64,000 nt of DNA from a virus. The stretch is from the IMG/VR virus record IMGVR_UViG_3300020378_001929, positions 18,531 to 82,530 of that record. One strand, 5' to 3'. The position numbers were made by a program, and so were the translations under genes. Positions 1 to 64,000 of this stretch are shown piece by piece (the stretch's first letter is position 1; the number at the start of each line of letters is the position of its first letter). Under the pieces are notes generated by a model. The model saw only the letters and a list, made by a program, of their open reading frames with translations, did not search any database and was not told where the DNA came from.

Positions 1-649
1 GATACAGTACCCCATCCTTGTTCGTATCTTTTAATTGCCCAACAAGTGTGCCAGTCACATAGTAGTTTAGTTCTATTGATCCTTTGTCTATTCCGGAGCC
101 GTAAAAAATTCCCGGTACGCAGATCATGTTTACTTCTTTTGTTCCCAAGTCGCCGTAAGTAAACTGTGCCCCTATACGGTCTCTACTTTCTATAACATTT
201 CTTAGAGATCGAATATATTTTTTGTTTGACGCAGCAGTCGCTGCTGACCCGATGTTGCTAAACCCGTGATTGCTAAATTCTGTTCCAGATGGAACGAATA
301 TCCTTCTTAAGCCGGCTGTCATCGGATAACTTTGCGTTATTTGCGCGCCGTTTGCGAACTGCGTCTGGTCGTCAAATTGAGAAGTCGATACTGTCCTGTT
401 TGCATATCTGGTCGTATCCTTCGATATAAAAGAATACGCCAAGGAATTTGATGGTCTATTGATGTTTAACTCATGAAGGCTTATCTCGCCCTTCTGAGTA
501 ATATGAGTGACTTTGTTTGAAAAGTCGCCGGTCAACAGCATGTCATTATTTACGTAGACAGAGCCACTATAAACCAAAAAACTATACTCTGGTTTGGTGA
601 CCAGGGTACTGTATATTAAGTCCTGTCCTCCAAACTTTCTGTATGTCAT
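1..649 (-). CDS. Virion structural protein (3' end runs off the window); paralogue of the 653-1708 family
   Basis: Not in the ORF track. Manual translation from ATG at 649 (MTYRKFGGQDLIYSTLVTKPEY...VPGIFYGSGIDKGSIELNYYVTGTLVGQLKDTNKDGVLY) is open to the window edge. FYGSGIDKGSIEL resembles LVKDEIKKGSFSM in the upstream gene. Confidence 0.75.
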   Translation of the reverse strand, partial: MTYRKFGGQDLIYSTLVTKPEYSFLVYSGSVYVNNDMLLTGDFSNKVTHITQKGEISLHELNINRPSNSLAYSFISKDTTRYANRTVSTSQFDDQTQFANGAQITQSYPMTAGLRRIFVPSGTEFSNHGFSNIGSAATAASNKKYIRSLRNVIESRDRIGAQFTYGDLGTKEVNMICVPGIFYGSGIDKGSIELNYYVTGTLVGQLKDTNKDGVLY

Positions 650-652
650 TTT

Positions 653-1708
653 TCAATAATCCAGTCTGACCCTTAATGTCAGTTCGTTGGTGGGATCTTT
701 TCTTAATGGCTCAGACAATTTGGCAACCGCCAACAATTCATTGTCTGCCGAATATAATCCAACTGTTGTAACATATGACCGCGGGGGTGTCAACTCATTG
801 TTGCCCTTTACTACAATCTTGCTGCTCTTAAGATAAGTCGGGTTAGAACTATAATTAAATTCATTGTGATTAGCTCTACAAAAATATATTGTTGAATTAA
901 GCTCAGTAGTGTTGTTGAATTGTATGTTTGTTATTCTGTGTAGCAGTGCATCGCTGGCTATATCTATGTTCGACCCTGTTGCTATATTTGCTAGGTTCCT
1001 ACTTGTAAACAGTTTTGTGGTGCCGGTGGCTCCCATGCAAGAACTTGTTAAAACAATAACGCCGGCTTGGTAATAAATCAACCCGAAAGGATCGCCATAG
1101 CTGCCATCGCCGGCGCCAGGAGTGGATGATGTATATAAGAGTCCATATTCACCGGCGGGAGAATTTATTAAATAGCTGCTTTCGGCTCCTGAATCAGTCA
1201 AGGTGACGGTGGCGACATGCGATGCATTGCCGTATGCAGAACTGGTTCCGAGAGTCATGCTGAAGCTTCCTTTCTTTATCTCATCCTTAACCAGAAGACG
1301 AGAAAAGTTCATGAAGAAAGCAGACTTAAGTTTATCTGTTGTTGTGTTTGTAAAATTGCCATCCTTATCAAACATTCGGATGTTTCCATTGGTATCATAC
1401 CCAACCAGCACTTGAGCCATCTGGTTATACATATTTAGCTTTTTAGCATTCTGATTACTGGAAGATCCCGAGTAGGAAGATGACATATGGTAACCAAAGG
1501 AAACATCAAATATGTGATTAGCTGAGGAGCTTTGATGTGGATAATCATATACAGACTTAAACATGCCATGAGAAAAAGTCTTAATATTGTTGTTGCCTGA
1601 ATATGTTCCTGAAACGATTGAACCAGTAATTGGTATCACTTCGTGTAGAAGGGTTCTGGAACTGGTTCTGTCTGTTTCTGCAAATGGTTTGAAAAATGTG
1701 TTTGCCAT
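653..1708 (-). CDS. Virion structural protein with a C-terminal tail-fibre/baseplate anchor-like (DUF3751-like) motif
   Basis: 351 aa. C-terminal YVTTVGLYSADNELLAVAKLSEPLRK resembles the 'IREIGLFD.DG.LIAV' motif of tail-fibre N-terminal domains. Ser/Thr/Gly-rich. SD GGAG upstream. Confidence 0.6.
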   Translation of the reverse strand: MANTFFKPFAETDRTSSRTLLHEVIPITGSIVSGTYSGNNNIKTFSHGMFKSVYDYPHQSSSANHIFDVSFGYHMSSSYSGSSSNQNAKKLNMYNQMAQVLVGYDTNGNIRMFDKDGNFTNTTTDKLKSAFFMNFSRLLVKDEIKKGSFSMTLGTSSAYGNASHVATVTLTDSGAESSYLINSPAGEYGLLYTSSTPGAGDGSYGDPFGLIYYQAGVIVLTSSCMGATGTTKLFTSRNLANIATGSNIDIASDALLHRITNIQFNNTTELNSTIYFCRANHNEFNYSSNPTYLKSSKIVVKGNNELTPPRSYVTTVGLYSADNELLAVAKLSEPLRKDPTNELTLRVRLDY

Positions 1709-1724
1709 CGTTATCTCCTAACTA

Positions 1725-2780
1725 CTAAATTTTCCTAATTAGTCTTACTGGTATATCTATTGAGTAACCGGTTGTCACTCCAACTATGTTTATAAGGGTA
1801 TCTATGAATTTGTAAGCTGAGCCTGCCATTGTCTTTCCGGCGGCAAGGGTTACAGTTGTTGATCCTACAGATCCTATCTCATCAAAAAGGGCTATACCAT
1901 CACGTACGTGCATTGAAGCGCGGGGATATAATCTCAGAATAGAACCCAGAGGTCCGTCAAACATTTCGTATTGGTCTGCGCGGACGACTGTTTCAGTGTT
2001 TCCAATTAAGTTTGCTCTCTTTTGCCTGTTTCCTGTTGTGAAGGACGTTGCATTAATTGCACTTCCAGGTTTTCCTTCTACACAAGAAGTGCCGTCGCCT
2101 AGAGCCACATAATAGGAAGCAATACCATCGTCGTCAACAAATTGATTCGGAAGTGCAGATGTGCCATTTCCGCTGGAGTTTAATTGATGCAGTGATATAA
2201 GTCTGTGATCAGCCTTTATCAAGTATGCAGTCTCAACTAGCTCATCTGAAAGCTCTTGCTTAAAGGATATGCCATTTTCACTACTGTTAATACCCTGATC
2301 GATAACGACCTTATTTGTCGCATCACTCTTGACGTTGCTGTCTTGCCCTCTAAGAATACCTGTCGCCATCTTGTCAATTCGGCTAGCGCCGCCGGCACGT
2401 TCGGTGTTTTGATCCGCCAACAACATGAATCCCCCAGAGAAGCCCGAAGTACCGTCTTCTAGTTCTGTGTTGTTTCCAGAAAAGCTGTTAATTTTAAGAA
2501 TTGGCATAAACAGCAAGTTGTTGCTGTTCATAGATATAAGCTTGCTTTTCATTAAAGAAGAATTGTTTGTAAAAGCCTCTAGAATTGGTGTTTGCATTAC
2601 TTCTATGTCGTAAAATGCAGATCCGCTTGGGTGGCTTGCATTGAAGACACCATAATTTATCTCTTCGTCGCCAAAAGCGAACTTTGTTATTTTGAAATTA
2701 CCCCTAGCCATTCGTTGACGACCGGCGTCTGTCAAGACAGCATCAAGAATAATATCTCCTGAGTTATCTAAAAAAGCCAT
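1725..2780 (-). CDS. Virion structural protein (baseplate/tail-associated)
   Basis: 351 aa. N-terminal LDAVLTDAGRQRMARGNFKITKFAFGDEEINY resembles the 'LT..G...la......IT.ma.GD' start of tail-fibre anchor domains. Strong SD AAGGAG. Confidence 0.6.
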   Translation of the reverse strand: MAFLDNSGDIILDAVLTDAGRQRMARGNFKITKFAFGDEEINYGVFNASHPSGSAFYDIEVMQTPILEAFTNNSSLMKSKLISMNSNNLLFMPILKINSFSGNNTELEDGTSGFSGGFMLLADQNTERAGGASRIDKMATGILRGQDSNVKSDATNKVVIDQGINSSENGISFKQELSDELVETAYLIKADHRLISLHQLNSSGNGTSALPNQFVDDDGIASYYVALGDGTSCVEGKPGSAINATSFTTGNRQKRANLIGNTETVVRADQYEMFDGPLGSILRLYPRASMHVRDGIALFDEIGSVGSTTVTLAAGKTMAGSAYKFIDTLINIVGVTTGYSIDIPVRLIRKI

Positions 2781-2813
2781 TAATACACTCCTTTTTAATA
2801 TGAAAAATCATTA

Positions 2814-2822
2814 ATAAATAGT
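2814..2822 (-). promoter_or_regulatory. Candidate late-promoter element ACTATTTAT
   Basis: In the 2781-2855 intergenic gap. An identical 9-mer lies upstream of the gp25-like gene (26430-26438). Confidence 0.45.
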
Positions 2823-2855
2823 ATTTTGTAGCAAATAATCCTTTTATTTTAAAAA

Positions 2856-5800
2856 TCATTCTTCCTTAAGTATTTGTACTTTATTCTGACTAAACACAAT
2901 ATTTAAATCTATCTTTTTTCCTGTTTTCTTAGAAGTGCACCTAATCTTGAATTTTTTGTCCCACAAGCTGTCTTCACCAGATGCCTTGCCAAGTGAGAGT
3001 TTGTCTATATCTGGTGCAGTCTTCTGAAAAGATTTTGTATCTACTTTTGTTCTTATTCCAAGATCTTCTCTTAATTTTTGTAGCGCAGTTTTTTTACCAG
3101 ATGACGCGATATCTTCCAGAGCCAGATCAAAATTAACAACTTTTTGTTCTAAGTTTGGTGAAATTTTTATTCGCCGAGAGAAAGATTTTTTAAATTCTGC
3201 AGGCTTTGGATACATTTCATATGGTTCCATATCCATTATGATACCGTTTTCATAACTAATCATCCTGACTCTGAACACCTCTGTTGGGTTGGACACCCCT
3301 CCTTTGTCGATGGTTCTAAAAGTATAGTAATAATTCTTATTTGGCTCGACCTTGTCAATTCTAAACAGTTTAGTTTTACCAACTGCCTCTGCTCTGACTA
3401 TAGTTGCATCTGGTGCGTCAAAATCTGTATATTTTTCGGGCGCGTCGGGGATCCGGATCATTTCAAAATGCGTCGGTAGAGAATCTGATTTGTACATAAC
3501 TCCAGACAACGGATCTGTTATAGCCTGATCGTTATACATTTCTGCAATTGACGAGAAGTCTTCTCCAAAGATTGCGATTGGGCGCTCCATAACTTGCCCA
3601 AAAGAGTGTTGCACTAGTATTGAATATTGATCATCAATGCCTTGGTATGGCAAAAACGTAACTTGCGGTGTCATGGGCGGAAGATCAACTGTCGTAACTA
3701 CTTTTTCAAAAAAGGGCGCCTTGATGATAGCCAATTTCTTATTTGACCACACTCTCATGTTAACTGGTTCGTTGCCCTCTGAGGAATCTGCGAACGCTCC
3801 GTTTGGTCCGGGCATTCTGGCATCCCAGTTAAAACTTTTATTTTGATAATATGCATACTCAGACCCAACAACAAAGTTTATTGTAAAAACTTTATATCGA
3901 TATTTCGTACCAGGTAAAATCTGAGTGTCTAAGAAATCAAATTTTTTGACCGAGTCGTTATCCATGAATATAAACTCTTGCACTTTAACGTCAGCGTCTT
4001 GATTGTCAACATTTTTTACAACCCTGTATTTTTCAACATAGTAACCTAAAACTTCAGAATATGCTTTTCTGCCATTCAATATGTCTGCAAAACTTCTCTG
4101 TATGTCTGCATCTACTATCTGCTTCTCAAGCTGACCTAAGAATATTTGGCTCCTAATCAGCTCCTCTAGTTTTAATAAATTCTCTTTGTCCCACCCACTA
4201 TAGAACAGCGGATATTCTTCTAGCTGTCTGGGCCAGTAAAGATCATGACTTCGACCATGAAGGTCTGCTAAATTTAATAGAAATTCCGGGTCTAATATCA
4301 CATCTTCTGTTATATTGTGGGATTCTTTATCATTTTGGGTTCTATCTTGTGTTCGACCTAAGAAATTACCCCTGTCATCCATAGCATTGGGGTCTCTTCT
4401 TATAAGTTGGTCATCTAGAATTTTTCCAAAAATTTCTTGTGTGAATCTTCCTCTTGCAATCTCTTTTGTGGATTCGGACAACTTTGGGTTACTATCTGTC
4501 CAATATTCAGATGGATTCTCCTTGAATAGTTGCAGAAGCAAAATATCCATTTTGTTTCTCTGAAATGCTGCGTTTATAGGTCCGCCCTGCTTTGTATTTA
4601 TTGAAATTTCTATGTAGTTAGTTAGGGACCCTTTGATGGACTTGTTTATTTCTTCTAGCATCTCAATCTTATCACTTGGAAACTTTAATATTCGACTAGA
4701 ATTATAAACGCTGTCACCCTCTACGAAAATATTGCCTGGGATTGGGGCTGAGACTGCTCCAGTGCCTAAAGGCGTATCACTTCGGGACTGCCCAAGTTCA
4801 GCTCCTGCTTGAGCAAGATTTTGATTAATTATCTGTTCGGACGCCGCGAGAGCTGGGTTGTTAAGGGTTGCAGAATAGATAGACTGCCTTGTTTGAGTAT
4901 CTGCTTCATACCCCACAATAGTTCGTTGATTTAGTTCTACAAGTCCGTCCGGTAGATTCTCTATTAGTGTGTTACCAGAGTCAATACTCTTGTTAATCTG
5001 TTTTGCTTGATAGTATTCATAAACACTTGGAATAGCTAGCTCTGAAGTAAGTCCTAATCTTAATTCGTGATTTCCAATTGTTGGTTTGATCGCAACACTA
5101 TCAAATCTAGAAAAGAGGATCTGATTTAGCTCCTCTTCGTGATATGCTACGGGGGCGTCAAAAACAAAGTCTCTCAGAGCGTTTCTACCTAAATCCTCTC
5201 TAGTCCCATCTGACTCTACAAGTAAACCTGAAAACTTTATTGCGGGTGTTCGATAAAATCTCTTAAGTGGTTGCCCACCATTTTGTGCGCGAAGGAGAGG
5301 GTATGTTTTCGAGTGTCGACCTCTTACAAAAAAGTCCATCACTTTCCCAGTAGAGTTTAGAAAAAACTGCTTCATGCGATTTAATTGTTCAGCATTCCAC
5401 TCGCACCTAATATATTCTACTGTATTGAATCCCTCAAAATTAAGTCTCTCAGGAGCATTATCATTTTCAGGCGCCGCGTGAGTAACTTTCCTGTAGAACT
5501 CCGGGTTAATTCTGAACATTGGCTTATCCGTAAAGGTACCTATTATTTCTGCAAGAGTGTCTCCATAGCTCCATGGACCAACTGTATAATTTTGTATTGA
5601 TCTTTCATCTTCAGGGTCGAGTCTTGGATCGCCGAAGGGCTTACAGAACAATTGTTCCGATGACCTAAATTTGGAGTGAAACCAAAAAGATTGCATTGTC
5701 AGCCTAAAATTATCTATTTGTTCTAAAACTTTCTCATCTTCTTTCCTTGCGAGGTATAAAGACGGGTGGCTAATCATAGCAAAACGCGGTACTGGATCAC

Positions 5801-6200
5801 TTTCATCTGCGGGGGATTCTATGAACAGTGATTCGTTTATTGTTGTTAGGTCTCGGGTTGCGGACAGGTATTGCGCATCTCGATTAGGCACCGGGACAAC
5901 TAAGTCTTCAGATCTGGGTATTTCATCAGATTCCTGCAAAATAAAAGGAGTAATAGGTGGAAGCACAGGAGTTCCCTGTACGGCGTTGAAAACCGTCGCG
6001 AAGGGGTTGGCGCCTTCGGATCTTGGTGGTGGCGCAGGTGCAGGCTCCGGTGGGTTTCTTAAGCTGTCAGCATCAACACATTCATACACTCCATCTACTA
6101 GCGTGCGCACTTGACCGGGTGGGCAAACTGGTCCCACTGAACCAGTCGATGTTGCCGACCCTAAATCTATATCTGGTTCACATGGGTTTTTTACTGCCAT
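2856..6200 (-). CDS. Large structural-region protein with two fibronectin type III-like segments
   Basis: 1114 aa. FLDTQILPGTKYRYKV and IDKVEPNKNYYYTFRTIDKGGVSNP match FN3-type 'L.P.T.Y.Y.V' signatures. Pro/Cys-rich N-terminus. SD GGAGAGG. Confidence 0.5.
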   Translation of the reverse strand: MAVKNPCEPDIDLGSATSTGSVGPVCPPGQVRTLVDGVYECVDADSLRNPPEPAPAPPPRSEGANPFATVFNAVQGTPVLPPITPFILQESDEIPRSEDLVVPVPNRDAQYLSATRDLTTINESLFIESPADESDPVPRFAMISHPSLYLARKEDEKVLEQIDNFRLTMQSFWFHSKFRSSEQLFCKPFGDPRLDPEDERSIQNYTVGPWSYGDTLAEIIGTFTDKPMFRINPEFYRKVTHAAPENDNAPERLNFEGFNTVEYIRCEWNAEQLNRMKQFFLNSTGKVMDFFVRGRHSKTYPLLRAQNGGQPLKRFYRTPAIKFSGLLVESDGTREDLGRNALRDFVFDAPVAYHEEELNQILFSRFDSVAIKPTIGNHELRLGLTSELAIPSVYEYYQAKQINKSIDSGNTLIENLPDGLVELNQRTIVGYEADTQTRQSIYSATLNNPALAASEQIINQNLAQAGAELGQSRSDTPLGTGAVSAPIPGNIFVEGDSVYNSSRILKFPSDKIEMLEEINKSIKGSLTNYIEISINTKQGGPINAAFQRNKMDILLLQLFKENPSEYWTDSNPKLSESTKEIARGRFTQEIFGKILDDQLIRRDPNAMDDRGNFLGRTQDRTQNDKESHNITEDVILDPEFLLNLADLHGRSHDLYWPRQLEEYPLFYSGWDKENLLKLEELIRSQIFLGQLEKQIVDADIQRSFADILNGRKAYSEVLGYYVEKYRVVKNVDNQDADVKVQEFIFMDNDSVKKFDFLDTQILPGTKYRYKVFTINFVVGSEYAYYQNKSFNWDARMPGPNGAFADSSEGNEPVNMRVWSNKKLAIIKAPFFEKVVTTVDLPPMTPQVTFLPYQGIDDQYSILVQHSFGQVMERPIAIFGEDFSSIAEMYNDQAITDPLSGVMYKSDSLPTHFEMIRIPDAPEKYTDFDAPDATIVRAEAVGKTKLFRIDKVEPNKNYYYTFRTIDKGGVSNPTEVFRVRMISYENGIIMDMEPYEMYPKPAEFKKSFSRRIKISPNLEQKVVNFDLALEDIASSGKKTALQKLREDLGIRTKVDTKSFQKTAPDIDKLSLGKASGEDSLWDKKFKIRCTSKKTGKKIDLNIVFSQNKVQILKEE

Positions 6201-6224
6201 ATGCTTAGCCTCTCCGTTTTCATT

Positions 6225-9200
6225 TTAGTATCCTGATCCTCCTTTGGGTCCCGAACTTACACCAGTGGATGGCGAAGACTGGATTTGAGGTCTCACACTA
6301 GTTTGCGATTGAACTCTTGGGCGAGATGAACTACTTCTACTGCGTCTGCCCGCGGGCTTATTTTCCTGACTTGGCGATGATCTGACATTATTGACCGGTT
6401 GGGCGCCTTTTAGACTATTGGCTGTTGCTTCTTGGATCACAACGCCGAAGGGACCGGGAGTGTCAGACTTAATTATTACGCCTTGTTCATCGTAAGTAAA
6501 TGTCTCGAACTGTTTACCTTCAAGTTCACCAACTGTATTACGCACGTCCATAGATCTACTTTCTCTGTTACTAGCTAAGCTTGTTCTCGTGGTTGACCTT
6601 TCTTGATATGTGTTCGCCCTATAGCTAGCTGATTGAGTAGAGTTTCTTGCTGAGATTAAGCTCTTTATCGTATCATAAGCTTCTCCTAATGTACTAGAGT
6701 TTAACTCAATATCCCTATATTTGTTTTCCATCTGCTTGATAAATATTTCTTGATTTTCTGATGTTTCTATTGTGTTTATGATTGAGTTTTGCAAATCTTT
6801 TGAGATAGGATCTAATCTTTCTTTGTCTTTATTGTCTGGCTCACCTTCAAAGCCTAGGTTTGTTGAGCTTAAAATTCCTTCTAGCGAGGTGCCGCCGACA
6901 GAGTTAAGTAGCTCGTTTAATTCGTTGATACTATTGAAAACTCCCTCTTTTGGATCTGGTGTTGTTGGCGGAGCAGTCCTAGATCTTTCAATCGCCGCCA
7001 TAATACGGGCATGCGCGCGATTTAAGATTTCAGGATCGTTACTTCGCCCTGGGGATGTTTCCCATAAGTCTTGTGTTCGATATAACTTATCATCATTTAC
7101 AATATAACCCTCTTCAGGATTTGAGGCTTCTTCTTTTGCTAAAATATCAGTGATGACATCTATAGTAAATATTCTAGATATCTGAGAACTCTCTTCGGAT
7201 GCCGGCTCGAAAAGCACAGCATTCTTACTCAGCGCTGACATTTGTGAAGTTGTAACGCCAGAAACCATAATTAAGCTATCTGGAAAGTTTATTCCTGACT
7301 TTATGCTCTTCTTTTTGTTTCCAAAATTCTGACCGTCGTAAGAAGAGGCGGTGTTGGCTGTGGACAATTTTTTCACTTTGTCATATAATTTAAAACACAA
7401 GTTTTCAAAAAACTCTAAACTCTCGACTGTTGTACTTTTTGGAAGCAAAGATTCAACTATGCTATCTATTTTTCTAAAATTACTAAATATTGATTCTGCT
7501 GTTATAAGATAGTATACCACACAGTAGGATCTGACGACCTTATTCACAACATTAAGATATTGACTTTGGGCTCGTTCTTTGAACTCTAAAGTAAAATCCT
7601 GTATAGAATGGTCGTAGTTTCCTCTCATCACTTCTGAAGATGGTGGAACGGTTGTCTTAAACTGATAACCACTGTAAAATAATGAATTTTCCTGACTGAT
7701 AAATGGTCTTTGTGCTTCTTTTACATACCCCGAGTATGCGTCAAGTCTTTTCTTAAAATCTTTTAGGTGCTTTTTAAGTGTCTTTAGTACCCCATCTTCC
7801 ATTGTCAAGTCAACAACATATCTGTATTTTCCTGTATTATAGTTTTCAAATAGGTCATAATCATGCACTTCTATCAGAGATTTTCTTGGCAAAGGTCCCG
7901 AATTTCCACTAGATGGAGGTTGGAAGATTCTTGCCTTTTTGTTGCTAGCCTCTTTTATTATTCTTCCCCCGGAAACCTCTCTATCAGCGGTAGTGCGAAT
8001 AATTTCTCTTTTTAGCTCAGTTTGGTCGTACCTTTCATACGCCGGTGATGACACTGAGTTATTTCCAAGTTGGCTATTAGTAACTCTTTCTCTGTTAACA
8101 ACCAGCGCTCTTACCGTTGATGCGTCAGTAAAATCATTTAGTAGTCGCGCGCTGAATTCAGCTGATCCTCTTGATGTTTTATATTTTTCTCTGTGGGCGT
8201 CTATAAGATATCCAAACCTAGAATTTGTAGACACAATATCTAACACATCAATAAACATATGAGAGCCATGAAAGCTTCGACTATTGTTCACGCCAATCCA
8301 AGATTTTGGAGTGCCTGAAAGTGGGTTAAAATTATCCTTTTTTATTGATAATATTGCTCTTCTCTTAAGATATTCAGAAGCTTGAGATTGGTTGTTATCT
8401 TGTGAAAATTCTATGATTTGACCGAGTTGAGCCTTCAATGATCTTAATATAGTGTCCCCAAAAGCTAACGGACCAGTGTCGGACACCGTTGGCTGAGCTG
8501 ACATAAATGTATATCCCGAAAACGTATTTTTCTGAGTTAGTGGCTTTCCGTCGTGCCCGAGGGCGCGCTGAGTGAATTTTGATACAATCTTTGTATTTTT
8601 AACTTCTCTGACTTGTAATTTAGCTGCTTCAGACATTCTTTCTGCAAAAGCTGGTCCCGACATATACCCAATATATCCATTTGGACCAGGAAAGTCTGAA
8701 GTGTGCTCGTGGACTGGTCCACTGTATCTGGCACCGTCGGGGGTAAAAAACGCCTTTCTTTTTGCAGGAACGATAAAATCTTGATATGAAACATTTTCTT
8801 CATCTTTAATGAGACATTTTTCAAACAAAAGCGGTCCGGACAGTTTAGAAAAAGATGCAATTGCAGACTTGGGTAAGTCGAAGTCCTCATGTAGCCCTTC
8901 TAAATCTATTGATGCAAACGCCATTAGATTCAGTCCATCGATGTCGCTACTAAGGGGATCCCCATTAAACGGAACCCTTATGTTAAAAGAGGTATTGTAT
9001 CCTTCAGGATCGGCTAACGCTGTAGAATCTAAAGGCTCTGTGCCGTATTTTCTCTGTTTAGGATCTTTATTAAAATCTTCTTCTTGAAATATTTCGTCTA
9101 ACGAGACAGCTGCCCATCCAAAAAATTTGTACGGATTATAGCCCGGTCTGGTGGTAAAGCGAGCCCACCACTGTAACTTGCCGCCTTCATCGCCAAGAGC

Positions 9201-9491
9201 ATGATGCCACAATCTGTAAACATTCGCCATGCCGGCAGCTTGGCTTAAACTGGCTATTCGAGTTTCAGGGTAATAAAAATCAGCCATCCCGCTAGGAGAC
9301 AATGGCGGAGAGGCAATGAAATAGTACTTTATGTATTGGCTAAATTCTGAGGATCCAATCCAGTTTGTGTAACTTAGATTTCTAGGTCTTTGCAAAACTG
9401 CTTGAATTTCCATATCTTTTTCCGATATTGCAACTTTTTTTATTGCAAACTTTGGAAGAAGTTCGGAATTCTGAACATAATAGTCTGTCAT
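6225..9491 (-). CDS. Large hypothetical protein in the structural module
   Basis: 1088 aa, ATGA overlap with the upstream gene. Short DGARYSGPVHEH...GYMSGP motif and a Ser/Arg-rich low-complexity C-terminus. Function not recognisable. Confidence 0.7.
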   Translation of the reverse strand: MTDYYVQNSELLPKFAIKKVAISEKDMEIQAVLQRPRNLSYTNWIGSSEFSQYIKYYFIASPPLSPSGMADFYYPETRIASLSQAAGMANVYRLWHHALGDEGGKLQWWARFTTRPGYNPYKFFGWAAVSLDEIFQEEDFNKDPKQRKYGTEPLDSTALADPEGYNTSFNIRVPFNGDPLSSDIDGLNLMAFASIDLEGLHEDFDLPKSAIASFSKLSGPLLFEKCLIKDEENVSYQDFIVPAKRKAFFTPDGARYSGPVHEHTSDFPGPNGYIGYMSGPAFAERMSEAAKLQVREVKNTKIVSKFTQRALGHDGKPLTQKNTFSGYTFMSAQPTVSDTGPLAFGDTILRSLKAQLGQIIEFSQDNNQSQASEYLKRRAILSIKKDNFNPLSGTPKSWIGVNNSRSFHGSHMFIDVLDIVSTNSRFGYLIDAHREKYKTSRGSAEFSARLLNDFTDASTVRALVVNRERVTNSQLGNNSVSSPAYERYDQTELKREIIRTTADREVSGGRIIKEASNKKARIFQPPSSGNSGPLPRKSLIEVHDYDLFENYNTGKYRYVVDLTMEDGVLKTLKKHLKDFKKRLDAYSGYVKEAQRPFISQENSLFYSGYQFKTTVPPSSEVMRGNYDHSIQDFTLEFKERAQSQYLNVVNKVVRSYCVVYYLITAESIFSNFRKIDSIVESLLPKSTTVESLEFFENLCFKLYDKVKKLSTANTASSYDGQNFGNKKKSIKSGINFPDSLIMVSGVTTSQMSALSKNAVLFEPASEESSQISRIFTIDVITDILAKEEASNPEEGYIVNDDKLYRTQDLWETSPGRSNDPEILNRAHARIMAAIERSRTAPPTTPDPKEGVFNSINELNELLNSVGGTSLEGILSSTNLGFEGEPDNKDKERLDPISKDLQNSIINTIETSENQEIFIKQMENKYRDIELNSSTLGEAYDTIKSLISARNSTQSASYRANTYQERSTTRTSLASNRESRSMDVRNTVGELEGKQFETFTYDEQGVIIKSDTPGPFGVVIQEATANSLKGAQPVNNVRSSPSQENKPAGRRSRSSSSRPRVQSQTSVRPQIQSSPSTGVSSGPKGGSGY

Positions 9492-10381
9492 TTGTTGTCT
9501 CCGTAAGTAGGAGTCGTGGGACCGGGTTCAGATCGGGGTTCTGGTAGACGCTCTGCGGCTGCAGCGTTTTTAGCAAGGGTCATATTAGTATTTTCGTTTA
9601 TAACTTCTTCGTCTATTTCATCATCAACGACTATCTTAATATATTTAGAAACCTCTTCCTCAGTCTCAAGTCGAACCCACTTTCCATCATCCTTCTCTTT
9701 GAAAATTTCTATGTCGAAGTTTTCCAGTAGGTCGTCTACCTCCAGCTCTTCAAGATCTATAAGGACATCCTGCTCGTTGTGCGCTATAGAGGTTTTATCT
9801 AAAAATTCTATTTTTTTAGCCATCAGGTCCATATAGTATTCTCTTTCGAGAATCTCGTCAGGGACTTCTACCTGTTTTCTTCTATCTTCTAGTAATTCGT
9901 GGGATGCAGAAAAATTTAATTGGGGAATTGGTAAAGCAATCCCTTCAACTGTAGTTGTTTGCTTCGGATTCTTAATCTCTGAATCTTCTGCTTTTACTCT
10001 AAAAGTTGGCGATTCTTTTTCATTTACCCTGCTGTGTTGTAGAGGGTACTTCAGGATCCTGCCTTGTAGAAACGGATCTTGTCTTCTTTTGATTTCTGGA
10101 AAAGTCTTTACTGATCCTGAGTTTATTAAATTTTGATTCTCTTCAAACCTTTTTTCGATTGGTATCACAAGATATTGGGTCTTTAGCCTCTGAGCTTCTT
10201 CTATTCTCTCGGTTGAGCGTTTTTGGGTTTCCTTTATCCCGGCGAATTCAGAATTATAAATTATGTCATCGTCAAAAAAACAATAATACACAGGCTTGAA
10301 AAACCCTCTCGCTAAAAGGTTTTTTCCAAATTGAGTTAATTTTATGTCTATTACATCCTGTTTTTTATCAAAAAATGACAC
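9488..10381 (-). CDS. Virion structural protein; N-terminus paralogous to the 1725-2780 gene
   Basis: 297 aa, GTG start with GAGG upstream. MSFFDKKQDVIDIKLTQFGKNLLARGFFKPVYYCFFDDDIIY aligns by eye with MAFLDNSGDIILDAVLTDAGRQRMARGNFKITKFAFGDEEINY. Confidence 0.6.
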   Translation of the reverse strand: MSFFDKKQDVIDIKLTQFGKNLLARGFFKPVYYCFFDDDIIYNSEFAGIKETQKRSTERIEEAQRLKTQYLVIPIEKRFEENQNLINSGSVKTFPEIKRRQDPFLQGRILKYPLQHSRVNEKESPTFRVKAEDSEIKNPKQTTTVEGIALPIPQLNFSASHELLEDRRKQVEVPDEILEREYYMDLMAKKIEFLDKTSIAHNEQDVLIDLEELEVDDLLENFDIEIFKEKDDGKWVRLETEEEVSKYIKIVVDDEIDEEVINENTNMTLAKNAAAAERLPEPRSEPGPTTPTYGDNK

Positions 10382-10402
10382 TGGGTGACCTCAACTTATA
10401 GA

Positions 10403-13400
10403 TTAATCGTAATTATAGCTATCGATTTTGGCTTCTAGCTTAATTAGTTCCACAAAAGAAAAGTAATCGTATGGCCAGTTGTAATGAACTAAGCGTTTCC
10501 CAGTGCTTGTTTTGCCTGGGAGGGCGTCTGGAAAAGTCCCCTTTGTCACCGCAGGGCGGCTAGCCCTAAGATACTCTAGTCTTTCTAGGTTTTGTGACCG
10601 CGGATCAATAGACCTTCTTCTTATTGTTTCCAAATTGTCGATACCTCTTTGCTTGACTTTAAAAACAATCCATCTAGTCTTGTTTTCTTCATCAGGAGAA
10701 AACAAGTTTCTTGGCTCAGAGACGGGAGATAGATTCTCTCCTGTCAAGTTTGCTGTTTCTAGGTAGTGGCTTACAAATGAAATATCGTTGTGGCTCCTGA
10801 GTCGACCTTCTAGGGCTCTGTTTGAGTTTGATTTTCTTGCAATCGCAGAACTATTCAGAGATTTGGGGTAAAGGTTCTGCCAAATATTGCTTAAATCTTC
10901 TGCATCGAAAGATGCATGGAATTGAAAAAAGTACATCATAAATGGGTCTTGTACCCTTGCGTTTTCTGGTACATTTATAAAATCAAACTGAGGTGGGAGT
11001 ATGAACTCTTCCATCATAAATAGTTGATATTCTATTGCGTCTAGTGGTCCACTGTTGAATGGGGTTTTCATTCTACCGTCAAGTGTTGCGCGGAATTCAT
11101 TATAATCTTCTAAGGTCAGGATCCTATCCGTTAAAACATCAGTCTCCTTTGTGATTTTCATGTTTCTCACATTGTCACTTGCCTTGTTGTACATATCTTC
11201 ATTAAATTTGATAAATTCAACTCTATTATCTAAATCTTCACGCAAAACATATGGTATAGCCACTATTGCTTCTTTGACAACCTTCCTATCTTCAACTGTA
11301 CCAACTTTATCTCTGTACTTTTTTGCTAACTTTAGATTAGCTGCAGATGGTTCTTCTTGGTCATTGAACCCTAATCTTGCGGCGAGACCAGGGGTGTTGG
11401 CGCCAATGGGGACGTCTATTATTGAAAGGTAGTATCCTTTTTTATCCGACTCTTTTAATAATTGTCCTTTTTGATGCCACATTCCAGTAGAACCAGTCAA
11501 AAAGCTGCCGGGAGTAGTTCCTTCTCTGGGTGCGCCAACTCCGTCATAGTACCTATCCCATTGGCGTTCTTTCCATGGGGATCCAGATACTTGGACTGTC
11601 GTACTATTTGCTAAGTCATAAGCTGTTGCTTTTACTGACTTAAAATCTAAAACTGGACTTTCCCATTTTGTTTGTATTACCCATCTCTCTCTTAAGTTGT
11701 TGGGATCCAAAGGCACCACATTCAAGGCACCATCGCCATCGGCGCCGTGTCCCCTGATTTGATCAAAGTTGTCTGTTCTTAGGGCTGCTATCATACCAAG
11801 ATTCAGGGAAGCAGAAAGCGACATTGCGTGGTGATAATTTGTGTTGCTATGAGTGCCAGTTTTGGGATCAGGAACATCGGCATTGCTAGCCTCTTCAACA
11901 AAATTATAATATGCATACGAACTAGAGTTCATGACCTCTCTAACTGTATAATCTTTTGTAACAGTAGGGGAAAAGGTCACTTCAACATACGGTGCGCTGT
12001 TTGCGTCCAAAAACGAAGGCACATAGGGCATATACCCATGAGTGTTGGAAACTTTCGTTGTTGTCTTGGTAAAACCTGCAGATCCCGTTGATTGAAACGG
12101 CGTGAACACATCGGATGTTGCGTTTGAATATATATGCCCTTGATATGATGAAGTTATGTGCGAACTGTTCTTTTCACCATAGGCATTTGACCCAAAGAAA
12201 GCCACCCCATGATCGTTTGATACTGTTGACGTACCAGAACCGCCCTTACAATTCACAAACACCCCAACGTTAGAGGTTGCGCCGATGAGGGTAGTCATTG
12301 CGTTCGACGGCATGACGTTGTCGAGATAAGCCTGAGTTGATGAGATGTTGGTAGATTCTTTATAGTCTAAATTTGTAGAACCAGATATCACCAGAGTGCT
12401 GCCGTCTATATGAACCTTGTTCGTTCCAGATGTTGAAAACCCTAAACCAAGCACAGAGCTTGTTAGGAGTGTTCTGATTGTTGCCATGACCTCTGCCGCA
12501 GATGGCGCTTTAAGTCCGGCGCCGGCATCTTCTTGCACCCTAATGGCTGCAAAATTGTTTGCCACTGTTGGGTATGGGAAATTTTGGTTGCCAGAGATGT
12601 TCCGGAAAGCAACTGCTGTTCCGAGGTTGGCTGTACCTTGCGCGCTCGTGACGCCGAATCGGTTTGCTCGCGAAGTTGCTGGGACTGTTACCAGACCTTG
12701 CAGGGCTCTTTCGATATAATTTTCAATACTGTTATCTGCATCATCAACCCAAGAATAAAAACCAGAAGCACTATGATAAAGCATTATTTCAATATTGTCA
12801 TCTGGACCTTGGATAAAGATTCTAGGATTTCTTGTGTAGTGTCCAGCAGTCGACCCGGTCAAAGTGTAACCGGCATTTGAATTACTTGATCCAGATGGAT
12901 GCCGCATTGTTAACTTGATGTGCGCTGGAATTCCAACGGGGTTACCTTGATACTTGGTTATGGCAACACCGGTGCCATCGCTACCTGCTTCCGCTACGGG
13001 TGGACCGAAGGCTGAGTGCCTGTCATACATCATGGTATCAACGTTTTCCAAGTAAATTCTCATCTTGTAATCGTTTCCAGAAGTAAACGTTTGTTTTCCT
13101 GGTTTTGAGACCTTTGTTGTCAAATCCCCATCCTTAAGGAAAAAGTTTACAGTCTCTGCGGCAAAGTTTTGCATTGCCAAAGTATAGGGAGCCAGCTGGG
13201 ATGTCAAGCTTCCTTCATTGTTTACAAAGAGCGAACCTATGTCTTTCTTTGCAAGAGTATTAAAAGATCCGAATAGTGCTGGTCTCTCAATAATTTTATT
13301 AAACTGTTGATTTCCATAAATAAGACTAGCACTTGGGTGAGGTTCGTTGTCATAAATTCTAACGTTAAACAAGGAGCTTGGACTCAACATTTCCTCAAAC

Positions 13401-16400
13401 TCTATTCTCTTGGACACATGCCCTCGAAGTCGGGGGATACCGTAAACGGTGCTGGATCCACCAAGCCCGCCACGATTGGTCAAGTTAATTACAGATGCAG
13501 TAAAAGGCAAAGGCGCTTTAAGGGAACCTGTGTTATCTCTAAGAATTAGTTTCTTGTCCATACCATCTTGCGCGAGAGGATGTGTTCCGCCAACTTGATG
13601 GGTGCTTGTGCCGGCACTGCTGTCGCCAGTTTGACCAATCTCTGCTTCGGCATTCAACATTAACCATGGCACACTTGAGCCGAAGTCTGTATTGAAGACT
13701 ATTTGCGAGTTCCCTTTGTAGTTCGCCATTATATCATTGTTTGACGCGTGATACTGTCCGACATCGGAGAAAGCAGCGTGGATATTTTGGATTGATCCAT
13801 AGTCAGTACCATCGTTTCTAGGGAGTCCCCTGTAAACCCCACCAAACGCACCGGAAAAAATAGGATAATCTGTGGCAAGACCTGCCTTAATTGAGTTAAA
13901 TAATATACCAGGTCCAAATAAAGGTTTCGTAACCTGGTATCTGGATGCGTTGGCTCGAAGTTTTATAAACCTTTTCTGCTCTGTGGAGCTTAATCCGCCT
14001 TCATCTAGCTGAGATATATCTATCACATTATCATTTGTAACAACAACATCATCGGGTAGATAATTCTCATAAAACAATTCTGCTATTTGCACGGTTCTTT
14101 CTGCAGGATAAAAGCCTTTATAAGGCAAGAACTTAGTAACTGCTTGACATCTAAAGTTTATCCTAGCATGTTCAAGGTTGTTTTCTTTGTCTTGGCGATC
14201 TCCGCTGACCTCTTCATCGTATATCTGGAAATACTTAAGAAAATCTGAATTAGAGTATGTCTTAAAAAAGTTACCGCCGTCGGTAACATTATTGGAAGAA
14301 CTCAAGTATACGGCTCCAGTCAATATCAAGAAATCATCTCCAATGTTTGGGTACTCTCTTTTAGACTGTACAATATCGTCAACAAATTCACTGATTCTAA
14401 ACTCTGGCACGAGGGAGTGATCTTGTCCTAATATCCTGGTTTCTGCTGCATAGTCAGAATAAGAATCATAGAAAGGTCCCAGCGTTCCACTTGCTGCTTC
14501 CCACTTTGCTTCGCCGGCGAGATAAATAAAATTTCCGTAGGACTGCGGGACTCTTCTGTTATAAATAACAGAATGTGGAGGTGTACCATATAAGTTATTC
14601 ATTCCTAGAGGAAATGTACTGTAATCGTTTTGGAGAATGCCCTCCCCTCTTGTTCCCTGCTTTCCTGTACTAGAAGTTAAATAAATTGTGTCGCGCGTCA
14701 TAAAAGATACTCTTATGTCTACTGGTGTTGACCCAAAATCTCTTCTAGAGTCTAGCGGCCATGTCGAAGACGTTATGTGCAGGATGCCGCGGTGGGGGTT
14801 AAAGCTCCCAGTATGCTGCATAAGAACCAGGAGAGCATCTTTGCCAGCGAATGAGTTTTGCGGACTTTTTAGCTTTTTATCTTCAAATTCTGGGAATAAC
14901 CTTAAAGTAGTACCGGCGTTGGATCCGCCGATGATTGACCCTGCTGCAGTTCTCGTTGTTGCCCTTTCAGGTCGAGTGATAGAAATAAGTTTAGCGCCGA
15001 AAATATCGTGAGTTACATTTCCTGATAGAATTAAGTGTCGGGTGTCTCTATCTGAGTTCCATGGAAAATACTTAAACTTTGTTCTTTCTCTTGCAAATTG
15101 ACTATAAGTGTTTACCTCTCGGGGGTAAATTGTTTCCTTATAGTTTATTTCTAGCATTTTTTGCTGAACTTGATAAGAATCAAGTAAGTTATAAGCGTAA
15201 TCAAAAGTTCCATGCGTACGCTTTTCTTTGAACTGTATGTCCTTAATAAAATCTGAATTTGCAAAACTTGTAATATCGTTCGGCGCGGTGTTGGTGCTGA
15301 TAGTGCCGGCTGATTTCAATATCTCTGGAATTGGCATTGACAGATCTTTGAAGTATTGTAATTTTCCAAACCAACTTAACTCGCGCTGGCGTTGAGATAA
15401 GCGCGGGTAGAACTCTTTGTCTCTGGAGGAGTTTACAAATTCTCTTGGATCTCTAGGGTCGCGACCAAGCGTAAACTTTTCATCCTTATTTAGGGTGCGG
15501 TTTGGTATTCGTTTTGACCCCAAGATTATACGAATTGGATTGAACTTTCCAGTTGCAACAGGGTCAACATAATTTTTGACCACTCTGCTTGCATTATAAG
15601 CTGGCTTTGAGTCCAAAAACCTAGCCCTCTCGTACGGATCAATAATATTGGCATGCGAGCTGGCTGCAATATTCATCGATGGTGCAACTTCTGACCTTAC
15701 CAGGTAAGACGGAGAGGTTATTGCCCTTTTCGGGAAAGCCAAGAACGTTCTAGATATCGTATTGGTTTTCCGGTGAGCGCGGGCTATTGGATGGTTGCCT
15801 GTTCTAATTTGTTTCCAGGATGGCCATCCATACGGACCTTGTCGATGAACTATGATGCTGTTTAATAAAGACTTCTCTCCAGCATACTTATCTTCACCTC
15901 CAGAGTGAAATGGAGGGTTTATTAATTCCTCACCAGCTAGACCGTTCATGAAAAATTGATTTAAATAATTAGCACTTAGGCGAGACATGTCTCCTGTGAC
16001 ATTTGTTATCTCAAGGGATCCATACCCCACTGTATTAGTGGAAGAGGAGATTGGTTCATAAATAGCAGCGTTTAATCCAACAAAATCAATAGCTCTTGTT
16101 TGCGAGGGATTTGCTGACTGTTCACGCGCTAACCCATAAAACATATTATTCTGATATGCGTAATATACCACTTCACTAGCGCTTAAAAATTGTATCGATT
16201 TTGCACTGGCGCTAGTATAAGTGTGCTGATGTCCTAAACCTGCGTTCCTGCTTACAAAATCAGACTTTGTATTGACTGCGCTTGCCGTGATCCAAGAATA
16301 GTGAAAATCATTTTGTGGTATCGGATGCTGCACGAAAAAGTTATCTGCTTTTTCCACTAACGACGCTTTGCCCCCAGATGATCCCAAAGAATAGTTTCGA

Positions 16401-19400
16401 TTAGTTACGTGAACAGACTGTTGCGCTTTGCCGAACTGCGTTACAATAAAGTTGCCCGGGTTTTTGACGCTTAAAACAATGCTCCAGGTGTCTCTCGAAG
16501 CGAGCCCTGATGTCGTACCCTGATTAAAGCGATGATGAAATGAAAGCGTTGTAAAATTGCTGGCTTTGGAGTCGCCGTGGTGGTCAACAGATGCTGAAAG
16601 ATGGTTCCGGAAACCCTCCGCAGACAGTGCAGTATTCGGGTGGTCGAAAAGTGTCTTTATCACTTCGGCTTGCATTCCGGTGAGCGAGTACCCGTCCGGT
16701 GTGGTATCGAAATTGCTTCCGCCACTTGTGAAGTTTGACGCCGCGGCGCCAACGGCCAATTCCTTTGGTGAGCCAGTGCCGAAATCTATAGCTATTGTAT
16801 CCCCTATTTCAAGCGGTTGAAACATAATTATGCTTGCTGGAGTATAGTAAGTTCCTCCTGATCTTTGTCCGCCGCGGAGAGATTTTTCTTTGTGAAGTCT
16901 ATTGAGGACTGCTCTTGTTGATAGATTTCTATAGTTTAGACCGTTATAGACCGAATATTCTTCTGACTCTTTATCTCGACCATAGACCCCTTGTGTTTCT
17001 GGACCACCAGGAGACGAAAACCTGTTAACAAATACATGCTTTGCTGTGCCCCTGGATGGCACTGTATAATCAATTATACCGGCTCTAAGTTGTGTTCCTG
17101 TTGTGACAACGCTTCCACTATCCTTTACATAGGCATTGTTCAGGCTTCTACCAGACGTTTGAACAATGTCGTAGTCTTCCCTGTAGTTGCCCATTGCGAT
17201 AGGTGAGATGCCAGTATTTTCTTTTATGTTTCGTATATTTACTGGACCTTTGACTCCCATACCGCGTGGAGTATATGACCGCGGACCGGTGGATTGCTTC
17301 ATTGTAAAAACAGTACTTGACGCCGACAATATGTAGGCTTCTGGTCTGTCTTTGTCCGCTGTTCCAAATTTCACTCTTCTGTGTGGCATGCCACCGACAA
17401 ATTCTCTAGTAAAAACCCCTTGCATAACACCATAATCATCATCATGATTATTTGTTAGGGTTAATTTGTCCTTAAAATTAGAAAAGTCTGTACCAACAGA
17501 GGAGCTGTACAAAGTAAATGGGAAAATCATATCGGCATCTGCGTCTAAATACCCATCTGTACCTGCCGTGTTAGCAATAGCTGTATATATATCTTCATGC
17601 TGAGGGTCTATAACATCATTGCAATTCTTGAACTCATAAATGTCTGATTTGTTTACAGTTATTTCTCCACCAGAAGCGATTATTGGTTTGTGCAAAAATT
17701 TATTTTTTGACGCGTTTCGATTTGATCCCATATCTAAAGTTCTAAGATGATCACCAACAAAGTTATATGGCCTAGATAATCTTCTAAGTACGTATGTAGA
17801 TCCGGCGGCAGAACTTACTACTGTGTTTATCCTTTGTCTTATCTGCTCTCTGTCAGGGTTTACATTATCCGACACTGATAAAACCTTGTCTCTTTCTGCT
17901 CTTTCCTGCCACCATAGACAATTTTTCGGATGATCTTGGAAAGTTGTTACTACCGTGTTTGTTCCTCCGGCGAATGCTGCCGAGATTGAGGCACTCGAAA
18001 AAGTATGTTGATGAGTTGTATCTTGTAACTGCGCTGACAAATGATTAGTCAACGAGTTGCTGCCTCCTCCGGAATCATAATCTACACTAATACTTGCAGC
18101 CGAGTGGAGACCTGTGAAAAATACCGTTCGAACGGTGCCGCCGGCGCTTGCAGTCAAGCTTTGGAGGTTGGTCCCATCAGTTCCGTTTACTGCGGCGATT
18201 ATACGATCTCTCATAGTGGTGACTTCATTTGGAGGCACTGTACCAATTGGAATCTCTCTATCATCCGAAGGCGGATAAGTTGAGTTACCAGTAAATGTTA
18301 ATGTTCGACTGAGTCCTCCGTCGGAAACAAGTATTGAGCTGCTAATAAACTGTGATCTATTTGAGAAAGCAGATGTATTCAAAGTAAAAAACTTTTTCTG
18401 CCTTCTTGTTGCAGCGGTTATTGTAGTATTACCTGCGGTGCCAGCCGTTGCTTGAGTCAACGTTACAGTATTTGTTCCAGCAGAATGATCAAGAACGATT
18501 TTACTGTTGGAAGAACCAGCGTTATGTCCCGTGGCACCGTTGATGGCAGTGACCAAATTAGCATAGGTGGTATCAACGTTTCCTCCATTAATTGATACTG
18601 CTATGTTCCCACCTGCAACCGTGCCGCCGCCGGCGGCAGAATTAAATTCATAAGTCTTGCTGGTCCCGTCTGTGGAAATTATAGTTAATGTATCCCCGTC
18701 TTCAGGATTTCCAGTGTATACTATTGATCCGGATGCAGCAGTCTGAGTTGATGTTGATGATGTAAGGAGCGGGGCATGACCATGCTCCCAATCATATAGA
18801 AGCTCGTTTACACCTAATATTTGCCCAACAAGCTTTGGATCCTTGTACTCAAATTGAGGTGCTTGATGCTTGTACTTATTTCTTTCAAATACGTGGCTCT
18901 CTACTACATCCTCTAAGTTTAAATTCATATTCGAAGTCGCTGGTTGCAACTGTCGAAGAAGATTTGCGAGAGAAGAGTCTATCCATTTATAGTATTCGAT
19001 AAAACTTTCAAGATCTATCTTGTTTTCTACTCTAGCGAAGAATCTATCTCTCAGTTTCTCCAGTGTCTTATATTCTTGGCGATATTTGTATACTGGCTCA
19101 CCTATCAGATTGTTAAAGGCGGTGGCGCCAGCTAACATGTTAAGCATCTCTTTAGATATGACTTGGTACATGCTTTTTTCATATGTATGCAAGTATGACA
19201 TTGGCTTACTGTCTAGAGTAAAAGAGTCAACCTCTCTATCTTTAATTTCTATTTTGGACTCTGCCTCAAGGTTATCCACATTTAGATATCGAACATTTGG
19301 TATATATTCCTGTCTAATGGACCCTTCTTGGTGCTGCAAGTTGTGAGTCACTGCTGGGTATTTGTACCCTGTGATTGGTCCATATTTTGTTATATTTTCT

Positions 19401-22252
19401 GCAGAACCTGAAGAAAAGTCATAAAAATAACTTGTACTTGCATTTAACTTATTTACGTTGTCAAACTGCCAGTTTAAAACTAGAGCGTCAGACCTGAGCC
19501 TTGAGGCGCCGTCGTTGTCTTTCTTTCTGAAAAGAGGATTTGTTCTTCCTAAGTTTTCTATGCTCTGGGCGTGCTGCTCCATTTCTGACTTCTCTAATAA
19601 GTCGTCCCACACACTAAAAGAAAGAAACTTGCAATCACTGGTATTTCTAACAGTACCAGTGATGTTTTGTCGCGATGCGCCAAGGAAAGCGCTCTTGTTC
19701 CTTGACATTATTTTTTCATAATTAGCCTGACTAATGGAGGACGTAATGTGAAATTCCGACGTCTTGACATCTATGTCGTATCTATAGCCAATAAAATCAA
19801 CTTTATACTCGCGGGTAGTCTTGCCATCAGAAGATGTCAATTGCGATAAATTGTCTTCTGTGAACCTAACTGCTAAATACCACGGAGTATTTTCATAAAC
19901 GTGATTAAAGTACTCTGTCTTTATTATGGGAAAAGTTCCCTTTGAAGAACTAAGTTGAAAATAACAACCTGAATTTAAAATATCTGACTTTATTGTCCTT
20001 ACAACAAATCCAGAATAATTGTCAGATGTAATTACCAGATTGGCGCCGCTGACTTCGTTCATTCCAAAGACCGAACTTGTTATTGCTGTTTTTGAGTGAT
20101 CTAATATTGTGGGAAATAACACCTTTCCCTCGATCGTGAATGAAGGCTGACTTGATTTGCCTTGTATATAGTTTCTCTCGTCTGATGCGCTGTTAGATGC
20201 TGTCTGAAGCAACGTGACTGAGTTGTTGGATCCCGTGAAGGCAAAAGATTTTACTGTCGCGGCTTCATAAATTGGTCTATTTGATATTACCTTTTCAACG
20301 TTTTGTCCATAAATATTTGGCGAAATAAGGTTTTCGTCAACGCCAAAGCACCTTATGAGATTTCTAAAAGATTCTTTTGTACCCTTTTGTTTGAAAATAT
20401 AAGCTATGTTTGCATGCACAGAGTTCAAGATTTTATTCTTTATGTTCTCTGCCTTTGAGTGTATTAAGTTCTGCGAAATGTTTGTATTTGGATCTGCAAT
20501 GTCAAATTTTAGATTGTAAAAATACTCATTTAAATCTGTCTTATTTACAATGGGGCTTTCAGTTACACCAAAGCCCTTACCAAGAAGATTTTGTACTGAA
20601 AAATTCTCTTCTCCAAACATTCTTGCATACGAAACATCGAAATCCTTACTGCAGCCCAAGAGGTTATAAAATGAACTATTACCTGAATAATCTGACGATC
20701 CCCTGGCGTACACAAAGTCTTTGTATTGCGTAAACCCTATCTTTGGTATGCCATCTATCATCATCTTGATTGAGTCAAATTGTTGACCTATACTCTGTAA
20801 TAAAATAGAAAAATCACTTTCTATGTTGCTTGATCCAGCATTAGTTTCAAAAGCCCATTGAGGAACACTTCTGAACAGGGATGAGTGATTATTGTGGTCG
20901 TATGCTTTACCAATTTTTAAAAGGTCCTCTTCTGCTGCGACGACGCGGGGTGAGGCGAAATCTATTATTGGGTCACCTAGTTCTCTTTGACTAGTCACCG
21001 TTGCGTTTGTTATTGCTGATTCTGACGTCCGGCTGTTGGTGGACGAAAATCCAATTATCTCTCCATTATTTATTCTACCAGAGCTGTCTAGAACTATTTT
21101 ATCTCTGATTTCATCGTTTCTCAGTCCTTCATTGAATTTGTAATAAACCCCCAAAAGACTATTGATGTTTTCTTGATCAGTTGCCCCGTTGACAGGAAAA
21201 TCGTAATAGTTGCCAATCTCTTCTGCCGTTCTTTTTGTTTTCCAAAATCTAAACTCATCGATAGATCCACTTAATTTTCCGTAACCTAATCCACCATTTG
21301 AGTCTTTTTGGGTCCTCATAGCTCCGATGCTGGCGTTATAGTAACCTTCAACTGCTCCAAAGGTGGCTGTGGAGACTGACACCCTATTATTGAAGTTGCC
21401 GTCTATATACAACTCTATTTCTAAGTTTGATCCAGTGTGAAAAGCTGTAACCGCATAGTGGTGGAAGGCGCCATCGGCGATTGTTTCTTTTGTAATGTCG
21501 GCGCCGATGTTTGTTCTGTTGGCGCCTGCCGTTCCGGACATGTAAGTTACATAAAATGGTGACCCGGCTGAGCTTCCTGAAAGCTCTATTAGAAACCTAC
21601 CATATGATGAGGCACCCTCAGAAGCATGAGTGGTGTGCGAGTCAAAAATTATTTCGCTCTCTGTGAGAGAGTGACTAATAAAGCTGTTCTTTTTGAGCCA
21701 AAACTCCACAGTATTTCCAGCAGAAGGGTCTAATTTTAAACTGCTCTCTCTTCCCGAATCAGAATCGATAACTGTACCCACATAGGGTCCACCTGAAAAC
21801 TTTATGTATTCTGGATTACTTGATAGTCCGTACTTTCCAGAAGTGGCAGCTGCGGTGCCCCAACCGCCTTTTGAAAAATTTACATGCCCTACCTCTAAAG
21901 GAAACTCATGTTGCAGTATAGCCAAATCTATAGCAGATGCGCTAAGTGCCCAGTGGATCTTTTCTAGAGCAGACCCATCGTATGGATAAAAATTTGTTAT
22001 GTAATTAAAGGCGTTTTTAAAATATTTCTCTGCGCTTCCATAGAAACACCAAGTAGAGGGATCCCTAACATCAATCGCGGGTATCACCCTGTCTGCTAAT
22101 TTTTGATAAGCTATGGCATAATCCGGGGACTCTACCACATCATTGTATCTTTCAGCTGACGGTGATGCTACTCCCACTTTTCGGGGGTCATAAAATGCTT
22201 TACTTTTTTCCTCTTCGGACATTTGAGGAAGAAATATTTTGTCTTTTTTCAT
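10403..22252 (-). CDS. Giant baseplate/tail protein with LamG (concanavalin A-like) domains and a gp7/P2 gpI-like motif
   Basis: 3949 aa. LamG signatures TVEFWLK, FHHYAVT, LYIDG, LSGSIDEFRFWKTKRT, YYKFNEG, plus a second degenerate LamG (FTIEG, WYLAVR, FSVWD). IFKQKGTKESFRNLIRCFG resembles the 'KGT' motif of baseplate wedge gpI/gp7 proteins. Lies downstream of the gp6-like gene. Confidence 0.7.
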   Translation of the reverse strand: MKKDKIFLPQMSEEEKSKAFYDPRKVGVASPSAERYNDVVESPDYAIAYQKLADRVIPAIDVRDPSTWCFYGSAEKYFKNAFNYITNFYPYDGSALEKIHWALSASAIDLAILQHEFPLEVGHVNFSKGGWGTAAATSGKYGLSSNPEYIKFSGGPYVGTVIDSDSGRESSLKLDPSAGNTVEFWLKKNSFISHSLTESEIIFDSHTTHASEGASSYGRFLIELSGSSAGSPFYVTYMSGTAGANRTNIGADITKETIADGAFHHYAVTAFHTGSNLEIELYIDGNFNNRVSVSTATFGAVEGYYNASIGAMRTQKDSNGGLGYGKLSGSIDEFRFWKTKRTAEEIGNYYDFPVNGATDQENINSLLGVYYKFNEGLRNDEIRDKIVLDSSGRINNGEIIGFSSTNSRTSESAITNATVTSQRELGDPIIDFASPRVVAAEEDLLKIGKAYDHNNHSSLFRSVPQWAFETNAGSSNIESDFSILLQSIGQQFDSIKMMIDGIPKIGFTQYKDFVYARGSSDYSGNSSFYNLLGCSKDFDVSYARMFGEENFSVQNLLGKGFGVTESPIVNKTDLNEYFYNLKFDIADPNTNISQNLIHSKAENIKNKILNSVHANIAYIFKQKGTKESFRNLIRCFGVDENLISPNIYGQNVEKVISNRPIYEAATVKSFAFTGSNNSVTLLQTASNSASDERNYIQGKSSQPSFTIEGKVLFPTILDHSKTAITSSVFGMNEVSGANLVITSDNYSGFVVRTIKSDILNSGCYFQLSSSKGTFPIIKTEYFNHVYENTPWYLAVRFTEDNLSQLTSSDGKTTREYKVDFIGYRYDIDVKTSEFHITSSISQANYEKIMSRNKSAFLGASRQNITGTVRNTSDCKFLSFSVWDDLLEKSEMEQHAQSIENLGRTNPLFRKKDNDGASRLRSDALVLNWQFDNVNKLNASTSYFYDFSSGSAENITKYGPITGYKYPAVTHNLQHQEGSIRQEYIPNVRYLNVDNLEAESKIEIKDREVDSFTLDSKPMSYLHTYEKSMYQVISKEMLNMLAGATAFNNLIGEPVYKYRQEYKTLEKLRDRFFARVENKIDLESFIEYYKWIDSSLANLLRQLQPATSNMNLNLEDVVESHVFERNKYKHQAPQFEYKDPKLVGQILGVNELLYDWEHGHAPLLTSSTSTQTAASGSIVYTGNPEDGDTLTIISTDGTSKTYEFNSAAGGGTVAGGNIAVSINGGNVDTTYANLVTAINGATGHNAGSSNSKIVLDHSAGTNTVTLTQATAGTAGNTTITAATRRQKKFFTLNTSAFSNRSQFISSSILVSDGGLSRTLTFTGNSTYPPSDDREIPIGTVPPNEVTTMRDRIIAAVNGTDGTNLQSLTASAGGTVRTVFFTGLHSAASISVDYDSGGGSNSLTNHLSAQLQDTTHQHTFSSASISAAFAGGTNTVVTTFQDHPKNCLWWQERAERDKVLSVSDNVNPDREQIRQRINTVVSSAAGSTYVLRRLSRPYNFVGDHLRTLDMGSNRNASKNKFLHKPIIASGGEITVNKSDIYEFKNCNDVIDPQHEDIYTAIANTAGTDGYLDADADMIFPFTLYSSSVGTDFSNFKDKLTLTNNHDDDYGVMQGVFTREFVGGMPHRRVKFGTADKDRPEAYILSASSTVFTMKQSTGPRSYTPRGMGVKGPVNIRNIKENTGISPIAMGNYREDYDIVQTSGRSLNNAYVKDSGSVVTTGTQLRAGIIDYTVPSRGTAKHVFVNRFSSPGGPETQGVYGRDKESEEYSVYNGLNYRNLSTRAVLNRLHKEKSLRGGQRSGGTYYTPASIIMFQPLEIGDTIAIDFGTGSPKELAVGAAASNFTSGGSNFDTTPDGYSLTGMQAEVIKTLFDHPNTALSAEGFRNHLSASVDHHGDSKASNFTTLSFHHRFNQGTTSGLASRDTWSIVLSVKNPGNFIVTQFGKAQQSVHVTNRNYSLGSSGGKASLVEKADNFFVQHPIPQNDFHYSWITASAVNTKSDFVSRNAGLGHQHTYTSASAKSIQFLSASEVVYYAYQNNMFYGLAREQSANPSQTRAIDFVGLNAAIYEPISSSTNTVGYGSLEITNVTGDMSRLSANYLNQFFMNGLAGEELINPPFHSGGEDKYAGEKSLLNSIIVHRQGPYGWPSWKQIRTGNHPIARAHRKTNTISRTFLAFPKRAITSPSYLVRSEVAPSMNIAASSHANIIDPYERARFLDSKPAYNASRVVKNYVDPVATGKFNPIRIILGSKRIPNRTLNKDEKFTLGRDPRDPREFVNSSRDKEFYPRLSQRQRELSWFGKLQYFKDLSMPIPEILKSAGTISTNTAPNDITSFANSDFIKDIQFKEKRTHGTFDYAYNLLDSYQVQQKMLEINYKETIYPREVNTYSQFARERTKFKYFPWNSDRDTRHLILSGNVTHDIFGAKLISITRPERATTRTAAGSIIGGSNAGTTLRLFPEFEDKKLKSPQNSFAGKDALLVLMQHTGSFNPHRGILHITSSTWPLDSRRDFGSTPVDIRVSFMTRDTIYLTSSTGKQGTRGEGILQNDYSTFPLGMNNLYGTPPHSVIYNRRVPQSYGNFIYLAGEAKWEAASGTLGPFYDSYSDYAAETRILGQDHSLVPEFRISEFVDDIVQSKREYPNIGDDFLILTGAVYLSSSNNVTDGGNFFKTYSNSDFLKYFQIYDEEVSGDRQDKENNLEHARINFRCQAVTKFLPYKGFYPAERTVQIAELFYENYLPDDVVVTNDNVIDISQLDEGGLSSTEQKRFIKLRANASRYQVTKPLFGPGILFNSIKAGLATDYPIFSGAFGGVYRGLPRNDGTDYGSIQNIHAAFSDVGQYHASNNDIMANYKGNSQIVFNTDFGSSVPWLMLNAEAEIGQTGDSSAGTSTHQVGGTHPLAQDGMDKKLILRDNTGSLKAPLPFTASVINLTNRGGLGGSSTVYGIPRLRGHVSKRIEFEEMLSPSSLFNVRIYDNEPHPSASLIYGNQQFNKIIERPALFGSFNTLAKKDIGSLFVNNEGSLTSQLAPYTLAMQNFAAETVNFFLKDGDLTTKVSKPGKQTFTSGNDYKMRIYLENVDTMMYDRHSAFGPPVAEAGSDGTGVAITKYQGNPVGIPAHIKLTMRHPSGSSNSNAGYTLTGSTAGHYTRNPRIFIQGPDDNIEIMLYHSASGFYSWVDDADNSIENYIERALQGLVTVPATSRANRFGVTSAQGTANLGTAVAFRNISGNQNFPYPTVANNFAAIRVQEDAGAGLKAPSAAEVMATIRTLLTSSVLGLGFSTSGTNKVHIDGSTLVISGSTNLDYKESTNISSTQAYLDNVMPSNAMTTLIGATSNVGVFVNCKGGSGTSTVSNDHGVAFFGSNAYGEKNSSHITSSYQGHIYSNATSDVFTPFQSTGSAGFTKTTTKVSNTHGYMPYVPSFLDANSAPYVEVTFSPTVTKDYTVREVMNSSSYAYYNFVEEASNADVPDPKTGTHSNTNYHHAMSLSASLNLGMIAALRTDNFDQIRGHGADGDGALNVVPLDPNNLRERWVIQTKWESPVLDFKSVKATAYDLANSTTVQVSGSPWKERQWDRYYDGVGAPREGTTPGSFLTGSTGMWHQKGQLLKESDKKGYYLSIIDVPIGANTPGLAARLGFNDQEEPSAANLKLAKKYRDKVGTVEDRKVVKEAIVAIPYVLREDLDNRVEFIKFNEDMYNKASDNVRNMKITKETDVLTDRILTLEDYNEFRATLDGRMKTPFNSGPLDAIEYQLFMMEEFILPPQFDFINVPENARVQDPFMMYFFQFHASFDAEDLSNIWQNLYPKSLNSSAIARKSNSNRALEGRLRSHNDISFVSHYLETANLTGENLSPVSEPRNLFSPDEENKTRWIVFKVKQRGIDNLETIRRRSIDPRSQNLERLEYLRASRPAVTKGTFPDALPGKTSTGKRLVHYNWPYDYFSFVELIKLEAKIDSYNYD

Positions 22253-24084
22253 GGATCAACTCTAAATCTAAATTTTTCAGGCTGCTCTATATAATTAGAA
22301 CCATCTTTAAAAACAAGTGATATTTCATATGCGTTATTTGGTTCTAATAAAGCCATATCTAAGTCAAAAAAGGACCCGCTTGAATCATAAGAAAGTAAAG
22401 AGAAGTTTGGAGTACTTCCTGTAGAATAAGGGATTACCTCATAGTTGTTTGATACTTTTATAATTCTATAATACATATCTCTTATAAGATTAACTGGTGC
22501 CGTTCTTGAAGCGACTGTGTATATATTTGGCTGCCAATTTTTATCCCTAGTGTACACCCTTAAGGTTGTTTTTTCTGTCTTAAGGTACGAGTCTTTTAAG
22601 TTTGTAATAGAAACTTTATAATTTGGAACCTTAAAATAATTGTTCGCGCTTTCGGTACTCACCGTAAAACCTGGACCTGAGTACAGGGTTGTCAATCCGT
22701 CGGCGCCGCTTGAGCGAGACCAAGTGTCATACAAAAAGGTTTCTGACCCATTGTACGCAAACGGCGCCTTGTAGACTCCGGTACTTTGTTTGCTGGCGGT
22801 AATAAAGGTTGCTGCTGTAGTAACAACTCCTCCGGCGACAGGAAGAGTTTCCGCTGTACCGCCGGTCGATGCTGTAAACAATTGCACAACTAGACCAGAT
22901 CCTGTGTTTGGGATGTCGACAAGAGTGCCGCGGCGGTAATTATATAGATAGATGTTGTTTATGTTATCGGCAGCAGGGGCTAGGCTACTGGATTTTATTA
23001 CATAACTTCTATCATCTTTGATTGAGGTATCCCATTGTGCTTCGATTTTGGGCTTTAGAAAAAACTCATGAGAACTTCTAGAATAAAACTTCTTTGTGTA
23101 GTATGACCTTTCTTTCGATCCGTTCTCATAATCCTCTCGAAGTTTAAGGACCAGTCCATAATTTTTCAAACCTGTGCCTGAAATGAACTGACCTATTGAA
23201 GCCGTTGTTGCTGGCATACTTGAACTAATAATGGTATTACCTTGTATTCCCCCTAGAGATTGTGTCAATGTTAGTAGGGCGCTGGCATTTTTAGTTGTTA
23301 TTTTGCTGCCGAAGTCGGAAGATAGGCGATTATGCAAGGCGCCTGCAGTACCTGCTGCGGTACCGCTTAGTTCTAAGAAGACTGAATTTCCCACGGAATA
23401 AGTTGAAGATGTTATAAACGTATAGGTCATTTTTTTGCCTTCATGCGAGTGGAGACTAAGAACTTGATTTTCTGATGGGTTGAATAAAAAGTTTATACTT
23501 GCTGTTGCTGCAGTGGCGGCAGAATTTTCGCTTATAAGCCATTCTTCCACCCATGGGGTTATATCAATGTCAACATCTTCTGTGCCGGATTCAAAAGACT
23601 GAGTATACTCATAGGGGACTGTTCCAGCACTAATATAACTTGAACTTGCAAAATTGGATCCTGTTGTATTCCATAACACTCCAGTACTAGCAGAAACCCA
23701 ATTACTAGCTTCAAGATCCATATAGTTTTCCATATCAAGACCGTCTCCCTCTGACCAGTTCATGACTAGTGGGTTTATGGATACTACAAAATTTTCTGGT
23801 GTGGTTTGTCCATGGGGAGTGTTTGAAAGTTTGAGTTTAAACTTTACAGAACCAGAAGATGGTATAATCCCGCTGACTCTGTCAGAGTTTATATCTGATA
23901 TTGGAAACTGCATAAGCACGCGGGTTTGCTCCAAGGAGCTTGAACTTGCTTGTCCAAAAACAGAAAACAATTCTAATACGTCTGAGGCTCCCATGTTAGC
24001 CTTTGTTGATCTTGCAGTTAAGTTTTCTCTTAGTGCGTTTGCAATTGTGTTGTCTTTATTCGATGTATATCTTTTAATGCTCAT
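22249..24084 (-). CDS. DNRLRE/CBM96-like virion protein carrying an inserted beta-domain
   Basis: 611 aa. KDNTI, RVLMQF, KLKL, NWSEG, DITPWVEEW, NYGLVLK, FYSR and PKIE follow the order of DNRLRE-domain motifs. About 120 extra residues lie between EEWL and NYGLVLK. Confidence 0.55.
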   Translation of the reverse strand: MSIKRYTSNKDNTIANALRENLTARSTKANMGASDVLELFSVFGQASSSSLEQTRVLMQFPISDINSDRVSGIIPSSGSVKFKLKLSNTPHGQTTPENFVVSINPLVMNWSEGDGLDMENYMDLEASNWVSASTGVLWNTTGSNFASSSYISAGTVPYEYTQSFESGTEDVDIDITPWVEEWLISENSAATAATASINFLFNPSENQVLSLHSHEGKKMTYTFITSSTYSVGNSVFLELSGTAAGTAGALHNRLSSDFGSKITTKNASALLTLTQSLGGIQGNTIISSSMPATTASIGQFISGTGLKNYGLVLKLREDYENGSKERSYYTKKFYSRSSHEFFLKPKIEAQWDTSIKDDRSYVIKSSSLAPAADNINNIYLYNYRRGTLVDIPNTGSGLVVQLFTASTGGTAETLPVAGGVVTTAATFITASKQSTGVYKAPFAYNGSETFLYDTWSRSSGADGLTTLYSGPGFTVSTESANNYFKVPNYKVSITNLKDSYLKTEKTTLRVYTRDKNWQPNIYTVASRTAPVNLIRDMYYRIIKVSNNYEVIPYSTGSTPNFSLLSYDSSGSFFDLDMALLEPNNAYEISLVFKDGSNYIEQPEKFRFRVDP

Positions 24085-25904
24085 TATGTTATAACAGTCC
24101 CCTTTATATCATCTATGTATTTTATTTCCCAAATTGCGTTCTGGGGGATGTAGACGAAGGTGTTGTCCGGTGAGGTGTTTGATTTGACATCATATTTAAG
24201 GTCTGTATACTTTCCTCCGGACAATGATTGGATTTTTATCCCGTCTTTAAGTGGTATATTTGCCACTTCAGGAATAGATTGAATTATTCTCATAATTTCT
24301 GTCATGTATAAAGGCTCCCCAATCTCTGGTGGAATAGTTGTAAGTTCCTCGAAAAGGGTTTGCTTTATTTTTGACATAACTGTCTGTGCGTTTGAATTTT
24401 GTTTCAATGCAACTTTAAAATCTATGTTAAAATTGATTATATTTGCATCAAATATATCTATACTATCTGATATCATCCTAACTGAATCTATCCACGTTTT
24501 TACATTTTGTTTTAGAATATTTGTTGGTTTCTGGAGTTTTCCGTCAGCTCCCTCTGCAATTAAAAACAAATTTAAGTTTCTTCGAAAGTCGTTGGTATCT
24601 CTCATAATACCGGCGCGCTTTATACCTCCATATATTGGAGGCATGTCGTAGACAGCAGAAATATAATCCTCTTTTGTCACTGCTCTACCTTGGGCTCCAA
24701 AGGATCCCATATATCTTCTCTTCAACTCCTCTGTTGTGGGTATAGATATACTACCATTTATTGGCTCGTCATTAAGCACCTGTACATTGTTTCTGATAAA
24801 ATTAACTTTTTGTGATTCTAGGTTTTGCTCATTGTCAAAGGAGATTAATGGTTCCAGTACTTGGTTGATTGTTCCAACAGCCGCATTTGTGTTGATGGCA
24901 GTGTTTCGGCGATAGACTATTGTCAGTGTCGTGTTTTGAGGAGCCACGCCAAGCTTGTTGTTGGAGTACATCCTAGACGGATCAGACTTTGCTACGGAAG
25001 AGTCATAACGCTTGCCAGTGAATTTCATGACTCTTTTGGTGGGTTCTGCAAAAGAATTCGTTGTGTTCTCCTCGTCTGATCCGTGTCCAAATTGTATATA
25101 AGTTCTGTTTATTGATTTTTCGACTATAAACCTTCTTGGAACTGGAGTTTGTTTCATTATTGCGGGAACCATTGGGTCCCTCTTTTGTGGATCTAAAATG
25201 GGTTTATAGATTTTGTCAGTTGGTAATGAATCTACCTGAAAATACTCGTTACCGTTCGAATCAGTAACACTTAAAATTTCTGTTAAATTTTCATCAGGTA
25301 TTTCTATTTTCAAAAACCTAACAAAATTGCCAACATCAACGGTGAAAGTTCTTTCTTCTCCTGAAACAACTGGTACTATTGCCTCCATGGCGTAATATGC
25401 GACCTTGGATCCATCGTCTGTCATATTGTACCCTATTATTCGGGATGTATCTGCAGTAAACACAACTGGTTTCATAGATGTGAAAACGGCGCCTCCGGAG
25501 GATTTAAATTTGGTTCCAGCATTTAAAACTGATTTATATGCATTGTCTATTGTTACCCCGAGAGAGTTGGCGGGGCTCAATATCTGCACTTTAACATTCC
25601 CAACAGAGTCGAAGTTTAAAGAGGGCTTGGCGCCCATGGCTTGAATCAGCTGGAGTGCAATTTCTGGGTCTTTGGTGTAAGGTAAGATTGATTCATTTGC
25701 GTTATGGTCTATATAGTAGTGCAGCTGATCACCCACATAAGACACCAAGTCAAACATTAACGACCCAAAAGAAGAATCCTTGAAATCTTTATATGAATTT
25801 GGATAATGTCTTTTAGCATATTGAACTAGTTGTTCTTTTATCTCATTGAATGAAGCTTTTGTGTAGTCAACTTCTCTGATTCTTTTGTTTCTATTGGTTT
25901 GCAT
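24084..25904 (-). CDS. Baseplate wedge subunit (T4 gp6 / P2 gpJ-like)
   Basis: 606 aa. N-terminal DYTKASFNEIK...YKDF.DSSFG.LMFDLVSYVGDQLHYYID..ANES, IQFGHG and the diagnostic QGRAVTKEDY motif. Confidence 0.9.
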   Translation of the reverse strand: MQTNRNKRIREVDYTKASFNEIKEQLVQYAKRHYPNSYKDFKDSSFGSLMFDLVSYVGDQLHYYIDHNANESILPYTKDPEIALQLIQAMGAKPSLNFDSVGNVKVQILSPANSLGVTIDNAYKSVLNAGTKFKSSGGAVFTSMKPVVFTADTSRIIGYNMTDDGSKVAYYAMEAIVPVVSGEERTFTVDVGNFVRFLKIEIPDENLTEILSVTDSNGNEYFQVDSLPTDKIYKPILDPQKRDPMVPAIMKQTPVPRRFIVEKSINRTYIQFGHGSDEENTTNSFAEPTKRVMKFTGKRYDSSVAKSDPSRMYSNNKLGVAPQNTTLTIVYRRNTAINTNAAVGTINQVLEPLISFDNEQNLESQKVNFIRNNVQVLNDEPINGSISIPTTEELKRRYMGSFGAQGRAVTKEDYISAVYDMPPIYGGIKRAGIMRDTNDFRRNLNLFLIAEGADGKLQKPTNILKQNVKTWIDSVRMISDSIDIFDANIINFNIDFKVALKQNSNAQTVMSKIKQTLFEELTTIPPEIGEPLYMTEIMRIIQSIPEVANIPLKDGIKIQSLSGGKYTDLKYDVKSNTSPDNTFVYIPQNAIWEIKYIDDIKGTVIT

Positions 25905-25940
25905 ATAAAATTTCTCTCTATTAATTTAAATATTTTTAAT

Positions 25941-26414
25941 TTAAGAAAGTCCCCCAAGTTTGGAAGATGTGCCGACAAAATCAGACAACCCTCTCACAAA
26001 AAATTTAGACAGGATAGTATCAAACGCAAACTCCAACTGATCATTTAGTCCTAGATCTGTGATGACGTACTTTATCTTCAATATGGAAACGTGGCTATCT
26101 TTTTGGTCATCTGTACTTTCGAATGTGGCATCCACCAAGGAAATGTTTGGCAAATATTTTCTTAGTTGATTCTGTATGTTTGTTTTTATTTCTGATAGTT
26201 TAGCAGATCCAGGAGTCTCAAAAAGGTATGTAGCTAATCCAACTCCGAGATCTGGATTCATAGGCCATTCCCCGGGGATTGTCTGGAGAAGAAAAATGAA
26301 ATCCTGCCTTAACGATGCTGATGCATCGAGAATAGGGTCGTATGGTCCAAACGTGTCGTCCAGCCTCAAAGGCCACTTCGGTTGTAATGGTGATTTATAT
26401 CTTAATATGGACAT
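25941..26414 (-). CDS. Baseplate wedge / sheath initiator (T4 gp25 / GPW-like)
   Basis: 157 aa. LLQTIPGEWPMNPDLGVGLATYLFE is the canonical gp25 'LL.T..GER...P.FG..L...LFE' motif. Adjacent to the gp6-like gene. Confidence 0.9.
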   Translation of the reverse strand: MSILRYKSPLQPKWPLRLDDTFGPYDPILDASASLRQDFIFLLQTIPGEWPMNPDLGVGLATYLFETPGSAKLSEIKTNIQNQLRKYLPNISLVDATFESTDDQKDSHVSILKIKYVITDLGLNDQLEFAFDTILSKFFVRGLSDFVGTSSKLGGLS

Positions 26415-26417
26415 TTT

Positions 26418-26446
26418 TTGAACCTCAGAATAAATAGTGAGTTCAA
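26418..26446 (-). promoter_or_regulatory. Hairpin over the SD of the gp25-like gene, with ACTATTTAT mostly in its loop
   Basis: Minus strand reads TTGAACTCA-CTATTTATTC-TGAGGTTCAA-AAA-ATG: a 9-bp stem with one bulge whose 3' arm contains GAGG. Confidence 0.5.
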
Positions 26447-26456
26447 CAATAATTTA

Positions 26457-29400
26457 TTAATCATCTTGCTCACCAGGATCTGGAAACGTCCCAAATGGCG
26501 AAGCTGAATTTTCGTCATCACAATTTGAGATATTTGCATTGGATGGAGCATCTTGTTGTTCATCAAGAGTGCAGGATCTGAATCTTTTATCTCCAGCAAG
26601 CTCTGGAGTTGATAGTGCCAAAACAGTAAATGGAGTCAAGCTATGTCCATATCTTTGTAGGTTCCATGGTGAGTTTTCTGACGGCCATGATTCTTCGACG
26701 TCGCGACAAGGGATTGATAAACTGAAGTTTCCATCTACAATCGATACAGGTCCCTTTATAATATATCCCGTAAGACGTTCAATGGCGCGACCGAGAGGCT
26801 TATAATCAAAACTGGAGAATAATTTTGCTACCCCATATGGCACATCTACTATTGGTCCTACCAATATTGAAGAGTATTTGCCGTCTTTCGTTCCGGATCT
26901 GGGCGCTGTTCCGTGGAGACCGGCTGTCATGTTTCGCCGGCGAACGGTTGGTCCATATTGCAAACCTTCCATCGTTAACTTATTTATATCGCAATTGTTG
27001 TAGTGACCTTTCATTTCTTTGTAAGCAGGATCAACAACGTTTGCAATTCCCCTAAAAAACAGAGACGGGAACTGCAGGAATAACTGCTTAAGCAGTTCTT
27101 TAAACTGTTTTGTAAAATCTGCAGGAAAAGGAAAATCAAAACAATCTATCGCGTTTAGGTCCGATGAGTTGCTATTCATTATCTGTTTTAAGAACTCGGC
27201 TTTGCTTAGATTGTTAACTGCCTCTATCCCTTGTTTTTGGTTTATTCCAGCGATGCTCAATAAAGCCGCGAGACTTGCTTTTGGAGTATCAATAAAATTC
27301 GACAAATCACCGTAACTGGAAAACGCGGAAGTTATAAACGCTGTGGAGACGGCTTGGTATCTCTTTACCGGATATATGTATTGAAACAATTGTTTCGCTT
27401 CCGGTGATTCGATTAGTTGCTCTGTCATCCAGGGCTGAAGGCGTTTATAACTTTCCCTGAAGGCGTTTAAATCTATGCAGTCATTCACTCCCTCGCCAAA
27501 ATCACTGATTACTTTTTTATATTCTGCAATTGGTACTGAAAAATACTTGTTTTGTTCCCCTTCCATCAGAAAACTTCTATATTCTTCTGACACTTCTTGG
27601 ATTGGACTTTCTTTATCTAGTAAAAATCTATTGTATCTACCTTCTTCACTGTCGTCATCTGCTGACAAATGTAAAACACTATTAGAGACTAGTCTTGCTA
27701 TTTGCGTGAGCTTAGAAGATCCCATAATATCTTTTACAACTTGACTATTTATAATCCCAATTGATACAAAATTATCTCCAAATAGTCGGTTATTGATACC
27801 TGTGTAACCTTCAAATGCTGTTGTCCAGTCTTCTTTTAATTTTCTTACAGTCGCAGCATGATTTCGAAGAACGTTGTCTTTGGTCCGGACCAGATTTGAT
27901 ATGTCATTACAATATATCCTAGGCATTAGATAGTTGTAATAATCTTTTATCGTTTCGAAGCTTCGTACTCGGAGAGTCTCATTTCGTCGGATTCTGTCGT
28001 TTAGAAACTTCAACTTTGCAGCGTCATTGATTCCAACATTAAAAATATTTTCGAACATGCGCTCGTCAAAGAAGATCAAATAATCTTCTACTTTCCCGTT
28101 CCAAATTCTGTAGTTTCTTGGAGATACAAAAGAGAAAGGTCCAGTACTTTTAGCTATCTTAGATATGGTGGTAGAATTTCCGAGAGGTCCTATTCCCAGG
28201 TCTGATTCTTCTAATTCCCTTCTGGAATCTATCATCAACCCTTCTATGTGATATGAACTAAGAGCATCTCTGAATAATGCACTGTATATTTCCGGGATGT
28301 CTTCTCTTCCCCAAAAGTCGGGATTTAATAACTTATCCAATATAAGATTGTTGTATTGTCCTTGCCGTGGGGCATTTGCATTTCCTAACTCATAATTTGG
28401 ATCATAAAATTCATGATAAAATTCATTTGCTTGTTCAATGATAAAGTCTAGTGAAGTAGGGACCCTATCCAGCGTGTTTCGATCTAGTAAATTCTCGTTA
28501 TTCAGGTACTCACTTTTTAACCTGTTCCAATATTCAAGCGGTGAACGTCCGTCTTCCCTGACTCCGGTGACCATATTCCGGCGGTTTTCTCCTAAAGTAA
28601 CAATGGAGTCCAAATTCGATGCCGCGCGTACGCCGTGACGTCGAGAGAAATATCCACCGGACGGAGCGACCCATTTAGCGGGGCGCCCGCCTGAATTGTT
28701 GTACCTAAACAGAAAATCTGTAGAGGGGAATTCTTGGACGGCGCGCGCAAAGGATATTTCTGGCTTTCTGCAAACTAAGGCGGCGATGAACCAAAGGCAT
28801 GCTGCTGCCCAGTCTGCCTGGTAACTGTCGCCTGACCGATTATAATCATTTCTTGTAAAAGATCTGTCACGGTTTGGTATAAACAGTGTCCCACCCTCAC
28901 GGTAAGGCTCGTCCGCGGTGATTCGTCGATTGAAGCTTCCGCCGGAGAAACCTGCTACTTGACTCGAAAAATTATAAGACGACACCATCCAAAGCAGTCC
29001 CAGTAGCTGCTGAGGAGAATAAGGATCTGCAGGCCCTGCATACTCTTTAAGATACCTAATAAATCGCTTAACTACAGAAAGGCGATAGGGCGCCTCGATG
29101 CGGTGTGAATTATCTCTTGTTGCCTCGGATTTTAAAGTAAAAGATGACTGGTATATTGCTAAATCACAAAGTCTCGTGACAAAATGGTCTACGAAATCTA
29201 TAGCTTCCAAAAGCAATTCGACGTTGATGTTGAGTCCTTGATAATTATTTTTAAATACCTGTACACCTTCAAAATTAAAGCTTGGCCAATAATTTTCATT
29301 CTCGTATGTATCTGGGTTAATATTTTCATAAAATAGCGCATTATTCTCTGGGTCTTTTTTCAATATACTTAATATAGTGTTTGTGTTTTGAGTGTTGTAA

Positions 29401-32400
29401 AAGCCATCCATATCAAATAAAATATCTGGGGCTCCTTGAATTAATGGTCCGCCGCGGTTTGTTATACCAAGAGGCTCTCCATCTGGAAAGTGCGAGTCGA
29501 TTAACACTCTTTGTACACATGATTTTATAAAGTTTGAAAGATCTACAAGACTAAAGGTATTATCTGCATAAAACAGTGAAGCTCCGGCGTTCTTAAAATT
29601 GAAAGTCTCTAGGGTATTATAATTAACCAAAGACTCTCCTAGCCCGTCTGATATTAGCCCTTCTTGTTGCGATGGAGTAAAATGATCTGTTCCGAAGTAG
29701 TTCCAATTTCTTAAGTCAGTCACTTGTAATGGTTGATAGGTTTCTGCTCCATTTGAAAGATACGGATTTCCTTCTGTCGCAATTGAGCTAATATCGTTTT
29801 CTACCCCAGGACGAAGAGTCACAAAGCCTGGTTGCCTGTGTATCTCATCAAAATTATTTCCGCTCTTAAACCCGTCGACACCTTGGGTGCCACTATCGTA
29901 CGAGCCTCTATTTTTCCGAGGGAGAGTCGCAGATGCCCATCTGGTGAATGCGTATCCATATCGAGTTGCGACGGTGTCATAAGTTGGGTCATTGCGATTG
30001 GCACTGCCGCCGATTCGGTGAACATTTTCATGAAAATAATAACTTGTTGACAGCGGGTATTTTTGAGTACTACCGCCTGCCATTGGGCGAGGAGAGGTGC
30101 GAGAGAGGTGTCCCCAAAGTGTGTTTCTTTGTCTGCCTTTCAAGTACCAATTAAAAATATTAGACAAGTTGTGAATCACTCTTAGCGTTCCAACCTTAGA
30201 CCTGGATTGTCCTCTAAAGATCCCTTCTTCGCGGGTCGCATAAAACAGGTTTACAGACTGCATATGATGTCTATAGTCTCTTCTTGTGTCTTCAAAGTAT
30301 TTCTCTTTTGACGAAAATGATGACTGCGGAGTAAAAACTGGTCCTAGCTGAAAGTCTGCTTCGCGAGTTAAAAGCTGCCCTCTATCAAGAAATAAATCAT
30401 CTAGTTCTTGTACTGAGTTATAAGATGCTTTTTTTGTCTCGTTTTCAAAAACTCTAGAATAAATCCTTTCTATCGATGAGTAGTAAGAGCTTCCACCTAA
30501 TTCATAATTTGATTCGTTTCGTACTCCAGAACCGTGAGATCGCGTGAAATCTGTTGAGAATTCTGGGACGTCCCCGTAAAGTTCTTTAAGCCTTTCCATA
30601 TTTTCTGTCTCGCCAACAACCAGTCTTCTAGATCTTGCCCTTTGTATAAAATACACGTACTCATTGACGATCTCTCTCAATGCTTCGTGAAGTTTTTCCA
30701 TATTTTCAGTGAAGCCATCACCGGGCAACTTGTTTATGTTCCTTATGTACTCCGGTGGTACCACCTTGCAATAGACTCTTTCTGGAAGGTTGTCTCCTGT
30801 GAATATCTTAGTTATGAGGACGCGTATCGGGATCTTGTACATGTTTGGGGGTAACAAGTCTTCTCCAGAAGGAGGGATCCCGCTTTCTATATCAGACACT
30901 GAATGGTTAATCACCAATCTCTTAGACTGCTGCCTTGCCTCCTCTATTTCTTCTCCATCGAGTCTATCTAAATTTAGAAAACTAGCGTTGAGAGACGACT
31001 GTTTTTCATCAATTAACCAAAACTTTGTCATCTCCCTATTTGTATGAGGGTCAATCCCCATGGGGCGGGCAAGATAAACATCAGCCGGACCTTCTTGATC
31101 TGACTCTCTAAGGTAAAAAACTCTTCCATATTGAGTTAGTTTAGGATCAGCTGTTCCCTTATTTTGGTCCAAGAAAGCGTTTCGGAACGCTCCAGGCTGA
31201 TACAAACTATCAATGACTGTCTCCAGGTTATCAAAAGAGTTTTTTAATCTAGGAGACAAATTTGGATCAAAGTTTAAAACTGCAGGGTCGAAAGTTTCGC
31301 CTATCGTAAACGATCCGTGCAAGCCAGCTATTATTGAAGCCGAGTCACTAAACTCAAATACTGTCTCTACCCAGGTCTCTTCTTGTCCGTTTTCAAACCT
31401 ATCTTTTATCCTTTCGAACTCAGTTTCGTTTTCAACAATGCCGATTGGATTTTCAAATATAACAGTTGGGACTGAATCCGACCTGTATTTATGAGTCAAA
31501 ATATCATTACTTTGTCTCTCAGGGGTTTCTTCGATATCCTCGATGGACATCCCTCTGCCATAGTCATAGCGGCTTTGCATGTTTGTTGCGGCGATAGCTC
31601 TAGGTTGCAATGGCTTCTCTTGGGGGTCATCGTCAAGATAAGTAGTTGTAGTTGGCAAACTAAAATTGGGTTGTTCACCTGATGTGTTTGAGACTCCTAT
31701 CCTTGAAAAATCTAAAACTTTGTCCATAAATCGACCATCATTTGGAGCTTGATATACATTATATCCCTGGCTTTCTAGCCATAAAAAGTCCTCTCCATTA
31801 GATGGAAGCACATAATACTTGTTTTCGTCTTCTCTTGTTTTCGCGATGTAGTTGGTAAAATTGTTGTAATATGAATTAACAAGCGACCCGTTTGGTTCAA
31901 AAAACTCATCAGCATAGCCCAAGTCATTTGCAAAATCTTGAAAATTAATTACTGAGTCTGCGTACACCTTTCCATTTAGCAAGGTGGAATTGTTGTGAGA
32001 AACTATATCTTGTGTAAATTTTATTATTCTTCTCTTTTTCGTTATAAAGCGTGTTGGTGTTCGGCGTATTGTTTCAGGAAAACCTTCTGCTTCCTCAAGC
32101 TGAGTGTTTTTTAATTCACCTCCTGGAGCGTCGGGATCTTCGTCATAGTGCATTAATCCTCGATAGTGTAATGCGATCTTTTTAAGATCATCTGAGTTTA
32201 GAGAACCGTTGAGACCATCTATAAAGTCGTCGATATGGTATATCTCATGCTCAGTGTTTAAATCTGAAGACGATTCAGCACTGGCTCCAAGAGCGAATGG
32301 GTTATCTTCATCTCGGGGTGGGATTTCAGGTCGCACTGTAAAGGTGTAATCAAGAGGATTCACTGGGTCTAGGTTTGTTCTGTTAAACGCATCTCCGATG

Positions 32401-35400
32401 TTTAGCAAATCTTCAAATCGAGTTGAATTATTCGCGGTGCGAGCAAGTACGGATCGGTTTATTGCAAGGTCAGCCGAAGCATTAACTATTCCCGACACCA
32501 GGGCGCCGCCCGGAAGAATTAGGTTCTCTATTCTAGCTAGTGGTCCTTCAGCTTCAATGCAGTGTTCGATGTGGAAGAATGGGTGATTTCCATTCAGGAG
32601 ATTCTGTGCGTAAGTTGCTGGGTCTCTGACCGTACTATAATCATCTTCCTCTGTTATAATTTGTGAAGTTTCCAACAAGGGGTGGCGCCAGTATATTTTA
32701 TCCGTCGCGATTCTTGCGTCTTCGGCAACGTTCGCCTCTTCTATTCGAGTAGTGCCATCAGGATCAAGGATAACCCGGGTACCAACAGTTCTTATATTAT
32801 AGGGATTGCTATCGCCGGCGACGGATGCAATAAACCTAGAAACCTCGACTTGAGGGATGAAATATTTTATAAACCAATTATAATAGTCTGCGCGAGTCTC
32901 GTTTTGATATATCTTTTTTGATATTCCCTGAACCTTTAACATCTGCTTTTGCACGATGTCTTTTAGTGCAAACAGAGGTTGATTTATCCCTGTTATTCTT
33001 GAGGCTGTAGATTTCCAATCTTTGCTTAGAGAAGGGTGTCTATTTATTTCTTTTTCTACGAACCGAAAAAAGAAGTCCTTAGTAAAAGGTTCGTCAGCGA
33101 TGCTCTCCATGTCCCACACTGAGTATGCCACTGCTCCCTTGAGCACTAACTCAACTATACATATCCTTATGAATCCTATCAAGCAAACGTTTTGCACCGC
33201 TTTTTGTATAGGTCCTATATCATCGAAGTCTATGTTATATGGATCATTTTCTGGTTTTGCTAATTCTCTATTTATTTGATTATCTAGCTCGTCTGTTACT
33301 ATTTTTTCAAAAGCCAAAATTCCAAATTGAGAGATGTTGTATCTATTTCTATAACACTGGGATCCATCGGCTAGTATGTCCACATGAGCGTCGCCTGAGA
33401 CTCGCGCGTTTAAACCAGGGTAGTATCCCTCTTCATCAAAGAGTCTAGAATTACTCAAAGAAAAGAATATTTGTTCAAAAATTCCTTCGGAAAATCTCTT
33501 GCTTTCCGTCTCATAAACATGGTTTGATAGAAAATTATCCAAATATCCATTTAATATCTCTCTTTTTTCTAAGTGCCGCTGCTCACCTCGATTGACACCC
33601 TGGTAAGGTCCATATATTTTTTCTACCTTTCTTTTTACATTTTTCCACAGTGTGCGAGCATACAATTCTTTCCTAGTATAAATGCCAGGTGGTATATCTG
33701 ATAAGCCAGATTCGTAAATTTCTTGATTTTGTCTCTGTTCTTCTGTTAAGGTTTCGACATCTAAACCCGGTCCAGGGATCTTGTCACAATACTCAAACGT
33801 CTGTTCTCTTTCAAATAACCCACCGGGAGTAATAACTATAGTATATGGATCAAATTTATTTGTAGCAGAAGTACTCTTAAACTCGTTGAGGCTTACAGAA
33901 GTGGAAATTCCTCTTTGTGGCATCCTCAAGGTCAGCACTTCTCTACTTGTATCAGCATTGTTAGAGACTCTATTTACCGTAACAACTTCTTGACCCAAAG
34001 AAGATGGGGAGTTTGCTGTTGACCTCTCTCTCTGATTTTCGAATGAGGCATTCAAGACATCCTTTATTTGTTTTAAATAAGTTCTTCCGCTTATTGGTCT
34101 TGAGATGCTTTCTACCTTAGATTGTAGGCTAGCTTGCAAAAAAGCAATTCTAGATTGTATTCTGTCATTTATAAATGCAAGTCTGGCTCCGGCGGCATCG
34201 ATACCGTTGCCTTCAGAGTACTCTGATAGCTTATATGCCGGCACAAAAGAAAAATCTTTTAAATGCGAGTTTTCGGATCCGAGACTTCTTTTCATGGTAT
34301 TAAGAGATATTACGCCTGTTTCGCGCAGATCTTCTGGGAAATTTTCAACTCCTGAGTCTTCAGACTCATAGTAAAACAGATTCTCGCTAAAACCTACTGG
34401 CTTTAAAAAAATCATAGATGGATCAATGCTAGACAGTTGTCGAGAGTTCTCTATTGCGACAAAGTTAGACGCTATTCCAGATCCGGGGGGCTTGGTTACG
34501 CTTCCAAAGAAGGGTGGGACGTAATAGGCCGGATATGTTGCTCCTTGTATTTTTCTCACTTCATACACTTGATATAACGCATTAAGTTGCGCCGTCAGCT
34601 TTTCTAAAACAGTGCCATCGGCAAACTCGCCTATCATTGCATATATTTTTAAATTTTGCAGTATTGTCTGAGCTTCAATAACTGAACGTTCATCATATTC
34701 TGGATCTCCGGGGACTGGCATACGAGTGTCCTGAATGTATAAAGAAGGTCCAAAATTCATCAACGAACTCACGTAGCTGACATGAGCAGGGGTAAATATC
34801 GATTTTGCTGTTTCCACAACCTGTGATGACAGCGCTGGAGGAAGATTGTTCATTAGCGCATCAGGGTTTCCAAAGTCTAAAATTTTAGGAAGAACCCCGT
34901 TTAGCCCCTCTCTCCCCAGGACCTCAAGAGCCTTAGCGTGGTCAATTAGATTCTTGTTGGCTAAGTCTACGGCTCTCTCTATCTCTTCGTCGGAAGCTTC
35001 GTTTGCCAGCATTTGTCTTCTGATTTGTGAAAGCAAGTCCGATGTTTCTTCGCAAGAAGAAGATCTAATAGTCGTAGTAGACCTATTTAGGTTTTCACAA
35101 AACTCTTCAGGAAGGAACAAGGAAATTGTTTGAAAAAATTGCCTTAAAGCATCCTCAGTGTCAACTTCTTGGATCCCCAACCTTGCAGCCAAAGATAATA
35201 TCATGTTCATTGTCGGCGCGTCAATTGGTCCGCCTTGTAGAATGCGACAGAATTCTTCACCAGTCAAGAAGAGTCCCATCTCGTCTATAAGTTGCTTTGA
35301 TTTTTCAACATTATCTGAACTTAGAGATAAATCCATCATCCCTTCAACTAATGCCTTCTTTATATCTCCAGTCGCCTCAGATGCCGATCCATAGAGTTGG

Positions 35401-38400
35401 TCTCTAAGTTGTTCTTCACAAAAAGGAAAATTAAGTATGTCGATCAGGGCTTTAGCGAAAGCGCACAAAAATTGCGTGAGTATTTTCATGAAAATTTCTT
35501 TTAAATTCTCGATCATATCCATCCACCAACCAAAGATCCGGATATCAATTGGGATATCAAAATTAAGATCTGGGATAGTAAAATTAAAGTTTGGCAACTT
35601 TAAGCATTTAACTAGATCACATAAAAGATTAAAAGGATTGATTCTATTGCCAAACGTTTCAAAAAATTGTTTTATCGTTATACATTGTTTACCGTATACC
35701 GCCAGATACTCGTCAACACCGAATTTAACATCAAGTTGAGAATCTAAATTGTTCAGTTTTTTGAACTCTTTCCATCTTTCGATTGGGTTTTCTATATTAT
35801 TGGTGACCCATCTATTAATTGGATTAAATTCTCCATCTGATGTTCCGGAGACACCTACCGTATGTTTAACAATGTAAGCCAACCCAGGCTTACCAAATCC
35901 GATGTCTTCACATGCTGGAAGGTTTGAAAAAATATTTCCAGCTGCCATTGAATCAACCTGTGCCAGATATCCGACTGTTCTTGAGTTTTTCAACGAAGGA
36001 ACGCTTTGAACCAACTTTTTTGTTGAGACTTTCTTTCCGCCGAAAGATGCAGATATAATCTTTAGACCCTTATTATCTTTTGACGTACCGAACCGAAAAT
36101 GTATACTAGAAGTCGTACCCAAAAATCCAGACATCGACATGTTGCCGGAGGTGTCGGAGCCGAAATCAAATGATGATGAGGCTGCACCGGTGTTCGTCTG
36201 CTTTGTTATAAAAGATCTTAGTTCAGGTATGATTGCCCTGAGTCTGGATGCTTCTGTGTTCCCGTTGAAATTTATTGGTGTTATGGACACTCCATCATCT
36301 TGAGCATTTTTAAAGGCTTTTTGTAATTTTTCCGCCGCTTGTTCAATGTCACTTGTTAGGTCATCCCAAGTTATTTTTAACTCTGATAGGTCTGATAGTT
36401 TAGGGTTTGAGACTCCGGCGATCTCATTCCTAGCAAAGACTCCGTCTTGACCGGAGTCCATCAACTCAGTAAGGGTATTTATTGCTTGTGTTGTTGATGC
36501 GTAAGATCCGTCGCCTCCAAAGTTTATCTCAGCGTTTCCAAAAACCCCTAGGTCAACTGTTGTTCTTTCTAATTTATTCTTGTTATTGTATTCTTCTATT
36601 ACACTCTCTCTTATGGATCGAGCGATTTCTCGTTTTCTTCTCGCTGCGAGGGCTCGATATTCTTGGTATCTCCTCTCTTGCTGCTCTTTGCTAAGTTGCT
36701 CACCCTCACAAGAAATTTTTGAATTTATTGAGTCCCTTAGAGATGAGTCTTGTTCATTTAAGTTGTTCGATGTTTCAGCTTCAGATAACAATTCTGCTGT
36801 GGCTTCATTGGTAGGAACAAAGGTGCCTGTTGTTATCAGATCTAGTTTCTGCCTATTTATAATAAACTTTGCTCTATAGAAATCACCCGGGCGCAACGAG
36901 GGAGTACGAAACTCTACAAACTTTATTAGTGGCGGACCAAACTCTTCTCTTTCTATGATTTTATAATTTTGTGCGCGCAGGAATAAGTTAACAGAAAGAT
37001 TTTCATCTTGAATTTTGGTGTCTGTAGTTAAAGCAAAGTGTGTTTGTGGACCATATGAGCCGTCATGATTCGGTGGTTCTGGAAATGTATTCGGACCGTA
37101 GATTTGCGAGAAATTTGCAGACTCAGGATTAAGAATCCAAACGTCGGGTTTATTGTAAAACTGCAGAACTTGAGTTAGTGCTAGGTCTTCTAATTCTGAT
37201 ACTATCGAAGTGTAATTTTCTAGCTCTTCCTCAGTTGGGTCGGCACCAAGTACAGGTGGCAATTCTTGAAGGGTGTAGTTGGTCTTATAAAAGTATCCTA
37301 TTCTTCTTAAGTCCACCTCAAATGGATCTGGGTCTATTAGGGGATCTGGTTCGAAAGCTCTGTGAAGAGCATCAGTATAATCGGAATCAGTCATCAGAGT
37401 AGACTCTTGGGGACGAGGATCAACTCGGCTTACCTCTACAAAAGCATCATAAAGCGGACTCTGAGTATCCTCTGGTATTATTCTATATTTTAAGGCTCCG
37501 AAATAAGACGACCTTATAACATACTCTTCATTGGCTTCGGTTTCTGAAAAATTTACTTCTTCTCTTGAGGAGACCTGCTCCTTGTATCTCTCTAGAAATT
37601 GACTCCCTTTGAAACTATCCCCCCTATAATCTGGTCGTTCTCTATGGATATATATTCTCGGCTCAAGCAAATCTGGTGTGTGTGGATCAACCTTTTGGGC
37701 TAAGAGACCTCTCATAAAAGAGTCCCACAATCCCCACAACACAATATCGTAGGCACCTTCTTGGTCTGAAAAAACTCTAGGATCGTGATGGTATGCCCTG
37801 TTTCCAACTCTTGTTCTAGGTCTCCAGCCGTGGAGAACCGCTAAAGTTGCCTCTCCTAAAGTACCAAACTCCAAGTCGAACATCCGGACTATTAAATTTA
37901 TTTGAGTTGATATATATTCACTGTTCAAATACTCGTCAACGCGATGAGCACCTTCGGCAGGGAGTCTTGGGATTTGACCAAATGCTGTCAAGCCTATAGC
38001 AAAACTATTCTCATCTTGTGAACCAGCTCGGAAATCACGAAGCTCTGATGCGAACGAGCGCTCTTTAACTTTGTTTAATTCTTCAAAAGTTTGGTTTACG
38101 GAAAATTTTGTAAACAAATAGCAAAGTATGTAAAACTGATTATCTAATTGAAACTTGGTTAGATGGGTTCTCATATTTTCATCGAAAGTTGCCGCTTCGA
38201 TTTGTGAGAGCTTTGTTCCCTCTATACAATCAAACCACCCATCTGTTGAATCTAGATCTGAACTTCTGTCATTTTCATCTATGAGCGACTCATAAGGCAC
38301 TATGGAGCCAAGTGCCTTTTTAACAATTAAAATATCCCTACCAATGTCACCAACTTTTCGTGGACCAAAGTCCACTTTATCAGAGTTGTTTTCACTTTCA

Positions 38401-38435
38401 TTTCGAATCTCTAATTTGTATGTACGTATAGCCAT
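26457..38435 (-). CDS. Giant protein of unknown function (probably virion-associated); possible degenerate peptidoglycan-binding domain at the N-terminus
   Basis: 3992-aa uninterrupted ORF between the spike-like and gp25-like genes. KVGDIGRDILIVKKALG / ATFDENMRTHLTKFQ / GTLGEATLAVL resemble the three PG_binding_1 segments. Confidence 0.65.
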   Translation of the reverse strand: MAIRTYKLEIRNESENNSDKVDFGPRKVGDIGRDILIVKKALGSIVPYESLIDENDRSSDLDSTDGWFDCIEGTKLSQIEAATFDENMRTHLTKFQLDNQFYILCYLFTKFSVNQTFEELNKVKERSFASELRDFRAGSQDENSFAIGLTAFGQIPRLPAEGAHRVDEYLNSEYISTQINLIVRMFDLEFGTLGEATLAVLHGWRPRTRVGNRAYHHDPRVFSDQEGAYDIVLWGLWDSFMRGLLAQKVDPHTPDLLEPRIYIHRERPDYRGDSFKGSQFLERYKEQVSSREEVNFSETEANEEYVIRSSYFGALKYRIIPEDTQSPLYDAFVEVSRVDPRPQESTLMTDSDYTDALHRAFEPDPLIDPDPFEVDLRRIGYFYKTNYTLQELPPVLGADPTEEELENYTSIVSELEDLALTQVLQFYNKPDVWILNPESANFSQIYGPNTFPEPPNHDGSYGPQTHFALTTDTKIQDENLSVNLFLRAQNYKIIEREEFGPPLIKFVEFRTPSLRPGDFYRAKFIINRQKLDLITTGTFVPTNEATAELLSEAETSNNLNEQDSSLRDSINSKISCEGEQLSKEQQERRYQEYRALAARRKREIARSIRESVIEEYNNKNKLERTTVDLGVFGNAEINFGGDGSYASTTQAINTLTELMDSGQDGVFARNEIAGVSNPKLSDLSELKITWDDLTSDIEQAAEKLQKAFKNAQDDGVSITPINFNGNTEASRLRAIIPELRSFITKQTNTGAASSSFDFGSDTSGNMSMSGFLGTTSSIHFRFGTSKDNKGLKIISASFGGKKVSTKKLVQSVPSLKNSRTVGYLAQVDSMAAGNIFSNLPACEDIGFGKPGLAYIVKHTVGVSGTSDGEFNPINRWVTNNIENPIERWKEFKKLNNLDSQLDVKFGVDEYLAVYGKQCITIKQFFETFGNRINPFNLLCDLVKCLKLPNFNFTIPDLNFDIPIDIRIFGWWMDMIENLKEIFMKILTQFLCAFAKALIDILNFPFCEEQLRDQLYGSASEATGDIKKALVEGMMDLSLSSDNVEKSKQLIDEMGLFLTGEEFCRILQGGPIDAPTMNMILSLAARLGIQEVDTEDALRQFFQTISLFLPEEFCENLNRSTTTIRSSSCEETSDLLSQIRRQMLANEASDEEIERAVDLANKNLIDHAKALEVLGREGLNGVLPKILDFGNPDALMNNLPPALSSQVVETAKSIFTPAHVSYVSSLMNFGPSLYIQDTRMPVPGDPEYDERSVIEAQTILQNLKIYAMIGEFADGTVLEKLTAQLNALYQVYEVRKIQGATYPAYYVPPFFGSVTKPPGSGIASNFVAIENSRQLSSIDPSMIFLKPVGFSENLFYYESEDSGVENFPEDLRETGVISLNTMKRSLGSENSHLKDFSFVPAYKLSEYSEGNGIDAAGARLAFINDRIQSRIAFLQASLQSKVESISRPISGRTYLKQIKDVLNASFENQRERSTANSPSSLGQEVVTVNRVSNNADTSREVLTLRMPQRGISTSVSLNEFKSTSATNKFDPYTIVITPGGLFEREQTFEYCDKIPGPGLDVETLTEEQRQNQEIYESGLSDIPPGIYTRKELYARTLWKNVKRKVEKIYGPYQGVNRGEQRHLEKREILNGYLDNFLSNHVYETESKRFSEGIFEQIFFSLSNSRLFDEEGYYPGLNARVSGDAHVDILADGSQCYRNRYNISQFGILAFEKIVTDELDNQINRELAKPENDPYNIDFDDIGPIQKAVQNVCLIGFIRICIVELVLKGAVAYSVWDMESIADEPFTKDFFFRFVEKEINRHPSLSKDWKSTASRITGINQPLFALKDIVQKQMLKVQGISKKIYQNETRADYYNWFIKYFIPQVEVSRFIASVAGDSNPYNIRTVGTRVILDPDGTTRIEEANVAEDARIATDKIYWRHPLLETSQIITEEDDYSTVRDPATYAQNLLNGNHPFFHIEHCIEAEGPLARIENLILPGGALVSGIVNASADLAINRSVLARTANNSTRFEDLLNIGDAFNRTNLDPVNPLDYTFTVRPEIPPRDEDNPFALGASAESSSDLNTEHEIYHIDDFIDGLNGSLNSDDLKKIALHYRGLMHYDEDPDAPGGELKNTQLEEAEGFPETIRRTPTRFITKKRRIIKFTQDIVSHNNSTLLNGKVYADSVINFQDFANDLGYADEFFEPNGSLVNSYYNNFTNYIAKTREDENKYYVLPSNGEDFLWLESQGYNVYQAPNDGRFMDKVLDFSRIGVSNTSGEQPNFSLPTTTTYLDDDPQEKPLQPRAIAATNMQSRYDYGRGMSIEDIEETPERQSNDILTHKYRSDSVPTVIFENPIGIVENETEFERIKDRFENGQEETWVETVFEFSDSASIIAGLHGSFTIGETFDPAVLNFDPNLSPRLKNSFDNLETVIDSLYQPGAFRNAFLDQNKGTADPKLTQYGRVFYLRESDQEGPADVYLARPMGIDPHTNREMTKFWLIDEKQSSLNASFLNLDRLDGEEIEEARQQSKRLVINHSVSDIESGIPPSGEDLLPPNMYKIPIRVLITKIFTGDNLPERVYCKVVPPEYIRNINKLPGDGFTENMEKLHEALREIVNEYVYFIQRARSRRLVVGETENMERLKELYGDVPEFSTDFTRSHGSGVRNESNYELGGSSYYSSIERIYSRVFENETKKASYNSVQELDDLFLDRGQLLTREADFQLGPVFTPQSSFSSKEKYFEDTRRDYRHHMQSVNLFYATREEGIFRGQSRSKVGTLRVIHNLSNIFNWYLKGRQRNTLWGHLSRTSPRPMAGGSTQKYPLSTSYYFHENVHRIGGSANRNDPTYDTVATRYGYAFTRWASATLPRKNRGSYDSGTQGVDGFKSGNNFDEIHRQPGFVTLRPGVENDISSIATEGNPYLSNGAETYQPLQVTDLRNWNYFGTDHFTPSQQEGLISDGLGESLVNYNTLETFNFKNAGASLFYADNTFSLVDLSNFIKSCVQRVLIDSHFPDGEPLGITNRGGPLIQGAPDILFDMDGFYNTQNTNTILSILKKDPENNALFYENINPDTYENENYWPSFNFEGVQVFKNNYQGLNINVELLLEAIDFVDHFVTRLCDLAIYQSSFTLKSEATRDNSHRIEAPYRLSVVKRFIRYLKEYAGPADPYSPQQLLGLLWMVSSYNFSSQVAGFSGGSFNRRITADEPYREGGTLFIPNRDRSFTRNDYNRSGDSYQADWAAACLWFIAALVCRKPEISFARAVQEFPSTDFLFRYNNSGGRPAKWVAPSGGYFSRRHGVRAASNLDSIVTLGENRRNMVTGVREDGRSPLEYWNRLKSEYLNNENLLDRNTLDRVPTSLDFIIEQANEFYHEFYDPNYELGNANAPRQGQYNNLILDKLLNPDFWGREDIPEIYSALFRDALSSYHIEGLMIDSRRELEESDLGIGPLGNSTTISKIAKSTGPFSFVSPRNYRIWNGKVEDYLIFFDERMFENIFNVGINDAAKLKFLNDRIRRNETLRVRSFETIKDYYNYLMPRIYCNDISNLVRTKDNVLRNHAATVRKLKEDWTTAFEGYTGINNRLFGDNFVSIGIINSQVVKDIMGSSKLTQIARLVSNSVLHLSADDDSEEGRYNRFLLDKESPIQEVSEEYRSFLMEGEQNKYFSVPIAEYKKVISDFGEGVNDCIDLNAFRESYKRLQPWMTEQLIESPEAKQLFQYIYPVKRYQAVSTAFITSAFSSYGDLSNFIDTPKASLAALLSIAGINQKQGIEAVNNLSKAEFLKQIMNSNSSDLNAIDCFDFPFPADFTKQFKELLKQLFLQFPSLFFRGIANVVDPAYKEMKGHYNNCDINKLTMEGLQYGPTVRRRNMTAGLHGTAPRSGTKDGKYSSILVGPIVDVPYGVAKLFSSFDYKPLGRAIERLTGYIIKGPVSIVDGNFSLSIPCRDVEESWPSENSPWNLQRYGHSLTPFTVLALSTPELAGDKRFRSCTLDEQQDAPSNANISNCDDENSASPFGTFPDPGEQDD

Positions 38436-38444
38436 TTTTTATTT

Positions 38445-39911
38445 TTAATTAACAGTGTTATGTTTGCTGTTAATATATTTTCTACTCCCATCTGTAAGAT
38501 ACTTAGTAATTCTTTGAAAATTATTTATATCGACATAGAGTCCATCAAATCGATTGTTTACAGAGCCTAAAGTTGTTAAAATAGTTTGCCATGTGGTACC
38601 AGGATCTCTAATGCTGATTGCGTTTGGTACTGGTAACATATCGAATCCAAAACCTATCGCAGTATTAAAGTCAGTCTGAGTTTTGACGAAAGTATCCAGG
38701 CGCCGGTTTAATTGTTCAACCAATTTCAAAATCATAGATAAGCACTCTACAAGATTATTGCCCAACACCATTGGGTGCTGCGGCAGTTGTTTTGCGTTTC
38801 TGTCTTGTCCATTTTCGGCTATCAAATGTATGCCGGCTGAGGTTCCAATATTATTTCCTTGAGAGTTCACCTTTTCGTGTGGACCTCCTGTTACTATTTT
38901 TATATCGTGACGTGAATGAAGGCGAACTTTATCGGCTTTCAACATTATACCACTGGTGGGCACAACAGCATTTGAGGGCTCCTGTCCTGTGTAAATTCTC
39001 TCTGTAATGTTAAAGTTTTTATCAATCAAGGTCATCTGGCTAATGTATATTCTGGCTGCATCCATAACATGTCCCGGGTGCATGCCTCCGTTAAGTCTAA
39101 CAGATTTCAACTCGGGCGGATTGCTCGTGTTAAAGCTTTGAAAAACTTTTATTGGTTCTGCTCCTATTTTATCCAAAGGGAATGGTGCCATGCGTCCGAC
39201 TACTATGTCGATTGCGCCGGCGCCTTGGTGATCTGCAAAACGTGAAACAACATTTGAATTCGTAATATCTTTAGAAAATTTCAGGGCTCGTTGTGGGGTA
39301 AAGTCTCTGCCAAAAATGATAGCCGTGTTGTTTCTTCCTCCGGGATGATTTCTATTTGGTATAGTTAGAGTGCCTGGAATTGGTACAAAATCTGGTACTG
39401 GTTCCCCTAGGGCGTGCTCGCCTGTTCCGTCTAGCAAGACTCTTCTGTAAGATGGACCCACTTCAGGAAAAGGCATGTGATTGCGTGGGATACCTTTTTT
39501 CATTATCTTTTGAGTGGGCTCATCAGGCTTAGTTAAGTCAGGATTTCTGCTCGATAAAGTATCTTCTCCGGTGGCAGGAAAGCTCAGCATTGGTGAGTCC
39601 GGCAAACCTCTCCTTTGCAGCATTTGGTCTGGTCTTATCTTCTCGGGGTTACCTACCATACTATCTATTTCTGATATATTTGCAGCTGTTAGTCCGACGT
39701 TTGACCTATTGTTAAATGAGTCTTTTAAAGATTTTGACATCTTTTTTGTCAGTGCTGCTACTAGTCTAGCTTCGCTATTAAACCCCTCTGTGGGTATGGT
39801 TGTAGAGTATTCAATATTATCAATCTCAATAGAAAATTTAGCATATTTGTTATCTTTATCTATTGCGTATGCCGGAGATCTTGTTACTTTCATGTTTTTG
39901 CTATTTGACAT
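38445..39911 (-). CDS. Probable baseplate central spike / gp5-like beta-helix protein
   Basis: 488 aa. IIFGRD, AIDIVVGR, AARIYISQ, GIMLKADKVRLHSRHDIKIV, IHLIA and PMVLGNNL form short alternating beta repeats followed by a helical tail, as in spike proteins. Baseplate context. Confidence 0.5.
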   Translation of the reverse strand: MSNSKNMKVTRSPAYAIDKDNKYAKFSIEIDNIEYSTTIPTEGFNSEARLVAALTKKMSKSLKDSFNNRSNVGLTAANISEIDSMVGNPEKIRPDQMLQRRGLPDSPMLSFPATGEDTLSSRNPDLTKPDEPTQKIMKKGIPRNHMPFPEVGPSYRRVLLDGTGEHALGEPVPDFVPIPGTLTIPNRNHPGGRNNTAIIFGRDFTPQRALKFSKDITNSNVVSRFADHQGAGAIDIVVGRMAPFPLDKIGAEPIKVFQSFNTSNPPELKSVRLNGGMHPGHVMDAARIYISQMTLIDKNFNITERIYTGQEPSNAVVPTSGIMLKADKVRLHSRHDIKIVTGGPHEKVNSQGNNIGTSAGIHLIAENGQDRNAKQLPQHPMVLGNNLVECLSMILKLVEQLNRRLDTFVKTQTDFNTAIGFGFDMLPVPNAISIRDPGTTWQTILTTLGSVNNRFDGLYVDINNFQRITKYLTDGSRKYINSKHNTVN

Positions 39912-39914
39912 CTT

Positions 39915-40559
39915 TTATAAAACCTCCTTAATTATGCAATGTGAAAAATCAAAATTATATGGAAATTGCACTTCTACTATACTCTGCAGAGATAGGGAAC
40001 TTTTAGTTTTATCTTCGACGATGGCGTACGCCTTTGGGTATCTTCTAATCTGTTCTATGTCTTTTTTGGATAGAATTAACGTTCTATTCTCCTCTCTCAG
40101 AACAGATTCTTCTTGGTTTCCAACAAGTTGATTGGCGGCGGCGGCTGCACCGTGATTGGGCTTGAATTTCTTGGTTCTCTGTTTCATGCCTTCAAAGTAT
40201 TTTTGTGTATCCAATGGCTGAGGGAGGGTTGCGCAGAGTTCTTGTATATAAACTATAGCTTCTACAATCGAAAGGCTAGCTAGCTTGTCTTTATCCAGCC
40301 CTTGAGCGTCTGGAGAGACTCTAGTGCAGTATTCTACAAAGACTGGGTCGTGAAGATCTGAAAACTCCTTATATGTTCTTATTGTTTTATATAAAACTAT
40401 CCCTTTGAATATCACATTAGTGTGAGGCTTGTGGTTCTCTCCTTTAACGTGTTTATAGAGCATTGTGTCCATCGCATCCTCTTTTTTGCCGGAGCCGGGA
40501 TGCTGTCCAACTGGTTTTTGTTCTGCAATTTTTGGTGCGACAAGCTCATCAAATGACAT
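39915..40559 (-). CDS. Hypothetical protein (possibly hub/spike-associated)
   Basis: 214-aa ORF tightly packed upstream of the spike-like gene. No clear motif. Confidence 0.6.
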   Translation of the reverse strand: MSFDELVAPKIAEQKPVGQHPGSGKKEDAMDTMLYKHVKGENHKPHTNVIFKGIVLYKTIRTYKEFSDLHDPVFVEYCTRVSPDAQGLDKDKLASLSIVEAIVYIQELCATLPQPLDTQKYFEGMKQRTKKFKPNHGAAAAANQLVGNQEESVLREENRTLILSKKDIEQIRRYPKAYAIVEDKTKSSLSLQSIVEVQFPYNFDFSHCIIKEVL

Positions 40560-40567
40560 TTTAAAAA

Positions 40568-40864
40568 CTATTCCTCTTTAACATCTTCGCTTATTAAATC
40601 AAAAAGCTCTTGTTTGTCTTCTTCGGTAATCTTTTGATTTACGTTGGTTTTTTTTTGCACAAGGGCAGCCAGCTTTACTAGTTGTTCGTTTGAGCGTTGC
40701 AGAGTCTCAAGATATTTCGCAGCGACAAGACCCACTTCTCGATGCCTATCATCTGAGGTTTGCATGTATTTCATCAGATTCATTAAAAGGGTTTTTGTGG
40801 CGGCGCGGTCTTCAGATATGTTGTTTTTCGCCTGCTCTATGAAATTTTCTACTTCTTTTGGCAT
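40568..40864 (-). CDS. Small coiled-coil hypothetical protein
   Basis: 98 aa, helical (KYLETLQRSNEQLVKLAALVQK). AGTATTTAC lies just before the ATG and there is no SD. Confidence 0.75.
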   Translation of the reverse strand: MPKEVENFIEQAKNNISEDRAATKTLLMNLMKYMQTSDDRHREVGLVAAKYLETLQRSNEQLVKLAALVQKKTNVNQKITEEDKQELFDLISEDVKEE

Positions 40865-40893
40865 GTAGTAAATACTTTTTTTATCAAAATTTG

Positions 40894-41613
40894 CTAGTCT
40901 TTATCCCACTTGGTTTTAAAATTTCTATATTTTTCTCTTAATTTATTTAGATTATTGACTACCTGCTTCGTATTTAATCCTGTTAGCTCTCTCAAATACA
41001 GATAAACAGCTTTTTTATTGAAGATTTCTATATCATCAATGTTGTGCAAAAGGATTCTTACGGCATCGAGTACGGCTTTCTCATTTGCCTTCAAGTTTCC
41101 GTTATCCCAGCGCTCTAAATTTTCTAAAAGATTATTCCAATATTCCAACTCAATTCTTTGTTCTAGATAGTTTTCTGTGGGGTCTGTTGTCCCCAGGACG
41201 TCAGCACCACCTTTCTCTACCAGATTCTCAAAGGAAACTTCTTTTTTTACTTTTTTTGAATTCTGCTTTACCTTGTGTATAAACCAGTTCTTAGTGACAA
41301 CAGAGAAATATGAAAACGCCTTTGACCCTTTGTTAGGATCATATTTGTTAAGTATTGTTGTGAGCCAAACTTTACAGTCTTCTCGTAGAGAGTCTATATT
41401 TGGCAAGATGTTGAACTTATAAGTAAAAATTATCTTGTTTACCATTTCACTGAATGCCGGTTGGATCAATTCTTCATATAGCTGGGACTTTTCTTTGTAG
41501 GACGTCGTTTTGCAATAATCAATGATTGCTTGCTCGTGGACTTTCGTAAAATATAAATTTTTTGTACGCTTGCGTCGGCGTCGCGGTGGAGACGCTTTTT
41601 TTTCTTGGAGCAC
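40894..41613 (-). CDS. Phage sigma factor (gp55-like / late transcription)
   Basis: 239 aa, GTG start. YFT..HEQAIIDY and LNKYDPNKGSKAFSYFSVVTKNWFI correspond to sigma region 2.3/2.4 ('FDP.KG.KF.sY'). C-terminal helix-turn-helix-like YLRELTGLNTKQVVNNLNKLR. Confidence 0.75.
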   Translation of the reverse strand: MLQEKKASPPRRRRKRTKNLYFTKVHEQAIIDYCKTTSYKEKSQLYEELIQPAFSEMVNKIIFTYKFNILPNIDSLREDCKVWLTTILNKYDPNKGSKAFSYFSVVTKNWFIHKVKQNSKKVKKEVSFENLVEKGGADVLGTTDPTENYLEQRIELEYWNNLLENLERWDNGNLKANEKAVLDAVRILLHNIDDIEIFNKKAVYLYLRELTGLNTKQVVNNLNKLREKYRNFKTKWDKD

Positions 41614-41619
41614 TGTTCT

Positions 41620-41916
41620 TTATTCCTCTCTCTGTTCGATCTCAGGATCCTCGTCTGTCAGGAGAAAATCCATATTTTCGATATCACCCAATAAAGCTGT
41701 GCCATGATCTATCAAAGACTTTAGTGTCTGATCTCCATAAAACATTTCCATATCATGAACAGATTTGACATGAGCGGTGTAGTTTAGTATTGTCTCATAA
41801 ATTTCTGTCGCTTCTTCTTCTTTTGTCCTAATAATCCTGATTAACCATCTAGAATAAAACAGAAAGAGCAAATTAATCAAAACGCTAACAAAAAGCAGTA
41901 GTGTTTCTAATATCAT
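41620..41916 (-). CDS. Small membrane-anchored protein
   Basis: 98 aa with an N-terminal hydrophobic helix (LLLFVSVLINLLFLFY) followed by basic residues. Confidence 0.7.
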   Translation of the reverse strand: MILETLLLFVSVLINLLFLFYSRWLIRIIRTKEEEATEIYETILNYTAHVKSVHDMEMFYGDQTLKSLIDHGTALLGDIENMDFLLTDEDPEIEQREE

Positions 41917-42170
41917 TATTTGATTTCCTCAGATGCCAAGTCTTTTTTTTGCTTTTTCAGATCCTTTTTTGCATCTTCGATAAAATTATCAACGACTTTA
42001 CCGACGCGTTGCTTAGCCTCTGTTGTCGACTTAAGTATGTTGAAGCTTGGGACCTTGGTAATTGTTTCTATTCGCCTACACAAAATACACTCCCGTTGTT
42101 CAAAAAACATACCGTGAGTGATTTCAAATGTGTCATTGCAGGCAGAACATTTATATATGTACCTAGGCAT
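41916..42170 (-). CDS. FmdB-family zinc-ribbon protein
   Basis: MPRYIYKCSACNDTFE...CILC matches the MP.Y.Y.C..C...FE....C..C pattern. Confidence 0.85.
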   Translation of the reverse strand: MPRYIYKCSACNDTFEITHGMFFEQRECILCRRIETITKVPSFNILKSTTEAKQRVGKVVDNFIEDAKKDLKKQKKDLASEEIK

Positions 42171-42398
42171 CTAGTCTGACCCAGTTGTTGCTTTTACCTC
42201 GGGTGGTGCATCGCTGTCATGTTTAGGTGTTACATCTGGAATCTTAAAATTTGGAGGATTATTAACAATAAGCTCCTCATTTTCTCCCGATACTTGGAAA
42301 TTAAAGTCCTGCAGTACCGGGACTATATCGGTTTGCTCTAGTAAAGATTTCTGTAGTGCCATCATAATTGCACCTAAAGCTTGGTTAGATAATTTCAT
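42171..42398 (-). CDS. Small hypothetical protein (75 aa, MKLSNQALGAIMMALQKSLL...)
   Basis: Start re-called at ATG 42398, which has the SD AAGGAG. The longer ORF-track start overlaps the HAD gene. Confidence 0.7.
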   Translation of the reverse strand: MKLSNQALGAIMMALQKSLLEQTDIVPVLQDFNFQVSGENEELIVNNPPNFKIPDVTPKHDSDAPPEVKATTGSD

Positions 42399-42399
42399 A

Positions 42400-42720
42400 T
42401 CATTCTCCTTCATTTTTTGTTGGGTTGTTTTCAAAATAAGCCTCAGAGTTATAAGACTTGTCACAAATATAGATGTCAAAATGTGGTTTCCACATTTTTA
42501 TTTCATGATACTTCACACCCCAATCATCGAGTTGATTCTTGGTAAGCTCTGTCCAGTCGATACCTGTGTTTGATCCACGAGCGGTCCAATAGATCACAGT
42601 GTTACCTTCATCATACAGCTTGTTAATATCCTCTATTCGGCTGGGGTATGGTTTTGCTATTTCATATTTGCCTTGCGTATTGCAGCAAATTGTCCCGTCA
42701 ATGTCGACGTAATATATCAT
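42400..42720 (-). CDS. HAD-family phosphatase (capsule biosynthesis EcbF/BcbF-like)
   Basis: 106 aa. YVDIDGTIC (motif I), WTARG (motif II), KP..DIYICDK (motifs III/IV). Confidence 0.85.
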   Translation of the reverse strand: MIYYVDIDGTICCNTQGKYEIAKPYPSRIEDINKLYDEGNTVIYWTARGSNTGIDWTELTKNQLDDWGVKYHEIKMWKPHFDIYICDKSYNSEAYFENNPTKNEGE

Positions 42721-43496
42721 TTTCTCACCTCTATACTTTGTACTCTACTATCAAAAAAACTAGACTTTACACTATGAAAATGGTGCCTTCTCTTTAAGAG
42801 CATCTGTTCGTAAGATAAGGCTTCGCCAATAGATTTTTTAATATTTTCAACATTCTCTAACTTAAAGATAACTGCCCTAGTTTCAAAAAAGTCTAAAAGT
42901 CCATTACTCCATAGTTCATAAATTAGCTTAGAACTATCTCTAGAGACGGTTCCTCCCATCTTGGTCTGCAAATTGTAGTCTTTAGCTACATTCAAAGTGT
43001 CTCTTACTACATTCATTACGCGGGTGTCGTTTACATTTGCCTTACTCAGTCCCAATGATTTTGATAAGTCTGACCTTCCAACAACAATCCCGCTTAAATT
43101 TTTGTGATGTTTTTTAATTATTTTCTTTGCATTCTTGCATGCTGTTTCTGTTTCCAGATTTACAAATAACTTAGGCGAATAAGGTATTGCAAATAGAGAG
43201 CATCTCTCAGCGACAGAGTCTATAAACTTGGATACAGCGAAGTCAGATTCGACCATTGGGGCAACGATGCCGCGGATCCCCATTCTCAGGCAGGTTTCAA
43301 TATCTCTGTTTGCCTCGCATCCACCTATTTTGACATAAACTTTTAGTTTTGTGTCCCCAGAAAGCAAAATTAAATCATTAAGGTCGGCATCTGTCACCCC
43401 TTCGTCTTCAAATGATGCCTTAAGGGCATGGGCGCCATAATTTGAATTTAAATTTTTTAGTTTATTTGTAATATTATTATTAAACATTCTGTTCAT
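42717..43496 (-). CDS. HpcH/HpaI aldolase / citrate-lyase-family enzyme
   Basis: 259 aa. KASFEDEG, VKIGGCEA, GIVAPMVES, NLET and GIVVGRSDLSKSLG are typical of this family. Confidence 0.8.
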   Translation of the reverse strand: MNRMFNNNITNKLKNLNSNYGAHALKASFEDEGVTDADLNDLILLSGDTKLKVYVKIGGCEANRDIETCLRMGIRGIVAPMVESDFAVSKFIDSVAERCSLFAIPYSPKLFVNLETETACKNAKKIIKKHHKNLSGIVVGRSDLSKSLGLSKANVNDTRVMNVVRDTLNVAKDYNLQTKMGGTVSRDSSKLIYELWSNGLLDFFETRAVIFKLENVENIKKSIGEALSYEQMLLKRRHHFHSVKSSFFDSRVQSIEVRK

Positions 43497-44139
43497 CTTT
43501 TAGAAAAAGGAATTCAGCAAAATTAAAGTCTATCATATTATCTATATCTATGGATTCTTTTTCGCTAGTTTTTACAAAGAAAGGATTAATTCCTACAAAA
43601 TTCCTGTTTTTTATCACATTTTCTCTAGAATTAACACAAACACCATAGGTAATTCTTAAAATTTCAGGTAAATCTTGACTATTTGGAGAATTTTGCAGGT
43701 CATAATTTAATGGCTTCTCGTTTAGCCACATATGGTGCTTCACTGGGTGCACTGTTGCAACAGAATCGCAGTTCTCTTTAAAATAAGAAGAAATAGATTC
43801 TTCTATAGTTTCTGGCGTGATGAAAGGACTAGTAGGTGGGGTGTAAACTAAAATTTCAGAATCTATCGATTCTGCCAAATTTTTGAAGAATTCACTCCCA
43901 GTACACTTAGAACTAGCATAATAGTCTTCTCTCTTGTGAGTCTCCACGCTAAGGTTGGAAGCAATTTGTAGCGCTACGGGACAGTCAGAGGAAACAACTA
44001 TTCTAGATAAATTTTTAATCTTTTTTAGAAAACTTATCTTCAACTCCAATAAAGAAGTGCCTCCAAATGGTCGCAGACCCTTGTTGGCAATTCTTACAGA
44101 TCCGGCGCGTACCGGAATGATTGCCGCTATATCAGTCAT
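43480..44139 (-). CDS. neuA: Acylneuraminate-type cytidylyltransferase (CMP-ulosonate synthetase) 1
   Basis: 219 aa. IIPVRAGSVRIANK, VVSSD, PTSPF, SQDLP, SIDIDNMIDF. Confidence 0.85.
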   Translation of the reverse strand: MTDIAAIIPVRAGSVRIANKGLRPFGGTSLLELKISFLKKIKNLSRIVVSSDCPVALQIASNLSVETHKREDYYASSKCTGSEFFKNLAESIDSEILVYTPPTSPFITPETIEESISSYFKENCDSVATVHPVKHHMWLNEKPLNYDLQNSPNSQDLPEILRITYGVCVNSRENVIKNRNFVGINPFFVKTSEKESIDIDNMIDFNFAEFLFLKDEQNV

Positions 44140-44836
44140 CAGCCTCTAGAGCCCTATACATCGCATCGTAAGCTTTGAACTGCCATTCATAATCAACATC
44201 GAAACACTCAACTTCTTCCACGGGAAAAAGTTCAATGTCCCCTTGCTTGTTAAAGTCTCCCATCCATATACCATCATCGACGGTCTTCATCTCTGAAGCA
44301 TACAAACAGTGGGCTGCCTCGTAAGTCAAGTCTACAACTTTAGTGTTTAAAGTTGGCTCACCTTCTGGCCATGGAGTGATAAAGGTTCCTTCGGAGTTCC
44401 AAAAATAATTCTTTTTCTCCATAACAGCGAACAAGCCTCTTGAGTCTGTTTTGAGGTAATGATTTACAAACTTGTCAATTGTGTCTACTTTCAAAAAAGG
44501 AACACAGGCATTAACTAATACAACATACTTGAAAGGCAGTTTATCCCACCACTCATACATATCGCGAATGTGAGACCCTTCTCCGCCGTCCCAGATTGCT
44601 GACTTTTCACTCCTGCGGAAGACATTAACTCCCAAAGACTCTCCAATGTCGACAAGCTCTTGCTCATGTACAGATAAGAAGAAATTTTCTCTTGGAATAA
44701 CCTTTGACTGCAATACTTTTTCACAAGTAATCTGCGTTAGGGTTTTGCCTGCGAAGGGGCGAATCATTTTCTTCGGGCAACGCTCAGAAGAAAGCCTAGC
44801 TTGTACGACGACTGCAACTTCATTTATCTTTTTCAA
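44132..44836 (-). CDS. Cytidylyltransferase (CMP-ulosonate synthetase) 2
   Basis: 234 aa, TTG start. VVQARLSSERCPKKMIRPF, NACVPF, FDVDYEWQF. Clear paralogue of 49567-50253. Confidence 0.8.
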   Translation of the reverse strand: MKKINEVAVVVQARLSSERCPKKMIRPFAGKTLTQITCEKVLQSKVIPRENFFLSVHEQELVDIGESLGVNVFRRSEKSAIWDGGEGSHIRDMYEWWDKLPFKYVVLVNACVPFLKVDTIDKFVNHYLKTDSRGLFAVMEKKNYFWNSEGTFITPWPEGEPTLNTKVVDLTYEAAHCLYASEMKTVDDGIWMGDFNKQGDIELFPVEEVECFDVDYEWQFKAYDAMYRALEADD

Positions 44837-44838
44837 AA

Positions 44839-45204
44839 TTAATCTCCCTTTTCTACCCTGTAACTATCTTCATCAAAATGCTCAGTTGAAAACTCAAAAA
44901 GCTCAGTGTCTTCTAGTGCAATCATTCTATGAATCTGACCAACTGGGACGTGCCATACGTCACCTTTTGTTAATATCACTGATTTAGCATTGTTAATATC
45001 TTTGTCTTTCTCTGACCAGAGAAGCTTAATCTTTCCAGATTGGATGTAAAAAGTTTCATCCTTTACCTTGTGAAAGTGCCAGGAACATTTCTTGCCTTTA
45101 AAGAAAAACAAAAGTTTTCCACAATATTGTTCCTTATTTACAACCCACTTTTCATAGCCCCAGCCTTTAGAGACGTATACGATATTGTCAGTTTGAAGAG
45201 ACAC
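44839..45204 (-). CDS. Cupin-fold sugar isomerase (D-lyxose/mannose-6-phosphate isomerase-like)
   Basis: 121 aa. KGWGYEKW, YCGKLL, CSWHFHKVKDETFY, HRMIA, EFSTEH. Confidence 0.8.
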   Translation of the reverse strand: MSLQTDNIVYVSKGWGYEKWVVNKEQYCGKLLFFFKGKKCSWHFHKVKDETFYIQSGKIKLLWSEKDKDINNAKSVILTKGDVWHVPVGQIHRMIALEDTELFEFSTEHFDEDSYRVEKGD

Positions 45205-46078
45205 TCTTTCCGCCTTCGAAGTACCTCAGTTTGTTTGCAACAGGTATTTCGTGTTGAAGGAATTCTTTTTGTCCAGTTCCCATCGTGTTTGTGACACTTC
45301 TCGACTCTCGAACTAGTCTTGTGAGTTCAGGAGATTCAATAGAGGCAGACTGATCTGACCCATACATATTTCTATCGAGAGTAATGTGTCTCTCCAGCGC
45401 GACTGCGCCGAGAGACACCGCCAACAGTGAAGGTAAGATTCCCTCTTCGTGACCACTGTACCCCACAGGGCAACCATACCTTTCTCTCAAGGTTCCAATT
45501 AAATTGATATTACAATCTTCATCTTTGCATGGATACGTCGAAACGCAATGAAATAGAGTAAATGGACAATTTGAGTCTCTAAAAATCTTAACTGCTTCAT
45601 CAATATCCTTAAAAGTGCTCATACCAGTTGAAATAAAGGTGTGCTTACCCTCTGAAGCGATCTCCTGGAGGAGGTCAGAATGTGTCAACATAGCCGATGC
45701 TACTTTGTTAAACGGTAAATCATACTGTCTCAAGAATTTTTGACTATTGATATCCCAAGCCGAGGCGGACCACAGGATGCCCTTCTCTTTGCAGTAATCT
45801 GCAATTTGGTCGTACTCTTCTTTTCCAAACTCTAGACCCTCCTTTTGATCGCGCTGGGTGGTTCCCCAGGGAGATTGCCTGGCTGATGCTAAGTATTCTT
45901 GGGTGTAAACGACGTCAATGTCTCTTTTTTGAAATTTAACTGCTTGGCACCCAGAATCAACTGCTAGATCAATCAATCTCTTTGTTAATTCTATATCTCC
46001 GTTGTGATTAATGCCGATTTCGGCAATAAAAAATGGCATATTCAAAGTGTCATTATATGGATTGAATCCTTGGCTCAT
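45188..46078 (-). CDS. neuB: NeuB-family nonulosonate synthase, short form lacking the C-terminal SAF/AFP domain
   Basis: 296 aa. IAEIGINHNGD, AVKFQKR, KVAS, ISTGM, HCVSTYP, GYSGHE, ERHITLDR, GSDQSAS. SD AGGAG. Confidence 0.9.
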   Translation of the reverse strand: MSQGFNPYNDTLNMPFFIAEIGINHNGDIELTKRLIDLAVDSGCQAVKFQKRDIDVVYTQEYLASARQSPWGTTQRDQKEGLEFGKEEYDQIADYCKEKGILWSASAWDINSQKFLRQYDLPFNKVASAMLTHSDLLQEIASEGKHTFISTGMSTFKDIDEAVKIFRDSNCPFTLFHCVSTYPCKDEDCNINLIGTLRERYGCPVGYSGHEEGILPSLLAVSLGAVALERHITLDRNMYGSDQSASIESPELTRLVRESRSVTNTMGTGQKEFLQHEIPVANKLRYFEGGKSVSSN

Positions 46079-46105
46079 TGTGTCTCCTGTTTTATTATTA
46101 TATTA

Positions 46106-47080
46106 TTAGTCGGAAAGTTTTTTTGTTATTTCCGAGGACATGTTATGTGGGTATGTTTCCCCTATGTTTTTAAATATAACATTATTTTCTTGAAAATTCA
46201 AGTAATAATCCCAAAAAACTACAGTTTCCCTTCTTTGAAAATCAAAAGTGTAATTTGCAGATATTTTTAGTTTCTTGTCTTTTTCAAAAGCGTGTGGACC
46301 TGCGTGCAGATTCTCAATTTGTTCTGCCGTCCATCCATCCATTCCCACTACTTTAACTTGTTTTGCGCCTAATAAAGACGCTAATGCGACCATTTTAGGG
46401 GCGGCACCGGATGTTAGGAATAATCTCAAATTGAAAAACATTGTTTTGCAATTTTCATCCATAAAACTTTGAACTAAAAATTCGGGTCGCGAAATTGAAG
46501 TATCGATTGCGCAAATGGTGTCATGTTTTTTTATATAAGCACTTAACTCAGCTATTCCCATATGCGTTTCGGCGTTTACATAGAACATGTCCACTTTACA
46601 CTCTAAGAGTTTATCATTTTTATAGAAATGATTGCAAGACCAGGTAAAATCCCTCTCCTCGTTTTCCCAGTCGCAGTACGAAGTTGATGGTCCCCCACCA
46701 ACTACAAGTATTGTGCTGTCCTTGTATTTTTCTAATCCTGGCAACGCCTGATAAAACCCGTCTGGGTCAACGTTTATTTGTTGCTTGGTACTCAAGTGTC
46801 TCGAAAATTTGCTTAGTGACTGTAAACCATATTTTTCATTCGACAAAAAATTATTCCTTGAATCTAAAAAAGAAGCTTCATTTGGGATCTGAGAGTTAAT
46901 ATATGTATCATCAGCGCTGAATATTTTTGGGTTCTTTGTGTCATACCAAACATTATATTTTGGTGTGTGCCCTATCCTTTTAACAAAGTCTTCATACATC
47001 TTCTCTGTTGATATATCTATTGGCTCGCATATCACTTTTCTTTTAGCGTCATATATTTTTAAACATCCTAACCAATTCAT
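46106..47080 (-). CDS. Maf/DUF115 (GT29/GT42-like fold) putative ulosonate transferase
   Basis: 324 aa. ILVVGGGPS, WSCNHFY, TSG, A..LGAKQVKVVGMDG: the Rossmann-like pattern of Maf_flag10 and sialyltransferase-like proteins. Confidence 0.6.
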   Translation of the reverse strand: MNWLGCLKIYDAKRKVICEPIDISTEKMYEDFVKRIGHTPKYNVWYDTKNPKIFSADDTYINSQIPNEASFLDSRNNFLSNEKYGLQSLSKFSRHLSTKQQINVDPDGFYQALPGLEKYKDSTILVVGGGPSTSYCDWENEERDFTWSCNHFYKNDKLLECKVDMFYVNAETHMGIAELSAYIKKHDTICAIDTSISRPEFLVQSFMDENCKTMFFNLRLFLTSGAAPKMVALASLLGAKQVKVVGMDGWTAEQIENLHAGPHAFEKDKKLKISANYTFDFQRRETVVFWDYYLNFQENNVIFKNIGETYPHNMSSEITKKLSD

Positions 47081-48756
47081 TTCTTTTCCACCATATAATC
47101 ACCAACAACTAAAACGTCTATGTTTGTATTTTGAAAGCAGGCGTATGCGTCCTCAGCGCTATTCACTATTGGCTGACCTTTAACATTGAAGGACGTATTC
47201 AACAATATTGGATAACCAGTAAGTTTTTTAAACTCTTTTATTAGGTCTCGAAATTTAGGATTAAGGTCACCGACTGTTTGAACTCTTGCCGAGTTGTCCA
47301 CGTGGACTACTGCTGCTATATCTTCTGCTTTATCTGCTACAGCCTGCACAGCCATGAGCATGTGCGGAGATTCTTGCTCAATATCAAACCAGGTGGATGC
47401 ATCTTCTTCTAGTACCGCAGGTGCAAAGGGTCTAAACGGCTCTCTGAACTTAACTCTTGCGTTAACGTGATCCTTTATACTAGCTGGTGCTGGACGGGAG
47501 AGTATGCTTCTGTTTCCCAAGGCGCGTGGACCGAACTCGGCTGGACCTTGGTGCCAGCCTATAATTTTTCCCTGCTCTAAGTGTTTTGCAACTTTTGAGA
47601 GATCTTGGTTTAATTTTATAAACTTTATACCATTTTTTAGAAAGTACTTTTCCACATCTTCATCGGTTTGTCTGTGTCCTAGGTAAAAATTGTGCTCTTT
47701 TACTGGTTTTAAATCTTTGTTTATTTTCTTTGCAGATAGATAACAGGCACCTATTGATAAGCCGTTGTCCCCGGATCCGGGTTGTACAAATATTTCTTCA
47801 AAAATTTTACTCTTCAGTATTTTCCCGTTTAAAGAACAATTTAGACCCACTCCGCCTGCGATACACAATTTTTTATAGCCATATCTATTGTAGGCTTTTT
47901 TTAGCATCCCTATAACAACCTCTTCTAGTCTATCCTGCAAGCCGGCTGCGATGTCTTTGTGATTTTGAGTTATTTCGTCTTTCCATTCTCTTTTTGGTCC
48001 AAAAGCGGAAATAAATTTATCACTTACAAATTTGCTCCTAACTTCATGAAATGCAATCCAATCTGTATTTATTTTTATATCGAAGTCGTTTTCAACCTTT
48101 ATGATATTTCTAAATACATCCAAATAAGTAACTGGTTTATTTTCAACTTTCACAGTATTAGAAGAATCTCCTAATGGAGCCAAACCCATAACGATCCCCT
48201 CATCATACATAGGTTTCCAACCTAGATAATAAGTTATTGAGGAGTATACCAAACCTAGAGAGTTTGGCCATGGGTTTCCGGGGTGCAGAACTTCTATATC
48301 TCCGTCTTTACCTGACGCGAACATAGAGCACATCTTCTCTCCTACTCCGTCGTTACTCATAAGCAAACTCTCACTAAAACCACTGGGGTAGTAAGCACTT
48401 GCAATATGAGCCATGTGATGAGGGTGGAATTCAACTTTTCCAGAATAACCCACTTCATCTAAAAGCTTCTTGCAAAAAACCGCCTCTGTTGGCAAGTCTC
48501 GTCTCATTTTTCGAATTGGTCCATGGTGATTCAAGAGAAGTTCTGGCTTGTATGCAAAACTGGCAACCGTTACATCCTCTATTTTTAAGCCCGCTATAGA
48601 TAAACAATCCTTTATTGCGTTCGTTGGAAATGCTCTTGTGTGCTTTTCTCCTATATATCTCTCTTCTTCGCATGCTGCAATGAGTTTGCCTTCTATCATA
48701 ATGGCTGCTGACGTGTCATGACCGCCCCAATTAATACCTAAAATAATGCTTTTCAT
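47077..48756 (-). CDS. O-carbamoyltransferase (NodU/CmcH/TobZ family)
   Basis: 559 aa. HDTSAA, EEER, HHMAHIASAY, DGVGE, SLG..Y, EGIVMGLAP, AGGVGLNC, EFGPRALGNRSIL, KFREPFRPFAP, HVDNSARVQTV, LNTSFN. Confidence 0.95.
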   Translation of the reverse strand: MKSIILGINWGGHDTSAAIMIEGKLIAACEEERYIGEKHTRAFPTNAIKDCLSIAGLKIEDVTVASFAYKPELLLNHHGPIRKMRRDLPTEAVFCKKLLDEVGYSGKVEFHPHHMAHIASAYYPSGFSESLLMSNDGVGEKMCSMFASGKDGDIEVLHPGNPWPNSLGLVYSSITYYLGWKPMYDEGIVMGLAPLGDSSNTVKVENKPVTYLDVFRNIIKVENDFDIKINTDWIAFHEVRSKFVSDKFISAFGPKREWKDEITQNHKDIAAGLQDRLEEVVIGMLKKAYNRYGYKKLCIAGGVGLNCSLNGKILKSKIFEEIFVQPGSGDNGLSIGACYLSAKKINKDLKPVKEHNFYLGHRQTDEDVEKYFLKNGIKFIKLNQDLSKVAKHLEQGKIIGWHQGPAEFGPRALGNRSILSRPAPASIKDHVNARVKFREPFRPFAPAVLEEDASTWFDIEQESPHMLMAVQAVADKAEDIAAVVHVDNSARVQTVGDLNPKFRDLIKEFKKLTGYPILLNTSFNVKGQPIVNSAEDAYACFQNTNIDVLVVGDYMVEKK

Positions 48757-48757
48757 A

Positions 48758-49570
48758 TTATAACTCTCTAGTTTCTAGTACCTTACTTAAAAGTGTCTCT
48801 TTTGGATTTGAGGCGCTGAAGATCTTCATTTGATGTAAGTTTTCCCAGTTTTTCCACATCTTTATTATACCCAATGGTATTTGAATTACTTCTCCTTTTT
48901 GTGTTTGATCATTCCAAGGATGGCGAGCGTCGTCGCTGTAGAACCTGGGTCCGAACATATCAAATCCAACAACATATAATTCAGACGCCCTCAAATAAGA
49001 ACACACTGGAAAAACAGCAGAACTTAATTTGTTCTCTAGGCCCCATTTGAATTGTGTTCCAACAACTTGTTCAGAATCGAAAGGGATAGATCCTATTATT
49101 ACTTTTTCGTGCATAAATCTATAAAATGGATTTTCTCCAAATATAGAACCGGGAAGTGGTTTTTTTTGTTTTGATAAAAACTTTGTTGTTGTTATTGGAA
49201 GTATTTCTAAACTGCAGTAGTTCTTAACTTGCTCCAATAAGTCCTGCAAAACTTGCCAACCGTCTTTTTCTCTCAAAAGAGGAGAAGTTCCAAAATAAGC
49301 TCTAAATGTAGCAGTGTTTGTCGTAAAAATATCAGGAACCAGTATTTTTGTCTTAAGCTGTTTTTTTTGTTCTATGATATACTTCATACCCTCTAGAAAA
49401 GCGTACGGATCCGCTGCTGTCCAGTAATCTGGTTCGATATCGAACATTTGCATGCAATGAGGAAAAGTGCGCTGAAATGCTAAAACGCTATAGTTTTCTT
49501 GTCTCTCTTTTATGTCTGATGACATTGTTTTCAGAGAATGTCCAGGTCCTAAAACCAATAACTTTTTCAT
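48758..49570 (-). CDS. Maf/DUF115-like putative ulosonate transferase
   Basis: Start re-called at ATG 49570 (ATGA overlap). LLVLGPGHSL, PDYWTAADP, YL.ASELYVVGFDM...FY. Confidence 0.55.
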   Translation of the reverse strand: MKKLLVLGPGHSLKTMSSDIKERQENYSVLAFQRTFPHCMQMFDIEPDYWTAADPYAFLEGMKYIIEQKKQLKTKILVPDIFTTNTATFRAYFGTSPLLREKDGWQVLQDLLEQVKNYCSLEILPITTTKFLSKQKKPLPGSIFGENPFYRFMHEKVIIGSIPFDSEQVVGTQFKWGLENKLSSAVFPVCSYLRASELYVVGFDMFGPRFYSDDARHPWNDQTQKGEVIQIPLGIIKMWKNWENLHQMKIFSASNPKETLLSKVLETREL

Positions 49571-50253
49571 TGGTGAAAACCCCCTTGATATAAGGTATTG
49601 CACATCTCAAACTGCCATTCATGATCAATGTCTAAGCATTCCCGCTCATCAATTTCCCAAAAAATTACGTCACCTTGTTTAGTCAAATCTCCCATCCATC
49701 GATTGTTTCCTATATCCTGAAGTAAACCTGCATACAAAACATGTGCAGCCTCATAAACAAATGAAGCTTCCTTTGTGTTCATAGATGATCCGACCTCTGT
49801 AAGAATCTTTCCATCCGGAGACCAAAAGTAATTGTTTTTCTTAATAACGGCAAACAAGCCATTTCTCTCTTCTTTTAGATGTAAATAATCACTAAAGAAT
49901 CGTTCTATTGTTTCTACTTTCAAAAAAGGACAACATGCATTTATCATTACAACATTCTTAAACGGTATTTTATCCCACCATTCGAAAACCTCACTTATTG
50001 GATGACCTTCCGACATGGCAGACTTTTTACTTCTTTTAAAAATATTAAACGGATATTTTTTGCCGATAGACAAAAGTTCTGGCTCATGTACTGCTAGATA
50101 AATATTTTTGTTTGGTATATTACTCTTTTCCAATTTCTTCAGTAATACATCCATTAGTGTGCTGTTAGCAAAGGGTCGGACCATCTTTCCAGGACATCGA
50201 GTAGAACTTAATCTTGCTTGAACAATAACACAAACTTCTTCACTTAATTTCAT
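49567..50253 (-). CDS. Cytidylyltransferase (CMP-ulosonate synthetase) 3, in the PseF position
   Basis: 228 aa. IVQARLSSTRCPGKMVRPF, NACCPF, LDIDHEWQF. Follows the pseB-pseC-pseI-formyltransferase run. Confidence 0.8.
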   Translation of the reverse strand: MKLSEEVCVIVQARLSSTRCPGKMVRPFANSTLMDVLLKKLEKSNIPNKNIYLAVHEPELLSIGKKYPFNIFKRSKKSAMSEGHPISEVFEWWDKIPFKNVVMINACCPFLKVETIERFFSDYLHLKEERNGLFAVIKKNNYFWSPDGKILTEVGSSMNTKEASFVYEAAHVLYAGLLQDIGNNRWMGDLTKQGDVIFWEIDERECLDIDHEWQFEMCNTLYQGGFHQ

Positions 50254-50265
50254 AATTTTATTTTA

Positions 50266-51018
50266 CTACTCGCGAGACAGGATTTCAAACAATTCTGATA
50301 TCTTTTGATCGTGAGAATTTATATTTTTCAAAATTTTCTTTGTTTGTTGTGGGTTTTCTTTTATTGCAATACGAAGTAGATCCATCCAATTTACGTTGTT
50401 CTTTGTTCGAACACTCTCTATTTCATCTATAATTTTCAGATCTGCCGCTGTTCTTAGGTTTTCTATTTTTTTCACTTTTGTACTCCATTTGTCTTTCATA
50501 TTTTTGAATAATGATTCAAATTCTTTATGTCGGTGGGTTGTCGCTTTACTTTCATTTTGCTTTACTGGGGTGTAGTTTCCTCTTTTTATTGATTCCCACT
50601 TACTGATGAAAAGACTTGTCGCTTCTTGCTTTAATCTATCATAAGTTTTTTTAAGGTCATCTTCTTCCTTCGAAAAAACAATTTTTTTCTGATATATAAT
50701 ATCTCCTGTATCTAAACCTTCATCTACCTCGTGTATGGTTACTCCTTTTGGGGTATTGTCGTAGAAACTCCAAAAGTTAGGATCACTGCCCCGGTTCCAT
50801 GGTAAGTAAGATATATGGATGTTTATTGTTCTAAACCTAGAGAATATTTCTTTTTTTATGAGGTGACGATAGCCATAGCTAACAATTAAGTCTGGTTCTG
50901 AATTTTTTAAATTTATTGGACCGACTTCGTAGGTTACGTCACAACCTTCTTTGATAAACAGAGTGTCGAGGTTTGGATCCCGGGGTCCCAAGTATAGCAC
51001 TTTAAATTGTTTATTCAA
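50266..51018 (-). CDS. Sugar N-formyltransferase with an extra C-terminal helical domain
   Basis: 250 aa. SYGYRHLI, INIHISYLPWNRG.DPNFWS, GVTIHEVDEGLDTGDII (Fmt/PurN fold), plus a ~60-aa tail IIDEIESVRTKNNVNWMDLLRIA. Confidence 0.85.
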   Translation of the reverse strand: MNKQFKVLYLGPRDPNLDTLFIKEGCDVTYEVGPINLKNSEPDLIVSYGYRHLIKKEIFSRFRTINIHISYLPWNRGSDPNFWSFYDNTPKGVTIHEVDEGLDTGDIIYQKKIVFSKEEDDLKKTYDRLKQEATSLFISKWESIKRGNYTPVKQNESKATTHRHKEFESLFKNMKDKWSTKVKKIENLRTAADLKIIDEIESVRTKNNVNWMDLLRIAIKENPQQTKKILKNINSHDQKISELFEILSRE

Positions 51019-52009
51019 TATCTTTTTCCGTTACAAAATCATCGAAAGCAATTTTTTTGTTAGCAATGGCGCCTAAAGTGCTATAGTATTTTGAAGCATG
51101 AATGTTACCATCTAAGAATGGTCTTTTTGTAGTGGTGTTACTTTGTGTTAATATCTCGCCCTTCTCAACATTTCGAGTTGTGACGACTGACCTCATAGCT
51201 TTAGAAAATCGACTTTCACTGTCAGTTAACATGCTTTCGGTATCTTTACACATCTTTTCTGATAATCTTATATTTTTTATCATAACGTTAAGCTCTTCTG
51301 GTTCAAGCGCGAAGGGATGATCCGGACCATAAAGTCTTTTGGAGATTGTATAGTGTTTCTCTATACAGGTGGCACCTTTAGCAACCGCCAATGAGGGCGC
51401 TAATATGCCCTCTGTGTGATCTGAAAGTCCAACTTTAATGTCTTCATACATTTCCTTGATGGACTCTATTCTATTTAGGTTTATGTCCTTATCAGGAGTT
51501 GGGTAGGCATTGTTGCAGTGCAATATTGTTATGTCTGGATTTTTTTGTTCTTCTGATACCCACTGTATGATATCTCCTATTGACAAAAGGTTGTTTCCTA
51601 TTCCTGCGGAGGCAATAATCGGCAGACCTGCGGAGGCTACCATCTTCACAAATCTAGGGTCAGTAGACTCAAAGCCTGCGATCTTTAGCCTCTTAACTCC
51701 CAGTGACACCAACTCTTCAACTGCTGCTTCATCAAATGGTGTAGACATAAACTCGATCCCATTATCATCGCAATACATCTTCAAGTCTTTTTGCCAGGTT
51801 CTGGGTAATTCAATTTCTTTTATTAGTTTGTTTATGTTTTTATATCCAGCGAAGTCCGGAGTATTTTTCGAATAAAGGGTTTCTGATGAATATGTTTGGA
51901 ATTTAACTGCGTTTGCGCCGGCGCCCACTGCAATGTCTATTAAGATTTTTGCCTGTTTAAAATCTCTATTGTGATTGGCGCCTGCTTCTGCTATGACGAA
52001 TACACTCAT
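51011..52009 (-). CDS. pseI: Pseudaminic acid synthase-like NeuB-family enzyme with SAF domain
   Basis: 332 aa. IAEAGANHN, AVKFQTY, STPFD, HCNNAYP, GLSDHT, IEKHYT, GPDHPFALEP, C-terminal RSVV...KRP. Context with pseB and pseC. Confidence 0.8.
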   Translation of the reverse strand: MSVFVIAEAGANHNRDFKQAKILIDIAVGAGANAVKFQTYSSETLYSKNTPDFAGYKNINKLIKEIELPRTWQKDLKMYCDDNGIEFMSTPFDEAAVEELVSLGVKRLKIAGFESTDPRFVKMVASAGLPIIASAGIGNNLLSIGDIIQWVSEEQKNPDITILHCNNAYPTPDKDINLNRIESIKEMYEDIKVGLSDHTEGILAPSLAVAKGATCIEKHYTISKRLYGPDHPFALEPEELNVMIKNIRLSEKMCKDTESMLTDSESRFSKAMRSVVTTRNVEKGEILTQSNTTTKRPFLDGNIHASKYYSTLGAIANKKIAFDDFVTEKDIE

Positions 52010-53042
52010 GTGATATCTTCTCCATATCTTCTAAAGAAAGGTTTTGGTGTATTGGAAGGTTTATGATCCTATCTTTCAAAGAATCTAAAACAGGCAGGTT
52101 GATACTCTGCCTGTAATACGTAGTTTCATGCAAGAAAGGATAATGAAAACTAGTTTGAATGCCTCTTTTGAGTAACTCTTCTCTCATTATAACAGAAGAA
52201 AATCCCTTATTTAAGATTAATGACGATAAATAATATGAAGATGATGCGTCGTGTACAGCGAGATACCCCACTTCTTTTGGTATATTGTTTTGTAAAAAAG
52301 TAAAATTATTTTTTCTTTTTTGTGCATTTGATTGGCATCGATCGAGCTGTGATAGCCCCAATGATGCATTTAAGTTGTTCATGTAAAAATTAAATCCTGA
52401 TTGACTTAAGTCATAAGAATCTCCTATTACTTTTCTTCCAAAATTTCTTCCTGAAAACATATATTTTGCTGCGGCGGGGCAATCTGTGGATAAAAGTCCT
52501 CCGTTACTCATACAAACTGGCTTTACAGGGTGAAAAGAATAAAAAGCATAGTCGTGTTTCATCAAGGGACTTATACAGTGTGCCGAATCAAGTATAATAA
52601 TGCAGCTGTTTTCTTGACAAAAGGACTCTAGACCCGGGATGTCACTAACTCCGCCATACAACACAGGCATGACAATGTTGGGCTTGTCATCCTTAATAAT
52701 ACTATTCTTCAAAGATTCGACCGACATCAATAGGTTTTCATCAACATCTGTGAAAACTACTTCATGATTGTTTTTCATGGCGGCAAAAACAGGAGACACA
52801 AAGCCGAGAGATGGAGTGTAAACGCGGCAAGGTCCTAGCGACTCGTAAAGGTATTGATATAACAAGTAAGCCGCGGAGGAGGCGGAATTGAAACCTACAT
52901 TGTATTCTTTATTAGAAAAGGAAGAATACCTATCCTCAAATTTACTAACATTTGGTCCAAAAGCAAGAATTTTAGAGCTTAACGTTTCTAATACCCTCTC
53001 TTTATCATCAGTGGAAATATCAGAATCGAAGCAACTAATCAT
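51966..53042 (-). CDS. pseC: DegT/DnrJ/PseC PLP-dependent sugar aminotransferase
   Basis: 358 aa. GPNVSKFE, ILDSAH, YSFHPVK (PLP lysine), GFNFYM, LGLSQL, LPIH. Confidence 0.8.
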   Translation of the reverse strand: MISCFDSDISTDDKERVLETLSSKILAFGPNVSKFEDRYSSFSNKEYNVGFNSASSAAYLLYQYLYESLGPCRVYTPSLGFVSPVFAAMKNNHEVVFTDVDENLLMSVESLKNSIIKDDKPNIVMPVLYGGVSDIPGLESFCQENSCIIILDSAHCISPLMKHDYAFYSFHPVKPVCMSNGGLLSTDCPAAAKYMFSGRNFGRKVIGDSYDLSQSGFNFYMNNLNASLGLSQLDRCQSNAQKRKNNFTFLQNNIPKEVGYLAVHDASSSYYLSSLILNKGFSSVIMREELLKRGIQTSFHYPFLHETTYYRQSINLPVLDSLKDRIINLPIHQNLSLEDMEKISHECIRHSRSRRQSQ

Positions 53043-54007
53043 TCCGTCTCTTTTGATCCTCGCAAAATAAGCGATGTTAAAGACCCAATATCATTACTTA
53101 CGTGCAATGAAGAGTTAAAATGGGGTCCATTATATCTTTGCCAAATCGTATTATGCTCTCTTTCTGTGTACTGTGGTCTGACACAAAGAAGGTTTATATC
53201 TGGCACCTTGTAGGTAAATGGCAACTCAGTCTCTGCTAACATATCTTCATGTAGTTTTTCACCAGGTCTGAGACCTATTATCTGATGGGAAAAAGGTTCT
53301 CCGTGTATTACTTCAATTGCTTTTAAAATAGTTTTCATATCATATGAATTAATTTGAGGGATGAAAACTTCTCCACCTTCACAATGATTCACGGCGCCGA
53401 GAACAGTGTCTACCGCATCCTCTAAAGTAAACAGAAATCTTGTCATATCCAAGGAAGTAACCTTTATGTCCTCTCTATTTTTTAATAACCCTAACCAAAG
53501 AGGAATAAAGGACCCTCGTGAGGCGATGACGTTCCCATACCTAACTGATGAGAAGATTGTTGATGTTGAGTCATAGTCATGATTCGTAAACAATCTTTCT
53601 GCAATAAACTTGGATGAGCCATACACATTTACTGGTTGGCATGCTTTGTCTGTGGATATGAGTACACACTTCTTAACACCTGCTAGCAGGCATGCTTTGG
53701 CTACATTATCAGATCCGTGAATGTTTGTTTTTATACATTCGTCAGGGTGTATCTCCATATCGTCTATTCTTTTTAATGCAGCGGTATGGATCACAATATC
53801 TGGTTTTTCCTTCTTTATTGAAACATAAACCTTATCGTAATCCCTGACATCGCCTATAATGCATTTAACTAAATTATCTGATCCGAAAGCTAATGCTTGC
53901 TTACCCTCGTCTCTAGAGTATACAACCACTTTGTGACCTTGTTTTTTAAGTCTTTTTACCAAGGCTTTACCAAGAGATCCAGTTCCACCAGTAATAAAAT
54001 ATTTCAT
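53039..54007 (-). CDS. pseB: UDP-GlcNAc 4,6-dehydratase (PseB/FlaA1-type)
   Basis: 322 aa. ITGGTGSLG, YSRDE.KQ, GDVRD, HTAALK, STDKA, YGSSK, VRYGNVIASRGS, MTRF, GLRPGEKLHE. Soluble short form. Confidence 0.85.
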   Translation of the reverse strand: MKYFITGGTGSLGKALVKRLKKQGHKVVVYSRDEGKQALAFGSDNLVKCIIGDVRDYDKVYVSIKKEKPDIVIHTAALKRIDDMEIHPDECIKTNIHGSDNVAKACLLAGVKKCVLISTDKACQPVNVYGSSKFIAERLFTNHDYDSTSTIFSSVRYGNVIASRGSFIPLWLGLLKNREDIKVTSLDMTRFLFTLEDAVDTVLGAVNHCEGGEVFIPQINSYDMKTILKAIEVIHGEPFSHQIIGLRPGEKLHEDMLAETELPFTYKVPDINLLCVRPQYTEREHNTIWQRYNGPHFNSSLHVSNDIGSLTSLILRGSKETE

Positions 54008-56037
54008 TAGATTGTTATTCTTTCTATCTCATCTGGGGCAGGATTTATGTCTGACACTATTTTTAGAGTTGTGCCATTTTCTTTTAGCCATTTGTACCAT
54101 GGTAAAATAGCTTCTGACGAAACTACCCTTTCGTGGTCTAGGTTATTAACGGATTCTGGGTTCTCAGCTACCTCGTTCTGGTCGATAAAATCTGATTTAT
54201 CGTATTCAGACCCAACCTTGTCATAAAAATGCTGCTGGGCGGCTGAACCTTCTACAAAGCTGTTGTCCCAGCCGACCGTTATCGCCTCTGAGACTCCCAG
54301 GTGCTGTAGTGTATAGAATACAACTTCATACATGATCCCTGGACCATATGGTCTTAACAACGACTGCTTGTCAAATCTCCAAGAATCAAAATCGTGCGAC
54401 TTTGCAATTGACTTTTCATAATCTCTTTCTTGTATGAAAAATTTTAGATCACTTTCACCCAGCTTATAAGGAGAAGTAGATGCTTCTATGACAACTGGTG
54501 CTTTGTTTGAATAATCATAATGTTTAAAATTACCGCAGTTATAAATATGAAAATCCGTTAACTCTTGAAAAAGCTCATAGGACTGCTTTATGGAGATACA
54601 TAAATTTTCAGATAACTCTTCTCTTAGTTTATCTAAATTGTTTTCTGTCAAGGTTGGACCACAGGATAAAACATAAGCTGTTTCTCCGAGAAACAGGTCT
54701 TTTAAAAATGCTATTTTCTCATTTTGTGTTATATTTTTGCCAGAAACCACATTTTTAGCGAACTGTGCCCTTTCCTTAACATTCTGGATTGCAAGTGCTT
54801 GTTCCCTGAGTTTTTCTATATCTTTTTCTTCTGTTATATCCGCTGTCCCAAAAATTGAAATTAAATATTGATCTGTGATCTTTTCACGTGAAAAATTGTT
54901 TAGTATGCTTTCTTTCAGTACTTCGGCGTTACGGCGGAACATATTGTAACTCTTATGTACTTTTCTAAGTTGTGATTTTATGCTCGTTTCTTTTGGGTAT
55001 GCCCACTGACTTTCTTCATGTATGATGTTTTTCCACGAGGCGCCTTTTTGTATCTTCTTTAAGTCAAAATCTATCTTTGCAAAAAGTTTCTTATTTTTGT
55101 TTTTCACCTTTGCAGATAAAAAATCTAAATGCCCGCTCCAGTTGGTGGCGATAACCGGTAAAGCTGAATAGGCTGCCTCAAAAACTGGAAGACCGAAGCC
55201 CTCTCCATGAGTTGTAGTGAAATAAGCTTTAATTTTTGGATGAGTATACAAACTATGAATTTCTGCTTCTGTCATATTTCCATGAACCAGATAAATTTTA
55301 CACTTCTTTTCACCTAGATTACCAATCATAGACTCTAGAACTTTCTTCGTATGCATACGATCCATAATACTGGATCGTCCATGTCCTGTTTTTATGACTA
55401 GACCAACGTTTGCATTGTTTCTAAACTCTTCTACGAAACACTTGATAGTGGCTCCGAGGTTCTTTCTTGGACCAAACATAGCAATAGTAAGAAAATTAAA
55501 ATCTGTCTCTAGTTCCAACTCTAGAGGCACTTCGTCGAACTGCTTGAATGGATAAGGAATCACCTCAACTGGACACCCGCAAGAAAGTTGCGTCTTTGTA
55601 TCATTTTCTTGATTTATAAATTCATATGTGGTGCTGTCAAACACGTCTTTTGCGTGCTTTGATGGTACAATAATTTTATCTATTCCTTGATTGGATTTAA
55701 TAACCCAAGACGGATCTACTCGATCAGTTTCTATCCCTGCTGTAACACATATAGAGTATTGTGCCTTCTTCTCAAATTCATTTGGGATCCCGACATGAAT
55801 TTGCATATCAAATTCTGTATTTTGCTGTTTTTCTTGACATTGGGCAACATAATGTGACAGTTTCTGTATGTCAAATAGCATTTCATCATCTGGGTTTGAC
55901 CAAGTTGTGTTTCCCCACTTTAGTGGGTTCACCATAATCTCCAGATCACTTCTCTTTTTTAATGCACTATAAACTAAACGAGAATGTTCTCCGTAGCCCG
56001 AATTAGTCAATATTGGTGCTTCTAGTAGTATCCTCAT
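54007..56037 (-). CDS. Fusion protein: GT-B/GT4 glycosyltransferase plus C-terminal Maf/DUF115-like domain
   Basis: 676 aa. N-part SGYGEHSR, RKNL, HGEGFGLPVFEA, PVIATNWSGHLDF. C-part AYVLSCGPTL, PGIMYE, HLGVSEAITVGWD, HFY. Confidence 0.8.
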   Translation of the reverse strand: MRILLEAPILTNSGYGEHSRLVYSALKKRSDLEIMVNPLKWGNTTWSNPDDEMLFDIQKLSHYVAQCQEKQQNTEFDMQIHVGIPNEFEKKAQYSICVTAGIETDRVDPSWVIKSNQGIDKIIVPSKHAKDVFDSTTYEFINQENDTKTQLSCGCPVEVIPYPFKQFDEVPLELELETDFNFLTIAMFGPRKNLGATIKCFVEEFRNNANVGLVIKTGHGRSSIMDRMHTKKVLESMIGNLGEKKCKIYLVHGNMTEAEIHSLYTHPKIKAYFTTTHGEGFGLPVFEAAYSALPVIATNWSGHLDFLSAKVKNKNKKLFAKIDFDLKKIQKGASWKNIIHEESQWAYPKETSIKSQLRKVHKSYNMFRRNAEVLKESILNNFSREKITDQYLISIFGTADITEEKDIEKLREQALAIQNVKERAQFAKNVVSGKNITQNEKIAFLKDLFLGETAYVLSCGPTLTENNLDKLREELSENLCISIKQSYELFQELTDFHIYNCGNFKHYDYSNKAPVVIEASTSPYKLGESDLKFFIQERDYEKSIAKSHDFDSWRFDKQSLLRPYGPGIMYEVVFYTLQHLGVSEAITVGWDNSFVEGSAAQQHFYDKVGSEYDKSDFIDQNEVAENPESVNNLDHERVVSSEAILPWYKWLKENGTTLKIVSDINPAPDEIERITI

Positions 56038-56038
56038 A

Positions 56039-57295
56039 TTAAAGCTCTATAGCCTCCCACGTACTGTAACCTTTTCTGTCTTCCCATGATCCAAAGTTAT
56101 CGAAAACATAACTAAATGCCTGATACCAGTTGCCGGCATAGGTTGCCATGCCATAGTTCTTTACAACATGCTCGCGACCGGCTTTGCCCATAGCTTCTCT
56201 TTCGGAAGAATTCATACCGTAAAATTCTACCATAGCTTTAACAAAATCTTCTTTTGAAATTCTGTCTTCATAAATGTAAGGGACATCCTGCGAACCTATT
56301 ATTGCTTTAGAGCAAGGTTCTATTCCAATACCAAACCAATTATCATTGTCATCGGTGACTTGCTCTTGCAAACCTCCAGTCATGTTTACAATAACTGGTG
56401 TCTCACTAGCTAAAGATTCTAAAGTCGATAGCCCGAAACCCTCCGCGTCAGAAATATTGATTGTACAGTCTGCCAAATTATAAAATCTGGCTAATTGTAG
56501 TGGAGGCAATTTTACTGTCGACAGCATTACTTCACCGTTGGTTAGCCCAAGCTCATCAATAATTGCTTCTAGATCTTGTCCATTTTGGTCTTTGGGTTCG
56601 GTATGCATAATCAACATTGCTTTGTCATGCCCTACTTTATCTAAAAATTCTTTAAACCAAAAAATTAGAGTTCCAGATTGTTTTCTTCTGGCATTTCTAT
56701 TGTTCCAAAAGAAGACCATTTTACCATCAGCTTTTGATTGTTTTCTGAACTCCTGCAGGATCTCATCGTCTGGTTCTCTGTTTTTGAAAACCTGAGTATC
56801 AACAGTGTGAGGAATTCGAATACATTTTACGCTCGGGGAAACTGTCCGGACTATATCGTCGGTTACCTTGCTTATTGTACAAACAAGATCATTCGAATCA
56901 TAATACTGCTTATTAAAATTTGGATAAGGATAATTGTCCCAAACATGATAATAGATCATCGGAATATTAGGTCTTATTTCATCCTCCATGTTCCAAAGCC
57001 AAGAGTAAAATCTCGGATCTGTCATAAACCACAAAGCTGATGGTTTGTAAGAGCTGATCATGTTTCTTATGATATCAGGGTTTCCGTAACCATCAACAGG
57101 ATGAATAATAAAATCATCTCCATATGGATCAACTTTCATTGGTCGATAATCATGATGTTTCAAAGCTCCTGCTAAGCATACAAAAGAGAATTCTCCTGTC
57201 CTAAGCATGGCTTCAATCATATATTTTGTCTGGGTTCCTACTCCGGATGGCGCTAGTGGGCTGTCCGCAATAACTAAAATTCTTTTTTTACTCAC
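56039..57295 (-). CDS. GT-B/GT4 glycosyltransferase
   Basis: GTG start at 57295 (GTGA overlap). SGVGTQ, NRNARRKQ, EGFGLSTLESL...PVIVNMTGGLQEQ. Confidence 0.9.
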   Translation of the reverse strand: MSKKRILVIADSPLAPSGVGTQTKYMIEAMLRTGEFSFVCLAGALKHHDYRPMKVDPYGDDFIIHPVDGYGNPDIIRNMISSYKPSALWFMTDPRFYSWLWNMEDEIRPNIPMIYYHVWDNYPYPNFNKQYYDSNDLVCTISKVTDDIVRTVSPSVKCIRIPHTVDTQVFKNREPDDEILQEFRKQSKADGKMVFFWNNRNARRKQSGTLIFWFKEFLDKVGHDKAMLIMHTEPKDQNGQDLEAIIDELGLTNGEVMLSTVKLPPLQLARFYNLADCTINISDAEGFGLSTLESLASETPVIVNMTGGLQEQVTDDNDNWFGIGIEPCSKAIIGSQDVPYIYEDRISKEDFVKAMVEFYGMNSSEREAMGKAGREHVVKNYGMATYAGNWYQAFSYVFDNFGSWEDRKGYSTWEAIEL

Positions 57296-58089
57296 GTGCA
57301 ATTCTCTGTTTTGTAAAATTTACAATATCGACAAGAAAGTCGATTCTTAATGGTTAACTTGTTCTCAATATTTATAACAGTTTTTTGCAGTAAGTTTAAA
57401 CAATTATTTATTTTCTTATCTCCAGATGTTACCCTGAAAATCTCTACCCTATTTTTCTTTGTCGTTCTTTTCAATAAGGCAAAATAAGTTTCAATGTTTT
57501 TTAGATCCAAATTGTGCTTCTTAGCAAAAAAATGTTTATACATCGTTAGTTGGTAGTTAATAATTTTATCGCTTTTCTTTTTTGAATCCCAGCCCCAGCT
57601 ACAAGTTTTCCAATCAATTATATGATATTTTCCATCTGGTGTTTTTATTACTAGATCGATGAACCCTTTAAATTTTTTACCAAAAGATTCGAATGCTTCA
57701 ATATCCTCCATCAGTTCCTCTTCTATAGAGAAAACTTCAAAATCTCCAAAGTATTCCTGCACTGAAGGCATTACTTCTGAACAAATCTCTTTTCCTTGAT
57801 GCTTCATTTCATTTATAAGTTTTTCATTCGGGTTAAAATTGGACGAAATGAGGGAGGCTATTTGGTTATCGAAAGACTCTTCAAAAATATTTACAATATC
57901 TGCTTCGGGGTTTGGCATTTTCTTTTCGCAAGCTTCGTGAACCGCAGTACCAAACGCAGTGTATTCATTACTCGAATAGTATGGTAACTTATCTATATAA
58001 ACAAGCTTATGCCTATAGGGACACTCATTCCAGGTCTTAAACTCTGAATAACTTATTCTTTTAATTTGGGTGTTGGAATTTTGGGACAA
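57292..58089 (-). CDS. PD-(D/E)XK nuclease, Cas4/RecB-like, with Fe-S cysteines
   Basis: 265 aa. ISYSE...CPYR, FGTAVHE, GFIDLV, IIDWKT, QLTMY, C-terminal CRYC......C. Confidence 0.85.
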   Translation of the reverse strand: MSQNSNTQIKRISYSEFKTWNECPYRHKLVYIDKLPYYSSNEYTAFGTAVHEACEKKMPNPEADIVNIFEESFDNQIASLISSNFNPNEKLINEMKHQGKEICSEVMPSVQEYFGDFEVFSIEEELMEDIEAFESFGKKFKGFIDLVIKTPDGKYHIIDWKTCSWGWDSKKKSDKIINYQLTMYKHFFAKKHNLDLKNIETYFALLKRTTKKNRVEIFRVTSGDKKINNCLNLLQKTVINIENKLTIKNRLSCRYCKFYKTENCT

Positions 58090-58107
58090 TTTCTTCTCTT
58101 GTTCTTT

Positions 58108-58431
58108 CTAATCTTGCTTAGCGAGCGCCGACATTCTGCTTCTTATCGATTTCTTTTTTGTACTAGAAGAGCTTCTAGGTTTTCTTGGTTCCTCTTTTTC
58201 TATTTGGAAAAGCCATTCTCCGGAGAGTTGGATTTTATGTCTCTGCGTGTTTCCCACTTTGTGTTTTGGCTCTTTTAATACATTTAAAATTTTATACTTC
58301 TTACTTAATATATCACGTAGATTACTTGTTGTCAATAAAATAATTGAATGTGTTGCAAATTTTCTAATCTTACACTCTACCTCAACGGATAGTTTGTCGC
58401 CATCTAGAGATTCAGTAATACTCTTTATCAT
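58108..58431 (-). CDS. Hypothetical basic protein
   Basis: Open frame filling the gap. ATG 58431 preferred over 58452 to reduce overlap. Lys/Arg-rich C-terminus. Confidence 0.6.
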   Translation of the reverse strand: MIKSITESLDGDKLSVEVECKIRKFATHSIILLTTSNLRDILSKKYKILNVLKEPKHKVGNTQRHKIQLSGEWLFQIEKEEPRKPRSSSSTKKKSIRSRMSALAKQD

Positions 58432-59101
58432 CGTCGAACTCCAATAGGTCATTTAATTTCTTGAATAGTTCTGGACATGTCTTTTTTATGAAATCGTACT
58501 CTCCAAAATAATAAAACGCCTCGAAACCATTTGCAAAGTATTCTCTCAAGGAAGTAATACCGTATGGTGAATAAAACATTGCAGATGACACCATGTTTAA
58601 TAGGGGGTACCCCACCTCTTTATAAAGATATTCATCAAACTCTCGGCTATAGGAGGGATCTAAAAACTCAGATAAGTCAGCTGGTATGTTTTCTGATTTT
58701 AGTATGAGATACAATTTTTTTCTTTTTTCTAAGAACTCTTTTTCAATTTTGTTATCAATATATATTTCTTCGCGATAGTCTTCCTCTACAGCATGAGCAA
58801 TTTCATGAACCAAATCATCGCCCATATCCTCTTCACTGCTTTGATCATTTGTAATAAAAATTGAAGAGTTTTCATACATTGCTTGGATTTCTCTATCATT
58901 TAAGAAATCAAATTCTCCAATATAAATTGAGTCGACATTATTAAAAAAATGATCAGGCAGCTTCTTTTCTACACTTGCTAGCACGCTTAAAAGAGATATA
59001 TCCTTATTTTTTAGAGGGTCTTTCACAAACACCTCTACGCCATTCCAAGTAAAATGGGTCTTGTTTTCTTCTTTGTTTTTTATAATATTTTTTAAACTCA
59101 T
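58412..59101 (-). CDS. Zincin-like metallopeptidase
   Basis: 229 aa. LVHEIAHAVE (HExxH) with downstream Y..TSLREYFANGFE supplying a third-ligand Glu motif. Confidence 0.7.
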   Translation of the reverse strand: MSLKNIIKNKEENKTHFTWNGVEVFVKDPLKNKDISLLSVLASVEKKLPDHFFNNVDSIYIGEFDFLNDREIQAMYENSSIFITNDQSSEEDMGDDLVHEIAHAVEEDYREEIYIDNKIEKEFLEKRKKLYLILKSENIPADLSEFLDPSYSREFDEYLYKEVGYPLLNMVSSAMFYSPYGITSLREYFANGFEAFYYFGEYDFIKKTCPELFKKLNDLLEFDDDKEYY

Positions 59102-59111
59102 TATATTTTAA

Positions 59112-60422
59112 TTACAACTTTAAGGCGGCAATTGTTGCAACTTTCGATCTTTCTCCTCTCATAAGGGTGACATGACCTGTTATATCTTCCTCTTTTAGGC
59201 GTTCTACGACGTATGAGAGTCCATTGTTAGTTGCATCTATATACATGTTGTCAATTTGCTCAATATCGCCTGTAAGGACGATTTTAGTGCCCTCTCCAAC
59301 TCTTGTTAAAACTGTCTTGATTTCATGCTGCGTCATATTTTGTACCTCGTCAATTACAATGAACGCATTAGAGATGGATCTGCCTCGGATAAAAGTCATT
59401 GCTTCAATTTCAATTTGACCTTTTTCTTGGTAAAGTTCCAAGGTTATTTTGTCGTCACCCATCAAAAATTGCAAGTTGTCCTGAATCGGTGCTAACCAAG
59501 GCAACATCTTTTCTTCCAGAGAGCCTGGTAAAAATCCAATGTCTTTACCCACGGGCTCGACAGGTTTAGTGACAACTATTTTTTTATAAGGAGAGTTGGT
59601 ACCAAGCGTCTGCTCAAGTCCGGATGCTAAAGCTAGGAGAGTTTTTCCTGATCCGGCTTTACCTATCAGACTAACCACTGGAATTTTTGGATCCATTAAG
59701 AGGGCTAGGGCAAACTGCTGTTCCTTATTTCTTGGTTTTGTGTTCCATGCCACCATATTCGGGACCTTTTTCAAAGGCACAAAAGAATTTGTAAATTTGC
59801 CTAGAGCTGTTTTCTTGGTGTTAGAATTTGATATTAACATTACAAACTGATTTGCATATAAAGATGAAGAAATTTCTTTATCTAAAAATACCTCCTCTTT
59901 CTCATAGAATTCTTCGATTAATTGGTCATCTACTAAAAGTTCGCACATCCCAGAGTATAATTCTTCTGAGTTTGCCACTACTTGTTCTACTTGATAGTCT
60001 TCTGACAATATACCCAAAGCATCACACTTGACTCTCATGTTGATGTCTCTAGATACCACTATCACTTTTCTTGATTTGTTTTCTTCTATTTCTGATAGTG
60101 CTGTGGCAATGATTTGGTTATCAGCATCTTCAAGATCTAGGTCATCGGGAAGACACAAGGGATTATAACCTTTAACTTTGATAATCCCCTTCCCTTTTTC
60201 GATTCTGACTCCTTTTGCCAAGTTTCCCCTAGATCGGAACTCGTCTAGTTTTCTTATCGTGCTTCTCGCTTGGGTACCAACCGTATCTTGTCTTTTTTTG
60301 TGTTTATCTATCTCATCTAATATTTTAAGAGGTATTAAAATATCATTATTATCAAATGATCTCAGGGACTCTGCATCTGTGAGGTAGACGTTTGTGTCTA
60401 GAACATATGTTTTTTTAGCCAA
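59112..60422 (-). CDS. phoH: PIN-domain + PhoH ATPase (PhoH2/YlaK-type)
   Basis: 436 aa, TTG start. PIN motifs YVLDTNV, EID, ADNQII, VSRDINMRVK. PhoH motifs PRNKEQ, GKAGSGKT, IGFLPG, IRGRS, IDEVQN, TRVGEGTKIVLTGDIEQID. Confidence 0.93.
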   Translation of the reverse strand: MAKKTYVLDTNVYLTDAESLRSFDNNDILIPLKILDEIDKHKKRQDTVGTQARSTIRKLDEFRSRGNLAKGVRIEKGKGIIKVKGYNPLCLPDDLDLEDADNQIIATALSEIEENKSRKVIVVSRDINMRVKCDALGILSEDYQVEQVVANSEELYSGMCELLVDDQLIEEFYEKEEVFLDKEISSSLYANQFVMLISNSNTKKTALGKFTNSFVPLKKVPNMVAWNTKPRNKEQQFALALLMDPKIPVVSLIGKAGSGKTLLALASGLEQTLGTNSPYKKIVVTKPVEPVGKDIGFLPGSLEEKMLPWLAPIQDNLQFLMGDDKITLELYQEKGQIEIEAMTFIRGRSISNAFIVIDEVQNMTQHEIKTVLTRVGEGTKIVLTGDIEQIDNMYIDATNNGLSYVVERLKEEDITGHVTLMRGERSKVATIAALKL

Positions 60423-60695
60423 CTTTTTTTCCTTTTATTAATACCTAACATATTAAATATTACTCATTCATAGTTTATCAAAGGTGTCGGCGCTTTTTCA
60501 TAAGTTATTTGTTGATATTGTTCATAATTTACACTATTGTGAACCTTAAAGGTTATTTCACCACTCTTTTCGGGGGTATTTGTTAGAGGGAACATCGATA
60601 TCAACGCGCAAAAAAAACAATAAAACATTACAATCTCCATTTTTATTCACTTTTGAATTATAAAAAAAATAATTCTTTTTGTATACTTATTTAGT

Positions 60696-61463
60696 ATGAA
60701 CAGAAAAATCCTTTTTTTATTCTCCATTCTTTCCCTAATTTGCGCTTCTTGCTCAATTTCTCAAAAAATAACTAATTTACAAAATCCACCAGTGGATTAT
60801 TTTGTTAAAATTTTTAAAGACTTAGAAGTGACCAGATGTTCAAAAAAAGACAACTCTTGTGAAACTAAAAAGTTTATTTCTACAGGAAGTGGGCTCGTAA
60901 TTAGAATTTCCAGCTTGTTTCAAAATGTAGTTTTGAGTGCTGGACATGTTTGTACAGAAGACGGATTAATCCCAGAAAATGAAAAATATAAGTTTTCTTG
61001 GGTTGAGACAATAAGGGTTTTAGACAGAAATAAAAATTTTCACGATGGGCACGTAATACTTTCCCAACAAGCAAGTGGCAAAGCATCTGATCTATGTTCT
61101 ATATATGTACCCACGCTAGATTATTTTAAATACAAGTCCAACATAAGTATATCCGATTCCAAACCAAAAATTGGGGAAAAAATATATTACATTGGTGCAC
61201 CATTAGGGATTCACCACCCACCAACCGCTTTAATAATTGATGGAATATTTAGTGGAGAAATAGATGAATTTTCCTCATTAACATCACTGAGGGCTGCGCC
61301 GGGGGCAAGTGGCTCGGTGGTATTGTCTAATAGAAATAAAATATATGGAGTTCTTTTTGCTGTGCATCCAAACTTTCAGAGTGCCACAATAATCACAAAT
61401 CACAGTAAAACCAAAGATTTCATACTGAAAACAAAACAAGCACTAATTGCACAGCCTAACTGA
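60696..61463 (+). CDS. Trypsin-like serine protease, probable lipoprotein
   Basis: 255 aa. Signal peptide with lipobox-like LICASC. GSG, SAGHVC (His), DL (Asp), PGASGS (Ser). The only convincing plus-strand gene. Confidence 0.85.
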   Translation: MNRKILFLFSILSLICASCSISQKITNLQNPPVDYFVKIFKDLEVTRCSKKDNSCETKKFISTGSGLVIRISSLFQNVVLSAGHVCTEDGLIPENEKYKFSWVETIRVLDRNKNFHDGHVILSQQASGKASDLCSIYVPTLDYFKYKSNISISDSKPKIGEKIYYIGAPLGIHHPPTALIIDGIFSGEIDEFSSLTSLRAAPGASGSVVLSNRNKIYGVLFAVHPNFQSATIITNHSKTKDFILKTKQALIAQPN

Positions 61464-61767
61464 TTGGGCTATACTTTACATAAACCTTGTACAAGAAACT
61501 GATACCGTCAATGGCGGCGCCGGGTGGGGCAGCTGTTGCTGTAAAATACACATTTTCGACTTGATCATGTTCCATGATGTTTATTAATAGATCTAGTGAC
61601 ATTATATTCACTGTAAACCTGTAAACTCCGGGTCCAAATTTAGCATGTGGAAAGGGCATGTGATTTGTGCATTTTATAAATTTCTCTTTATTGAAAAAAG
61701 GTTCCAATATTTCTAGAGATTGTTCCTCTGTTACATGCTTTACTGTTTTCTTTCTTCTTGTCGCCAT
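61456..61767 (-). CDS. Hypothetical protein
   Basis: 103-aa ORF with SD GAGG, directly downstream of clpP. Confidence 0.7.
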   Translation of the reverse strand: MATRRKKTVKHVTEEQSLEILEPFFNKEKFIKCTNHMPFPHAKFGPGVYRFTVNIMSLDLLINIMEHDQVENVYFTATAAPPGAAIDGISFLYKVYVKYSPIS

Positions 61768-61774
61768 AATAACC

Positions 61775-62428
61775 TCAAATCAACTCATCTACTAGACCAT
61801 ATTCCAAACACTTTTCAGCTTCCCACCAAAGGTCATGCTTTAAAATGTTGTCAAGTTCTTCTTGTGGAATTTTTGTATGTTGTCTATAAATATTCTTTAT
61901 TTTATTCATAAGCATCTCTGAATTTTGCATATCGTCTTGCATTTCTTGAAACTTTCCCCACATTAACCCAGAAAGCTGATGTATCAGCATACAAGAATTT
62001 TTGTGCATATAGCGCCTGGATCCTACAATCGACATCAAAGTGGCAGCTGATGCTGCGCATCCGTCAATAATAGTGTGAACTGGGATTTTAGAGTTCTTTA
62101 TATAATCTACTGCTGACAAACCTGCAAAGACTGATCCACCGTAACTATTGATATGTAATTTAATCGGGGGTGGATCATATTCTAGGGGGGTAGATTTCGA
62201 AATCATATTAAAATTAAGATTAAAAATTCCCTTATTTAATCTCAGTATTTTTGGTCGGGTCACACCCGAATAGAAGTATATTCTATTATGACTAAAGTCA
62301 ACTGCGTTATTATCAGTAGAAGAATGCCCTCTTGATTCCCTAGTAAATTCATGGGGAGTAATCGCGGCGCGTTCCGACTCTGGTGCATCCGAGTCTTCTT
62401 CCTTTGATCCCCAAAATAAATCTCTCAT
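61775..62428 (-). CDS. clpP: ClpP-family serine protease
   Basis: INSYGGSVFAG, GCAASAAT (Ser), MLIHQ (His), HDLWWEAEKCLEYGLVDELI. Start re-called at ATG 62428 with SD AGAGG because the longer start overlaps the tRNA. Confidence 0.9.
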   Translation of the reverse strand: MRDLFWGSKEEDSDAPESERAAITPHEFTRESRGHSSTDNNAVDFSHNRIYFYSGVTRPKILRLNKGIFNLNFNMISKSTPLEYDPPPIKLHINSYGGSVFAGLSAVDYIKNSKIPVHTIIDGCAASAATLMSIVGSRRYMHKNSCMLIHQLSGLMWGKFQEMQDDMQNSEMLMNKIKNIYRQHTKIPQEELDNILKHDLWWEAEKCLEYGLVDELI

Positions 62429-62447
62429 ATTTTTCCTCTTTAATATT

Positions 62448-62524
62448 TGGTGGACCCCCACGGACTTGAACCGTGAACCTGCCGGTTATGAGCCGGATGC
62501 TCTAACCTATTGAGCTAGAGGTCC
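62448..62524 (-). tRNA. tRNA-Ile2 (anticodon CAT, lysidine-dependent AUA decoder) with encoded CCA
   Basis: GGACCTCTAGCTCAATAGGTTAGAGCATCCGGCTCATAACCGGCAGGTTCACGGTTCAAGTCCGTGGGGGTCCACCA folds as a 77-nt cloverleaf: G1-C72, C4-G69, C5-G68, discriminator A73, loop CTCATAA. Adjacent to tilS. Confidence 0.9.
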
Positions 62525-62535
62525 ATAATGGTTCT

Positions 62536-62564
62536 ATTTTACAACTATTTTACATAAAGTTCAA
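62536..62564 (-). promoter_or_regulatory. Possible sigma70-type promoter for the tRNA (TTGAAC-N17-TAAAAT)
   Basis: Overlaps the tilS 3' end. The -10 box ends 11 nt before the mature tRNA 5' end. The region is AT-rich, so a chance match is possible. Confidence 0.4.
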
Positions 62565-63150
62565 GTACTTTTTTTCTAATTGTTTTCCTAATTCCGGGAT
62601 TCACCTTCAAGACTTGAGGAACAATGTTTAACCTTACGTGATTTCTCATAAAATTTGTATGCTGGTTGGAGGGGTCCTCTATCCATGATATGTTTTTATT
62701 GGCAGCATACTTTTTGATACTTGATTTTTCTGTCAAAAGAAAAGGTCTATAAACGTCAGTGCATCTTCGAAATGGTATAATTTTTGCGGTCCCATGGAAA
62801 CTAGACATTAACCAAGTCTCAACGCAATCATCTAAATGGTGGCAAGTAATCGTATAATTGCTATCTAAACTATTAAGAAACGAGTACCTTTCATCTCTCC
62901 AAAACTCCTCTAAAGATCTCTTTCCTTTAAAATTTTTCACTTTTCCAATATGAAGATTTAACTTATGCTCTTCCGCGTACTGTTCTACAAAAAGTTGTGA
63001 CTTTCTTGCGTGTGCTGTATCGTGGTTAAAATAAGCTAATTCTATTTTTCTTTTACCTTGCATTAAAAAATGGGTAAAAACCATAGAATCGATTCCGCCA
63101 GAACAAGCAATGGTTACTTTGCGGGGAATTTTACCAATTATCCTAATCAT
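62545..63150 (-). CDS. tilS: tRNA(Ile)-lysidine synthetase, minimal form (catalytic domain only)
   Basis: 201 aa. ACSGGIDSM (PP-loop), FNH, RDERY, TCHHLDDCVET, RPFL, EDPSN, RNHVR....P. Confidence 0.92.
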   Translation of the reverse strand: MIRIIGKIPRKVTIACSGGIDSMVFTHFLMQGKRKIELAYFNHDTAHARKSQLFVEQYAEEHKLNLHIGKVKNFKGKRSLEEFWRDERYSFLNSLDSNYTITCHHLDDCVETWLMSSFHGTAKIIPFRRCTDVYRPFLLTEKSSIKKYAANKNISWIEDPSNQHTNFMRNHVRLNIVPQVLKVNPGIRKTIRKKVLELYVK

Positions 63151-63156
63151 GCAATA

Positions 63157-63185
63157 AGTATAAACTAGTGCAATTTATTTGTCAA
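63157..63185 (-). promoter_or_regulatory. Sigma70 consensus promoter TTGACA-N17-TATACT; predicts a leaderless tilS mRNA
   Basis: Minus strand TTGACA aataaattgcactagtt TATACT tattgc ATG. The ATG follows 6 nt after the -10 box and there is no SD. Confidence 0.8.
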
Positions 63186-63192
63186 GGAAAAA

Positions 63193-63747
63193 CTACCATT
63201 TTCTACAAGACCAATATCTTGCTTTCCATTTTGGTCCAGGGGATTTACAGTTGTGCCTTGCTCTGAATGATTTTCTTCTTTTGGGATTAGATTTTTTAAT
63301 TCTCATATTTTTATCGCCAAAGTTAACTTTGACAACATTTCCCTTCGCATTTTTTACATACACTTTAAATTTTTTAACGTCGCCCTGCATAGGCTTATTT
63401 AGCGTTACTTTACGACCGCGGTATTCGGCTTCGGGAATCAAATCTGGACACCCACATGACGCGTCTGATAATATCTCATACAAACATTGAGGACACGGAG
63501 TTTCAGAATTTTCATCAATTGCGTCCTGCAAAGCTTCATAGAGATTTTGAAACTCGTCTACAATTGCGTAGTCTTCCGTGTCAATCAATTCTTTTAAGTT
63601 TTCGTTAATACTTTCTTCTGGTAGATTATCTTTTATAAACTGATCCAGCAAATCTTTTGGTATTCTTGAAACTAGGGCTCCGAGTTGCGTGTCTGACAAC
63701 TCAACTTCAGTGTCTGCTTCTTCTATGAAAATTCTGTATTTTTCCAT
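63193..63747 (-). CDS. Phage protein with acidic N-terminus and basic Cys/His C-terminal domain (possible internal head protein)
   Basis: 184 aa. Glu-rich N-half with several (I/L)-x-E sites. C-terminal KKFKVYVKN..GNVVKVNFGD...RRKSFRARHNC.......ARYWSCRKW is a recurrent viral domain. Confidence 0.65.
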   Translation of the reverse strand: MEKYRIFIEEADTEVELSDTQLGALVSRIPKDLLDQFIKDNLPEESINENLKELIDTEDYAIVDEFQNLYEALQDAIDENSETPCPQCLYEILSDASCGCPDLIPEAEYRGRKVTLNKPMQGDVKKFKVYVKNAKGNVVKVNFGDKNMRIKKSNPKRRKSFRARHNCKSPGPKWKARYWSCRKW

Positions 63748-63792
63748 TATTTTTATCTCTCTTTTTTACTTATTGTTATTGTTATAATAATC

Positions 63793-63993
63793 TTACGCTA
63801 CTTCTCCACGCTTGGATGGGTCTTTTTCAGACATTCCAACCATAGATTTCAACTTTTCGTCATTACCATCGGTGGTCAATGGAATGCCTGCTTTAATTGC
63901 TTTACTTACTGCGTCTCTTAATTGATCGCCAGTTAAGACGTACTTAATCCCGCGATTTAGGCTACCTTTCATATCCCTATCGATTTGAGCCAT
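63793..63993 (-). CDS. Hypothetical protein, possibly 5'-truncated by the window edge
   Basis: 66 aa from ATG 63993. The frame stays open to position 64000. Confidence 0.5.
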   Translation of the reverse strand: MAQIDRDMKGSLNRGIKYVLTGDQLRDAVSKAIKAGIPLTTDGNDEKLKSMVGMSEKDPSKRGEVA

Positions 63994-64000
63994 AATCTCT

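What the first reader, a model, noticed from the sequence alone, without database searches (positions are those of the whole stretch)
653..24084. [S/T]-[G/A/S]-S motif enrichment confined to a subset of virion proteins: candidate O-glycosylation sequon
Seen: by manual count there are about 15 TGS/SGS/TAS/SAS/TSS/SSS motifs in the 611-aa protein, about 9 in the 351-aa protein (653-1708) and dozens in the 3949-aa protein (ITGS, LSGS, LSAS, ITSS, FTAS, often after a hydrophobic residue). I found none in the 606-aa gp6-like protein and about one in the 1114-aa protein. The motifs are scattered through folded domains rather than restricted to low-complexity linkers. Inference: they are acceptor sites for the phage GT4/Maf-like enzymes, linking the sugar locus to surface-exposed baseplate/tail proteins.
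Basis: partly seen in the sequence, partly recalled or inferred. Interest (0 to 1): 0.8.

Follow-up and report, generated by a model that had tools for sequence, protein, structure and literature searches.

The report
Conserved serine motif on phage baseplate proteins
Three outer baseplate or fibre proteins of this uncultured marine phage, and their relatives, carry a short Ser/Thr-small-Ser motif about three times more often than chance; it may be where the phage's own sugar-transferases act, but no sugar has been shown.

Summary
[ST][GAS]S is enriched in exactly three of 39 window ORFs: the 351-aa protein (10 seen vs 2.7 expected), the 611-aa protein (16 vs 5.2) and the 3949-aa protein (44 vs 17.6). 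The excess survives shuffling within 10-residue blocks, is directional, and has no DNA-level cause.

It is conserved. All 120 homologues of the 611-aa protein are enriched, as are 115 of 120 homologues of the 351-aa protein and the 63 N-terminal homologues of the giant protein taken together. The excess comes mostly from old, fixed sites that read hydrophobic-[ST]-[GSA]-S-hydrophobic, at or beside beta-strand ends.

It is lineage-specific. It appears in five of six other sampled 'Far-T4' phages that carry a tandem GT4 pair. None of 110 proteins from seven phages without that pair reaches p<0.01.

The GT4 pair is a core feature: 27 of 31 long records have it, and the four absences are contig truncations. 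The nonulosonate/Maf module is accessory, and complete relatives without it keep the motif. So any link is to the GT4 pair, not to Maf.

Glycosylation itself is inferred only (about 0.4). A purely structural strand-exit motif is the main rival (about 0.35). This scan reported the same motif and GT pair before on other genomes.

The parts
653..1708 (-). 351-aa outer baseplate/fibre-block protein (p351a), motif-enriched. It belongs to a very large family whose C-terminal domain is shared by many paralogues.
   Evidence: 10 motifs vs 2.7 expected. Across 120 homologues, 914 vs 308. Motif sites are kept across paralogues only 25-35% identical. In the AF2 model (pLDDT 69) motifs 28, 155, 193 and 221 start at or just after the last strand residue.
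10403..22252 (-). 3949-aa giant baseplate/fibre protein (p3949), motif-enriched. No Pfam domain found.
   Evidence: 44 vs 17.6 expected; 28 of 44 preceded by a hydrophobic residue. In 63 homologues of the N-terminal 950 aa, 958 vs 294, with 12 columns at 50% motif frequency or more.
22249..24084 (-). 611-aa protein directly downstream of the gp6-like gene (p611), motif-enriched. Predicted as an array of Ig/FN3-like beta-sandwich domains.
   Evidence: 16 vs 5.2. All 120 of 120 homologues have z>2. There are 11 conserved motif columns. AF2 model pLDDT 81; Foldseek returns Ig-like arrays; 76% of motif residues are in coil.
56039..57301 (-). GT4 glycosyltransferase (p420), the first of the conserved tandem pair and the candidate priming enzyme.
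   Evidence: PF00534 at 44.1 bits against a 26.4 cut-off. EX7E signature present. Found in 27 of 31 long relatives at 54-79% identity, and in immuto, Mel-JY01, LR756508 and RM378. Best PDB relative is chlorovirus B736L.
54007..56037 (-). GT4 domain (residues 1-420, second of the pair) fused to a C-terminal MptE/Maf-like domain (p676).
   Evidence: PF00534 at 32.2 bits; PF01973 at only 22.7 bits against 34.6. The N-terminal domain is conserved and adjacent to p420 in 13 of 15 records, while the C-terminal domain is present only in some. E279 and E287 are invariant in 39 homologues.
42717..54007 (-). Accessory nonulosonate cassette: PseB-like, PseC-like, two NeuB, three CMP-transferases, formyl- and carbamoyl-transferase, a cupin, an HpcH-type aldolase, and a standalone Maf-like protein at 48758-49603.
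   Evidence: Pfam hits. Replaced by unrelated sugar cassettes in G003, G008 and G023. NeuB is in 4 of 15 long relatives.
24084..26414 (-). gp6-like (606 aa) and gp25-like (157 aa) inner baseplate wedge proteins. These are non-enriched internal comparators.
   Evidence: Baseplate_J and GPW_gp25 hits. Motif counts are 0 vs 1.1 and 2 vs 0.5.

Best explanation
The motif is a conserved, position-specific element. Its consensus is aromatic, aliphatic, [S/T], [G/S/A], S, aliphatic, and it sits where beta-strands exit into loops in the outer baseplate and fibre proteins of a deep 'Far-T4' lineage of myoviruses.

The most likely function is an acceptor site for cytoplasmic O-glycosylation of the virion. 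In this model the conserved tandem GT4 pair (56039-57301 and the N-terminal domain of 54007-56037) puts a first sugar on the nearly invariant third-position Ser. A swappable downstream cassette then extends or caps the glycan. In this phage the cassette is nonulosonic-acid synthesis plus Maf-like transferase domains.

Shown here: the enrichment, its conservation, its restriction to the lineage, the core status of the GT4 pair, and the accessory status of the cassette. Inferred only: that the GT4 pair acts on these proteins, that the Ser is the acceptor, and that any sugar is attached at all.
For: 1. Real enrichment in 3 of 39 ORFs that survives local shuffles. It is not a DNA artefact and not due to repeats.

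2. Selection. All 120 p611 homologues are enriched, median 16 vs 4.9. All 78 locus-derived homologues down to about 30% identity have a ratio of 2.0-5.6. p351a homologues total 914 vs 308 and p3949 N-termini 958 vs 294. Columns swap within the class, for example TAS 33/SGS 28/TGS 24/SAS 12.

3. Asymmetry at the 26 pooled conserved sites. Position 1 exchanges freely (S 0.48/T 0.37), while position 3 is S 0.86/T 0.04. That fits a Ser-specific constraint.

4. Motif Ser are more conserved than other Ser in p611 (0.78 vs 0.46, p 1e-5) and in p3949N (0.51 vs 0.31, p 0.001).

5. Lineage specificity. Five of six other GT4-pair phages sampled have proteins at p<1e-3: G003 and G008, immuto (7/1.4 and 60/20.4), Mel-JY01 (four such proteins) and RM378 (8/1.7). 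None of 110 proteins from T4, S-PM2, AG-345-P14, BpSp, phiPsal1, CM1 and LR756511 falls below p=0.011. The controls include Ig-like Hoc and giant baseplate proteins of about 3000 aa with similar Ser/Thr content.

6. At least four families not linked by BLAST are enriched, all in the distal baseplate/fibre block.

7. The GT4 pair is core while the sugar cassette is hypervariable. The pair spans phages of Flavobacterium, Microcystis and Rhodothermus, which argues for a phage-encoded acceptor.

8. LC-MS/MS of immuto DNA shows no glycosylated nucleoside (PMC10516641, passages).

9. 76% of p611 motif residues are in coil, against 57% for other Ser/Thr.

10. Precedents. Maf sites are Ser/Thr flanked by hydrophobic residues, with S-x-S doublets in Aeromonas (PMC9290775 and PMC11339370, passages). 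SRRP glycosylation uses a conserved two-GT priming pair plus variable extra GTs (PMC6973325, passages).
Against: There is no chemical or structural evidence of any glycan.

In p611 the motifs at non-conserved columns occur exactly at chance (325 seen vs 325 expected). The excess there is entirely about 11 old fixed sites, which a structural role would also produce. The mild private excess in the other two families (285 vs 194; 245 vs 181) may be alignment error.

In the p351a family motif Ser are not more conserved than other Ser (0.56 vs 0.64).

Hydrophobic residues on both sides fit an in-out-in-out-in strand pattern, so the motif could be a packing feature.

Permuted small-residue triplets are also somewhat enriched.

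Enriched proteins are orthologous across the lineage, so lineage specificity may reflect shared folds. All GT4-pair phages form one clade, which amounts to a single independent contrast.

LR756508 has the GT4 but no individually significant protein in the 41 kb sampled. I found no natural loss of the GT4 pair to test for decay of the motif.

Neither GT4 belongs to a known protein-O-GT family. Solvent exposure could not be computed because model coordinates are not provided.
Confidence: 0.42

Rival explanations
1. Purely structural motif. Hydrophobic-[ST]-small-S-hydrophobic is a strand-exit, beta-bulge or tight-packing element of the fold families that make up this lineage's distal baseplate. 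The small middle residue faces the core and the strict Ser is needed for steric or hydrogen-bond reasons. On this view the GT4 pair glycosylates something else and its co-occurrence with the motif is shared ancestry.
For: The excess in p611 comes wholly from fixed old columns, with private motifs 325 vs 325. Sites are positionally conserved across paralogues only 25-35% identical. Motifs begin at or next to strand ends. Hydrophobic residues flank both sides. Enriched proteins are orthologous across the lineage. Other small-residue triplets are mildly enriched. The GT4s have no demonstrated protein acceptor.
Against: The same element recurs in at least four families not linked by BLAST. It is absent from 110 control proteins, including Ig-like Hoc, T4 fibres and giant cyanophage and jumbo-phage baseplate proteins of similar composition. 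Free S/T exchange at position 1 but almost none at position 3 is unusual for two positions on the same exposed face. A structural role leaves the core, host-independent GT4 pair without a target.
Confidence: 0.35
2. The motif is functional but is not a glycosylation site. It could be the target of another modification (phosphorylation, O-acylation, or methylation/sulfation enzymes like those in some relatives' cassettes). It could also be a recurring ligand-, ion- or partner-binding loop used in baseplate assembly or in contact with the host surface.
For: Strong conservation of the Ser and a loop location fit any site-specific function. Relatives' cassettes encode methyl- and sulfotransferases.
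Against: No kinase or acyltransferase is conserved with the motif in the records examined. The only enzymes found to be core alongside it are the two GT4s. The methyl- and sulfotransferases are accessory.
Confidence: 0.12
3. Statistical or compositional artefact. Ser/Thr/Gly-rich regions, low-complexity patches or a motif defined after the fact create an apparent enrichment.
For: The motif class was chosen after inspection. TGS alone does not survive correction for 8000 tripeptides. Three of the ten p351a motifs overlap in one Ser-rich patch. Poisson p-values ignore overlap.
Against: The excess survives shuffles within 10-residue blocks. It replicates in independent sets of homologues of three proteins and in outgroups. 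It is directional family-wide, T[GA]S 782 vs S[GA]T 149. It is absent from composition-matched controls.
Confidence: 0.02

Closest known systems
Virion O-glycosylation of mycobacteriophages by phage-encoded glycosyltransferases (Che8; Freeman et al. 2023, Cell Host Microbe). The primary paper is not held; I saw it only as cited in PMC11256854 and PMC13445384 (passages).
   Same: Phage-encoded soluble GTs are proposed to decorate the phage's own virion proteins in the cytoplasm. The variable glycan could act as a surface shield.
   Different: In the mycobacteriophages glycans on capsid proteins were shown chemically. Here nothing has been shown. The candidate targets are outer baseplate/fibre proteins, not the capsid (capsid and sheath are not enriched). 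The candidate sites form a short defined motif. The GTs lie about 30 kb from the targets. The only link to an actinophage-type cassette is a 21% identical GT4 in phiPsal1, whose proteins lack the motif.
GtfA/GtfB priming of serine-rich-repeat adhesins in Gram-positive bacteria (PMC6973325, passages)
   Same: Two adjacent GT4-type proteins are conserved in every locus, followed by a variable set of further GTs that give strain-specific glycans. The acceptors are Ser in S-x-S arrangements. Glycosylation is cytoplasmic.
   Different: No DUF1975 domain and no GtfA/GtfB NCBIfam match. PDB GtfA matches only at E 0.006-0.05, over the generic GT4 motif. Both phage proteins keep the EX7E signature, whereas that review describes GtfB as a chaperone. 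The acceptors here are isolated tripeptides in folded beta domains, not long repeat tracts.
Maf (PF01973) nonulosonic-acid glycosylation of flagellins (PMC11339370 and PMC9290775, passages)
   Same: This window carries CMP-nonulosonate synthesis genes next to Maf-like domains. Maf sites are Ser/Thr in exposed regions flanked by hydrophobic residues, with preferred S-x-S doublets in Aeromonas (S159-L-S161, S167-I-S169).
   Different: Those papers state that no conserved sequon is known for Maf. The Maf-like hits here are below Pfam's cut-off, and no PDB chain matches the C-terminal domain. The motif persists in complete relatives without NeuB or the Maf-like protein. The targets are not flagellins.
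Chlorovirus-encoded glycosylation; GT-B glycosyltransferase B736L of chlorovirus NY-2A (PDB 3oy2). That chloroviruses glycosylate their own capsid is my recollection and comes from no call.
   Same: B736L is the best solved relative by sequence of both phage GT4s (E 1e-5; E 2e-8 for the profile). Both are virus-encoded and soluble.
   Different: Similarity is limited to the GT4 core. The acceptor of B736L is not given by any search.
Bacteroidota general O-glycosylation sequon D-(S/T)-(A/I/L/V/M/T) (recalled; also named in earlier scan notes)
   Same: A three-residue O-glycosylation sequon in the phylum that includes the hosts of immuto and RM378.
   Different: That sequon needs Asp before the acceptor. 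Here Asp/Glu at position -1 is 0.02 against a background of 0.11. That system is also periplasmic.

Membership tests
GT4 glycosyltransferases (Pfam Glycos_transf_1, PF00534) | Domain match above the curated cut-off | tested here: met
   p420 scores 44.1 bits and p676 scores 32.2 bits against a cut-off of 26.4.
GT4 glycosyltransferases (Pfam Glycos_transf_1, PF00534) | EX7E nucleotide-sugar motif (this definition is recalled) | tested here: met
   Both proteins show E-G-F-G-L-x3-E in the pairwise alignment. E279 and E287 are invariant in 39 p676 homologues.
Maf / MptE-like flagellin nonulosonate transferases (PF01973) | PF01973 match above the curated cut-off | tested here: not met
   24.7 bits (48758-49603) and 22.7 bits (C-terminus of 54007-56037) against a cut-off of 34.6. 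About 20 of 99 homologues carry a precomputed PF01973 hit. The profile matches no PDB chain over the C-terminal domain.
Maf / MptE-like flagellin nonulosonate transferases (PF01973) | Adjacent CMP-nonulosonate synthesis genes | tested here: met
   Two NeuB, three CTP_transf_3, one Polysacc_synt_2 and one DegT.
Maf / MptE-like flagellin nonulosonate transferases (PF01973) | The enzyme is present wherever the putative acceptor motif is enriched | tested here: not met
   G003 and G008 (both 100% complete) lack NeuB, PF01973 and any homologue of the 281-aa protein. They keep the enrichment.
GtfA/GtfB two-protein priming complex (SRRP glycosylation) | Two adjacent GT4-fold genes conserved across loci, with variable downstream GTs | tested here: met
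   Adjacent pair in 13 of 15 records. Cassettes differ between genomes.
GtfA/GtfB two-protein priming complex (SRRP glycosylation) | DUF1975 interaction domain and a match to GtfA/GtfB family models | tested here: not met
   No DUF1975 among the Pfam hits. No GtfA/GtfB model among the NCBIfam hits, and SdgA only at E 0.003 against an 800-bit cut-off.
GtfA/GtfB two-protein priming complex (SRRP glycosylation) | Acceptor is a long tract of alternating serines | tested here: not met
   The motifs are isolated tripeptides scattered in folded domains. The only tract is the nine residues at 76-84 of p351a.
Phage virion O-glycosylation (mycobacteriophage type) | Phage-encoded soluble glycosyltransferases | tested here: met
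Phage virion O-glycosylation (mycobacteriophage type) | Glycan covalently attached to virion protein, shown by mass spectrometry or staining | not testable with these tools
   No proteomic data are available. Five searches found no report for this lineage.
Bacteroidota O-glycosylation sequon D-(S/T)-(A/I/L/V/M/T) | Asp immediately before the acceptor | tested here: not met
   Asp/Glu at position -1 is 0.02 against a background of 0.11 at the 26 conserved sites.
Far-T4 phage lineage (RM378-type; PMC4360716, passages) | Capsid, portal, terminase and sheath are related to those of RM378 | tested here: met
   BLASTP of RM378 ORFs against the window's record and its relatives: portal 33%, terminase 31%, capsid 29-39%, sheath 36-40%.

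The most novel reading that the evidence does not exclude
Far-T4-type phages, an abundant aquatic group, run a sequon-directed system for O-glycosylating their own virions. A conserved two-GT4 priming pair recognises hydrophobic-[ST]-[GSA]-S-hydrophobic strand exits on outer baseplate and fibre proteins. Swappable sugar cassettes (nonulosonates here; methylated, sulfated or amino sugars in relatives) then give each phage its own glycan 'serotype'. If so, this would be the first defined O-glycosylation sequon for a bacterial virus. The glycan coat would also sit on the host-recognition apparatus rather than on the capsid.
Probability: 0.35. Interest if true: 0.8.

Novelty: new variant of a known kind. 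Interest (0 to 1): 0.6.

Why it matters
If these are glycosylation sites, then a large and globally distributed group of marine and freshwater phages sugar-coats its adsorption machinery at defined, predictable positions, with glycans that differ between close relatives. The p351a family alone returned at least 8000 database hits.

That would bear on host range, on resistance to proteases and grazers, and on how phage particles interact with polysaccharide-rich marine matrices. It would also offer a short portable tag and a soluble two-enzyme system for glyco-engineering.

It is directly testable, because three cultured relatives exist: immuto, Mel-JY01 and RM378.

If the motif turns out to be structural, it is still a useful diagnostic signature of this lineage's distal baseplate proteins. 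In that case the conserved GT4 pair remains an enzyme pair without a known substrate.

Tried and rejected
Local composition as the cause. Rejected: the excess survives shuffles within 40-, 20- and 10-residue blocks.

Recent internal repeats or shared domains as the cause.

A DNA-level oligomer bias. Rejected.

A general property of beta-rich phage tail proteins. Rejected by 110 control proteins.

A link to NeuB/Maf. Rejected.

GT4 pair as a DNA glycosyltransferase. Made unlikely for immuto by published nucleoside analysis. Not excluded for this phage.

Natural losses of the GT4 pair. I searched 31 long records. They were chosen from the records behind 87 loci, by length or by having about 30 kb or more upstream of the p611 gene. 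All four apparent absences (G004, G018, G023, G025) were contig truncations. The decay claimed in earlier scan notes could therefore be neither reproduced nor refuted.

Fold identification. p611 gave only generic Ig-like arrays at low TM-score. p351a gave no match at E<=0.001. Profile searches of PDB sequences with A1 and A3 found no relative.

PHROGs gave nothing for the three target proteins. Pfam gave nothing for either giant protein.

I did not open any paper's supplements. Supplementary data of PMC10516641 (nucleoside analyses) and Table S2 of PMC6973325 (repeat motifs) may bear on the DNA-modification and SRRP comparisons.

Subsets used:
- One search used the 120 listed of 411 hits.
- Alignment A1 used 48 of those 120.
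- One search used 15 family members, C-terminal 340 aa only.
- One search used 63 of the 66 loci that had an open downstream frame, out of 80 loci.
- One search used the 120 listed of at least 8000 hits.
- A3 used 47 of those 120.
- A2 used 39 of 99.
- One search used 78 of 80 loci.


Full report
WHAT THE WINDOW IS. All long ORFs lie on the minus strand. From low to high coordinates the window holds three blocks.

The first is a distal baseplate/fibre block: a partial 216-aa ORF, p351a at 653-1708, p351b, p1114, p1088, p297, the 3949-aa giant at 10403-22252, and p611 at 22249-24084.

The second holds a gp6-like wedge protein (Baseplate_J), a gp25-like protein (GPW_gp25) and a 3992-aa giant.

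The third, at about 42.7-57.3 kb, is a soluble sugar locus. It contains an HpcH-type aldolase, three CMP-transferases, a cupin, two NeuB, a carbamoyltransferase, a formyltransferase, a DegT aminotransferase and a PseB-like dehydratase. It also has a weak MptE/Maf-like protein (48758-49603, 24.7 bits against a cut-off of 34.6), a 676-aa GT4 with a weak Maf-like C-terminus (22.7 bits), and a 420-aa GT4.

The window is part of an 82.5-kb viral record. Its nearest catalogued relatives by gp6 are about 28% identical: Flavobacterium phage immuto, Microcystis phage Mel-JY01 and a 484-kb uncultured phage. RM378 shares portal, terminase, capsid and sheath with the window's record and its relatives. This places the phage among the 'Far-T4' phages (PMC4360716, passages read).

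THE OBSERVATION. Over 39 ORFs with 1000 shuffles each, [ST][GAS]S is enriched only in three proteins. p351a has 10 vs 2.7 (z 4.7), p611 has 16 vs 5.2 (z 5.0) and p3949 has 44 vs 17.6 (z 6.2). There is also a trivial 2 vs 0.1 in p297.

In the full record 3 of 50 ORFs of 150 aa or more reach Poisson p<1e-3, and they are the same three.

The excess survives shuffling within 10-residue blocks (z 3.8, 4.3 and 5.5). It is directional (T[GA]S 21 vs S[GA]T 8). Motifs are preceded by aliphatic residues (0.46 vs 0.20 background), and charged residues are depleted from -5 to -1.

Three points cut the other way. Permuted small-residue triplets are also mildly enriched. TGS, the top tripeptide in an unbiased scan, is not individually significant after correction. 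One Ser-rich patch in p351a contributes three overlapping counts.

Repeats and DNA oligomers do not explain the counts.

CONSERVATION. p611 has more than 400 homologues in marine metagenomes. All 120 examined have z>2 (118 have z>3), with a median of 16 vs 4.9. All 78 locus-derived homologues, down to about 30% identity, have ratios of 2.0-5.6.

Eleven alignment columns hold the motif in at least 50% of sequences. Residues swap within the class, for example TAS 33/SGS 28/TGS 24/SAS 12, and SSS 58/TSS 38/SAS 8/SGS 6. Family-wide, T[GA]S outnumbers S[GA]T 782 to 149.

Motif Ser are far more conserved than other Ser (0.78 vs 0.46, p 1e-5). However, motifs at non-conserved columns occur exactly at chance (325 vs 325). 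In p611 the excess is therefore old fixed sites, not a continuing pressure for density.

The result replicates in two other proteins. In 63 N-terminal fragments of p3949 homologues (28-64% identity) there are 958 motifs vs 294 expected and 12 conserved columns. Motif Ser score 0.51 vs 0.31 (p 0.001) and private motifs 285 vs 194.

In 120 p351a homologues there are 914 vs 308, and 115 of 120 have at least twice the expectation. There are six conserved columns and private motifs run 245 vs 181. In this family motif Ser are not more conserved than other Ser (0.56 vs 0.64).

Sites are also kept across p351a-type paralogues that are only 25-35% identical, in Mel-JY01, immuto and the marine relatives.

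Pooling 26 conserved sites gives this profile:
- Position -2: aromatic 0.30 (background 0.11).
- Position -1: aliphatic 0.49 (background 0.20), Asp/Glu 0.02, Pro 0.
- Position 1: S 0.48, T 0.37.
- Position 2: G 0.48, S 0.27, A 0.17.
- Position 3: S 0.86, T 0.04.
- Position +1: aliphatic 0.39.

STRUCTURE. The AF2 model of p611 (pLDDT 81, pTM 0.79) is an array of beta-sandwich domains. Foldseek returns Ig/FN3 arrays at low TM-score. Of the motif residues 76% are in coil, against 57% for other Ser/Thr and 51% overall. Most lie 0-5 residues from a strand end.

In the weaker p351a model (pLDDT 69) motifs 28, 155, 193 and 221 start at or right after the last strand residue. This model has no PDB match.

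No relative of either protein has a solved structure.

WHICH ENZYMES TRACK THE MOTIF. The two GT4 genes are adjacent and conserved in 13 of 15 records of 83 kb or more, including both complete genomes. p420 is present in 14 of 16 further records, giving 27 of 31.

The four absences are all truncations:
- G025 has the partner GT4 cut by the contig end.
- G023's contig starts inside a sugar island.
- G004 and G018 have only about 20 kb and 12 kb upstream of the p611 gene, whereas the pair lies 20-39 kb upstream elsewhere (my arithmetic from the coordinates).

NeuB occurs in only 4 of 15 records and in neither complete genome. Those two genomes lack PF01973 matches and homologues of the 281-aa Maf-like protein.

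Downstream of their GT4 pair they carry other cassettes. G003 has a PfkB kinase, DegT, two methyltransferases, a sulfotransferase, a 4,6-dehydratase and another GT. G008 has a GT-D-like protein, two DegT, a 2OG oxygenase, an epimerase and another GT.

Both genomes keep the enrichment. In G003 the values are 32/14.7, 8/2.7 and a weak 11/5.5. In G008 they are 28/9.3, 29/10.7, 17/4.8 and 8/1.4.

The GT4 pair is the only candidate enzyme that is core.

Both GT4s keep the EX7E signature. Their best solved relative is chlorovirus glycosyltransferase B736L. They match no characterised protein-O-GT family: every NCBIfam hit is far below its cut-off, and there is no GtfA/GtfB model among them.

LINEAGE SPECIFICITY. 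Phages with the GT4 pair:
- immuto has 7/1.4 in the protein after gp6 and 60/20.4 in a 'tail spike'.
- Mel-JY01 has six proteins at p<5e-3 in the post-gp6 block.
- RM378 has 8/1.7 and 6/1.2 in two adjacent ORFs among 85.
- LR756508 has none individually significant among 19 ORFs. Four orthologues there sum to 12 vs 4.3 (my addition).

Phages without the pair are T4 (30 proteins), S-PM2 (5), AG-345-P14 (8), Bacillus phage BpSp (21), phiPsal1 (13; it has only a 21% identical GT4), CM1 (17) and LR756511 (16). Across these 110 proteins the lowest p is 0.011.

The enriched proteins fall into about four families that BLAST does not link to one another, but each family is orthologous across the lineage. 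All phages with the pair form one clade. The contrast is therefore effectively a single evolutionary event and cannot separate 'enzyme plus sequon' from 'inherited folds'.

READING. Two explanations remain.

The sequon reading (0.42) is favoured by five points. The GT4 pair is core and independent of the host phylum, and it has no other evident target. Immuto DNA carries no glycosylated nucleoside (PMC10516641, passages). The motif recurs in unrelated outer-virion families. Ser at position 3 is strict while position 1 exchanges freely. The architecture resembles the conserved GtfA/GtfB priming pair with variable extension enzymes (PMC6973325), and Maf acceptor sites are likewise flanked by hydrophobic residues (PMC9290775 and PMC11339370).

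The structural reading (0.35) is favoured by three points: the sites are fixed and old, hydrophobic residues flank both sides, and the motifs sit at strand ends. The two readings are not exclusive.

Five literature searches found no report of virion glycosylation or of this motif for Far-T4 phages.

Earlier reports of this scan describe the same motif with a conserved GT pair on other genomes. I reached the same reading independently, before I saw them. I could not reproduce their claim that the motif decays where the sugar genes are lost.

Noticed in passing
window 42717-57301; G003 (L098 4619-13161); G008 (L103 3321-13316); G023 (L125 1-11207): The sugar locus has an O-antigen-like architecture: a conserved GT4 pair at one end and a cassette that differs completely between relatives. 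The cassette is nonulosonate synthesis here; kinase, methyl- and sulfotransferases in G003; GT-D-like protein and 2OG oxygenase in G008; GT11, UDP-GlcNAc 2-epimerase and UDP-sugar dehydrogenase in G023.
   Followed up: partly
window 653-1708 and 2-649: The p351a family is very large: at least 8000 database hits at E<=0.001. It has an invariant F-N-Y-S-x-N-P-x-Y block and a conserved C-terminal L-R-V-R-L-D-Y tail. The partial ORF at 2-649 (401 aa in the full record) is a non-enriched paralogue of its C-terminal domain (25% identity, E 3e-11). Mel-JY01 has five paralogues in tandem.
   Followed up: partly
window 9488-10381 and 1725-2780: The N-terminal ~88 residues of p297 resemble the N-terminus of p351b (29% identity, E 2e-5). 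This may be a shared baseplate-attachment module.
   Followed up: no
L119 (Pontimonas phage phiPsal1) 5764-9981: A small actinobacterial siphovirus has a GT4 (21% identical to p420), a methyltransferase and a GT2 inserted between its major capsid and neck genes. The layout suggests capsid glycosylation. Its 13 tested proteins lack the [ST][GAS]S excess.
   Followed up: partly
window 50266-51018: There is a Formyl_trans_N protein inside the sugar locus. In the relative immuto a PF00551 formyltransferase (DpdN) is proposed to formylate preQ1 in DNA (PMC10516641). So this gene could act either on a sugar or on DNA. I did not check whether 7-deazaguanine genes occur in this record.
   Followed up: no
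L120 9165-11893 and L122 12985-14136 (RM378): RM378 also has the tandem GT4 pair, although the second gene is annotated only as hypothetical. It also has a gene annotated as UDP-galactopyranose mutase-like. The thermophilic reference phage may therefore carry a furanose-type version of the same system.
   Followed up: no
window 26457-38435: The second giant protein (3992 aa), upstream of gp25, has no Pfam domain and no motif excess (9 vs 8.8). The two roughly 4000-aa neighbours therefore differ sharply in this feature.
   Followed up: no
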